DNA from: Gemmatimonadota bacterium
GTDB lineage: Bacteria > Gemmatimonadota > Gemmatimonadetes > Gemmatimonadales > GWC2-71-9
Direction of reading: 5' to 3'
Assembly: GCA_036679605.1 (NCBI GenBank)
Contig: JAZDCZ010000292.1
Span: 1-35,692, forward strand
Length of the DNA stretch: 35,692 nucleotides
Shown one piece after another: positions 1-35,692 of this stretch. The notes under the pieces were generated by a model. The model did not search any database. It was not told the origin of the DNA and saw nothing but the letters and a program-made list of their open reading frames with translations. The position numbers and the translations under genes are program-made. Each line of letters begins with the position of its first letter. Within the stretch, counting starts at the first letter, position 1.

Positions 1-109
1 AGCTGAGATTGTTCACGAGCAGTCGCCGTTCTTTTATGACGGTCGTTTCACTCTGAGCGAGAACTGAGAAGAGAAAAGTAAAATCCGTGTCCCGTGCTGG
101 GCCGCCCAC

Positions 110-156
110 AAGGCGTTCGCTCTATCGCGTTCAGCGATAGGTCGAACGCCTTTTTT
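110..156 (+). terminator. Rho-independent terminator-like hairpin just upstream of the first virion-block gene
   Basis: AAGGCGTTCG..CTATCGC-GTTCA-GCGATAG..CGAACGCC-TTTTTT: a long interrupted stem followed by T6, ending 21 nt before the ATG at 178. Confidence 0.75.
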
Positions 157-177
157 CGTTGGCAGAGATAGAAGTCG

Positions 178-1350
178 ATGGCAGCTTTTTCCACCAATCC
201 GTTGTTCCGCCGCGCCTCCAAGCGAGTGCAGAGGGAAGCTCGCGCGCAATGGAAAAAGACAACCGCGGCCAAGTCGGTGGCGCAAGTCCGGTCTGCGCTG
301 AGCGCTGGCAAGCAGGGCGCTGCCGGCGGGGCGATTGGCAAGGCCATCAACCAGTGGAGCAAAGCGGGCTGGACCGACCTGGTCCGATCCTCCCTCTCCT
401 CGTCCGACTTTGGAAGCATGGTTCGCGAGGTGGAGCGATACGCTCGCATGAGCGGTTCTACCGGTCGCTTGGTGAGCGAGTTTCTGGGGTCGATGGGCCC
501 GATTGGATCGCTCATTCGATCGGTGATTTCCAGTCGCGGCTCCGGCCGCAAAAGCGGTGTGGGCGGCGACATTCAGGCGGCGATCGACTTTCTCGACGCC
601 GTGGCGCCGGAGAGTCTCTCGGGCCGTGGACGGAAGCGTTCGACATTGCACAAGCCGGCCTCCAGGCGGACTGCCAGCGAAGTGGCCGCTCAGATCGACG
701 CGGCCAAGCAGTTTCTGGAGACGCAAGGATTTGAGGTCAAGCCACAAGAGGGAAAATTGGTGGGAGGTGAGCCTATCCCACCGGGCGCCGTGATGCCAGG
801 CGATCCCACGCCTGAGAGCCAGGCAACCTACCCGGGCGGCGTACCGAAAACGACCGGCAGGGGAACGCCTCGGAAGGTGGTCGACGTCGACATCCAGGGG
901 ACCGGGCGCAGATTTCCGGTCAACCATCCGATTGTCACCAAGCGCATGGTCCTGACGCCGCAATCCTCCAATGTCTTCAGCTACTCCTACGACGTCGACA
1001 CCTGGACGCTCTACGTCCGCTTCCAGTCGCACATGGTCGTGGGAGTCCCGGGCAGCCTCTACGGCTACTCAAGTGTTCCACCGGACGTGTTCCTGAAAAT
1101 GTACGCGGCGCCGTCGAAGGGAACTTTCATCTGGGACAACATTCGGATCCGCGGCACGGTCTCAGGCCATCGATACGATTATCAGCTCGTGGGCATCCGC
1201 AACAACTACGTCCCCCGCAAGGCGACGATGACCGCCGAAGGGGAGAGGTACGTGCAGCGAACTGTCAAGGTGAAGAGTGTGAGCACCGGCAAGATTCGAG
1301 TGCTCAGAAGCGGCGGCGATATGCAACCCGCGCCTAGCCACTACCGGTAA
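178..1350 (+). CDS. KTSC-domain-containing phage protein (390 aa)
   Basis: The C-terminal segment SSNVFSYSYDVDTWTLYVRFQ...GSLYGYSSVPPDVFLKMYAAPSKGTFIWDNIR matches the KTSC pattern (SS.I....YD.....L.V.F..G..Y.Y..VP......L..A.SKG.F....IR). The gene is in the same operon as the portal. Confidence 0.8.
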   Translation: MAAFSTNPLFRRASKRVQREARAQWKKTTAAKSVAQVRSALSAGKQGAAGGAIGKAINQWSKAGWTDLVRSSLSSSDFGSMVREVERYARMSGSTGRLVSEFLGSMGPIGSLIRSVISSRGSGRKSGVGGDIQAAIDFLDAVAPESLSGRGRKRSTLHKPASRRTASEVAAQIDAAKQFLETQGFEVKPQEGKLVGGEPIPPGAVMPGDPTPESQATYPGGVPKTTGRGTPRKVVDVDIQGTGRRFPVNHPIVTKRMVLTPQSSNVFSYSYDVDTWTLYVRFQSHMVVGVPGSLYGYSSVPPDVFLKMYAAPSKGTFIWDNIRIRGTVSGHRYDYQLVGIRNNYVPRKATMTAEGERYVQRTVKVKSVSTGKIRVLRSGGDMQPAPSHYR

Positions 1351-1362
1351 AGGAGTCTAATC

Positions 1363-3819
1363 ATGGACGCTACTCAAAATGGCCAGCACCGGATGGGCGA
1401 AGATCGCCATGACCTCAACACCGATCCGGCCTCCGGGATCCAGGGAATGCCGCCGAACCTGGGCGACTGGGCACTGCGTCACACCTTTACGTTTGTGGGC
1501 ATTGCCGGTTCCCAGGCCAAGGTCTATCGGCCCAGCGACGAGGCGATTCGCGACTCGTTCGACAATGCACAATTCATGCGCAACGACATCACCGTCATGG
1601 AGTGTGTCGAGATGCGCCAGCGTGCGGTGGCGCTGTTGGACTGGAGTATCGAACCGGAAGACGCCCAGGACGCGGAGCAGGTGGCAGTCGCCGATACGCT
1701 CACGAAGATTCTCAAAAAGATTCCGCGTTTCATGCAATATCGCGAAAACCTACTCCACGCCACCTGGTACGGAAAGTATGGCATCCAGCACAAATGGGGC
1801 TATCGCTGGGTGGCCGGCAAGATGCGTCCGATGCCTTTGAAGTGGCTGCCCGTGAGTGGCGACAAGATCGTCTATCGTTACGACGACGGCATGACCGATC
1901 ACCGTCCCGATCAGATCGGCATCCGCGTCGGCGCCGGCATCTACAGCGGCCCCGACCTGCGGAACTCCCTGCAAAACGAAATGAAATCGCAAGGCTTCCG
2001 GGGGAAGATCGAGTCCACCGATCATGGCTTGGCGTATTTCCTGGATACGTGGGAGAGGACCCTGCTGGCCGTTCACAAGTACCGCATTGAAGACGGTGAA
2101 TATCACGACCCGTCCCACGCTGGCCGCATCCACGGCGTAGGTGTCCGGTCGGTCCTCTACTGGACCTGGTATCAGAAGCAAGAGACGCTAGCCAATCTGA
2201 TGGAATTTCTCGAGCGCTCCGCCACGGGGACGGAACTGTGGTACTACCCGATGGGTAACAAGCAAGCGCACGATGCGATGGAGAAGGCAGCCCAGGAAAA
2301 GATCGGCAACGGTCGAAACATCGTATTGGTGCCGCGGCCGTTAGGCGAAGATGGGCAGCAGTACGGGGTCGAACACGTAGAGCCTGGCATGGCGGGCGCC
2401 GAGCAGATTAAGTCGATCATCACCGAATACTTCGGCCACGCGATCAAGCGTTACATCCTCGGTCAAACACTTACGACCGAGGCGTCGGCCACGGGACTCG
2501 GCAGCAGCTTGGCAGACATCCACCTCGACACGTTCATGCAAATTGTCCGTTACGATGCGATGCTTTTGGAAGAGACAATTACCACGGACCTGCTTGATCC
2601 GCTCAAGAAACTCGGCTTCCCGAAGCACGCCAACGTCGACTATCAGATCCGGATCCACACCCGCGAGCCAGACGCCGATCAGATCATCGAAGCGATGATG
2701 AAAGCCTACGACATGGGCCTGCGGCTCGACGCGCAGCAGCTGCGCGACTTGATCGGATCGCCAAAACCGGAAAAAGACGCCGAAGTGCTCGACAAAATGG
2801 AACAGATGAAAGCCGAGCAAGAGGCGGCCCAACCTCCGCCGGAGCCTGGCGGGATGCCACCAGGCAACATGATGGCCCCTGGGTCAAGCATTGGGGCAAT
2901 GAACGGCGACCAGCAAGCTGGCGTCAACGGCGACGCGCAGTCCGCGAAGAATTCCGCACCGGCCGAGGCGACTGAGCAGGCCGAGTACGTGGCCAATGGT
3001 AACCCCAGCGAGAACAGCGATCGGCAGCGGCTCGTCGGCAGCGACGACCAGCGGGTCGATCACTATCGTCGCTTCCGTTACGACGGTGAGACTGACCTTG
3101 ACGATCGGATCGACAAGGCGGCTAGCGAAACGGACACTAACCCCAGCGACAAGCAACGTGAAGCGGGCAACTACCGCAAGGGGCGATTCCATTGGAACGG
3201 TCTGGAGCTGGTGATCGAGACGCCGCGCGGAGTGAAACGCCGTCCAGAATGGCCCGCGATGCCGGCACACTACGGATACATTCGCCGGTTCGAGAGCGAA
3301 GCGGACGGAGACCACATTGACATTTTCATCGGTCCGAAGCCAGATAGCGAACTCGTGTTTGTCGTGGACCAGGTCACGCCTAGCGGGCGCTTCGACGAGC
3401 ACAAGGTGGTCCTCGGCTGTATCTCCGCCAAAGAGGCCGACACGCTTTATCGCGAGGCCTACACTTCCGGCTGGAAGGTGGGGAAGATCACGCCGATGAC
3501 GGTCAGTCAATTTCTGACGTGGCTGGAGAACGGCGACAGCAGCAAGCCGATCGAGAAACAAGTCGCGGCCTATGCGGCCGACTGGAATGAACCAGCCCAC
3601 AAGCGGGGCCAGGGCGGCCAGTTCGTTCCGGACCTGACCGGTTGGGACGTCGAGCGCAAGCAAGAGCCTTCCCTCCCCGGTCAGACAGGTCTTTTCTCGG
3701 ACGTGGATCCCGGCCTGGTGGGAGCAGCACAGCCCACCAAGAAAGCAGGTGCCAAACGCGACCCCAACCAGCGACAGATGTTTTTCCGCCGCCAGGTGCA
3801 AGAGGCACTGCGCGGCTGA
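1363..3819 (+). CDS. Portal protein (Mu gp29/DUF935-like) fused to a phage inorganic-pyrophosphatase-like (InPase) domain and a tagged C-terminal tail (818 aa)
   Basis: RBS AAGGAG. Portal-like motifs RQRAVALLDWSIEP, LLHATWYG, ILGQTLTT...GLGSSLADIH, LEETITTDLL. After a P/Q/G-rich linker: GNYRKG...IETPRG...MPAHYGYI...ADGDHIDIFIG...VFVVDQ...FDEHKVVLG, the InPase signature seen in phage polyvalent proteins. Confidence 0.85.
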   Translation: MDATQNGQHRMGEDRHDLNTDPASGIQGMPPNLGDWALRHTFTFVGIAGSQAKVYRPSDEAIRDSFDNAQFMRNDITVMECVEMRQRAVALLDWSIEPEDAQDAEQVAVADTLTKILKKIPRFMQYRENLLHATWYGKYGIQHKWGYRWVAGKMRPMPLKWLPVSGDKIVYRYDDGMTDHRPDQIGIRVGAGIYSGPDLRNSLQNEMKSQGFRGKIESTDHGLAYFLDTWERTLLAVHKYRIEDGEYHDPSHAGRIHGVGVRSVLYWTWYQKQETLANLMEFLERSATGTELWYYPMGNKQAHDAMEKAAQEKIGNGRNIVLVPRPLGEDGQQYGVEHVEPGMAGAEQIKSIITEYFGHAIKRYILGQTLTTEASATGLGSSLADIHLDTFMQIVRYDAMLLEETITTDLLDPLKKLGFPKHANVDYQIRIHTREPDADQIIEAMMKAYDMGLRLDAQQLRDLIGSPKPEKDAEVLDKMEQMKAEQEAAQPPPEPGGMPPGNMMAPGSSIGAMNGDQQAGVNGDAQSAKNSAPAEATEQAEYVANGNPSENSDRQRLVGSDDQRVDHYRRFRYDGETDLDDRIDKAASETDTNPSDKQREAGNYRKGRFHWNGLELVIETPRGVKRRPEWPAMPAHYGYIRRFESEADGDHIDIFIGPKPDSELVFVVDQVTPSGRFDEHKVVLGCISAKEADTLYREAYTSGWKVGKITPMTVSQFLTWLENGDSSKPIEKQVAAYAADWNEPAHKRGQGGQFVPDLTGWDVERKQEPSLPGQTGLFSDVDPGLVGAAQPTKKAGAKRDPNQRQMFFRRQVQEALRG

Positions 3820-3839
3820 CAGCGGTTTAGCAGGGAATA

Positions 3840-4055
3840 ATGGCAAACGTACTCGAAAAATCTATCCGTGATAGCAACTCGGCACGCAAGCTAACCGCCA
3901 TTCGCAAGCTGCAGCGCCTGCTGGTGGCCATGGAACAGCCTGGATTTACCGGGTCGATCGAGATATTGATCCACGGCGATCTCGGGAAAATCGGCAAAAT
4001 GCGAGCCCGGCTCGACGATTGGGACAATCCGAATCCGCCGCAAGCGAGAAAATAG
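3840..4055 (+). CDS. Small hypothetical protein (71 aa)
   Basis: ATG with an upstream AGGGA; fills the gap between the portal and the next promoter; contains a GFTGSIEILIH beta-hairpin-like segment. Confidence 0.6.
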   Translation: MANVLEKSIRDSNSARKLTAIRKLQRLLVAMEQPGFTGSIEILIHGDLGKIGKMRARLDDWDNPNPPQARK

Positions 4056-4056
4056 C

Positions 4057-4086
4057 TTGACAAATTGCCCGGCAATCGCCAAGAAT
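4057..4086 (+). promoter_or_regulatory. Candidate sigma70-type promoter for the head-tail block
   Basis: Perfect TTGACA at 4057-4062, 18-nt spacer, AAGAAT at 4081-4086; begins immediately after the preceding stop codon. Confidence 0.5.
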
Positions 4087-4136
4087 GCACACTGACGGCA
4101 AAGTGCCATCCACAATTCAATCTCCGGTACTTTACG

Positions 4137-4184
4137 AAAAAGGCCGGGTTCGCAACCTCAGCGGTTGCGAGCCCGGCCTTTTTT
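4137..4184 (+). terminator. Strong rho-independent terminator, potentially bidirectional
   Basis: AAAAAGGCCGGGTTCGCAACC-TCAGC-GGTTGCGAGCCCGGCCTTTTTT: about 21-bp stem with one G-U pair, an A5 run before and a T6 run after. Confidence 0.85.
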
Positions 4185-4217
4185 ATTTGCCCCGAGGCAC
4201 TTGAGCAAACCGATGCG

Positions 4218-6008
4218 ATGGACGCACTGCTTGATGCCCCCGACGTGCAAGCCTCCGACGCCGCGTTGGAGTTGCCGCAGGGCAACGTGCGAGAGCCGGG
4301 AGATTTTCCCGAGGAAGAGTTCCTGACGATCCCCAACGTGCCGGTGTTCGCCGAGCACAAAACCATGGCCAGCGATGATCGCGAGATCAACTTTGGATAC
4401 CACGAACTCAAACTGGTTGCCGATCGATGCAATCGTCGCATCGCCGAAAGTGGCGACTACGCCGCCGTCTGTATCGGGCACACGCCCAAGCCAGAGGCCA
4501 AGGCGTCGGGAGCAGCAGATCCTGACGTGGTTGGCTTTGCTGGGCCTTTTCGCATGGGCCGTATCGGCCAAGCTGGGACGCGACAACGTCATGCAATTCT
4601 CGCCGACTTCCACATCTTCCGAGATGACGTCACTCGATTCAAAAAGCATCCTCGCCGCAGCCCGGAGTTGTGGCTGGAGGACAGTTACGACGAAATGTTT
4701 CTCGACCCGATTGCGTTGCTCGGTGCCGAAGCGCCACGTCTCGACCTGGGGCTCTTGTATTCGGCAGTCTTGCACCGCAACGGGCGTCAGGTACTACGCG
4801 AAAAGTACACCGCCGTCGCGCCTGGCCCCAGCAACGTGTTTATTCCCGATGCCGGCGACCAAAGACGCTATTCACCCTCAGCAGACGAGGATACTCAAAT
4901 GGACGTAAACGACGATCTGGTCGCCAGAATCTGTGAAGCAATCGGGCAAACCGACGAAATGAAGTTCGTGCAAAAAATGATGGCCGAACAGTCGGGTGGC
5001 ATGGCGGGCGGCGAAGTCGCCATGGATGTACCCAGCCCTGCCATGGCATCGGTGGAACCTCCCGCACCTCCTGCCGCGTCACCTGCCGGACCGGACCCAA
5101 TGAATCAGGGACCTCCCGAGGGACCTCCCCCGGTCCCACCGGAAGACGAGGATCCCACGCAAAACATGCGTCACATGAAAACCTACGCGGCCATGGACGA
5201 AATGGAGGACGACGAATTGGAGCAATATATGTCCCGTCGTCGCAAAGGGCATCGCCGCATGGGCAGTCAGGGCAAGTACGAAGCGGGCAGCGGCAACGCG
5301 GCCGGCGAGTACCAGACCGCCAACCAGAGCGAGCTTGGCTCAGGAAAGCAGGAGCGATCCGAGACGAGCGGCGCCCCCACGCCTTATCAGGCCGAAGGGT
5401 CGGCGGACGGTAGCCGGGAAAATCCCAGCGGCACTGGCACGGCCAACGGCTCGATGGAGATTGCCACCGGTTCGGTTGACGAGGCGAATGGGAGCGGCAG
5501 TAACGCCGCCTCGACTTACTCTCGCAACGGCCATGGCAATTCGGTGCTCTACCAGCGTCTGCAGGTGGAACTGCGAACGCAGTCCGACCGCAGCGACAAG
5601 CTGGAGCAATCCCTAGTGATCGAGCGAAACAATCGGATCAATGCCGAACGCTACCAGCGTCTCCAGGGATTGCAGCTGGAGGGTTTCACGCTGGATCCGC
5701 AAGACGAAATGGAGCGTCTTTCCGCCGACAAGATGTCGACCGAACAATTCGACGAGACGGTGAAGTCGATCACGGAGCATTACCAGCGCATGCCGACGGT
5801 CGGTCTGCCTTACTCGGCGGAAGCCGTGATGAATGATCCAGGGCGCCCTGGCAGCCGCAACGAACAGGAGCGGTACAGCAGAGCCTGCGGGCAAAGAGCG
5901 GAAGAGATTTGCATGAGCATCATCAACCAGGGCGGTGATCAACCAAACTTTGTCACGATCCTGGACGAGGTGAAGGCCGGCAAGCACGGCGAAGTGTTGG
6001 TCGCTTAA
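4218..6008 (+). CDS. Prohead maturation protease with C-terminal scaffold (Mu gpI/gpZ-like)
   Basis: Lies between portal and capsid genes. IGHTP, LADF and RRSPEL motifs fit the His/Asp/Ser residues of Mu gpI-type head proteases. Low-complexity then coiled-coil C-terminal part. Start moved to the in-frame ATG at 4218 because the longer ORF from 4065 runs through the promoter and terminator. Confidence 0.75.
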   Translation: MDALLDAPDVQASDAALELPQGNVREPGDFPEEEFLTIPNVPVFAEHKTMASDDREINFGYHELKLVADRCNRRIAESGDYAAVCIGHTPKPEAKASGAADPDVVGFAGPFRMGRIGQAGTRQRHAILADFHIFRDDVTRFKKHPRRSPELWLEDSYDEMFLDPIALLGAEAPRLDLGLLYSAVLHRNGRQVLREKYTAVAPGPSNVFIPDAGDQRRYSPSADEDTQMDVNDDLVARICEAIGQTDEMKFVQKMMAEQSGGMAGGEVAMDVPSPAMASVEPPAPPAASPAGPDPMNQGPPEGPPPVPPEDEDPTQNMRHMKTYAAMDEMEDDELEQYMSRRRKGHRRMGSQGKYEAGSGNAAGEYQTANQSELGSGKQERSETSGAPTPYQAEGSADGSRENPSGTGTANGSMEIATGSVDEANGSGSNAASTYSRNGHGNSVLYQRLQVELRTQSDRSDKLEQSLVIERNNRINAERYQRLQGLQLEGFTLDPQDEMERLSADKMSTEQFDETVKSITEHYQRMPTVGLPYSAEAVMNDPGRPGSRNEQERYSRACGQRAEEICMSIINQGGDQPNFVTILDEVKAGKHGEVLVA

Positions 6009-6080
6009 CAGAGTTCACGAATCACAACTTAAACGTAATTGCAGTCGTACCCGTAACGGGTTCATTCGAGGAGTAAAACC

Positions 6081-6506
6081 ATGTCTCAGCCCACCCAACG
6101 CATTGTGGCAGGCGGCAACATTTTGCCGTTCCGTTTCGTGAAGCCAGATACCACGGCGGATCACCAGGGTCTCCAGGCGTCCGCCAACGCGGAAATCATC
6201 GGCGTGGCAGGTGAAGAAACCAAGTTCGCGCCGCTCTCTGATTTGGTAACCACCAACAATCACGCGGAGTCGGGTGATACCGTCAACCTGCACGGCCCTG
6301 GTGGGGAGGCGCTGGTGGAAGCTGGTGCGGCGTTTGCTGCCGGCACGCGACTCAAGGCCGACAGTGTGGGCCGGGCCGTGGCCATCGCCACCTCCGGAAC
6401 CACCGTTCAAGAATACGGCGGTCGCTCGCAGGAAGCTGCTGCGGCCGCAGGCGAGAAGATTCGCATCAACGTGGAGCCCGGTTCTATCCGACCCGCGCTC
6501 TCTTAG
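6081..6506 (+). CDS. Capsid cement/decoration protein (DUF2190-like, 141 aa)
   Basis: RBS GAGGAG. Small Ala/Gly-rich protein with IIGVA...GDTV...VEAGAAFAAGTRLKADSVGRAV; directly upstream of the major capsid gene. Confidence 0.75.
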   Translation: MSQPTQRIVAGGNILPFRFVKPDTTADHQGLQASANAEIIGVAGEETKFAPLSDLVTTNNHAESGDTVNLHGPGGEALVEAGAAFAAGTRLKADSVGRAVAIATSGTTVQEYGGRSQEAAAAAGEKIRINVEPGSIRPALS

Positions 6507-6653
6507 CATTTGAAAGTCACATTGTTTGTTGATACCCCGAAGTTAAAAATCACAAATCGACGGCTAGGTTGGCCCCCGAAAAACCGGATTACCTGTCCGG
6601 TTGCCGTCGAACACAAACGGGTGCCGTGGGGACGGTGATGGAGAATTATTCCA

Positions 6654-7694
6654 ATGGCCGCCGTCTATCCGGGCCCCCAAAACACGTTCGTTCGCGCCCA
6701 CGAACATTCCAATAAGATGGTAATCGACTTCGCACGCAACATTAAAAAGTTTGCCGTGAACAAGTACACGAAAACCGTGCCGGTCAAAAAAGTGGCGGGC
6801 TACTACCTCGAAATGACCATCGAAGAGGCGGGTCGGATCATCAATGCCGATCTCCGCAACTTCGTCTGGTACGACGGCCAGGCGGCGCCCGAGGGCGTGG
6901 ACGGCCGCGAGTCGTTCGAGTTCAAGCCGTTCGAGTCGGTGCGTTATGCCTATCCTTTCCAGCTCGGCGATCTGACGATCGACCAGGCGAGTTGGAACAT
7001 TTTGGATCACCATTCCTCGATTCACAGCCGCCAGGCCATGACGGGTCGCACACAGCTGGCGGTCACGCAGCTAACCACCACGGGCAACTATGCCGCGAGT
7101 CACGTGATGGATGTCACCACGATCAGCGGGAACACGGGCAATTGGGCTCAATCGACAACCGCGCGGCAGGATATCAAGCGGTCGCTCACGACGGCCGGCG
7201 AGAAGATCCTGGACGATACGCTGGCGGCGATCGAGCTGGATGACCTGGTGTTGGTGATCAATTCGGCGATGGCCGCAGAGCTGACCCAAAGCCAGGAAAT
7301 CGTCGACTACATCAAGGGCTCGCCCGAGGCGCTCGCGCAAGTGAAAGGCGAGTTGTCCGGAACCAACACGATGCACGGTCTGCCGAACAAGCTGTACGGC
7401 TACCCACTTGTCGTCGAGGCGGCTCGCAAGGTCACCACGAAGAAAGGCGCTACGACCAACCGGTCGCAGGTGCTGGCCAAGGCCACGCCTTTCTTGTGTG
7501 CTCGGCCGGGAAGCATTGTCGGCGTTGCCGACGCCCCCAACTTCTCGACCTGCGTCTGCTTTGCCCAGGAAGAGCTAACGGTCGAGACCCTGAGAGACGC
7601 CAACAACAGACGGACTCAAGGGCGGGTTGTGGACAACATCGTTTACAAGATGGTTGCTCCCGTGAGTGGAGTTTTGTTCCAGGCCGCAGCGTAA
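6654..7694 (+). CDS. Major capsid protein (HK97 fold, 346 aa)
   Basis: Size and position after protease and cement genes. Features include GNW after a long helix, LVLVINSAMAAEL, and GLPNKLYGYPLVV, typical of HK97-fold capsid proteins. Confidence 0.85.
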   Translation: MAAVYPGPQNTFVRAHEHSNKMVIDFARNIKKFAVNKYTKTVPVKKVAGYYLEMTIEEAGRIINADLRNFVWYDGQAAPEGVDGRESFEFKPFESVRYAYPFQLGDLTIDQASWNILDHHSSIHSRQAMTGRTQLAVTQLTTTGNYAASHVMDVTTISGNTGNWAQSTTARQDIKRSLTTAGEKILDDTLAAIELDDLVLVINSAMAAELTQSQEIVDYIKGSPEALAQVKGELSGTNTMHGLPNKLYGYPLVVEAARKVTTKKGATTNRSQVLAKATPFLCARPGSIVGVADAPNFSTCVCFAQEELTVETLRDANNRRTQGRVVDNIVYKMVAPVSGVLFQAAA

Positions 7695-7706
7695 CTGTTT
7701 GCCGAT

Positions 7707-7747
7707 TGCCCCGGCCCATGTTCTTCCGTTTGCATTGGGCCGGGGCA
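7707..7747 (+). other. GC-rich hairpin after the capsid gene (mRNA-stabilising or partial terminator)
   Basis: Perfect 12-bp inverted repeat TGCCCCGGCCCA ... TGGGCCGGGGCA with no following T-tract. Confidence 0.6.
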
Positions 7748-7773
7748 TGAGCAATCACGGGATGACTTGAGAC

Positions 7774-8274
7774 ATGGCCGCCTATGCCAACTCCGCTGAC
7801 ATGACTGCCCGCTTCGACGAGCGGACGCTCAAGGAATTGGTCGTCGACGACAACACGCCAGAGACCAACCTCGCCACGAATGTGAAGATGACCGCCGCTT
7901 TGGCGGATGCGACCGGGGCGATCGACGCGGCTCTGTTGGTCGGACAGATGTATGACCCGGATGACCTGGATGCCCTGACCGATGAATCGCTGGCGTACTT
8001 GAAGCGGATTACGTGCGAAATTGCCCTGTGCTATCTCGTTCGTCGGCGCCCGGAGAAGTATGGCAAGGCTAGCAAAGAGATCAAGGAAAATGTGGACGCT
8101 ATCCTGGACCAATTCCGCAGCGGTGTGCGGGTGTTTGACATCGATGCCAATCGCCAGGCGGGGCTGCCGACGGTCGACGGCCTCACCGTGGTTCAGTATC
8201 AGGGACTGGGTCTGCATCGCGACATCAGTCATATGTATCCCCGGCGCCGACTGCCCGTAGGAAGAGGGACGTAA
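7774..8274 (+). CDS. Head-tail connector (Mu gp36/DUF1320-like, 166 aa)
   Basis: N-terminal YANSADMTARF, then ALADATGAIDAAL and LKRITCEIALCYL, matching the gp36-like adaptor pattern; follows the capsid gene. Confidence 0.8.
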   Translation: MAAYANSADMTARFDERTLKELVVDDNTPETNLATNVKMTAALADATGAIDAALLVGQMYDPDDLDALTDESLAYLKRITCEIALCYLVRRRPEKYGKASKEIKENVDAILDQFRSGVRVFDIDANRQAGLPTVDGLTVVQYQGLGLHRDISHMYPRRRLPVGRGT

Positions 8275-8277
8275 GCC

Positions 8278-8772
8278 ATGGCCGAAGTCGTTTCAGTTGC
8301 TGGCGCCTGTCAAGTGAAGATTTCTTCGCCTTCAGTGGCTGCCGGTGCGTTGCAGGTGCTGGGCTACAACCGCAACTTCGCGGACGTTCGGAAAGAGGCG
8401 TTTTTCCTCGATGTCCCTGGCGACCAGAACGGCGGCGACGATGGCCCGCCCATCGAGATTATCCATTTGGGCGAAATCGCAATCATCCGACTGGAACTCA
8501 CCAAGTACGACCTGACCGTCGCCAATGTGGTCCGCAGTCGTGTGGACGGCGCCACGGCCGGTCAGCCGACTGCCGCCGGCTCGCTCATGTTCAGTGTCCC
8601 CAATACCATGCGGCTCTTACTGAATGCCGCGAACGATCCCCGCAACTTCACGCGGGTGGTTCCCCGCGGTGCGATCGAGATCGGGCGGGGCACGAAGTAT
8701 TCGACCTTGGTGTGCGAGTTTGAGGCCCACAAGGATGGCAGCGGCGTCCTTTACAACGCGGTGACTTCCTAG
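8278..8772 (+). CDS. Probable tail tube (major tail) protein (164 aa)
   Basis: Beta-rich; LGY followed by a long loop; directly precedes the frameshifting chaperone and the tape measure. Confidence 0.65.
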   Translation: MAEVVSVAGACQVKISSPSVAAGALQVLGYNRNFADVRKEAFFLDVPGDQNGGDDGPPIEIIHLGEIAIIRLELTKYDLTVANVVRSRVDGATAGQPTAAGSLMFSVPNTMRLLLNAANDPRNFTRVVPRGAIEIGRGTKYSTLVCEFEAHKDGSGVLYNAVTS

Positions 8773-8790
8773 CTAAGTGAAAAAACAACC

Positions 8791-9258
8791 ATGTTTCGAC
8801 GGATCCACCAATGGTTCACGCGCAGACGCAATCGGCGAGAGCGGAAAATCTACCGGTTTTTCGATGGCCGGCGGTGGGTAGGAATCGATCCGATGCAAGT
8901 CGAGATTGCGTTGGAGCTGCACGACTCTTTTTCGTTCAGTCTCGGCCAGGATATCTCCAGTGGCGACGGCCCGGCCATCCAGACGGCCGCCCAAGCGGTG
9001 CGAGACGTGTTCGGAGTCCAGGCGTGGGATCCTGTCGCCGAGACCGGTCTCACCTTGGAAGAGCAACTCGACATTCTCTACGGCTACCTCGATTTCTGCG
9101 AAGACGTAAAAAAAAAATCAGAGTCTGGTCCGACCTTGCCAACACCTACGGACCTGCCGTCCTCGGCCAGCCAGGCGGACCAGAACGAAGTTACGAACTC
9201 CTGTTCGGACTCCATCTCAATGCCGACCGTAGCGAACTCCGCCAATCCATGCGGGTAA
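8791..9258 (+). CDS. Tail assembly chaperone (lambda gpG-like, 155 aa)
   Basis: Between tube and tape measure; contains DVKKK encoded by an A10 run, followed by a low-complexity S/P/T tail typical of the unshifted product. Confidence 0.75.
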   Translation: MFRRIHQWFTRRRNRRERKIYRFFDGRRWVGIDPMQVEIALELHDSFSFSLGQDISSGDGPAIQTAAQAVRDVFGVQAWDPVAETGLTLEEQLDILYGYLDFCEDVKKKSESGPTLPTPTDLPSSASQADQNEVTNSCSDSISMPTVANSANPCG

Positions 9259-9431
9259 TTCTCGGCATCCGAGAAGCCTTCGCCGAGGTAATCAGCCTCG
9301 AAACCATGACGGCCTCGGTGGTCAACCCGCTGGAAGCTATTGCCCTGCACGAGCGCCATGAGGCCGAGGCGGCCCTGGATCGTCAACGCAGAGAACTCCA
9401 GGCCGCTGACGATCCCACGGAGGCGGCGTGA
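9108..9431 (+). CDS. -1 frameshift extension of the tail chaperone (gpGT-like product, 8791..9431)
   Basis: A10 run at 9108-9117. The -1 frame stays open (KKKIRVWSDLANTYG...DDPTEAA) until a TGA that overlaps the next ATG (TGATG, 9429-9433). Confidence 0.75.
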   Translation, partial: KKKIRVWSDLANTYGPAVLGQPGGPERSYELLFGLHLNADRSELRQSMRVILGIREAFAEVISLETMTASVVNPLEAIALHERHEAEAALDRQRRELQAADDPTEAA

Positions 9432-10339
9432 TGGGAGCACTACTGCGATTATTGGGCGGCGCGTTGCTGATGAAAGCCGGCAGTGCGATCGGTAACAAGC
9501 TCCGCGGCGGGGCGCGGGAGCAGCCCAGTCCCGAACGGACTGATCCTGGTGGCGCGCCTAAGCGACCGGCACACGTCGCCAAGCAAATGGCCGACAGTTC
9601 GCTGGCGAGTACCTTCCGCGACCTGAAGGCCGGGCCCCGGGCCCGACCGGTCGACCTGGAGCAGTACGACGCGGCCGCCCTGCGGCGCAAGCTCGGCACG
9701 CCTAATCCGAGTCCGGAGCAAATCCAAACAGAACAGCAAGGAATTGAATCGCGCAACGAGGCGAAGGTCGAAAAGGAGAAGGAACGATTCAAAAAGTCAC
9801 TCAAGAAACTCACGGGCGGCTTCTTGAAGGTGGGCATAGCCGCCGGCCTGATGTTTCACGCCTTCCAGCGTCTTACTGAGGCAATGAACAAGCTGGATCT
9901 GGAAAAGCTCCGCATGTTCAGCCCGCAGATTGCCCAAGCGGCCGCGCGGCGCGACGTCTTCGACATTCGCCAGAAAGCCCAATTCGGGCAACTGACGGGC
10001 GGCACCACCAGTTCGCTCAACGACAAGCTGATGGAACTCGATAAGAAGCGGTTGCCTTACCAGGGAGCTGCCAAGAATCTCACGAACATTGGTGGCGAGT
10101 GGGCGGCCGACATAAAAATCAAATTCTACGAAGCATTGGAAGAGATCGGCATCCGCGGAATAGCCGCTGACATCAACAAAATGGCTAACGAGGGTGATGA
10201 AAAAGAAGGCAAGGCTAATCTGCTTGGTATTATCAAACAGTTAGAAAGGGGGGCCAGTATTTACCCCGGTGAGCGTGCCATCAACATGCGTCCGAACGAA
10301 CGGGCTGGGGGGCGCATTTCGGGGGGGGACTTTCCCTGA
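9431..10339 (+). CDS. Probable short tape measure protein (about 302 aa)
   Basis: Immediately follows the chaperone pair; helical, A/G/K/L-rich, with a hydrophobic stretch GGFLKVGIAAGLMF. Confidence 0.6.
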   Translation: MGALLRLLGGALLMKAGSAIGNKLRGGAREQPSPERTDPGGAPKRPAHVAKQMADSSLASTFRDLKAGPRARPVDLEQYDAAALRRKLGTPNPSPEQIQTEQQGIESRNEAKVEKEKERFKKSLKKLTGGFLKVGIAAGLMFHAFQRLTEAMNKLDLEKLRMFSPQIAQAAARRDVFDIRQKAQFGQLTGGTTSSLNDKLMELDKKRLPYQGAAKNLTNIGGEWAADIKIKFYEALEEIGIRGIAADINKMANEGDEKEGKANLLGIIKQLERGASIYPGERAINMRPNERAGGRISGGDFP

Positions 10340-12210
10340 TGGCCACCACTGTCACGTACAACGGCATCACGATGCACAACGTCATTACCAGGCGTTGGGA
10401 ACAGGAAATTGTCTACGACCCCTCCAACACGGACGCGATCGGCCAGAAGTTTAACCTCACTTTTGAAGGTGTGCTGCACGCGCAGCGGGTGCCAATCCAG
10501 GCGGCGGAGACCTACATCGCCGGTGCGGAATCGTCAGCGAGCATTTTCAGCATCCTGGAGAATGTGCAGCGACTACTGGGCACGCCGCGGGCCAGACTAA
10601 CCGTTGCGGTGGGCGGCACGACCGTCATCGACATCCATTCGACGCTGGCCATCTCCACGGGAGTCGACGGCAACTCGACCGATATCGACAACGGACCCAA
10701 GCCAACCAATATCACGGTCACCCCCATCGGCAGCACGGTCTTCCAAGTCAGCTTCTCGATCGAGGCGATGGTCGGAAATTGCGACGCGCTCCGCTCCGGC
10801 AAGGGCCTGGTGCTCAATAATCGCTGGAGTGTGCGGGAAACGATGGACCAGAATTTTCACACCACGCGAGTGATTACCGGTCACTTGCGCGTGGCGGCTG
10901 GCGTGTTTGCGGTGGCTAAGGGCTGGCCAGCGCACATGCACAAGCCGATCGTGATCCCGCCTCTGGAGGATAGTTTCCGCCGCTCCAAAGTCTCGTTCGG
11001 AGTGGAAGAGGATGGGCTGTCGTGTAGCTACGAAATCATTGACACGCAAGTCCACACCGCGGCGCCCTGGCCGGCCACCAGCATGGAGGCCACCTACAGC
11101 GAATCATCTACTCACGGCACGTTTTTCGTCTCAGAAATGAATGTTCGCCTGCAAGGAAACCCGTCCACCGACAAGCGGCTGCTGATCGAACGGGCGATTC
11201 AGATCCTCAATGCGCGTCTCCAGCTGTTCGCCATAAAAGACAGTTACAACGTTGAGTCGCTGATGCTCACCGAGCATATCGGCAGCAGATCAGCCATCGA
11301 TATGTCGGCACGGATCAAAAGAGTCGATGCCTTGTCGACCACCATGACGCTCGGCCTGCTGTACGTCCAGATGGGAGAACCATTGGTGTTGGCGCCACTC
11401 TTGAACTCCAATGGCCTGATCGAAGGCACAAACTACGACCACCAGTTGAGCCCCCTGCCGAAGCCCTACGGGTTCAAGCACAATTCCGCTGCGGTCGATC
11501 GCGAACGGCGTCCGGTCGTGCTGTTCTTTTTGCACTGCTATCTGCAAAATCCCTGCGACACCGAGCACTCGGTGGGGCCCCTGACCCCATCAGAGACGCC
11601 CTCAAAGGCGAAGCCTCCCCAGCGAGAAGATGAGCCTACGGGCAGCGAGTATCCCTACACGCCCGTTTTCATTGACGACGAAAACACGTTCTCAGAGGAA
11701 ACGCACGCGGGCATCTACACAATGGCCCAGATGTCGAGTCGCTACAACACCAACCGCATGTTCGTGCAAATGCCGATCGCCAACATCCCCGAAAAAAAGG
11801 ACTCCGAAAAAAAGGACTCCGGCAATGACGCCACCTCAGAGATTTTGCAGCTGGCCGGGAGTCAGAATTATCGATTCATCGAGGTCAATTTCGAGCGGGT
11901 CGGGTTGGAGCCCGATATTCCAGAACCGGTCCTCGCTTATACCCATGAGGATGGGAAAGTGAAAGCGACGTTGGCTCACTTCGACGTCGAGATCCTGTCT
12001 CCGGTGCGATCGACCGACGGTCGCCAGGCGGTCTTTCGGTCGCTCGCCAAGTACGTCTATTTGCTCGACCGAACTCCCGATTTCACCAAGGCCGTTCCGG
12101 TCGGCATCAACCCAGTGACGCATTTCCCCGATCACGACGGCACGATCAAGCTGGGCCTCAAAGGCGATATGGGAATTGGCGGGTCTAGCAATCAAGAACA
12201 AACAGGCTAA
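10339..12210 (+). CDS. Tail-tip/distal tail structural protein, putative (623 aa)
   Basis: TGATG coupling to the tape measure; beta-rich repeated segments; position after the tape measure. Confidence 0.5.
   Translation: MATTVTYNGITMHNVITRRWEQEIVYDPSNTDAIGQKFNLTFEGVLHAQRVPIQAAETYIAGAESSASIFSILENVQRLLGTPRARLTVAVGGTTVIDIHSTLAISTGVDGNSTDIDNGPKPTNITVTPIGSTVFQVSFSIEAMVGNCDALRSGKGLVLNNRWSVRETMDQNFHTTRVITGHLRVAAGVFAVAKGWPAHMHKPIVIPPLEDSFRRSKVSFGVEEDGLSCSYEIIDTQVHTAAPWPATSMEATYSESSTHGTFFVSEMNVRLQGNPSTDKRLLIERAIQILNARLQLFAIKDSYNVESLMLTEHIGSRSAIDMSARIKRVDALSTTMTLGLLYVQMGEPLVLAPLLNSNGLIEGTNYDHQLSPLPKPYGFKHNSAAVDRERRPVVLFFLHCYLQNPCDTEHSVGPLTPSETPSKAKPPQREDEPTGSEYPYTPVFIDDENTFSEETHAGIYTMAQMSSRYNTNRMFVQMPIANIPEKKDSEKKDSGNDATSEILQLAGSQNYRFIEVNFERVGLEPDIPEPVLAYTHEDGKVKATLAHFDVEILSPVRSTDGRQAVFRSLAKYVYLLDRTPDFTKAVPVGINPVTHFPDHDGTIKLGLKGDMGIGGSSNQEQTG
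11791..11820 (+). repeat. In-frame 15-bp tandem duplication (GAAAAAAAGGACTCC x2, encoding EKKDS x2)
   Basis: Read directly from the sequence. Confidence 0.9.
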
Positions 12211-12216
12211 AAAACC

Positions 12217-14454
12217 ATGACTATCAATTACATCGACGGCACCGATATCATCAGCAATCTCTCCGCCCATTGGAAAATGGACGAGATTGCCGGCGCAATG
12301 GCCGACGCCTCGGGCAATGGCGAGACCGGGACGATCAACGGCACGATCACGCAAAACCAAACCGCGCTGGGCGGGATTCCAGGCAAGTCGGTTACGATCG
12401 CTCGCAACGTGGCGAATTTCGTTGACGGATTTTCAGCCACGATCGTTGGCGACTTCACCATCGCGGCCTTCATTCAGATCAGCGACAACTCGGTGGCCAA
12501 CGTGATTTGCGGCGACGCGGGCGATACGTCGGCGTTCTATCTCACGGCTGGGGCCACTACCGAGATGGGGCTGCGCGTCGGCAGTGCCAACGACACGGTC
12601 ACCGTCGCGCCCTTTGTGAACGATACGACTTATCACGTTGCCGTAGTTCGCAGCGGCACCACGCTCACGTTCTACGTCGATGGCGTGGCGGATGCTGAAG
12701 CGCCGACGGCGGCGTCGAGCAATCTGATTATCGACCAGATTTTCCTGGGCCGCACGACGCCCGACCCCTTTGGCGGCAAGCTGGACGATCTGCGAGTCTA
12801 TGCGAGAGCGCTGTCCGCCGCCGACGTGCTCAAACTGAAAAACACGCCCTACCCGGCGTTGTCCGATGGGCTATTCGACATTCTGGGAAAATACATCCAC
12901 GCTCGGAACACGCTCGACACCTCCCGGGCGACGACCGTCGCCGCCGAGGTGCTCGACGCGATCGACCAATATCGCCTGAAGGCCGACGCGACGCTCAGAT
13001 TCGACGCTGCGATGGCCGGAGTCGCAGCAGCAGAAAAAGCGTGGCGGCGGACCGGCTCGACGCTTTCGAGCGCACTCAACAGGTCGATGAAGAACTTTCT
13101 GATCGAGGTCGTCAAGGCCGATTCCAGCAATGCCAGCGGCACTCTGACCGATGCGCTGGAGTATCTTATCAGCGAAATGACCAGCGACGGCTATTACGTC
13201 ACGCCCTCGGTTCCGACTGTCGGGTCGGCTTTCGACACCGGGGTCATCGGCGACACGACCGTCACTACCACGATTGTCAATGGAGCGGGGCGTGACTCCG
13301 AGAACGCCTATGCCGAGGTGATTCGCCTGGAGGCGACCGCAACGGGGGTCTTTGCCTCTCTCACCGCCAAAGGTGAACGCAAGGCAGCTTCAAATCTCAG
13401 CGAAGAGTGGCCGGCCGGCTCGAATGTAGCAGCTACGATCGCACCGCTCACCCTCGGCGACAATCTGCTCTCCAATGGCGGTTTTGACGAATACAATCCG
13501 ACCAACTCGCCGCAGGGTTGGATTGTCCAAGCAGGATCCGTGGGCACCGATTTACGTGCCGGTCTGTACAAAGTGCAGACCGTGACGATTTCCAACGACA
13601 CGACCAACGGGACGTATCAGCTCCGCCACACGCACTCGCACCTGAACATTCTTTACTGGACTTCCTCGTTGGCCTGGAACGCCAGCGGCGCCGAAGTCCA
13701 GGCGGCGTTGCGGCTGCTACCGCAACTGGCAGACATAACGGTTACCACCTCCATAACCGAGGGCACGATCACGCACACCATCACCATGACGAATGTGCCG
13801 GATCAGCCTTTAACCATGACCTCGACGAACAACACCGACGGCACGATTTCGCACGCCGTTGTGGTTGCCGGTGACGCCGGATCGGTCACTAAGCGTGGTT
13901 TGGTAATCCCCAATTCGGATAACCAGGTGACACTCTACCAACAGATCACTCTCGACGTGCAGACGGTCTACGCCTGCGGATTTTGGTTGCATTCGCTTAC
14001 TTCGTCCGACCCCGCCGCCGGGAGTCTGAAGCTAACCAGCGTACTCGGCGGTGCGGCGTTGGTTGACGACGAAGGCGTAAGCCAGTCAATCTCTTGGTCC
14101 AACACAGGCAACGGCCGGGGGCACCACGACGGATTCTTCAGGCTGAAAAAGACGCAAACAATGCCGGTCTTTTTGGAGTTTGACAGCAATGGCGCCGACA
14201 TCTTCGCGATTAAGTTAATGATCGACGATCTGATCCTAGCGCCAGCACAGCGACTGTACGCCGGCGGTCCGTATGTGGCCGTCTACCCCGGAACGCTGGA
14301 GAACCGCCTGGGAAACAAGTGGACGCTCACGGTGGGGAATGACTACGCGGGCCTGTGGCAAAAAGATTTCGATCGCGAATTCGATATGAAGGCCAAAGGG
14401 CTCTTCTTGCCATCAAGTGGCACTACGCTCATTAACAATAACCTGATTGGATAG
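12217..14454 (+). CDS. Virion fibre/appendage protein with an N-terminal LamG (concanavalin A-like) domain (745 aa); paralog of the next gene
   Basis: HWKMDE...DFTIAAFI...YHVAVVRSGTTLTFYVDG...FGGKLDDLRVYARALSAADV is a LamG-3 signature. The remainder aligns by eye with 14457..16079. Confidence 0.8.
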   Translation: MTINYIDGTDIISNLSAHWKMDEIAGAMADASGNGETGTINGTITQNQTALGGIPGKSVTIARNVANFVDGFSATIVGDFTIAAFIQISDNSVANVICGDAGDTSAFYLTAGATTEMGLRVGSANDTVTVAPFVNDTTYHVAVVRSGTTLTFYVDGVADAEAPTAASSNLIIDQIFLGRTTPDPFGGKLDDLRVYARALSAADVLKLKNTPYPALSDGLFDILGKYIHARNTLDTSRATTVAAEVLDAIDQYRLKADATLRFDAAMAGVAAAEKAWRRTGSTLSSALNRSMKNFLIEVVKADSSNASGTLTDALEYLISEMTSDGYYVTPSVPTVGSAFDTGVIGDTTVTTTIVNGAGRDSENAYAEVIRLEATATGVFASLTAKGERKAASNLSEEWPAGSNVAATIAPLTLGDNLLSNGGFDEYNPTNSPQGWIVQAGSVGTDLRAGLYKVQTVTISNDTTNGTYQLRHTHSHLNILYWTSSLAWNASGAEVQAALRLLPQLADITVTTSITEGTITHTITMTNVPDQPLTMTSTNNTDGTISHAVVVAGDAGSVTKRGLVIPNSDNQVTLYQQITLDVQTVYACGFWLHSLTSSDPAAGSLKLTSVLGGAALVDDEGVSQSISWSNTGNGRGHHDGFFRLKKTQTMPVFLEFDSNGADIFAIKLMIDDLILAPAQRLYAGGPYVAVYPGTLENRLGNKWTLTVGNDYAGLWQKDFDREFDMKAKGLFLPSSGTTLINNNLIG

Positions 14455-14456
14455 CT

Positions 14457-16079
14457 ATGACATTAACCTATACAGACGGCGTCGATGGGCTGTTCGACAT
14501 TCTGGGCAAGTACCTCTTTGCGCGGAACACGCTCGATACGGAACGTGCTGCCACGGTCGCCGCCGAGGTGCTCGACGCGGTGGATCAATATCGCGCCAAG
14601 GCCGACGCGACGCTCGACATGGATGCCGCCATGGAGGGCGTGGCGCAAGCAGAGCTGTCGTGGCGGAGTGGAGGCTCGACGTTCGCTTCGGCGCTGAAAA
14701 CCGCGATCAACAATTTTTTGACCGAGGAAGTTCGAGCCGATTCGGAGAACGCCGGCACGTCGGTTGTCGAGGCACTGGAATATCTGATCGACGCGATGAT
14801 CAGCGACGGCTATTACGTCACGCCCTCGGTCGTCTCAGTTACCCCGGCGGCCGACGCTGGGAATGTCGCCAACGATTTGGTGGTGAAGGCGACGATCATC
14901 GACGGCAAGGGGCGCGACTCTGAGAACGCCTATGCCGAGGTGATTCGCCTGGAGGCGACCGCGCGTTCCAAGACCTCTCCGCTGTCGGTCCTTGGAGAGC
15001 GAGCTGCCCCGTCGGCCCAGAGCGAAGCGTGGCCGGCCGGCAGCGCGATCAGCTCGACCCTGACGCCGCTGACCATCGCCGACTCGCTGCTGACCAATAG
15101 CGGGTTTGACGATTTTACCGTGGCCGACATGCCGGACGACTGGGCGGCGACTGCCGGCGTGCCTGGCACCGCGTTCCGCGCGACACTCTATACGGTCCAG
15201 ACGGTCATTATGTCGGGTACGCCCACCGCTGGCACGTACCACCTGAAATACACCGACAACGTCACTGGCTTAGTCTACGTGACAACTCCGCTGGCCTACG
15301 ACGCCAACAGCGCAACGGTGCAGGCGGCGCTGCGGCTGCTGCCCGGCTTGTCGGCGATCACGATCGTCGAATCGGGGTCCGGTCCCAACTACACGCACAC
15401 GGTCACTTTGACTGAGGTGCCCGGACAGGTAGCGGCGCTCACCTCGATCAACAACACGGTCAGCGGTTCGATCGCCCATGCGGTCACCGTGGTCGGCGAT
15501 ACCGGAGCGATCACCGACCGGGGGCTGTTGATCCCTGACAGCGACGTCCAGGTGACGCTTTACCAAAATGTCACCCTCACCAATGAAACCGTCTATGCGT
15601 TCGGTTTTTGGATGTATGCCAGCGGCGCCGGAACGGTCAACGGGACCGTTTCGCTGGTCGACGGCATTGGCGGCACGATCTTGCAAGACGACGAGGGGGT
15701 CAATCAGACGCTTTCGTGGTCGTCCAGCGCGGCCAACTGGACCCATTACGACGGGTTTTTCCGAGTCGCAAAAACGGTCACTTCCCCGGTCTATCTGCGG
15801 TTCGACAGCCCGGGGGCCGAGATCGAGGCACTCGTCCTGGTAGTCGACGATCTGATCCTAGCGCCAGCACAGCGACTGTACACGGGCGGTCCGTATGTGG
15901 CTGCCTACCCCGGCAGGCTGGTCAACGCGATCGAGAACAAGTGGACGCTCACGGTGGCCAATGACTACGCGGGTCTGTGGCAAAAAGATTTCGATCGCGA
16001 ATTCGACATGAAGGGCAATGATTTGCTGCTGCCATCTGTCACGACCACGACGCTCATTAACAACAATCTTATTTCCTGA
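14457..16079 (+). CDS. Virion fibre/appendage protein (540 aa), paralog of 12217..14454 without the LamG domain
   Basis: Shared blocks DGLFDILGKY, GRDSENAYAEVIRLEATA, VQAALRLLP, DDLILAPAQRLY and NDYAGLWQKDFDREFDMK. LLTNSGFD...PDDW resembles the start of a carbohydrate-binding-module-like domain. Confidence 0.75.
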   Translation: MTLTYTDGVDGLFDILGKYLFARNTLDTERAATVAAEVLDAVDQYRAKADATLDMDAAMEGVAQAELSWRSGGSTFASALKTAINNFLTEEVRADSENAGTSVVEALEYLIDAMISDGYYVTPSVVSVTPAADAGNVANDLVVKATIIDGKGRDSENAYAEVIRLEATARSKTSPLSVLGERAAPSAQSEAWPAGSAISSTLTPLTIADSLLTNSGFDDFTVADMPDDWAATAGVPGTAFRATLYTVQTVIMSGTPTAGTYHLKYTDNVTGLVYVTTPLAYDANSATVQAALRLLPGLSAITIVESGSGPNYTHTVTLTEVPGQVAALTSINNTVSGSIAHAVTVVGDTGAITDRGLLIPDSDVQVTLYQNVTLTNETVYAFGFWMYASGAGTVNGTVSLVDGIGGTILQDDEGVNQTLSWSSSAANWTHYDGFFRVAKTVTSPVYLRFDSPGAEIEALVLVVDDLILAPAQRLYTGGPYVAAYPGRLVNAIENKWTLTVANDYAGLWQKDFDREFDMKGNDLLLPSVTTTTLINNNLIS

Positions 16080-16106
16080 CCCCTGGTTTTTCAAAGGAGT
16101 AGTACG

Positions 16107-16970
16107 ATGGTAGCTTTATTCCAACGACCGAGCACGGTCCTACACGGCGCCGATCAGGCCGGACTGTTCGCCAACCGCCCCAAGAGTGCCAACAACGGGC
16201 ACGCCTATTTTGCGGACGACCTGCAGCGTCAGCTGGTGTTCAACAGCCGGCTGCAAACCTGGATGCCCAGCGATGGGCAGAATTTAGTGGTCGGGTCGAC
16301 CGACAAGTATTTGGTCGACGGGTTTCGTGGGCCCGTTCTCGACGGCGCGTATGTCGTCGACAGCGGGACCGACGCCCAGGCCCTCGATCCGGTGATTCTC
16401 ACTACCTCCAGTGGCGGTGTGGTCAACGGCGTCACGGGCAATGCTGGCACCGGCCACCCGGCCGATGCGAGTTTCATGTCGTACCCGCTGGTGTTCAAGC
16501 CGAGCGACGGACGCTCGGTGCATCATTTTCGGTTCAAGATCAGCGCGATCACCAACGTCGCCTTTTTCGTCGGACTGACCGACTTGGGGACGTTGGAGGA
16601 GCCCATGAGCCTGTCGGGCACGACCTTAACTACCAACGCGACCGATGCGGTGGGCTTCCTGTTCGACACGGCGGCCACCACGAACAACATCTGGTTGGCC
16701 GGCGTGGCGGCCGACGTCGACGACACAGAGGTCAACTCGACGATCGCCCCGGTGGCCGACACGTTCCTCGACTTGACGATCGACTTGTCGATTCTTGGTG
16801 TTGCCAAAATGTATATCAACGAGACGCTGCGGGCCACGTTGGCGGCAGCGATCAATCCGGCGATGGCCGGCGATATGCACGCGGTGATTACCGCCACGGC
16901 CCGCTCGACTACGAGTCGGACCTGGAGTGCCGAGCTGCTGGCCAGTCACCCGTTGCTAACTCAGGCGTAA
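16107..16970 (+). CDS. Putative virion structural protein with a beta-sandwich domain (287 aa)
   Basis: RBS AAGGAG; T/A/V/G-rich; FRFKISAITNVAFFVGL...AVGFLFD...AKMYIN resembles lectin-like sandwich strands. Confidence 0.55.
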   Translation: MVALFQRPSTVLHGADQAGLFANRPKSANNGHAYFADDLQRQLVFNSRLQTWMPSDGQNLVVGSTDKYLVDGFRGPVLDGAYVVDSGTDAQALDPVILTTSSGGVVNGVTGNAGTGHPADASFMSYPLVFKPSDGRSVHHFRFKISAITNVAFFVGLTDLGTLEEPMSLSGTTLTTNATDAVGFLFDTAATTNNIWLAGVAADVDDTEVNSTIAPVADTFLDLTIDLSILGVAKMYINETLRATLAAAINPAMAGDMHAVITATARSTTSRTWSAELLASHPLLTQA

Positions 16971-16985
16971 CCAAAGGAGTCTCGC

Positions 16986-17507
16986 ATGGCGCGGGTCGAC
17001 GTCACACAACTCGATGCTTTGAATGCCATCATCGCTCATTTCATCAGCGATCTGAGCCTGGATGCTTCACGAGTTTTCTTGACGATCGACCCGCTCGCTG
17101 TGCGTGTTCCACGTGGAGCCGATTGGTGGCTCACCGTTTCGGTTGGCGAATACACTTTCAAGCAAGAGTTGCTCACGGGCGGCGTCTTCGAGCAATGCAC
17201 CGAAGAGACCACCTTCACCGTCACTGCGTACATGCGGATGCACCTCGACCAGGCAGACCACGACGATCAGCTGGTGCTCGATTCGACTCGTGGACTGTTT
17301 GAGTTGAAGCGAATCATTCTCAAGTCGATGGCTAGCGTCGATCTTCAGGTCGCCGGTAATGAATTTTCCCGAGAACTGATCACGCCGCAGTTCTCCCGCG
17401 CGCCGATGGTCGTTTCGGTAGCGGACGCTGAGTCCGCAGACGATGGCCTGCAAATCGGCGTGATTAGCGTGACCTTCGGGTTGATTTTCGATTGGGATCT
17501 AAGCTAA
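16986..17507 (+). CDS. Putative tail terminator/completion protein (173 aa)
   Basis: RBS AAGGAG. N-terminal helix (LNAIIAHF), central strand (TFTVTAY), helix (GLFELKRIILKSM) and a final strand, the layout of gpU/Mu gp37-like proteins. Confidence 0.5.
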   Translation: MARVDVTQLDALNAIIAHFISDLSLDASRVFLTIDPLAVRVPRGADWWLTVSVGEYTFKQELLTGGVFEQCTEETTFTVTAYMRMHLDQADHDDQLVLDSTRGLFELKRIILKSMASVDLQVAGNEFSRELITPQFSRAPMVVSVADAESADDGLQIGVISVTFGLIFDWDLS

Positions 17508-17520
17508 CAGGTTGACGGCA

Positions 17521-19689
17521 ATGGCGACGATCACCTTTGCAGGCGTACCCCTCTTGCTGGAAGATCCCGGCTTCGAGTTCCAGGTCTGGCTCGAGCGCAC
17601 CCTCTCGCTGGAGGGCCTCACGATCTTCGGAGGCGGAGGCACGAGCGAGCTGGTGGAGGGTCGGCAGCGCCCGCGGGACGGTGAGGTCGGGCTGCCGGTC
17701 CACAACTACACCAGCTATGAGCCGCCCGAGTGGCGAATCAATACGCTCTGGTGGCCCACCGGCGCCACGCGCCATGCGATCGGACTCTTTCTTGCTAGCG
17801 GTTCTCAGCTCGACAAGATTAACGAAGAACTCGGAAGTGACACTTCGGAAGCTACCAACTCGGCCACGCTAGTCATCCAAGAGGGCTCAGAGGCCGCCAC
17901 AGAAGTCTCCACAACGATGACGCTGTTGCCGGCGTACAAGGTCACCCACCCCTTTGTTGGCAAGGACACCAGCCCCTCCGACCCGACAAGACCCGAGGAT
18001 TGCTGGCTGTTGTGCCTGGTCGACGAGCGGTATCTGTGGAAATTCAAGTCGATCGGCGACATCGCGGTCGACAAAGACAGCACCTGGACGGGCACGTTTT
18101 CGGCGATGGGATCCGGCCTGGGCGTCTCGATCAACCACGACACCGTGTCCGCTGATTACGGAAGACCTGACGAGGTCGAATTGCTTCGGAAATACGACAA
18201 CGCGGCGTTGCTGCTGGAGGCCGTCAGCGCTTCGGTCGGGCAACGATTCGTGAGGCGGACTGACGGGTCGCTGCTGTCGATGGACGCCGATGCTTCTAAA
18301 AACAGGCACGAAACTAACGCGGGTATTGCTGAACCAACTGGCGCGCAGAAATCCAAGGCAGCAGCAGGACCAGACCAACTCTTGGGTGGAGGGGAACACG
18401 ACGAGTTCCAGCCAGATTCGGTGGAAGTGATTTTCCGCAAGAGCATCGACGGCAAGGCAATGGATCCCGACGATCCGTTGTTTTTGGAAGAGGTGTCCCC
18501 AAGTACGCTTGGCTTCGATTCCGGCACCGCGGACACGGTCAAGACATTCCACACGACCGCCTTCGCCGAGGTGGATACCGGCGATGCTACTGAGGCCACC
18601 AATGCGAGCGACGTCACCGACCTCGCCACAGCGATCGCTGGATCTTACTTGGGTTGGCTAGAAAAGCATTACGACTACAGCTACTCGGGGATCAAGACGT
18701 GGAGCATGACGGGGTTTGACGATTGGGTCTGGTGGCATATCGGCTACCAGCATTCCCCGCAGCACAGTCAGCTGCAGCGGCGACTGACCGACCAGACGCG
18801 AGACCTGCCCGTGCCGATTCGCAACCAGGACTACGCGACGTTCACTCGGGTGCGCAGCCAACCTTTCGATTTCGGCGTCACCAGTCAATTGCAGCAGATC
18901 GGTGATCGGCCTCCCAAACCTTCGGGCGGGAAGGTCACTATCGAGTATGGCCGCGTGGTCGAGCGAGTAGTGCGACCGGCAATGATTGATGATCCAAATT
19001 TTGTTCAACCTGCTCCACCTGATCCACCTGTAACTCCCACGCAGATTCCTAATCCTGATGTGTGGATGGATGGATTACCTGAGAAAGTTATCAAGGCGGA
19101 GGATGCCCCGGCAGTATCGACAACCAGCCCACCGCCCGGCCCTGCTTGGATGTTTGACACCCCTCCCGGCATTGCTCAGGTGGGCTTCCCAGTGATCTTT
19201 GGCGAAGTGTCAGTCGTTGTTTACGAAAAAGTACCCTTGCCAACTCTAGAGGAATTTTTGGGGCATCCGCCAGACCCGGCAAACACTCCTACTGATGTGT
19301 TTCCCAGTTGGTGGCCTCCACCTTGGCCCGATCGACACTGGGAAAAGATAGAAACCATGAAAGAGGGCGACGTAATCCCAGCAAACCCGGAAGGCATTGC
19401 AACAGGCACTATTCCTGCCAGTGACCCACGAATAGGAAAGCCCCATCCGCACTTGATTAACAATCCTAATTGGACTGGCCCGCCCGACCCTGACGCTAAC
19501 GGTGAATTCCAGTTCATAGAAAACGAAGCCAGATTCATCAAAGAATACTGGACCAATCCCAACCTCGTTTGTCTGATGACGAATATGTGGGTGACTGGCA
19601 TTAACAAGGAAATCATAACTGCTTCACCCACCACTTTCAGGTCGTCCGAAATAAGGGGCAATCTGGGACCGCATCCGCTTCCACCATAG
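17521..19689 (+). CDS. Putative baseplate hub/tail-tip protein with a Pro-rich, lower-GC C-terminal third (about 722 aa)
   Basis: Long ORF in the tail operon. LLCLVDERYLW and ALLLEAVSASVGQRFVRRTDG resemble hub-like segments. Base composition changes near 18980. Confidence 0.5.
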   Translation: MATITFAGVPLLLEDPGFEFQVWLERTLSLEGLTIFGGGGTSELVEGRQRPRDGEVGLPVHNYTSYEPPEWRINTLWWPTGATRHAIGLFLASGSQLDKINEELGSDTSEATNSATLVIQEGSEAATEVSTTMTLLPAYKVTHPFVGKDTSPSDPTRPEDCWLLCLVDERYLWKFKSIGDIAVDKDSTWTGTFSAMGSGLGVSINHDTVSADYGRPDEVELLRKYDNAALLLEAVSASVGQRFVRRTDGSLLSMDADASKNRHETNAGIAEPTGAQKSKAAAGPDQLLGGGEHDEFQPDSVEVIFRKSIDGKAMDPDDPLFLEEVSPSTLGFDSGTADTVKTFHTTAFAEVDTGDATEATNASDVTDLATAIAGSYLGWLEKHYDYSYSGIKTWSMTGFDDWVWWHIGYQHSPQHSQLQRRLTDQTRDLPVPIRNQDYATFTRVRSQPFDFGVTSQLQQIGDRPPKPSGGKVTIEYGRVVERVVRPAMIDDPNFVQPAPPDPPVTPTQIPNPDVWMDGLPEKVIKAEDAPAVSTTSPPPGPAWMFDTPPGIAQVGFPVIFGEVSVVVYEKVPLPTLEEFLGHPPDPANTPTDVFPSWWPPPWPDRHWEKIETMKEGDVIPANPEGIATGTIPASDPRIGKPHPHLINNPNWTGPPDPDANGEFQFIENEARFIKEYWTNPNLVCLMTNMWVTGINKEIITASPTTFRSSEIRGNLGPHPLPP

Positions 19690-19698
19690 ACGAGAACA

Positions 19699-22600
19699 AT
19701 GGCACACGAACACGTAAAGCCAGTTCACGTAGCTGCCCAGGACAATCCCGCTGACTTTAATACGCGGGTTTGGGATTCGCTGTCTCCGTATACGGGAGAT
19801 GTGGGAGGTTTGTGGTGTCCCTGCCACGTTTCCTATATGGATCCTTTTGGTTTGCCTAGTTCTAACCAAAACAATAATGGGGAATCTGACCAGTGGGCTT
19901 CGGGAGGGCCAGAGGACCCTGGGAATTACTTCTTTGGATGTTTTACTGTAACTCAAGGAATTATCAGCGGTGATATCGTTGCCGATCTGCCAGGATTAGA
20001 AAACCCAAATTGGGTTGATGATGGATCACAGACCGACCCAGACGTATCAGGACAACCAAGGTTTTTACCTGGGACAGCTAATGGAGGAACGGCAGAGGCA
20101 GGCATCCTGCAAGTAAAGGACAGTTGCGTTCGCAAGGACAAATCTTTTTCTAGAGGAACTCTGGCTAGATTCTACCCTCCAGGTATGAAAACATGGGAAA
20201 CTTTTGTAGCCCCCAACCCATTATGGAACGACGACTTTAACATTCCTCCTGCTGATCCTGACACTTTTGGTAATTCAAGATTTATTAGTCCTTTGGGGCT
20301 TGATGAATGGCTTGGGTCAGCAGGGAAACCGTTTTTGTGCCGACAACGAGGAACCAAACTTTGGATGATGACATTCGCAGGTAGTTTGTCTTTCGCTGAT
20401 AAGTATGAAGGGGTGGAGTCAGAGAGGGATGACCACAGTCAAGGCTACGACTTACTGCATTTTGGAGAGAGAGTGCTGGTCGGGGATATTTATGAAACCG
20501 AGGATGCTCCAGAACTGCTAACGGAAACCAGCTACTTGGATTATAGATTTATCGAGAATCATCCAAATGGTTTTGACTATGTAGTGTATCAAGGCAAACA
20601 ATTTGAAGCATTGTATGAGCACGTTTCACTTAGAACTATTTCTGAATCGTGTTGGACCCACACCTCCGAGGTAGTCATTGAAGCCTTTCCTAATGTTATC
20701 GGTGATTTGTACGGGGTAGGAAATGATTCTTTGTTTTATATCCATCACCAAAACTACGGAACGCAAAAGATACCAAAAACACCTGAAGGATCAAGTCCGC
20801 CGTATGGAAGTGTTTGGAACGAAATTTACATTGACGCTGTGGAAGTTGTGCCTTACCAAAGCAATAGACAGGGCATGATAACAATAGGAAACGACCCTGC
20901 GATTTCCCGCTCAGAACCTCACATGAAAGAGGGCAGAATAAACATCGGAGGGATGCTCTACCCCACTGAATATCCAGATGGCTTTCCTGGACCAAACGGA
21001 GCAGGTGTTGGGTTTGTTCCCAATGATCTTCTTAACCACTACCCCATCAAACCCGCACTGAGGGACACTCCCTGGATGGTGGGAGCTACACACAATAAGA
21101 AATCACTTTGTTGTGGCAAGTTCATCTGGTTTGAAGATGACCCAACGGCAACGGCAGGCTCAGAGGTGTTTTCTTCGCAGGACTTTCGCATTGACCCCAG
21201 ATCTGAGGAAGGTTTTGCAGTCATAGAAATTGATGATGGTCCGGCGTATCCTGGTACTTACGTTCCGCCCACTCAGCCCACTACAGTTCCTAGAACTAAT
21301 CTTTTAGAAGGCACGATGGCGTTTGAGACGCACATTCTAATCCCTGCAAACAATTTTACGACCATCTTCGAGAGGGCGTTTGGTGAGTGGGCTGTTTCTT
21401 ATACGATGGAATGCCGGGGCTACGACCGTCGCATTGCCAACGAATGTGACGGAGCGATTGATTGCGTTTTGTGGACTAAAGGAATGCTACTGAAGAATGA
21501 CGTGTTTCATTCAGAAGTCCAGTTTGAGAGCTTGCCTATTGATATACTGACTACAGTGAGGGGACCAACAGGTGATTTTTCTACCCTCGCTAGAACAAAA
21601 GAAAGAGAATCATACTTTGATGATTACCATGTTACTGTGCGTAATCCTATTGTCGATTTTTCTCAGCTTACTGGGATACCTATATTCACTTCAACTAATG
21701 TCACACTGGAGTATGAGTATGAAGGTCGGGGGTATGGTCCAGTAATGAAGCAACCCACGGAGGCCGGTATTTGGATTCGCAAATGGAGAGTAGACGCAGA
21801 GGAACGCAAGGCAAGCAGAACCCCGCAAGAATATCATCCCTATGATGAAAGCCTACCGGCCGATGACCCAATAAACTTAGACGCTGATTGGATTATAGAA
21901 AGACATAATGTACTAGATGACAGGGAAACAATTCCTGATCCCCGATTTACTGGAAGTGGTACACCCCCGCAAGTTCCCAACCCTGATTTTGGTTGGGTTC
22001 CCGTTGCCTGTTGCTTGACTCCTTATGGTGATTTCTGCTATGTGATGCTTCAGCCTTGGCCTGAAGGTACATACCCATTTTCTTACTCAGAACCAGAAGT
22101 GCTCCCCAATACCTCAATACTTACAGGCGATAGACCCCCAAGAACTCCAAGAAAAGACAGATACTTTAGAATAGTCCGTCCTGGTTACTGGGATATAAAG
22201 ACTAGGTTGGCAATGCCCCAGAGAACGAATCCTACAATAAATGGTGTGCTGGACGATGATGATCCTGCCAATTGGGTCAACCCCACTACTCCGGGACCGG
22301 GTGACCATGTAGACACGGTGAATGGGTACTTTGTACCAGGAGGAGGCGGGGCTGCTCATGGTGGACTATTTGGAATTGGAAGGCCCGAGCAAGACTTCGA
22401 TCAGAACCTCCACAGATCAAAGTTTCCAGTAGGCATGAAGTGTAATGGACATACGTTATCTATCACCAACATGCCGGCGAGAATGGCTGGTGGTAGAAGA
22501 CTCACAAAAGTGGAACAAGAGGCGTTTGATAAGTACCCACTCGTGTCAGACCTCAAAGACTTAGAGCCAATAGTATTTGCTTCTACTGATCCTGCGGTAG

Positions 22601-23079
22601 ATAAATACACTCCCCTACCATTAGATGTATCTGAACAGAACAGGCTGTTGGAGTGGGATGAGACTGAGTATGAAAATACTGTTGCCAATGAATGGAACAT
22701 TGACCTAGCTACTGGGAAGATAAGGGTTCCTTGGAGGTCAATTCAAGTTTTTTCTGCCTCCCTTGTTCCTGGTAAGGATGATAAGTCTCCCCATGAGACA
22801 GTCACAGTGGAAGAATTAAATGATAGTGGAGCAGTCAATGATTTTTTAACGCTCGTATGTACTTTTGATGTTTCTCTAGTCAACAAAATGTACCATGCCT
22901 CAGTCATACCAACAGAACAGGTCGATACTAACAACCCCCTTTTCACTTTTGCAAGAAGACATTTTGTCAACTTTGGTTCAACAGGCAGACCAGTTCACGA
23001 AGCACATATGAACGCTGCGTCAGGGTGGGATACAGTTCAGTTTGTCGAAGGCTATACCCCACCGCCCGTAGATCATTAA
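19699..23079 (+). CDS. Large AT-rich hypothetical protein, candidate receptor-binding/tail-tip component (1126 aa)
   Basis: Last gene of the virion operon; uninterrupted 3.4-kb ORF with A/T-ending codons; rich in P, D, G, W and C. No family recognised. Confidence 0.6.
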   Translation: MAHEHVKPVHVAAQDNPADFNTRVWDSLSPYTGDVGGLWCPCHVSYMDPFGLPSSNQNNNGESDQWASGGPEDPGNYFFGCFTVTQGIISGDIVADLPGLENPNWVDDGSQTDPDVSGQPRFLPGTANGGTAEAGILQVKDSCVRKDKSFSRGTLARFYPPGMKTWETFVAPNPLWNDDFNIPPADPDTFGNSRFISPLGLDEWLGSAGKPFLCRQRGTKLWMMTFAGSLSFADKYEGVESERDDHSQGYDLLHFGERVLVGDIYETEDAPELLTETSYLDYRFIENHPNGFDYVVYQGKQFEALYEHVSLRTISESCWTHTSEVVIEAFPNVIGDLYGVGNDSLFYIHHQNYGTQKIPKTPEGSSPPYGSVWNEIYIDAVEVVPYQSNRQGMITIGNDPAISRSEPHMKEGRINIGGMLYPTEYPDGFPGPNGAGVGFVPNDLLNHYPIKPALRDTPWMVGATHNKKSLCCGKFIWFEDDPTATAGSEVFSSQDFRIDPRSEEGFAVIEIDDGPAYPGTYVPPTQPTTVPRTNLLEGTMAFETHILIPANNFTTIFERAFGEWAVSYTMECRGYDRRIANECDGAIDCVLWTKGMLLKNDVFHSEVQFESLPIDILTTVRGPTGDFSTLARTKERESYFDDYHVTVRNPIVDFSQLTGIPIFTSTNVTLEYEYEGRGYGPVMKQPTEAGIWIRKWRVDAEERKASRTPQEYHPYDESLPADDPINLDADWIIERHNVLDDRETIPDPRFTGSGTPPQVPNPDFGWVPVACCLTPYGDFCYVMLQPWPEGTYPFSYSEPEVLPNTSILTGDRPPRTPRKDRYFRIVRPGYWDIKTRLAMPQRTNPTINGVLDDDDPANWVNPTTPGPGDHVDTVNGYFVPGGGGAAHGGLFGIGRPEQDFDQNLHRSKFPVGMKCNGHTLSITNMPARMAGGRRLTKVEQEAFDKYPLVSDLKDLEPIVFASTDPAVDKYTPLPLDVSEQNRLLEWDETEYENTVANEWNIDLATGKIRVPWRSIQVFSASLVPGKDDKSPHETVTVEELNDSGAVNDFLTLVCTFDVSLVNKMYHASVIPTEQVDTNNPLFTFARRHFVNFGSTGRPVHEAHMNAASGWDTVQFVEGYTPPPVDH

Positions 23080-23186
23080 AGGAACGGGGCTATTCCATCG
23101 CGGCGAGCACTCCGCCTAGAACTCGACGGGCGACTGGGTGGGGCAAGTGGGGATGCCCAACTCTACGTCGATCCTCGATATCTCGA

Positions 23187-23426
23187 TCAAGAATTTCGGG
23201 CATCAAATCTAGCGGACGGCGTGACTGATCGTAAGCGTGCGACCGCAACGCGAATCGCTTTGCGCCACCGCGGCGAGCACTCCGCCCACCAGAGCAGACG
23301 CCGATGGTGGCAGCGGCAGTCCGCGAACTCTTCGCACTCCACGCAGACGACAGCGAGGTCGGACCAGGGGCAGCGGTGCCGCAGGTAGCCAGCGTGGTGG
23401 GCGTGGGGGCAGCGCGGTCTGGGCAT
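23187..23426 (-). CDS. Possible small Cys/His-rich protein (79 aa)
   Basis: Most protein-like of the overlapping short frames here (CPHAHH...CVECEEFADCRCHH); frame uncertain. Confidence 0.3.
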   Translation of the reverse strand: MPRPRCPHAHHAGYLRHRCPWSDLAVVCVECEEFADCRCHHRRLLWWAECSPRWRKAIRVAVARLRSVTPSARFDARNS

Positions 23427-23464
23427 CCGGTCACTCGGCCGAAGGGGCTGCTGGCGCTACCCCC

Positions 23465-23632
23465 CTACAGCTCGAAAGGAGCATGGGGGAACATCCCATC
23501 CTTCATGGCCTGCTGGATCGCCGGCTCGATCTTTTTGCGGAATTCCAGGGCCTCGGGCGTGGTGATTGTCGGCTCGACGCCGAGCGTCACCTCGTTCTGG
23601 ATCTTAATCACTTCTTCGCTGGTGAGCGCCAT
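23465..23632 (-). CDS. Small protein (55 aa) directly downstream of the zeta-toxin domain; candidate antitoxin/immunity protein
   Basis: ATG lies 2 nt after the stop of the 1267-aa ORF; sequence MALTSEEVIKIQNEV...PFEL. Confidence 0.6.
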   Translation of the reverse strand: MALTSEEVIKIQNEVTLGVEPTITTPEALEFRKKIEPAIQQAMKDGMFPHAPFEL

Positions 23633-23634
23633 GG

Positions 23635-26600
23635 TCACACCTGCCCTTTCTGCAAAAAACCCTCCCACAACTGCTGGTCGTGGACCTCCAGCTGGGAGCC
23701 CTGGGCACTAGCTATCAGTTTACCAGGTTTCGAGGATGTGTCGAATAGCCGGAACTCGTCAAAGAGGCCTTCTGAGATCGCCTGCGGAATGATCTGGGAC
23801 ACTCCGGCGTGGATGGTTCGGATGACGTCGGCATCGACAAAGCGGCCCGTCTTAGCCGCCCTGGCGTTGGCCCTCTCGATCGCCACTTCCGTGGGCACGG
23901 TCGCGTAATTGGCGACGATCCGATGACCGCTCTCCCGCCACTTTCGAATCTTGCCTCGCAACTTCTCGATCGAGCTGTCGCCGGTCGTGTCGAGGACCAA
24001 GTCAAAACTGCTTTCAAGCCCGCGGCGAATGAGCTGCTTGCTGACGTCGGACGACTCTTCATGCACGAACGGCGCGGCCAGCAAATCTCGACCCTGGACC
24101 ATGGCACCGTACTCGGGTATCTCGCTCTTGATCTCGTCGGGGTCGACATGAACCGCGTTGTCCGGAAGCACCACCGCGCCTTCGCGAACCATGGTCGATT
24201 TTCCGCTGGCGCTTCCTCCGCCCAACATCCAGACGGTCGGCTCGTCACTCTTGGTGACGCCTTGCAAACGCTTAGCAATGATCGCCGAGTGCAGCCGTTG
24301 TCGCTCTGGCGTGTAGTGGTCTCCCACCTTGTACTGGCTCTGCGTGTCGCGACCAGCGGGATTGGCCGGCGGGTAGTGACGGTGGATTTCGCTAAGATCA
24401 GTCGACTGACTCTGCTGGCTGGTAGGATCCTGCGCATCCTTGCCGGGCGTGTTAGATCCGTTGCCAGAGCCGAATTTCCCATCGGCGTCTCGCGGGTGAA
24501 GCTCTTCACGCCAGGCGGCGTAGTCGATCTGTCCGCTCTCGTCCAAGTCGTAGCAGCCGCCCTCGAAACAAGGGGCGTCGATGTCCCGGTTGGCACCGTA
24601 ACGGTTTTCCTTGTCCCCCGAGGCGGGCGTGAAGACGTCGCCATTCTCGCTCCAGCTACCGCCGCGGGCTGGCGGCTGCGGAGGAGCAGTCCAGGCGTGA
24701 GGCTTGCCCGGCTCGACCTGCGTGGCCGTGGACGAGGCCGCCCGAGACTTTTCCAAGTTGCTCGTGGCGAAGCGACCGGCGTCGTCTCGTGCCTGCTGAT
24801 ACCCGTACCGCAGCAAGGTGTGCTGGATGCGAGCAAACATTTCTTTTTGCCGTTCGCCATAGTCCCTGGGCCCTGCCCCTTCGTCGATGCCCGCCTTGAA
24901 CGACTTGGGAAAACTCGCAGCGGTGGCCAGCAACTGATCGATCGGCAGGTCGACCTCCACCACGGAAAACATCGAATCGGGGTCGACTTCTCGCTGGGCT
25001 CGCCAGCGGTGGTGTCCGTCGAGAATGAAACCATCGTTCGAGGCCAGCATGGCAGAGCCGGGCCGCACGCCGTCGCGGCGCATTCCTTCAGCCATGGCAT
25101 CGACTTTTTCCTGGGAGAAGTCTTTTTGAGTCCCCTTCAAGTCGCCGACGCGGACCTCTTTCGTGCGATAGTCGATCCCCTTGCTACTGAGGAAATCGAA
25201 AAACTCTTTCTTGTCGGGGCCGGCGATTTGCGGCATGTCCTGGCGGGGGATGCCAAGCGTCTTGGGCCGACGCGGATCGTCCGGCTCTTCGACTACTTTT
25301 CCTTCCCACACTTTTCCCCCGGTCGACCAGGTGGTATAGCCGTGCTCTTGCAGCCATTGTGTCTGGGCAGGCGTGGCACCGTTTGGCAACTTGATTTGTG
25401 GTTGGTGGCTCGGATTACTGCCTGGCGTAGGAAAAGCACCGCCGACCACGGGATGCTGTGCCTTGTGGTGTCGGATGGAAAACTCGGAGTCTGTCCAAGA
25501 TTCCGGCGGACGAAACTGTCGCTCCAGTTGTTGCTCAATTGACGGCGATTCCGGCTCGGACGTAACAGGCTCGGGACCGTAACCGGCAGGCGTGACGTCG
25601 GTCGTCTTGAAACCGAACCCCGACATTCTCTCGTTGTATTCGTCGAGACTCTTTCGCAGGTGTGGCGGCAATCCTTGGCCGGCCTTCGCTGGTGGGACAT
25701 CGCTCGGCGTTGTCCCACCGCCCGAGCCAAATTTGCCATCGTCGGCGCGCTGGTGCTTCGATTCGTCAAAAGGGCGACGGTATCGGAGAGCCTCCAGACC
25801 GTGACGCAGCTGCATCGAGAACCGCAGCCGAGTCAGGGACTCCCGGAGTCCAAAGCGGGCCCGCTCTGGGTCAGGCCGGTCGCCTTCTGATGGTCCTGGA
25901 TTTCCTTGTAATGGCGCAGCATCTTCGTCTTCTGCGCCTCCGTTAGTTTGGGATAGAAGCGATCGGATGCGTCGCGTGGCGTCTCGGATGATTTCTTTTT
26001 CTCGCTTGGGCTCGTTGGCGAGCTGTCTGGTTTCTTCGTTGATGGCATCGCTGATTTCTCCTTTGTGCGTGGATTCAATGCGGAACAGCCCATGCAGCTG
26101 CTGGGCCGTCTGGGCTCGCTGGCGATTGGCTTCTGGATCGAGTACGTTGCCGGCCTGCTCCAAGGCTGCGGCCCGGCCGCGACGCCCTACCTCGGTAAAC
26201 GTGCGGGCTTCGCCGCCGAGGTCGCGCATGATCGCGGCGGTGATCGTGGCCCGTTCGACATCGAGGCTCCGCTCAACCTCTTCTGTACCGAACATATCGG
26301 TCTGAGTTTCGACGACGCTCTCGGTGAGCCCCTTCACCCGGGCCATTTCTTCGACGACGTCCTGGCGTAGTTTCTTGCCACTCTGCTCGGCGTTGTGGAT
26401 CTGGCGGAATAGCTGGTCCTGCTTGTCGTGCTCCTTCACGTTCCGGGCGATCGACAGAGCGAATTTCTCGTCGAGCTGGTCGTTTACCAAAGCAGCGAAG
26501 GCGCTGTCGGAGAGCTTGGCCAGCACGACGCCCTCGTCGGCCATCCGCCCCTTCATGGAAATCCCTTCCTCCCGGACCTTCTCGACCGACATATCCATTT

Positions 26601-27438
26601 CGCGGAAGAACTTCGCCGCGTCGATCGACGTCCCGTTGCCCTCGGCGATGTTAGCCAGCGCCCCCATGGCGCGAGCCTCTTTTTCGTCTGCGGCGTCGAT
26701 CAGGAACGTGGGGATGGGGCCCTGGTAACCGCTCCGCATGGCCAATTCAAATCTGTGATGCCCGTTGACTATGTAAGTCTGCCCGTCTTGGGGATCGTGC
26801 CACGCCAGTAACTGGCCGGCAAACTCAGGGCGAAACTTTTGTACTTCCTTCAAAGTTTCGGTCACCCCTTCGTTGCCGATGCCTTGCACCTTGTATTGGA
26901 AGCGATCTGGTGCGCTCGACAGCTCGTCGACGGTGAGCATCGTCACGCCCACCTTGCGACCGTCGGGTAGCGTCTGAATCGAAGGCGCGTCAATGCCGCC
27001 AATACGAGCCGGCTGCGCTATCGGCTCGGCGACTTTGGCGGGAATCTGATTCTCCTCCTCGTCGAAACGGTCATCAAGACTCTTGGATGGATTGAGGATC
27101 GCGGTTTCCGCAGGCGGTTTACTGGCTGTCTCGCCAGCGATCTGATCGGCCTTTTCCAAAGCCTGTAGCTCATCGAAAACTCCACCCTCTTCGGCAGCAA
27201 AGCCTCCGCCTTCCGTTTCCGAGAATTGGCCACCAGTGTCGCGGGGATGCTGCTCTTCTTGCCAGTCGAGTGCGTAATGCTGCCGGCGCCCGGACCGTTG
27301 CAGAGAAAACTGCTCGTTGATCGCGTCGACCAGCGCTTCACGGGTTTTGATCGCGACCTTTTGCGAGAAGACTTCGTCATAGCGCCGGCGATAACGCTGG
27401 ACTCGAAACGCTTTGCGGATGGCTAGCGTGGTGTTCAT
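23635..27438 (-). CDS. Polyvalent protein with two ParB/Srx-like domains and a C-terminal zeta-toxin-like P-loop kinase (1267 aa)
   Basis: Domain 1: PDRFQYK...LLAWHDPQDGQTYIVNGHHRFELA. Domain 2: RQDMPQI...LKGTQKDF...ASNDGFILDGHHRWRA. Kinase: MLGGGSASGKST, VDPDEIK, VHEESS, DLVLDTT, AIERANARAAKTGRFV, LFDTS. Confidence 0.85.
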   Translation of the reverse strand: MNTTLAIRKAFRVQRYRRRYDEVFSQKVAIKTREALVDAINEQFSLQRSGRRQHYALDWQEEQHPRDTGGQFSETEGGGFAAEEGGVFDELQALEKADQIAGETASKPPAETAILNPSKSLDDRFDEEENQIPAKVAEPIAQPARIGGIDAPSIQTLPDGRKVGVTMLTVDELSSAPDRFQYKVQGIGNEGVTETLKEVQKFRPEFAGQLLAWHDPQDGQTYIVNGHHRFELAMRSGYQGPIPTFLIDAADEKEARAMGALANIAEGNGTSIDAAKFFREMDMSVEKVREEGISMKGRMADEGVVLAKLSDSAFAALVNDQLDEKFALSIARNVKEHDKQDQLFRQIHNAEQSGKKLRQDVVEEMARVKGLTESVVETQTDMFGTEEVERSLDVERATITAAIMRDLGGEARTFTEVGRRGRAAALEQAGNVLDPEANRQRAQTAQQLHGLFRIESTHKGEISDAINEETRQLANEPKREKEIIRDATRRIRSLLSQTNGGAEDEDAAPLQGNPGPSEGDRPDPERARFGLRESLTRLRFSMQLRHGLEALRYRRPFDESKHQRADDGKFGSGGGTTPSDVPPAKAGQGLPPHLRKSLDEYNERMSGFGFKTTDVTPAGYGPEPVTSEPESPSIEQQLERQFRPPESWTDSEFSIRHHKAQHPVVGGAFPTPGSNPSHQPQIKLPNGATPAQTQWLQEHGYTTWSTGGKVWEGKVVEEPDDPRRPKTLGIPRQDMPQIAGPDKKEFFDFLSSKGIDYRTKEVRVGDLKGTQKDFSQEKVDAMAEGMRRDGVRPGSAMLASNDGFILDGHHRWRAQREVDPDSMFSVVEVDLPIDQLLATAASFPKSFKAGIDEGAGPRDYGERQKEMFARIQHTLLRYGYQQARDDAGRFATSNLEKSRAASSTATQVEPGKPHAWTAPPQPPARGGSWSENGDVFTPASGDKENRYGANRDIDAPCFEGGCYDLDESGQIDYAAWREELHPRDADGKFGSGNGSNTPGKDAQDPTSQQSQSTDLSEIHRHYPPANPAGRDTQSQYKVGDHYTPERQRLHSAIIAKRLQGVTKSDEPTVWMLGGGSASGKSTMVREGAVVLPDNAVHVDPDEIKSEIPEYGAMVQGRDLLAAPFVHEESSDVSKQLIRRGLESSFDLVLDTTGDSSIEKLRGKIRKWRESGHRIVANYATVPTEVAIERANARAAKTGRFVDADVIRTIHAGVSQIIPQAISEGLFDEFRLFDTSSKPGKLIASAQGSQLEVHDQQLWEGFLQKGQV

Positions 27439-27531
27439 CCTTAACCCCTGTAGAGTGACTCGGGATAGCTTGCCTGCCGCTGCCCCATTGTACCGTCTGC
27501 CGGCCGATCTTGGCGAGTCATTTTTCTGCTG

Positions 27532-28002
27532 TCATGCTGGCGTCCCGCCCACAGGTTCCGTCTTCGGATCGAGCCAGTTTAGCCACGCCTTTTCGGCGGA
27601 CTTCAGGTCTGGATATGACCAGGTGCGGACAACGGAGCCATGCTCTATGCGGGAAATCTGGGCTGTTCCATCCTCCAGCGGAATTAGGCCACTGATCGCC
27701 ACGTCTTTCCCGAGTGGCAGCCAGTCCTTGGCAGCGCCGCCGGTCGCTTCGATCACCTCGCGCTCATACTTACCCAGGGCTCGGAAGCCGGTGAACTCGC
27801 CACAGAGGTGCCCAATCTCGTCCAGCCGCCCGTCGCTGTCGTAGTAAAAGAGTCGCTGGCCGGCCTGCAAAATGCCACGATCGTAAAGATCCTTCACGAC
27901 GCTCTCAGCGTCGTTGGTGACCGACCTTCTGCCGGTGTTTTTATCGCGGATAATCACCGAATACGTGTTCTTGTAGACGAGTTCAAAATCGCTGCTAGTC
28001 AT
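27532..28002 (-). CDS. Hypothetical phage protein (156 aa)
   Basis: ATGA overlap with the upstream ORF. IRD...SVTNDAESVV...RLFYYDSDGRLDEI resembles a conserved small phage protein; function unknown. Confidence 0.7.
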   Translation of the reverse strand: MTSSDFELVYKNTYSVIIRDKNTGRRSVTNDAESVVKDLYDRGILQAGQRLFYYDSDGRLDEIGHLCGEFTGFRALGKYEREVIEATGGAAKDWLPLGKDVAISGLIPLEDGTAQISRIEHGSVVRTWSYPDLKSAEKAWLNWLDPKTEPVGGTPA

Positions 28003-28262
28003 GGTTCATCTCCACGCTTCCGCTCACTCATGGTGTGCCTGGCCACGGAAAACACAATTGCGCCGTTAGCCAATTTGCTCTTGCCGCCTTTATTCAGCAA
28101 CGCTTGCCTGGCGTAACGACTTAGTTTATCCGTATTGATAATCAGGTCGACGTGACCAACGCGATCGGCAACGACCCGGCAGACCTTGCCGCGGCCATCC
28201 TCTGTGGGAACCATTTTCGTCACTTCTGCTTTGTGACTGCCAAGGGAAATGCTTGTGTGCAT
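27999..28262 (-). CDS. Hypothetical protein (87 aa)
   Basis: Tightly packed between its neighbours in the leftward operon. Confidence 0.65.
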   Translation of the reverse strand: MHTSISLGSHKAEVTKMVPTEDGRGKVCRVVADRVGHVDLIINTDKLSRYARQALLNKGGKSKLANGAIVFSVARHTMSERKRGDEP

Positions 28263-28263
28263 G

Positions 28264-28944
28264 TCAATCCACGCTCCAGCAGTAATTAAAATAGTCGGTC
28301 ATGCTGTCGGATCGATCCCGCAGATTGGGAAATCCCTTCCAAAGAATAGCCTCGATCCGCTTCCGCATTTCCGCAAACTCGCGGCAGGCCGGGCAACGAG
28401 TTTCGTCGGTGTGGCCAGCCGATCCGCAGCAAGCACCGTGATCGTGCGGCCACCGGGTCTGAACGTGTTCATTCTCCGCAATTCTGGGCAGCCTTACGTC
28501 TACGCTTTGGGCCATTGAATAGTTCGGCGCGGTGACGCTGATCCCCTTCAGCCCGAGCTGCTTGAACAGGGCTCGAAACGCCTTGGCCCGATCTTTGCGC
28601 CGCTCGCAGCGACCAAAGTCGGAGACCGGCACACTGTCCAGGTCGATCGCTCGCAATCGTGCCAGCAACGCACTGGCCATGGTGTGCTGAATTTCAGCTG
28701 AGCCTATGGCTGCCAGCGATTGACAGATCGTTCTCACGAGTTCGCTGCGCGATCCCTGCGGGTCAAGTCCGCGATTTCTAGCGATCTTTCGCAGTGTCGC
28801 GAGCGTCTGCTGTGCGATTCCCAAACACTTGTATCTTAAAGAGCTGGGCGGATTCTCGTGTTTTTCACGGGACGCTTCCAGTAAAGCCCACGACTCATCT
28901 GCCGCTTCTCTCACGGTCAGCGTGTGTATCGCTTTGCCTGTCAT
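28264..28944 (-). CDS. Protein with a C-terminal LPD29-like (large polyvalent protein-associated) domain (226 aa)
   Basis: RBS GAGG. FRALFKQLGLKGISVTAPNYSMAQSVDVRL...DRSDSMTDYFN resembles LPD29 (SV....YS...SI.V ... D.M.DY). A Cys/His cluster is inserted. Confidence 0.55.
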   Translation of the reverse strand: MTGKAIHTLTVREAADESWALLEASREKHENPPSSLRYKCLGIAQQTLATLRKIARNRGLDPQGSRSELVRTICQSLAAIGSAEIQHTMASALLARLRAIDLDSVPVSDFGRCERRKDRAKAFRALFKQLGLKGISVTAPNYSMAQSVDVRLPRIAENEHVQTRWPHDHGACCGSAGHTDETRCPACREFAEMRKRIEAILWKGFPNLRDRSDSMTDYFNYCWSVD

Positions 28945-28962
28945 CTCAAACCTCGCTTTCGT

Positions 28963-29196
28963 CTAGTCGCGTGTCATCACCGCTTCGATGGTTTCCTCGT
29001 AGTCGTCTCTGTCGGCCACCAGTCCGTGGTCGACGGCCATCTCGACCGCATCGCGGTACTTGTACCGGCTGGCGATTGCCCGCAGGCAATAGTCTCGCAC
29101 GTCGGGATCCAGGTTCCGCCCTTGCTTCCGGCTCAGGATCGTGACAACGTGATGGCCGCGTCGCGTGAATGTCGTCGGTGGTCCGCTACCTCGCAT
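28963..29196 (-). CDS. Hypothetical protein (77 aa)
   Basis: RBS AGGAGG upstream; overlaps the stop of the previous ORF. Confidence 0.65.
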   Translation of the reverse strand: MRGSGPPTTFTRRGHHVVTILSRKQGRNLDPDVRDYCLRAIASRYKYRDAVEMAVDHGLVADRDDYEETIEAVMTRD

Positions 29197-29386
29197 GGGT
29201 CACCTCCTTCATGGCTCTTCGGGTGTTGCACACTGGGCAGAGCGCCAAGTGGATGTTGGGCACGTTCATGCAACCGCTGCAGCCGATACGCCGACACTCC
29301 CCGCACTCGATTTCCTTGTAGTCCTCGATGTGTTGATTGCAGAACTCACAGCGGTATCGGGTTAGTGGGCCGTTGGTTGCTGCCAC
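29186..29386 (-). CDS. Small zinc-finger-like protein (66 aa)
   Basis: GTG start 1 nt after the DUF3560 stop with GAGGTG upstream; four CxxC pairs (CEFC, CGEC, CSGC, CPVC). Confidence 0.6.
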   Translation of the reverse strand: MAATNGPLTRYRCEFCNQHIEDYKEIECGECRRIGCSGCMNVPNIHLALCPVCNTRRAMKEVTHAR

Positions 29387-29387
29387 G

Positions 29388-30251
29388 TCACACCTCGACT
29401 TTCGTCCAATCGTCAGGCCCGTACCGACCACTGAGGAGATACCTCATGGTCCCGCGGGCGTTTCCGTTCAACAATCGCTGCCAGACGCCCAGCGACCTGG
29501 CCCAGCGGAAACCGTTTCCTTTTAGCACCTTCCGGACCGCCTCGGAAGGCTTGCCGGGGAAACTCAGCTGCAGGCGGTTCTCGTCGACGTTCTCGGTCAC
29601 TGTCACCGAGTCGCCGGCCACGCTGATCGCGTACTCGACGTCGCCCTCTTCGGCCCGGGCAAATTCCTTTTCCAGGCTGGTGAGCCGGTCACGCATCCGC
29701 TTGATGTTGGCGGTCGCGTTGCTGATCGAATAGCCGGGGATTTTCACCATGTCGCCGTAGAGGCATCCGATCCGCTTGAGCGTGACGATCTCTTTCATGC
29801 CCTCGCCTGAAACCCCTGCCGCCTTGAGATCGTCGACGGTGAAACCTGCGGTCGGCAACTTGGCCTTCCGCAGCTTGCGGTTGTCCGCCTTGTCCAGGTC
29901 GCGATCGGCTTCGGCGTCGGCGATCTTCTCCCGCAACTTGACGATGGCCTCGGGGTCGTCGCTGCTGATCGCCGTATTGCTCTCAGCACTGGTCGCCCTC
30001 GCGCTGGCCACAGTCGCCGCCTTGTGCAGCTCGAAGCCCTTTTCCATCTTGGCACTTGCCCGGTTCCGATATCTGCGGTCCCGTCCGTAGCTGTGATGGT
30101 CGACAAGCAGCGGTTGTCCGAACGGGATCGCGTCAAACATCCGACGGCCGGCGTTCAGAGACGATTCCGACTCGCTAGCCAATCGCTCGGCTCGATTCTC
30201 CAGCCGCTCGATTCTCGCTTCGCGTCGCCCTTCGTAGTCTACTCTTGGCAT
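29388..30251 (-). CDS. DUF3560-domain protein (287 aa)
   Basis: YEGRREARIERLENRA...IPFGQPLLVDHHS...ISSDDPEAIVKLREKI is the DUF3560 signature. C-terminal NRLQLSFPGKPSEAVRKVLKGNGFRWA...WQR domain. RBS GGAGG. Confidence 0.85.
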   Translation of the reverse strand: MPRVDYEGRREARIERLENRAERLASESESSLNAGRRMFDAIPFGQPLLVDHHSYGRDRRYRNRASAKMEKGFELHKAATVASARATSAESNTAISSDDPEAIVKLREKIADAEADRDLDKADNRKLRKAKLPTAGFTVDDLKAAGVSGEGMKEIVTLKRIGCLYGDMVKIPGYSISNATANIKRMRDRLTSLEKEFARAEEGDVEYAISVAGDSVTVTENVDENRLQLSFPGKPSEAVRKVLKGNGFRWARSLGVWQRLLNGNARGTMRYLLSGRYGPDDWTKVEV

Positions 30252-30326
30252 CGTCTTGCCCTCCGAACCAGAGCCCCCGGAAACTGCCGGGCCGGGAGGA
30301 GAGGAAAACCCTCACCCCACAATTGT

Positions 30327-30386
30327 ATTATCGTACTACGATAAAATACTGTCAATAGGTATAGCCGTCTTTTTATCGATTGTCAA
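30327..30386 (-). promoter_or_regulatory. Two tandem leftward sigma70 promoters with an overlapping palindromic operator
   Basis: TTGACA(30355-30350)-17 nt-GATAAT(30332-30327) and TTGACA(30386-30381)-17 nt-TATACC(30363-30358). Palindrome TTATCGTA-C-TACGATAA at 30328-30344. Confidence 0.75.
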
Positions 30387-30460
30387 TAAAACCTTCTCTT
30401 CTCGTACATGCCCCTTTGGGGAGGTCCTCCAGTGCTGGCAAAAGAGGCCCCGTTTGCCCA

Positions 30461-30489
30461 TTGACTGGGTTTTCACGGCAGGCAATAAT
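30461..30489 (+). promoter_or_regulatory. Rightward sigma70 promoter, probably giving a leaderless mRNA for the XRE regulator
   Basis: TTGACT-17 nt-AATAAT; the ATG at 30495 is 5 nt downstream and has no Shine-Dalgarno sequence. Confidence 0.65.
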
Positions 30490-30494
30490 ATGGC

Positions 30495-30746
30495 ATGGGT
30501 CGTCCGCAGTCCGAAAATCTGGATACCAAGACATTTGTGGGCCTTGTCGCCTACAATATGCGACGGCTACGCAAGGAATTTGGCCTGGGGGTGAGCGAGT
30601 GTGCTCGCGACATCGGCATCTCAGCCCCCAAGTGGTATGTGCTGGAGGCCGCCAGGCGGGAGAAGATTGACGGTGCCACACTGGACCGGATTGCCTTCTA
30701 TTTCGACGTGGACGTCTCAGAGCTTGCTAGGAAGCCACGGAAGTGA
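30495..30746 (+). CDS. XRE/Cro-C1 family helix-turn-helix regulator (83 aa)
   Basis: NMRRLRKEFGLGVSECARDIGIS...LE...TLDRIAFYFDVDVSEL. Confidence 0.88.
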   Translation: MGRPQSENLDTKTFVGLVAYNMRRLRKEFGLGVSECARDIGISAPKWYVLEAARREKIDGATLDRIAFYFDVDVSELARKPRK

Positions 30747-30750
30747 TGCC

Positions 30751-31023
30751 ATGAAAAAGCATGAAGATCGGCAAAAAGAAGTTGTCACGAAGTGCGTTTG
30801 CGTTTTACTGAAGTGCGACGTTTGTGGGTCCGAAGCTGAATGTCCCCAGAATGACTGCTGGGACTGGGGTGGAGTAGGTTCGGCGAAGGGGACGCTTGAA
30901 GTGCATCATTCCATTGACGGTGACTACGATTCCGATGAAATCGACCTCTGCTACGATTGTGCCACAAAGTTAATCAAACTGGCGAAGTACGGCGTACTCA
31001 ATAGCTTGCTTACGAAAGATTGA
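30751..31023 (+). CDS. Small Cys-rich (zinc-binding) phage protein (90 aa)
   Basis: ATG 4 nt after the XRE stop; KCDVCG...DLCYDC pattern. Confidence 0.7.
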   Translation: MKKHEDRQKEVVTKCVCVLLKCDVCGSEAECPQNDCWDWGGVGSAKGTLEVHHSIDGDYDSDEIDLCYDCATKLIKLAKYGVLNSLLTKD

Positions 31024-31276
31024 CTTCAACCGGTCCGGAATCCCTCCCCAACCTTCGTGATCGCGCGCCACTCAATCTCCAGCGCAGCAAGCGGCTAGGC
31101 AAAGTGCGCTAGGAGGCTAGCCACTAGCAGAGGCAGCAGTTGCACTTCTTACATGCAGCGCTAATCAACAACTCCGCCTCGAAGTTGTTATGTCATTTGG
31201 AGTTGTTTCCGAGAATGACGATTTCTCAACGATTGGCCTCAGACTTGCGTTGCAGGGGAGGCGAGGTGGTGTGTCT

Positions 31277-31483
31277 ATGATTCGCGTCATTGAAGTCAAG
31301 CCGGATGGTCGAGCACTGATCGACACTGAAGGTCTCTATCGAATCCGACTTGAGCCAGGCGGCGAAATCGTCGACGAATTCTGCACCGCCAAGGAGGCGG
31401 AGTACATCATCCGTCTATGGGATGAACTGGAGCCTGACGCCGGGGCGACCGCCATTCCCTACTCGTCAGCCCAGCGCTCGTGA
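31277..31483 (+). CDS. Hypothetical protein (68 aa), convergent with and overlapping the integrase 3' end
   Basis: GAGGTG upstream of the ATG at 31277; acidic, protein-like sequence. Confidence 0.5.
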   Translation: MIRVIEVKPDGRALIDTEGLYRIRLEPGGEIVDEFCTAKEAEYIIRLWDELEPDAGATAIPYSSAQRS

Positions 31484-32709
31484 AGCTCCCGCTCGATCTG
31501 TTCCAGCTCGGACTTCTGTTTTTCGATGTAGATGCCAGTCGTTTGCAGGTGCTCATGGCCAGCCCAGCGCTGAGCGGCCTGTGCGCCAACATTCTCAGAG
31601 ATGTAGGTGGCGATCGCGTGCCGGAGTTGGTTGGGGCTGAATCGTTTTAGCGCCAGCCCAGCTTTCTCGGCTCGATCAAAACCCTTTCCCAAAGACCGCC
31701 GATAGGAATCAGTCGTGTAGTGTTCGCCCGGCTGTTTTTTCTTGGTCCGGCGACGCCGCAGGGCTTTGTCCCGTTGAACCCGTTTCGCTTCGCTCGGAAA
31801 GAGCGTCGTTTTTCGCGACGGCCGCTGGGACATCGACCATCTGTACGCCTCGGCCGGTTCGAAGAGATACTTCGAAGCGTTGCCATTCAGCAGCGGCGCG
31901 ATCAAGCCCTGAGCGATTCTCGGGATCGCTTTGACGAGCGACTTGTCGCGCCAGCGGTTCTTGTGGCTCTCCGGCGTGTACCACCAGACGGTCCCCTTCG
32001 TGTCAACGTCTCTGCCTCGCATGATGCAGACTTCTCCGGGACGCATGCCGCACAGATACTGGACTTGAACCATGACGCCGACGGTCGGCGGTAGAAATGG
32101 TAGCACTTTGTAGAGGCTCTCTGGACACGCTGGTGTAACCCGCTTCGTGTCACGGACACCGAGTTCGCCCCTTTGCAATCCGCGCACGCAGAGGAGCTTG
32201 TGGTAGTGCTCAGGGGCAATCAGTTCTTCGCTAGACGCCCAGCGGAAGAAACGCTTGATCCGTGAGATCGTGTGATTGATATGGGAGCGGGCGTAATTCT
32301 CGCCGGCCATCCACCGCAGGACGGTCTTCAAGCACTTGGGCCCAAACTCACATGCTAGCTCGTCGCCGTAGAGGTCCAGCAAGATCCGCAGGGCGTACCG
32401 CATCTCGTGATACTCTTGGGCGATGAATGCTTCGCCGTCCGCGTCGCGTCGCCGGTAGTGGAGCTTGGCGTATTCGCTGTAGACCACGACCAATTCCAAG
32501 ATCGACGGCGTACCGTGGATCGCCGGCGGTTCCTGACCGGCCCGATAGACCTCCAGCCGCTTGAGGAACTGGCGATAGCGTCGATGGCTCTCTTGGGAGC
32601 CGTACTTGCCGAGCGTCATCCGGTGATCGTTGGTGTCGATCGACTTGTGATAGACGAAGGCGTAGCCGCTGGACGTGCGCCGAAGTTTGGGAAGATGCGT
32701 TTGCGACAT
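31459..32709 (-). CDS. int: Tyrosine recombinase/phage integrase (416 aa), Planctomycete type
   Basis: RBS GGAGG before the ATG at 32709. Arm-binding-like N-terminus (SGYAFV...TLGKYGS.ES). Catalytic motifs GMRPGE, HK, PNQLRH, AGH and TTGIY. Confidence 0.93.
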   Translation of the reverse strand: MSQTHLPKLRRTSSGYAFVYHKSIDTNDHRMTLGKYGSQESHRRYRQFLKRLEVYRAGQEPPAIHGTPSILELVVVYSEYAKLHYRRRDADGEAFIAQEYHEMRYALRILLDLYGDELACEFGPKCLKTVLRWMAGENYARSHINHTISRIKRFFRWASSEELIAPEHYHKLLCVRGLQRGELGVRDTKRVTPACPESLYKVLPFLPPTVGVMVQVQYLCGMRPGEVCIMRGRDVDTKGTVWWYTPESHKNRWRDKSLVKAIPRIAQGLIAPLLNGNASKYLFEPAEAYRWSMSQRPSRKTTLFPSEAKRVQRDKALRRRRTKKKQPGEHYTTDSYRRSLGKGFDRAEKAGLALKRFSPNQLRHAIATYISENVGAQAAQRWAGHEHLQTTGIYIEKQKSELEQIERELHERWADE

Positions 32710-32730
32710 GGGGAACCTCCACAGTTTGGG

Positions 32731-33014
32731 CGGGGGTAAATCTTCACCCGCTGTACACCAGGTTCCTTGTCGCACCGCCGACGGTATCGACGTGATGCAA
32801 TTGCTGCTACCGACAAGAGTTAAGAACAGTGGAGCCGAGGGGGCTCGAACCCCTAACCTCCGGCTTGCAAAACGGGGCTGGGGCAACTCTTGGCGAGTAG
32901 CAACGCCGTGCATCGTAACGACTTAGGTGTCGCTAGCAACGCGCATGCTAGTGTACAAACAAAACGTCTTGATTCGTAGGGTTTAGTGGCTCTTACACCC
33001 GGCCGGGGGTAAAT
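32731..33014. repeat. Candidate integrase arm-type sites flanking the att core
   Basis: CGGGGGTAAAT occurs at 32731-32741 and 33004-33014, each with a nearby TACACC. TAGCAACGC is repeated at 32898 and 32934. Confidence 0.6.
32830..32871 (-). other. att core: 3' half of tRNA-Ala(TGC), probable attP
   Basis: Minus strand reads TTTGCAA-GCCGG-AGGTT-AGGGG-TTCGAGC-CCCCT-CGGCTCC-A: anticodon loop, 3' anticodon stem, T arm, acceptor 3' strand and discriminator A. No matching 5' half upstream. About 120 bp from the int start. Confidence 0.85.
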
Positions 33015-33049
33015 GGATTTTCAAACCTGCGCGGGCAAAATGGATTCAC

Positions 33050-34294
33050 TCAAGGGGGAGGCGTAAATCTCACGCCACCAGTTTCCGGATCGCTCCAGAT
33101 TCTGCCGCCAGGTTGCTCGTTGGGACGGTAATTGAGATTCGGGGGAATGTGCTTGCCTTGGGCAAGATCGGTAATGGCGCTTCTGAGATTCTTTTGCAGT
33201 TCGAGCGACTTTTTCTTGTAGCTGTTTTTCTCAAGAGTCACGGTGACTTGCGTGCAGCGATACTCATTGATTTGGAAAACACCATCGACAACCCAAGTGC
33301 TTCCTTCGTCTCTGACTTGCGGGTCCAAGTAACCGCTATGCCACGGGTCCAATTCGAGATCTGTGCCGGCCCAAGTGGTTGAGAATAATTCGGCTGCGTG
33401 TCTCTCGGCATGAACAATGACGGCTTCACTTGGGGCGCTAGTGACGGAGCTAATCCCGGGAATCGAAACGATTGCCAGGAAAGTGAAAACCAAAATACTG
33501 GTGCCGTTAATCAGCAGTCCAAGCTTCGTTAGGGTTTGTTTGCGATCTGGTTGGGTAAATCCGACCAGGGCAGCGATCAACCCGGCCAGATTAAGAGGGA
33601 CACAAACAAACCAAGCCAGCGCCAAGCTCTCCGCAGCATCCTCTAAGTCCATGGGAAGACTTTTAAGGCCATGTATTTGTGCCAACAAAGCAAAGAAGCC
33701 GATGGCCACCGTCAATGCTCCTAGGAAAAACGAAAATGCCCCCCATCCGGAAGGTTGTAGGGACGCTTTGGAGGGATCAGTCTGCAGAAGGTTTCTGATC
33801 GTAGAGATAAGCGTCTTGATCAGCGGCGGCATTGGAGGCGACACGCTCCTCAGCGGCGCTAATCCGAAGGCGAACCCAATCACTCCAAACAGCGAGCCAA
33901 ATAGCACCATGTGTCCGCGGGCGAGCATGTCCCGAGCTGGGCTGTATGGCTCACCCATCGTCGCTAACCCACCATAGAACGGGAAGTGATGTCCGGCGAA
34001 GTAGCCAAGTACCACGCCGACAGCGACTCCTGCCACAGTTGCAGAGGCGACCAATCCGTAGTTGGTGGATCGATTCACCTGTCGATCGCGAGTGGTCGAC
34101 GCGAGAATTGTCGATGGCGGATCCGGAGGAGGCGTGAATGGCGGGGGAATGGGCGGGGGCTGAGGCTCAGAAGGCGATTCGGCCCGTACCGTAAACTGCT
34201 CGCTGCACTTCCCACATTTGACCGTCTTCCCCAGGTAGTGTTCCGGGGCGTCTATCTTCGCTTTGCAGCTTGGGCATTCGACTCGGATTGACAT
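33050..34294 (-). CDS. Zinc-ribbon, Pro-rich, multi-pass membrane protein (414 aa)
   Basis: CPSC...GKTVKCGKC zinc ribbon, poly-Pro linker and about five hydrophobic segments; an architecture common in Planctomycetes. Confidence 0.8.
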   Translation of the reverse strand: MSIRVECPSCKAKIDAPEHYLGKTVKCGKCSEQFTVRAESPSEPQPPPIPPPFTPPPDPPSTILASTTRDRQVNRSTNYGLVASATVAGVAVGVVLGYFAGHHFPFYGGLATMGEPYSPARDMLARGHMVLFGSLFGVIGFAFGLAPLRSVSPPMPPLIKTLISTIRNLLQTDPSKASLQPSGWGAFSFFLGALTVAIGFFALLAQIHGLKSLPMDLEDAAESLALAWFVCVPLNLAGLIAALVGFTQPDRKQTLTKLGLLINGTSILVFTFLAIVSIPGISSVTSAPSEAVIVHAERHAAELFSTTWAGTDLELDPWHSGYLDPQVRDEGSTWVVDGVFQINEYRCTQVTVTLEKNSYKKKSLELQKNLRSAITDLAQGKHIPPNLNYRPNEQPGGRIWSDPETGGVRFTPPP

Positions 34295-34428
34295 TTGGAG
34301 TTCTATTCAAGGCCATATTGCGATTTCGAAACGAGCTTGTCGTCGACGTAAGTGGCGAAAATGGCGGCTGGGATGCCTGATGGCCATCAGGGGCGGCACC
34401 GGGCTGAATGGCGGCGGTGTTGGAGTCG

Positions 34429-35304
34429 TCATCGCAGCCTCTGGGGCCACCAAGCGGCCAGCAACAGTAGCACGATGGTCGAAGGTTCTGGGATTGAGCT
34501 GGATGATTGCGCGGGCGCCGTGCCGTAGGCGTTTTCCCAGGTTGTCAGGTCTGCCGAACTCCATGGGTCCGGCGACTCGCCGCGCTGCCACGCTAATAAG
34601 TCCATGCCGTCGATGGTGGCGTTCCCATCGAAGTCGCCCGTCGACGATACGAGTTGCAGATCGACCGAGAGGGGTCGATAGAGTTGGAAATCGCTGATGT
34701 GGAGGAACGGTTCGACACCGATCCAACCGGAGTTTTTGTCGGCGTGCCACCTCCAGCCGCCGGTAGCCGTCGCATTATCGGAAGGGTTCCAATCTAACTG
34801 ATTCGGCCAGTCGTCAAACTCTATCCTCCAATACTTATTCCAATAGCTGGCGTTGAATGGCAAGGTGCCAGAGAACTCTTGCGTGTAGCCGAGGCCAAAG
34901 TACGTGCCTGAAACTGACAGCGAACTGGGAGGGATCGACAAGGGCTCGACTGCCCAGAGGGTTGTCGTGGTCGGGTTGATGTCCAACGTCTGCGGAGGCA
35001 GAGAGGCCGAGACCTCGATGTCGAACGAGACAAAGGAGTTAATCTCCACGTGGCCCGACCACTCGACGGTGACGCTATGAAGCTCCAGTGATTGGCCGTC
35101 TGTGGAGACATCGACGGTCCAGGTTGGTTCGTAGAGCGCCTTATTGATCGTCCCCGAATACTCCCCGTCGATAGTCAGGGTGCCGTCGTATGGGACGCTG
35201 TAGCCCGGTCCTCCCGTTCCGCCGCCGCTGAACCGCAGCATTTCGGCCCGGGCTGAACTGGCTGCTAGTGCCAGCACAATCGCGATCGCTAGTCTGGTTT
35301 TCAT
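34429..35304 (-). CDS. Secreted PEP-CTERM sorting-domain protein with a dockerin-like/EF-hand segment (291 aa)
   Basis: Signal peptide MKTRLAIAIVLALAASSARA; GDFDGNATIDGMDLLAWQRG...DLTTWENAYG; C-terminal IPEPSTIVLLLLAAWWPQRLR. Confidence 0.88.
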   Translation of the reverse strand: MKTRLAIAIVLALAASSARAEMLRFSGGGTGGPGYSVPYDGTLTIDGEYSGTINKALYEPTWTVDVSTDGQSLELHSVTVEWSGHVEINSFVSFDIEVSASLPPQTLDINPTTTTLWAVEPLSIPPSSLSVSGTYFGLGYTQEFSGTLPFNASYWNKYWRIEFDDWPNQLDWNPSDNATATGGWRWHADKNSGWIGVEPFLHISDFQLYRPLSVDLQLVSSTGDFDGNATIDGMDLLAWQRGESPDPWSSADLTTWENAYGTAPAQSSSSIPEPSTIVLLLLAAWWPQRLR

Positions 35305-35367
35305 TGCTTGGTTCTCCAGGTCAAGTGAAGAGTGAAACGACCGCTGGAATCGCCATATCTCCCTTAC

Positions 35368-35586
35368 TCAAGGCTGGCCGAGGGCTCGCTTACACGAGTG
35401 AATAAATCGATCCACATCTCGTAGGCCGTTTGTCACCATAGGCCGGCCCATGGCCCGGATCTCATCCAAATCACGCCGCTTCATCAACTGCTTTAAGAGC
35501 GTTACCGCCCTGAGTCGAAGGCGAATCTCCTCCTCGACTTCACTAAGCGTACCCACAGTGACGGTTTTCTTTCCCTTTCCCGCCAT
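35368..35586 (-). CDS. Small basic hypothetical protein (72 aa)
   Basis: Helical, protein-like ORF MAGKGKK...ALGQP upstream of the PEP-CTERM gene. Confidence 0.55.
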   Translation of the reverse strand: MAGKGKKTVTVGTLSEVEEEIRLRLRAVTLLKQLMKRRDLDEIRAMGRPMVTNGLRDVDRFIHSCKRALGQP

Positions 35587-35692
35587 GAATCGCACCCAAA
35601 AGAAGAAAACTCAAAAGATTTTGAAGATTATCAAATCATAACGCTTCAGTTTTTAGACGCAACTCCTTGCGTGGAAACAACTTAAGCATGGT

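Follow-up and report, generated by a model that had tools for sequence, protein, structure and literature searches.

Fusion of an InPase domain to a phage portal protein has been in print since 2017: a passage of Iyer et al. 2017 (PMC5512222) describes it for the portal of BcepF1 (BcepF1.124), together with two ideas on its substrate, a nucleotide signal and pyrophosphate (PPi). Passages of the same and related papers describe portal fusions of PBECR, 2H, Nudix and ART domains (PMC5512222, PMC9503650), all found again in the clade studied here, and polyvalent proteins and MuF- or portal-fused effectors (PMC5512222, PMC9503650, PMC5576092) in which a head carrier likewise bears variable C-terminal enzymes. 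In those passages release is ascribed to embedded zincin metallopeptidases or assemblin-like peptidases, whereas a cut after Tyr is proposed here; they contain no Tyr cut rule, peptide tag or planctomycete clade, and those of PMC5512222 make no mention of planctomycetes. A literature search for InPase or PF18823 with phage returned only PMC5512222, and one for work from 2022 on found no virion pyrophosphatase with an anti-defence role. The portal gp19 of Pbunaviruses (Pa193, PDB 9B41; E217, PDB 8FVH) likewise carries a C-terminal PF18823 domain behind a flexible linker. Residues 529–765 are without density in both structures, which cleavage and flexibility fit equally well, and neither of the two cryo-EM papers, in which the region is unresolved, mentions a pyrophosphatase; no gp19 peptide map was present in two Pa193 supplements. 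In phage Mu, the virion structure lacks the last 124 residues of the portal gp29, an absence that its authors put down to protease I (PMC11915804), and the portal passages of that paper report no enzyme in the removed tail. The portal-InPase fusion itself is therefore not new; the behaviour of the portal tail as a slot, and the details of its borders, are what is added here.

The window (the whole 35,692-nt stretch analysed) contains a portal-InPase fusion gene on the forward strand (1363..3819), a single uninterrupted frame encoding 818 aa (92 kDa). Its Mu-type (DUF935/PF06074) portal core (residues ∼30–480; 1450..2802) matched Portal_Mu with 145.5 bits (cut-off 23.9), as well as the solved portals 8RKA (E 4e-13) and 9KHX. 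The Q/P/G/M-rich linker that follows (residues 481–540; 2803..2982) is fast-evolving, showing 46–49% identity to the two closest relatives versus 80–82% in the core. It leads into a conserved segment containing Tyr542 and a P-S-E-N-S-x-R motif (2980..3030), a candidate first cut site; residues 536–573 are 71–79% identical to the same relatives, with a pN/pS of 0.11–0.23, and a SENSER-type motif occurs in 24/120 portal tails. Tyr568 and Tyr573 (3064..3081) mark the N-terminal border of the InPase domain (residues 574–735; 3082..3567) and Tyr737 (3571..3573) its C-terminal border; all three are candidate cut sites. A [WF]-x-E-x-x-H-P/K-R-x-x-x-G-x-F peptide tag (3583..3624) then starts the last, 8.9-kDa piece. 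The initial annotation had read the gene as ∼480 aa of portal, a linker and an InPase-like domain, and this layout was correct, the motifs lying at the positions it gave (HYGYI at residue 636, nt 3268; DGDHIDIF at 648, 3304; DQ at 669, 3367; FDEHK at 677, 3391).

An artefact, with two genes joined by chimeric assembly or by a frameshift, was considered since related loci carry InPase as a separate downstream gene, and the bin containing this contig is probably not that of its host. The same fusion was found, however, on two further, independent phage contigs of ∼61 kb each (L020 and L021; portal identity 82% and 80%, InPase domain identity 80% and 76%), and an identical contig from a separate assembly (Logan; from a run that is possibly the source of this DNA) covers positions 1200–4300 with 0 differences. 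The clade portal profile also matched 64 of the 161 InPase-bearing proteins collected. Three read runs (X1–X3) represent small shares, and for this reason the fact that no X2 or X3 reads covered the domain was not counted as evidence. The independent contigs already refute an artefact, the probability of which we consider negligible.

The C-terminal domain matched Pfam family PF18823 (InPase) with 130.1 bits (cut-off 26.8; E 6.5e-38) over residues 597–722, covering model positions 2–135 of 135. Its conserved residues are E619, R626, Y637, D648, D650, D653, D669, D678, E679, K681 and Y696, and the set includes the at least four conserved acidic metal ligands expected of PF18823. Among 161 homologues, catalytic-type residues were conserved in 95–100%, the acidic ligands D648, D650, D653, D678, E679 and E619 in 99–100% and D669 in 95%. 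The structure predicted for the domain had a pLDDT of 95; a single-sequence fold was dropped, its pLDDT being only 54.6. In a fold search, the best 8 of 48,161 chains were family I PPases, with middling Z values of 5.1–7.5 (the next row, 3.5) and an rmsd of 3.0–4.4 Å across 105–124 residues. The best Foldseek match had an E of 0.002 (prob 0.95), with none at E ≤ 0.001. The Tyr-Gly and D-x-D-x-x-D of the domain aligned with E. coli Y55, D65, D67 and D70, and hhalign against 19 cellular PPases gave 92.8% over 43 columns. The PPase-like fold suspected by the initial annotation is thus borne out by both fold search and profile alignment, and the domain has fold and metal-site residues in common with family I PPases (PF00719; E. 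coli Ppa), even though PF00719 itself gave no match on the ORF at E 0.01. In contrast, two features of family I PPases, the PPi-binding hairpin and the C-terminal segment, were not found: the hairpin between strands 1 and 2 corresponds to a 14-column gap in the alignment, and the C-terminal Tyr-Lys segment was left unaligned. In E. coli these parts hold residues that we take to be substrate-binding (E31, R43 and K142). As read from the alignments, the PPase metal site is intact and the substrate-binding hairpin of classical PPases is absent; loss of this hairpin is the mark of PF18823 given by Iyer et al. 2017 (PMC5512222).

The domain is predicted to be a Mg-dependent phosphoanhydride hydrolase. 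With respect to its substrate, we lean slightly towards a nucleotide-linked pyrophosphate, for example an alarmone or defence signal; free PPi is quite possible, and a non-catalytic role rather improbable. P. aeruginosa, the host by name in 293 of the 458 cultured-phage records with an InPase domain, possesses a family I PPase of its own (4XEL), and 12 extra copies would therefore add little to bulk PPi turnover. Family I PPase was not detected in 3/5 planctomycete MAGs, which are incomplete genomes, and plain PPi clearance would thus be possible. That the domain might be a decayed or neutral passenger with no function is suggested by its absence from 105/120 portals, which makes it dispensable in the clade, and by a close relative that lacks the cassette in frame. 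We nevertheless regard this as very unlikely: pN/pS in the InPase domain is 0.17–0.19, the same as in the portal core (synonymous sites are near-saturated), which shows that both are under purifying selection, and the strong conservation of its catalytic-type residues and its presence in so many cultured-phage records point in the same direction.

The resemblance to Pbunavirus gp19 extends to the InPase domain, which matched residues 636–762 of 9B41 (E 3e-22), with the difference that Pbunaviruses have Asn where D669 stands here. The portal cores differ: PF06074 here versus PF06381 in Pbunavirus E79 (333.7 bits), the portal used for this comparison. The clade portal profile gave no alignment with the E79 portal (score −3.3). 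Since the portal families differ in this way, the InPase fusion probably arose independently. Neither Tyr-type borders nor the tag were found in the E79 portal sequence, and the polymorphic slot described below is a feature of the present clade, unlike Pbunavirus and BcepF1.

The initial annotation had proposed that the portal serves as a carrier of variable C-terminal cargo, and a survey of 120 relatives agreed with this. A portal tail of at least 200 aa was present in 72/120. InPase was found in 15/120 and other tails carried ART, Nudix, 2H, topoisomerase or SAM lyase domains; the cargo pool of the clade includes enzymes of conflict type and comprises ART-PolyVal, Nudix, 2H, Fic, PBECR3, topoisomerase IB, SAM lyase and GNAT, as well as sigma factor and methyltransferase, with no MuF domain on the carriers scanned. 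Cargo type changed at least 10 times along the portal tree. In one pair with 98% core identity (P0033 and P0034) the cargo had been swapped with both swap ends at Tyr motifs, and Tyr737 is the swap point with respect to an ART-bearing relative (P0004). The natural in-frame allele without the cassette lacks residues ∼564–737, its ends corresponding to positions 3053 and 3574. Against Tyr borders as a general rule, many breakpoints between sister tails coincide with the tag or with other positions away from a Tyr, and the tails of P0031 and P0039 break within the first helices of the InPase domain. InPase also occurs as a stand-alone gene beside the portal in related loci. Judged from these sequences, the portal tail is a polymorphic, exchangeable cassette slot.

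The suggestion that the domain is bounded by Tyr sites was found to exceed chance. Among 14 full portal InPases, a Tyr was present at the C-terminal border in 13 (null 0.26, p 3e-7) and near the N-terminal border in 13 (null 0.53, p 0.002), although these sequences, chosen by portal core alone, are related, and the p values are consequently overstated. A set of 150 matches was left out of this count because its query contained the downstream Tyr, a source of bias. Two findings count against a Tyr-cut rule: the border sites in the present protein are off consensus (H-Y-R, R-Y-D and A-Y-A), and the P0003 end has no downstream Tyr. The strict motif was enriched 2.7-fold in tails, and also in capsid (2.7-fold), adaptor (3.9-fold), KTSC (2.0-fold) and portal-core (1.6-fold) sequences. 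The control matches were confined to 4–8 conserved columns, while in the scaffolds [KR]Y[AST] was spread over 22 alignment columns. The controls are not a disproof of Tyr cutting, but comparison with shuffles lacks specificity for [KR]Y[AST], since conserved columns inflate the controls. Tyr was not enriched in linker-like tail parts (0.024 versus 0.026 in cores), although it was in scaffolds (0.040), and in the window alone a simple Tyr pattern failed to distinguish head proteins from the remaining ones. The tag was found in 50 copies in 41/120 tails, 25 of them with a Tyr 2–6 residues upstream (null 0.135). In the present protein InPase precedes the tag, and the freed InPase piece would itself be without it, a point against the model proposed below.

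Downstream of the portal lie genes for a protease-scaffold, a cement protein, a capsid protein and a gp36-like protein, a head-operon context that Mu, with the same portal family, likewise shows for its gpI-like protease-scaffold, capsid and gp36-like adaptor. By comparison with L021, the terminase large subunit lies beyond the contig start; a search of the window for tRNA genes was negative. The ORF at 4065..6008 (forward strand; true start probably further downstream; atlas lead 0.94) encodes a fusion of a Mu-gpI-like prohead protease and a scaffold. It matched no Pfam family at E 0.01 and nothing in PDB sequence and NCBIfam searches, and none of 10 clade homologues matched PF10123 even at E 1. 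When compared by hhalign with 18 Mu-like proteases, a set seeded on PF10123 members, it aligned over 115 columns (97.4%, pairwise E 1.4e-11) including the His, the Ser and the ALLGA-type strand; His (4479–4481) and Ser (4659–4661) were invariant in 7 aligned sequences. By profile, it is homologous to Mu gpI-type proteases. At the protease-scaffold junction (E-K-Y-T-A; 4800..4845, forward strand), a probable self-processing site, Y[ASTV] was found in 48/51 homologues, and [KRQHE]Y[ASG] occurred 137 times in scaffolds versus 33 in shuffles. The N-terminus of the major capsid protein (6654..7694, forward strand; phrog_1005, a weak match) resembles the peptide on the C-terminal side of the junction Tyr, a likeness suggesting that cleavage occurs immediately behind that residue.

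These observations are consistent with the following model. The portal subunit would be made as a 92-kDa precursor, in a dodecamer with its C-terminal tail inside the prohead, as suggested by analogy with the Mu, E217 and Pa193 portals. As the head matures, the Mu-gpI-like protease would cut after Tyr (consensus E-[KR]-Y|[AST]), presumably at its own junction with the scaffold first and in the portal tail next. This would free InPase as a piece of 19 kDa (at most 12 copies per head), which might stay in the head and probably enter the cell with the DNA. The dozen copies predicted by the initial annotation are hence an upper expectation from the dodecamer; its fold and cargo-carrier parts stand, and its proposal of an enzyme fixed at the exit channel is probably wrong. 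We judge release to be likelier than a tether because the Tyr motif flanking the cassette also follows the adjacent protease domain, and because of the Mu portal precedent. The combination of exchangeable slot, Tyr cutting and loose cargo is the best explanation we have, and we hold it to be evenly poised between right and wrong.

If the enzyme instead stayed attached, 12 tethered copies would sit under the portal crown, active in the head or at the channel mouth. The off-consensus borders speak for this, as does the fact that cleavage is deduced from motif conservation. In addition, the 84.5-kDa portal homologue in a Pbunavirus virion had a peptide coverage of 59% (PMC6521218), against 57% for the resolved core; this suggests that non-core peptides are present in the virion, which would fit attached and released cargo alike. 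Tethering seems unlikely to us, given that the protease's own junction shares the border Tyr motifs, that the Mu tail is lost, and that InPase on separate genes beside the portal in related loci makes a tether unnecessary. We know of no PPi-producing step inside a packaged head; the products of terminase are ADP and Pi. In another scenario the enzyme would act late, in the producing cell, where it would oppose a defence that uses nucleotide signalling and is set off by head proteins, or clear PPi in the course of late synthesis, before being cut off and lost. Fusion would ensure co-expression with a known immune trigger, and the scaffold pieces produced by cleavage at this motif would be expected to exit the head, as is the rule in HK97-fold phages. 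A passage of Iyer et al. 2022 (PMC9503650) raises this alternative for portal-linked ARTs. We consider late action improbable as well: a neighbouring gene would suffice for co-expression, the cargo pool (sigma factor, topoisomerase, methyltransferase, ART) reads as early-acting, and the same Tyr-plus-tag linkers occur outside the head operon, in a portal-less cargo polyprotein with two ParB-like domains and a zeta-toxin-like kinase (23635..27438, reverse strand).

The preferred model of exchange and release can be tested, and it offers a candidate after-Tyr specificity for Mu-gpI-type proteases, one deduced here from conservation alone; the portal tails of the clade provide a catalogue slot for new anti-defence enzymes. 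A broader reading, which we put forward as speculative and rather doubtful, is that a large, mostly planctomycete-associated Mu-like clade possesses a programmable cargo bay, in which linker recombination, Tyr-specific gpI-type release and retention or ejection with the DNA by a widespread tag, laid bare by the cut, would serve cargo delivery; the hairpin-less InPase would be injected and destroy a nucleotide alarmone or defence signal. If true, hundreds of PB1-like therapy phages would bear InPase as a conserved predicted anti-defence enzyme. As most of the 458 cultured-phage records with an InPase domain are Pseudomonas phages, its substrate is amenable to testing in a tractable phage.

The portal-InPase ORF (1363-3819, + strand) is an uninterrupted frame of 818 codons whose product matches, in Pfam, the Mu-type portal family PF06074 (145.5 bits) and, at residues 597-722, the InPase family PF18823 (130.1 bits); the four InPase motifs and flanking tyrosines named in the initial annotation are all in place. 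The feature is real and the fusion genuine rather than an assembly artefact: a single Logan contig from sequencing run X5, possibly the source of the window DNA, covers 1200-4300 with 0 differences, and two phage contigs of ∼61 kb (L020 and L021) encode the same fusion, with a portal identity of 80-82%. The genome holds a single InPase copy. Downstream of the portal gene lie genes for a protease-scaffold, a cement-like protein, a capsid protein and a Mu gp36-like adaptor. Immediately upstream lies a KTSC-domain gene (178-1350, + strand) conserved among 46 fetched homologues, 23 of which conserve an R-Y-A site; its product may be another processed head protein.

An AlphaFold2 model of the InPase domain, built from an alignment of 73 sequences, reached a pLDDT of 95. 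When it was compared with 48,161 solved chains, the eight best structural matches were pyrophosphatases of family I, with Z 5.1-7.5 and an rmsd of 3.0-4.4 Å across 105-124 residues, and the match ranked below them had a Z of 3.5; Foldseek also ranked pyrophosphatases first, yet none below E 0.001. Together with a profile alignment matching the Tyr-Gly and D-x-D-x-x-D of the domain to E. coli Y55, D65, D67 and D70, these matches bear out the proposed pyrophosphatase-like fold. Among 161 homologues, E619, R626, Y637, D648, D653, D678, E679, K681 and Y696 are invariant, and D650 and D669 are kept in 99% and 95%, respectively. With pN/pS at 0.17-0.19 in each of two comparisons, the domain is under the same constraint as the core of the portal. 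Relative to 19 cellular pyrophosphatases, a 14-residue hairpin is absent and the C-terminal segment is unaligned; in the E. coli enzyme these two segments presumably carry PPi-binding residues. Loss of the hairpin is given as a family hallmark in the account of Iyer et al. 2017 (PMC5512222). The domain is predicted to act as a pyrophosphatase-type metal hydrolase, yet it falls outside PF00719.

Both the architecture and the hypothesis were already published in 2017: the sections of Iyer et al. dealing with InPase describe its fusion to portals, with BcepF1.124 as an example, and propose injection, plus a nucleotide substrate or PPi clearance (PMC5512222). In a whole-word search of the papers covered, this was the only one to pair InPase or PF18823 with phage, and no assay was found. 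Published portal fusions also include 2H, Nudix, PBECR and ART domains (PMC9503650). What is new relative to 2017 is the version on a Mu-type portal, with a polymorphic tail and a cargo that is probably released by a protease. Among 50,697 records of cultured phages, 458 match InPase, of which 293 are Pseudomonas phages by name, and the sole PDB sequence match is gp19, the portal of the Pbunavirus phage Pa193 (residues 636-762). The published Pa193 structure has no density for residues 529-765, the model of the related phage E217 likewise ends at 528, and the word pyrophosphatase is absent from the main text of both papers (PMC11456595, PMC10329688). Since the Pbunavirus portal belongs to PF06381, not to PF06074 as in the window, and a profile built from the window's clade fails to align with it, the two fusions probably arose independently.

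That the portal serves as a carrier of variable C-terminal cargo was supported by a survey covering the best 120 among 404 portal relatives, size-limited to 449-1432 aa. Tails of at least 200 aa were found in 72 of the 120, and InPase in 15 (14 whole, 1 partial); in the 40 portals scanned with Pfam, the other cargo comprised ART-PolyVal, Nudix, topoisomerase IB, PBECR3, Fic, ART, 2H, LPD3, SAM lyase, GNAT and methyltransferase domains. SAM-lyase-like domains on two portals (P0110 and P0117) scored just around the Pfam cut-off. Above the survey size range, portal polyproteins of 2,200-2,700 residues carry InPase plus more domains (L156:4494-12722, L014:4569-11369 and P0153). On a FastTree tree of the 120 portal cores, InPase presence required no fewer than 10 changes, a value that none of 500 shuffles (mean 14.4) came down to, so that it is clustered yet often gained or lost. 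In fetched loci InPase is also encoded by genes of its own next to the portal, in one case together with a sigma factor (sigma70, L126:11030-15775).

Exchange of cargo can be followed in sister pairs. Relatives P0033 and P0034 have cores 98% identical and exchanged cargo, both ends of the exchange lying at Tyr motifs; between the window (InPase) and P0004 (ART), similarity resumes exactly at Tyr737, and in other pairs breakpoints fall at the [WF]xExxHPRxxxGxF tag or elsewhere. In a contig from run X1, which comes from a relative of a different strain, 3053 is linked to 3574 through 31 other letters (by eye without a stop, one Tyr remaining before the tag); on balance 489 nt (163 codons) are lost and the frame is kept. 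This one contig from one run is a natural allele without the cassette. The same record (X1 record 5) has 974 additional letters at the portal gene end (3806-3830), possibly other cargo or another gene.

In the ORF at 4065-6008, the N-terminal domain has no Pfam match, but aligns with Mu gpI-like proteases (members confirmed as PF10123) at 97.4% probability, with the His, Ser and ALLGA strand in register. Y[ASTV] follows the protease domain in 48 of 51 non-redundant homologues, most commonly as EKYA or ERYA, and past this junction the scaffolds hold 137 [KRQHE]Y[ASG] sites versus 33 in shuffles, although relatedness of the sequences inflates all Tyr-motif tests. Across the clade, the peptide after the junction Tyr (4809-4845) closely resembles the capsid N-terminus (6654-6700), which suggests a cut directly after Tyr. 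Some portal linkers (P0006) also repeat this peptide, which might mimic the capsid N-arm or serve as a targeting peptide. The InPase domain had been described as bounded by Tyr, and 13 of 14 portal-borne InPases do end at one, a count likewise raised by related sequences. The tag occurs in 50 copies in 41 of the 120 portal tails, including 3583-3624 in the window, with a Tyr 2-6 residues upstream in 25 of the 50 (null 0.135); a relaxed pattern matched 7 times across the entire assembly, and 3 of these matches lie on the window contig. Outside the clade, similar tags stand behind other boundary motifs in a few InPase proteins.

We consider most likely, at roughly even chances, a reading in which the tail would be built into the prohead together with the portal and cut at its Tyr sites, yielding three products (portal, ∼61-64 kDa; InPase, 19 kDa; tagged piece, 9 kDa), the freed enzyme then travelling along with the DNA. 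In the Mu virion, the last 124 portal residues are missing, a loss ascribed to protease I in the published description (PMC11915804). Counting against cleavage, the window's own Tyr sites deviate from the consensus, and strict-motif enrichment in capsid and adaptor homologues is no weaker than in portal tails, although in each of these two the motif is confined to 4 columns, versus 22 in scaffolds. That the enzyme instead stays tethered to the portal nevertheless seems unlikely to us, and we hold it just as improbable that it acts late, inside the producing cell. The 84.5-kDa portal homologue reported in a Pbunavirus virion at 59% peptide coverage (PMC6521218) bears on where the tail ends up: this is slightly more than the share of the resolved core, placing some non-core portal peptides in particles, and fits attached and free enzyme alike. 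As to substrate, the lack of the hairpin, the conflict enzymes that InPase keeps company with and the small number of copies mildly favour a scarce nucleotide over bulk PPi. Bulk PPi is a weaker but serious candidate, since family I pyrophosphatase was not found in three of the five planctomycete MAGs searched.

A polyprotein of 1267 aa (27438-23635, - strand), encoded without a portal and on the strand opposite to the head genes, has two ParB-like domains plus a zeta-toxin-like kinase, connected by the same Tyr-plus-tag linkers. Its first ParB-like part matches the extension borne by a different portal family (phrog_21, E 4e-69), and the protein is probably a second head cargo.

Relatives point to a planctomycete host: 27 of the 33 close loci (at least 43% identity, GTDB genomes) are titled Planctomycetota. 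The window's own bin has no PSD1 domain, against 10-46 for each of three planctomycete MAGs; the contig may therefore have been assigned to the wrong bin and be foreign to the organism of the assembly. That assembly measures 6.7 Mb, versus ∼2.6-4.6 Mb for the listed genomes of its family. A search for tRNAs found none in the window. At 31459-35692 a tyrosine integrase precedes a zinc-finger membrane protein (TIGR02098) and a protein without a family match whose C-terminal tail we take to be PEP-CTERM-like; this stretch is possibly host DNA at a prophage end.

What the first reader, a model, noticed from the sequence alone, without database searches (positions are those of the whole stretch)
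3571..27279. A shared 'Tyr site + HxRxxxGxF tag' grammar links the portal tail and each module of the polyprotein: candidate protease-processed, co-packaged effector delivery system
Seen in sequence: five copies of one motif, each preceded by a Tyr. Portal: AY-AADWNEPAHKRGQGGQF (3571-3624). In the 1267-aa protein: HY-ALDWQEEQHPRDTGGQF (27279-27223), RY-RRPFDESKHQRADDGKF (about 25785-25729), RY-GYQQARDDAGRF (about 24810-24769, degenerate, lacks the His) and DY-AAWREELHPRDADGKF (about 24525-24472). The copies open ParB-like domain 1, ParB-like domain 2, a short peptide and the zeta kinase. The DNA encoding them is diverged, so conservation is at protein level, across genes on opposite strands more than 20 kb apart. 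Established: head proteases cleave scaffold, portal and internal proteins at short recurring motifs (e.g. T4 gp21), and HPR-x-x-x-G-x-F-like segments occur in MuF-associated and other phage head proteins. Inference: the prohead protease cuts at the Tyr sites and releases separate effectors, each starting with the tag, which may bind DNA or direct ejection into the host.
Basis: partly seen in the sequence, partly recalled or inferred. Interest (0 to 1): 0.9.

Follow-up and report, generated by a model that had tools for sequence, protein, structure and literature searches.

The report
Leader tag on phage head-cargo modules
The repeated peptide is real: it is a widespread and, as far as I could find, undescribed "leader tag" that heads each enzyme module phages appear to carry in their heads, and in this phage it follows a short tyrosine site that looks like a cutting site for the phage's own head protease.

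Summary
All five copies are at the stated coordinates, each after a Tyr: four strong, one decayed. They are the only four profile matches below E=1 in the 6.7-Mb assembly.

The tag, [WF]-D-E-S-K-H-P-R-x-x-D-G-K-F plus a Gly-rich linker, is not special to this phage. A profile finds 2,814 protein clusters. Carriers include fusions to four portal families, prohead proteases and polyvalent effector proteins, and small free-standing effectors that start with the tag at residue 2-4.

Tags come about one per 260 residues. They abut the upstream fold, precede a roughly 40-residue linker, and almost never end a protein. So the tag heads modules.

The Tyr is not part of the general tag (7% outside this lineage). 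It belongs to a second, lineage-specific motif, (K/R)-x-Y-x-A. That motif is 7-10 times over-represented in the disordered part of this lineage's protease-scaffold protein, whose N-domain resembles herpesvirus assemblin and T4 gp21. A second lineage repeats the rule with its own motif, one sub-lineage does not, and only 2 of the 5 window sites fit it.

The "site + tag" grammar is supported. Cleavage, packaging and the tag's binding partner remain inferred.

The parts
1363..3819 (+). Portal gene (818 aa): Mu-type portal fused to an InPase effector domain, then Tyr site, tag and a 62-aa tail
   Evidence: Pfam Portal_Mu PF06074 E 3.3e-42 (aa 249-465) and InPase PF18823 E 6.5e-38 (aa 597-722)
3571..3624 (+). 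Portal Tyr site (Y737-A-A-D) plus a divergent tag WNEPAHKRGQGGQF, 10 aa after the InPase domain ends
   Evidence: Absent from the two closest portal relatives, which end at or near the Tyr
4218..6008 (+). Protease-scaffold candidate (596 aa from ATG 4218; the ORF is open from TTG 4065). Folded N-domain at about aa 30-205 (4305-4832), then a long disordered region and a helical tail
   Evidence: 305 homologues, none with a Pfam domain. Invariant H47, H88, T89, R146, R147, S148, E150, D163 in 35 sequences. AF2 mean pLDDT 79. VIA-align best hits: VZV protease Z 7.0 and T4 gp21 Z 6.6
4806..5819 (+). Five Y-x-A sites in the non-globular part of the protease-scaffold protein (Y197 TA, Y323 AA, Y354 EA, Y390 QA, Y532 SA)
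   Evidence: The motif is enriched 7-10 fold in the variable region of 120 family members
23635..27438 (-). 1267-aa polyvalent protein: N-terminal basic helix, tag 1, ParB-like 1, tag 2, ParB-like 2, decayed tag 3, Cys-pair element, tag 4, zeta-type kinase
27223..27279 (-). Tyr site (H-Y55-A-L-D) plus tag 1 WQEEQHPRDTGGQF
   Evidence: 46.3 bits
25960..26946 (-). ParB-like region 1 (aa 165-493; NGHHRF motif)
   Evidence: phrog_21 E 3.7e-69; ParB-like phrog_8071 E 6e-07 and phrog_723 E 3.3e-05. No Pfam ParB hit at E<=0.01
25729..25785 (-). R-Y553 plus tag 2 FDESKHQRADDGKF. Y553, R564, G568 and F570 are invariant in 6 relatives
   Evidence: 48.2 bits
24868..25266 (-). ParB-like region 2 (aa 725-857; DGHHRW motif)
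   Evidence: phrog_2859 E 4.5e-25. The 'ParB-like' label rests on the shared GHHR motif read, not on an annotated family
24769..24810 (-). R-Y878 plus decayed tag 3 (GYQQARDDAGRF); the W-D-E-S-K-H-P core is lost
   Evidence: Not detected by the profile
24472..24525 (-). Tyr site (D-Y973-A-A) plus tag 4 WREELHPRDADGKF. E978, H981, P982, R983, G987, K988 and F989 are invariant in relatives
   Evidence: 44.8 bits
23743..24273 (-). Zeta-toxin-type P-loop kinase domain (aa 1056-1232)
   Evidence: Pfam Zeta_toxin PF06414, E 2.8e-23, 82.8 bits against a cut-off of 22.3

Best explanation
The repeated peptide is a conserved short linear 'module-leader tag', [WF]-[DNE]-E-S-K-H-P-R-x-x-D-G-K-F followed by a Gly/Ser-rich linker. 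It marks the start of each cargo module in effector proteins that tailed phages carry in the head.

This window has four intact tags and one decayed tag: one on the portal-InPase tail and four in the ParB-ParB-zeta polyvalent protein. The tag is the constant half of a two-part grammar. The variable half is a short lineage-specific motif directly upstream. Here it is (K/R)-x-Y-x-A-(D/G). The same motif is repeated many times in the disordered part of the lineage's own protease-scaffold protein.

I infer that this upstream motif is the cutting site of the assemblin/gp21-fold prohead protease encoded at 4218-6008. Cutting would free modules that begin one to a few residues before the tag's Trp/Phe, the same N-terminus that free-standing tagged effectors are born with.

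I further infer that the tag is a docking peptide read inside the assembling head. It would hold each module to a conserved head component (protease-scaffold or portal) for loading and orderly processing, much as the T4 capsid-targeting sequence does.

Shown: the tag exists, is conserved and widespread, is placed at module starts, keeps head-module company, and the upstream motif is enriched in two lineages. Inferred: cleavage, packaging of this polyprotein, the scissile bond and the tag's partner.
For: Reality and spread:
- There are 4 strict matches in six frames, all in two genes, and 4 of 4 matches below E=1 in the whole assembly are on this contig.
- The profile search of 1.84 billion representatives gives 2,814 at E<=0.001 and 332 at E<=1e-10, with up to 14 scored tags in one protein.
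In 120 loci, 127 ORFs carry a tag at >=18 bits.

Conservation (633 tags from 230 proteins): W61/F36, E 95%, P 93%, F 90%.

Company:
- 51 of the 120 listed carriers have a portal Pfam domain from four families, and 4 have a prohead-protease domain (my count from the table).
- Other domains are ART, GNAT, Acb1, NUDIX, InPase, Topo IB, zeta, MPTase, MuF and SNF2.
- The commonest neighbours in 75 contigs are MuF-like proteins (21+8+5 contigs), portals, terminases and DUF2213 'head maturation protease'.

Placement:
- Median spacing is 260 aa.
- Hydrophobic content stays at the 26% baseline up to 11 residues before the His, then falls to 9-18% for the next 30 and recovers by about +50.
- 135 of 721 tags lie in the first 60 residues, 6 of 721 near a C-terminus.

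Cassette behaviour: free-standing proteins begin M-Q-F-D-E-S-K-H-P-R... or M-A-N-W-D-E-S-K-H-P-R.... They carry PBECR1, LPD3, LPD13 or Topo IB, and the same PBECR1 occurs after a tag on PF06381 portals.

Site half:
- Y[AGSTQM]A[DEGNA] occurs 158 times against 21.6 in shuffles (max 34 of 300), and [KRQ]YxA 173 against 18.1, in the variable region of 120 protease-scaffold homologues.
- The window protein has five Y-x-A sites outside its fold.
- Relatives' portals stop at this site.
- In a second lineage, six unique DUF2213 protease-scaffold proteins hold [LIVMFY]AxD 41 times against 10.7 in shuffles (max 22 of 500). That is 11.0 against 2.4 per 1000 aa in their neighbour genes. 11 of 12 tags on those contigs have A-x-D within 8 residues upstream.

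Protease: fold hits are VZV protease (Z 7.0, rmsd 3.2, 104 aa), T4 gp21 (Z 6.6, 118 aa), HCMV (4.7) and KSHV (3.3). There are invariant His, Ser and Arg-Arg residues. Pseudorabies assemblin sites are given as YLQA-T and VQA-S (passage of PMC4498786).
Against: - No experiment or read-out here shows that the polyprotein is in virions or is cut.
- Its gene lies on the opposite strand, at the end of the unit that holds the primase-like gene, not in the head operon.
- Only 2 of the 5 window Tyr contexts fit Y-x-A. Tag 1 is Y-A-L, tag 2 Y-R-R and tag 3 Y-G-Y.
- The enrichment counts come from homologous proteins, so the sites are not independent events.
- The second DUF2213 subgroup (8 proteins) has only 0-1 such sites each, so the rule is not universal.
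- The lambda-type lineage gives a single anecdotal match (A-A-M-A).
- The fold match is below Z 8, which the tool warns can be a common arrangement. Foldseek found nothing at E<=0.001, and no Pfam or PHROG protease family matches.
- A tag conserved this strictly across four portal families and many host phyla is hard to reconcile with fast-evolving phage partners.
- No MuF is detectable on this contig.
- The two closest relatives' portals lack the tag, so the portal copy is dispensable in the lineage.
Confidence: 0.5

Rival explanations
1. The prohead protease cuts exactly at each Tyr, and the released effectors use the tag to bind DNA or to steer ejection into the host.
For: A Tyr precedes all five copies. 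Tyr lies 3-5 residues before the Trp/Phe in 10 of 14 tags of this lineage. Tags head modules.
Against: Tyr is found in only 45 of 619 tags outside the lineage. Free-standing tagged proteins start 1-3 residues before the Trp/Phe with no Tyr. The enriched scaffold motif is Y-x-A-(D/E/G), which by the assemblin precedent (YLQA-T) puts Tyr at P3/P4, not P1. The core F-D-E-S-K-H-P-R-A-D-D-G-K-F carries about as many acidic as basic residues, which is unlike a DNA-binding peptide (sequence inspection).
Confidence: 0.12
2. The tag works in the infected cell, not in the head. After injection it recruits a highly conserved host factor to each module, for example a chaperone that refolds threaded proteins or a host protease that separates modules.
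For: The tag is nearly invariant across four portal families and across MAGs labelled Planctomycetota, Saprospiraceae, Verrucomicrobia, Deltaproteobacteria, Armatimonadota, Kiritimatiellae, Betaproteobacteria and Clostridia. This fits a conserved cellular partner better than fast-evolving phage proteins. There is one tag per module.
Against: Tags also sit on prohead proteases: at residues 2-24 of three Mu-like_Pro proteins, after the S78 domain of P0051, and after the protease domain of P0244. These proteins are not expected to act in a new host. No known host-binding motif resembles the tag, and the PDB sequence profile search gave 0 hits at E<=10.
Confidence: 0.2
3. The tag is itself the scissile site. 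The invariant Glu is P1 of a gp21-like protease (hydrophobic-x-Glu, cut before Ser), so modules would start at S-K-H-P-R.
For: [WF]-x-E is 95-99% conserved. SPN3US and phiKZ prohead proteases cut at A-x-E and S-x-E (passages of PMC5694885). That T4 gp21 cuts at L/I-x-E is recalled, not from a call. The window protease model resembles gp21.
Against: Conservation runs 12 residues further on the prime side, far more than a protease subsite needs. In free-standing proteins such a cut would remove only 4-6 residues. The lineage-specific upstream motifs would be left unexplained.
Confidence: 0.12
4. The tag is passive punctuation: a linker or recombination joint left by shuffling of effector cassettes, with no binding or processing role.
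For: The same tag-plus-effector cassette occurs fused or free. Slot 1 of relatives carries a different peptide (WVTIGG...) in the same place.
Against: The DNA of the copies is diverged while the protein motif is kept. Several positions are 90-100% conserved over 633 instances. A joint used for recombination would be conserved at the DNA level and would not need to stand at the N-terminus of single-domain proteins.
Confidence: 0.06

Closest known systems
T4 capsid-targeting sequence (CTS) and gp21 processing of internal proteins and Alt
   Same: A short N-terminal peptide on proteins carried in the head and injected. It works together with the prohead protease, and the scaffold is cut at many copies of the same site (passages of PMC5694885).
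   Different: The T4 CTS is a 10-20 residue propeptide that is removed and is specific to T4-like phages. This tag is nearly invariant across phages with four different portal families, recurs internally once per module, and its removal or retention is unknown.
Polyvalent proteins of phages and conjugative elements (Iyer, Burroughs, Anand, de Souza, Aravind 2017, PMC5512222)
   Same: Same protein class and domain vocabulary (InPase, zeta-type kinase, ParB-like, ART, PBECR, LPDs, portal and MuF fusions). That paper also proposes release of domains by proteolysis (passages).
   Different: The paper attributes release mainly to embedded metallopeptidase domains. I found no mention of this tag or of any inter-domain motif in its main text. 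Its supplementary files on an FTP site were not seen.
Herpesvirus assemblin with release (R) and maturational (M) sites in a protease-scaffold fusion
   Same: An N-terminal serine-protease domain fused to a scaffold. It cuts itself at the domain end and cuts the scaffold at short sites with a hydrophobic or Tyr residue and Ala (YLQA-T, VQA-S; passage of PMC4498786). The window protein has K-Y197-T-A-V-A-P right after its folded domain and resembles the VZV, HCMV and KSHV proteases.
   Different: There is no sequence-family match, the fold score is moderate (Z 7.0), and the catalytic residues are not assigned. The invariant Arg-Arg-Ser could be the nucleophile region or an oxyanion-loop Arg pair.
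Giant-phage (phiKZ, SPN3US) ejection proteins processed at A/S-x-E sites
   Same: Many head-borne ejection proteins and the portal are cut by the prohead protease at a short repeated motif (PMC5694885 passages).
   Different: Those proteins have long propeptides that differ from protein to protein. No shared constant tag after the site is described there.
Encapsulin cargo-loading peptides (recalled, not checked in a call)
   Same: A short conserved peptide on a flexible Gly-rich leash that docks cargo to the inside of an HK97-fold shell.
   Different: Those peptides are usually C-terminal and have a different sequence. Binding of this tag to a capsid protein is not shown.

Membership tests
Polyvalent protein (Iyer et al. 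2017) | Two or more unrelated effector domains in one polypeptide | tested here: met
   Zeta_toxin PF06414 (82.8 bits) plus two ParB-like regions by PHROGs in the 1267-aa protein; InPase PF18823 on the portal
Polyvalent protein (Iyer et al. 2017) | Encoded by a phage with a portal-terminase head system, or by a conjugative element | tested here: met
   Same contig holds a Mu-type portal, a cement-like protein, a head-tail adaptor, a primase-like protein and an integrase. No terminase was identified in the window.
Polyvalent protein (Iyer et al. 2017) | DdrB-like ParB domain of that paper | tested here: inconclusive
   No Pfam ParB-type family at E<=0.01. ParB-like PHROG families at E 6e-07 and 3.3e-05 for region 1 only.
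T4-type capsid-targeting sequence | Short peptide at the extreme N-terminus of a head-internal protein | tested here: inconclusive
   In the window all tags are internal (aa 59, 557, 976; portal aa 741). In relatives 23 of 721 tags lie in the first 10 residues and 135 of 721 in the first 60.
T4-type capsid-targeting sequence | Necessary and sufficient for incorporation into proheads; removed by the prohead protease | not testable with these tools
   Needs packaging assays and N-terminal mapping
Assemblin / gp21-fold prohead serine protease (window 4218-6008) | Fold shared with herpesvirus protease and T4 gp21 | tested here: inconclusive
   AF2 mean pLDDT 79, pTM 0.64. VIA-align: 1vzv Z 7.0 (rmsd 3.2, 104 aa), 5jbl Z 6.6 (118 aa), 8j3s Z 4.7, 1fl1 Z 3.3. 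Foldseek gave no hit at E<=0.001.
Assemblin / gp21-fold prohead serine protease (window 4218-6008) | Invariant His and Ser catalytic residues | tested here: inconclusive
   H47, H88 and S148 are invariant in 35 sequences, but they were not mapped onto a catalytic triad
Assemblin / gp21-fold prohead serine protease (window 4218-6008) | Membership of a curated protease family (S78, S80, Mu-like_Pro, DUF2213) | tested here: not met
   No Pfam or PHROG hit. BLASTP against a DUF2213 protein gave E 0.21.
Assemblin / gp21-fold prohead serine protease (window 4218-6008) | Gene placed between portal and capsid genes, with a scaffold-like tail | tested here: met
   Order is portal, this gene, cement-like PF22758 protein, 346-aa capsid candidate. 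The tail is disordered then helical.
Mu-type portal (PF06074) | Pfam gathering score | tested here: met
   145.5 bits against a cut-off of 23.9

The most novel reading that the evidence does not exclude
The tag is a universal, portable address label for phage head cargo. Any protein that begins with it is loaded into the procapsid, by binding a conserved site on the protease-scaffold or portal, in phages as different as lambda-, Mu-, HK97- and PB1-like ones. The short motif just upstream of each tag reads out each phage's prohead-protease specificity directly from sequence. If so, thousands of capsid-delivered anti-defence effectors, and the cleavage rules of uncharacterised head proteases, could be annotated from sequence alone.
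Probability: 0.3. Interest if true: 0.85.

Novelty: new variant of a known kind. Interest (0 to 1): 0.7.

Why it matters
Phages carry enzymes in the head and inject them ahead of, or with, the DNA to disarm the host. Which proteins travel this way is mostly guessed from gene position or from fusion to portal or MuF.

A constant leader peptide found in 2,814 protein clusters would give a sequence-only marker for such cargo. Among the carriers are fusions with anti-CBASS Acb1, NUDIX, ADP-ribosyltransferase, RNase and zeta-kinase modules. It would also mark module borders in giant polyvalent proteins.

The paired upstream motif offers a way to infer prohead-protease specificity in uncultured phages.

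It also suggests a simple handle for loading foreign proteins into phage heads in laboratory strains, as was done with the T4 CTS.

Tried and rejected
- Complex prediction of the protease domain (aa 25-210, 35-row alignment) with the 45-aa tag region gave 'no answer' (score 0.00 in both runs; controls not run; partner pLDDT under 50). It says nothing either way.
- Foldseek of the protease model against the PDB gave no match at E<=0.001.
- A profile search of PDB sequences with the tag gave 0 hits at E<=10.
- Close-relative search in viral contigs with the whole polyprotein found none.
- BLASTP of the window protease against a DUF2213 protein gave nothing (E 0.21).
- No MuF was found on the contig. 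The only weak hit, 17.5 bits, is on another contig.
- Literature, all without a description of the tag:
  - motif strings HPRxxxG, HPRxxG, HPRDxxG, KHPR, HPRXXXGXF and HPRG;
  - 'HPRD' with phage, motif and portal;
  - MuF / packaged / capsid / effector terms;
  - 'find' searches in PMC5512222 and PMC5576092.
  The only 'GKF' in PMC5512222 is part of a DOI.
- A search for DUF2213 found 7 papers. I saw only the listing, and none looked to be about cleavage sites.
- PMC13483052 on portal proteins and the stringent response was opened (outline only) and is not relevant.
- Pfam and NCBIfam have no model covering the tag.
- Checking whether tags in MAG loci L130-L138 sit in phage or conjugative contexts was uninformative, apart from L131, which reads portal, tagged protein, capsid.
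- Rejected idea: that the tag binds MuF in this phage, because no MuF is present.
- Rejected idea: that the Tyr is part of the tag.

Full report
**What the window is.**
The window is a whole 35,692-base contig of a 6.7-Mb assembly.
- The plus strand carries a head and tail module:
  - a KTSC-domain protein (178-1350);
  - a Mu-type portal fused to an InPase domain (1363-3819; PF06074 E 3.3e-42, PF18823 E 6.5e-38);
  - a 596-aa protein with no family match (4218-6008);
  - a cement-like protein (6081-6506; PF22758 E 7e-05; PHROGs calls the same protein a head scaffolding protein, phrog_673);
  - a 346-aa capsid candidate and a head-tail adaptor;
  - large tail genes up to 23079.
- The minus strand carries the 1267-aa protein (23635-27438), a SAP-domain protein, a primase-like protein and an integrase.
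- The 1267-aa protein has a zeta-toxin-type kinase at its end (PF06414, 82.8 bits) and two ParB-like regions by PHROGs. It is a polyvalent protein in the sense of Iyer et al. 2017 (PMC5512222).

- The strict pattern has four matches in six frames, all in these two genes.
- A profile of the motif finds four matches in the whole assembly at E about 1e-13, all here; the next best are E 1.6 and 2.9.
- Copy 3 is a decayed tag. It aligns with an intact tag of a relative but has lost the W-D-E-S-K-H-P core.
- The DNA of the copies is diverged.

**The tag is a large family.**
- A word-indexed search with a 13-row profile listed 218 proteins at E<=1 among 8,000 candidates.
- A full HMMER search of 1.84 billion cluster representatives gave 2,814 at E<=0.001 and 332 at E<=1e-10. 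One 7,334-residue protein has 14 tags scored at >=15 bits, and HMMER counts 19 stretches.
Of the 120 loci held, 127 ORFs carry a tag.
- Over 633 tags from 230 proteins (chosen only by an aromatic residue, His, Arg, Gly and a final aromatic residue) the logo is:
  - W61/F36, D64, E95, S51, K42, H, P93, R;
  - then D51/A27, x, D45, G, K51/R33, F90;
  - then G, S, G, G, G.
- No PDB chain, Pfam model or NCBIfam model covers it.

**Who carries it.**
- Of the 120 listed carriers, 51 have a portal domain from four families: PF05136, PF06074, PF04860 and PF06381.
- Four have a prohead-protease domain: PF04586 in one and PF10123 in three (my count).
- Other domains are ART-PolyVal, ADP-ribosyl exotoxin-type, GNAT, Acb1, NUDIX, InPase, topoisomerase IB, zeta, metallopeptidases, MuF, SNF2 and FtsK.
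- In 75 viral contigs the commonest neighbours are MuF-like proteins (21, 8 and 5 contigs in three clusters), portals, terminases, DUF2213 proteins that PHROGs call head maturation protease, and capsid proteins.
- Named phages with a tag include Pseudomonas phages Orimi01/Orisa01-03 and Xanthomonas phages PhiXhv-5/-7.

**Where it sits.**
- Successive tags are a median 260 residues apart (331 spacings, quartiles 193 and 388).
- On 721 non-redundant tags, hydrophobic content stays at the 26% baseline until 11 residues before the His. It drops to 9% and 18% in the next two ten-residue bins after the core and recovers by about +50.
- 135 tags lie in the first 60 residues (23 in the first 10) and only 6 within 40 residues of a C-terminus.
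- Free-standing proteins start M-Q-F-D-E-S-K-H-P-R... or M-A-N-W-D-E-S-K-H-P-R... and carry PBECR1, LPD3, LPD13 or topoisomerase IB. The same PBECR1 follows a tag on PF06381 portals.
- So tag, linker and effector behave as one cassette that can be fused or free, and the tag belongs to what follows it.

**The Tyr is a second, lineage-specific element.**
- Tyr lies 3-5 residues before the Trp/Phe in 10 of 14 tags of this lineage but in 45 of 619 others.
- In relatives P0005-P0008 the first slot keeps Y-A-x-D but is followed by a different peptide (WVTIGG...), not the tag.
- The portals of the two closest relatives (77% and 76% identical) end at this point, one as ...Q-V-S-G-Y-S-A-N plus ten residues, with no tag.
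- The same motif is repeated in the protease-scaffold family. In the variable region of 120 homologues:
  - Y[AGSTQM]A[DEGNA] occurs 158 times against 21.6 in shuffles (max 34 of 300);
  - [KRQ]YxA occurs 173 times against 18.1.
- The window protein has Y-x-A at residues 197 (just after its folded domain), 323, 354, 390 and 532.
- These proteins are related, so the counts are not independent events.

**A second lineage repeats the rule; a subgroup does not.**
- Six unique DUF2213 protease-scaffold proteins hold [LIVMFY]-A-x-D 41 times against 10.7 in shuffles (max 22 of 500). That is 11.0 per 1000 residues against 2.4 in the other genes of the same loci.
- 11 of 12 tags on those contigs have A-x-D within eight residues upstream, often the same A-Q-D-A.
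- Lambda-type portals have A-A-[LM]-A before the tag, and their 317-aa protease-scaffold-like neighbour has one A-A-M-A. This is anecdotal.
- Against the rule:
  - the other DUF2213 subgroup (8 proteins) has 0-1 such sites;
  - in the window only the portal and tag 4 fit Y-x-A, tag 1 is Y-A-L, and tags 2 and 3 do not fit.

**The protease candidate.**
- The N-domain of 4218-6008 has 305 homologues without any Pfam domain.
- H47, H88, T89, R146, R147, S148, E150 and D163 are invariant.
- The AF2 model has mean pLDDT 79.
- VIA-align ranks VZV protease (Z 7.0, rmsd 3.2, 104 residues) and T4 gp21 (Z 6.6) first, with HCMV (4.7) and KSHV (3.3) further down. Foldseek found nothing, and Z below 8 is not decisive.
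- One family member carries a tag right after this domain.
- For pseudorabies assemblin the release and maturational sites are given as YLQA-T and VQA-S, and an Arg-Arg pair lines the oxyanion hole (passages of PMC4498786).

**How it most likely works.**
- Shown: a constant leader tag at module starts in head-associated proteins, and in two lineages a variable motif upstream of the tag that matches the phage's own scaffold repeats.
- Inferred:
  - the variable motif is the prohead protease's site;
  - cutting frees modules that begin at the tag;
  - the tag docks each module to a conserved head component for loading or processing.
- Rivals are:
  - a role in the host after injection, which explains the extreme conservation but not the tags on proteases;
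  - the tag itself as an x-E cut site;
  - passive punctuation.

**Comparison and novelty.**
- The nearest precedents are:
  - the T4 capsid-targeting sequence with gp21;
  - giant-phage ejection proteins (PMC5694885 passages);
  - herpesvirus assemblin sites;
  - the polyvalent-protein framework (PMC5512222).
- None of the texts I searched describes this tag. The supplementary files of PMC5512222 were not seen.
That agrees with the reading here but is an unchecked AI note.

**What stays open.**
- whether this polyprotein, encoded on the opposite strand with replication-type genes, is packaged;
- the scissile bond;
- the tag's partner. The one complex prediction gave no verdict.

Noticed in passing
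P0005 aa 54-100, P0006 aa 56-, P0007 aa 55-, P0008 aa 42-; also P0057 aa 834, P0071 aa 439, P0314 aa 838, L057:15239-16369: A second conserved inter-module peptide, W-[VI]-T-[IL]-x-G...G-T-P-V-x-I-x-x-x-G-x-I-x-x-G-P-x-x-L-x-G-K, fills the slot in relatives where the window protein has tag 1. It recurs in 9 proteins of the sample, often after the same R-Y/Y-A element. It may be an alternative leader.
   Followed up: partly
window 24526-24570 (aa 957-972 of the 1267-aa protein) and relatives P0006-P0008: A two-cysteine element, C-F-x-G-x-C-Y, lies 9-15 residues before tag 4 and is conserved in three relatives. Function unknown.
   Followed up: no
window 23635-27438 and P0009: Basic amphipathic stretches of the type R-I-A-x-x-[IL]-R-Y end at the Tyr before several tags. 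Similar basic helices sit at the N-terminus of the polyprotein (AFRVQRYRRRY) and at the C-terminus of the portal tail (MFFRRQVQEALRG).
   Followed up: no
window 20001-22000, inside ORF 19699-23079: GC drops to 0.458 against about 0.59 elsewhere, inside a 1126-aa ORF with no family match at the end of the tail module. It may be a recently exchanged host-recognition gene.
   Followed up: no
window 178-1350: The gene just before the portal carries a KTSC domain (PF13619, E 2.5e-12), not a terminase. Its homologue precedes the portal in both relatives. No terminase was identified anywhere in the window.
   Followed up: no
P0244 aa 192-218: Of 120 homologues of the window's protease-scaffold protein, one has a full tag inserted directly after the protease-like domain.
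   Followed up: partly
L012:9968-14020 (1351 aa); P0252 (7334 aa); P0253 (5313 aa): Proteins with 6, 14 and 13 scored tags. In P0252 each tag is preceded by F-[SA]-x-D, so Phe takes the place of this lineage's Tyr.
   Followed up: partly
window 28264-28944: A small minus-strand protein upstream of the polyprotein has a SAP DNA-binding motif (PF02037, E 6e-05, just under the cut-off).
   Followed up: no
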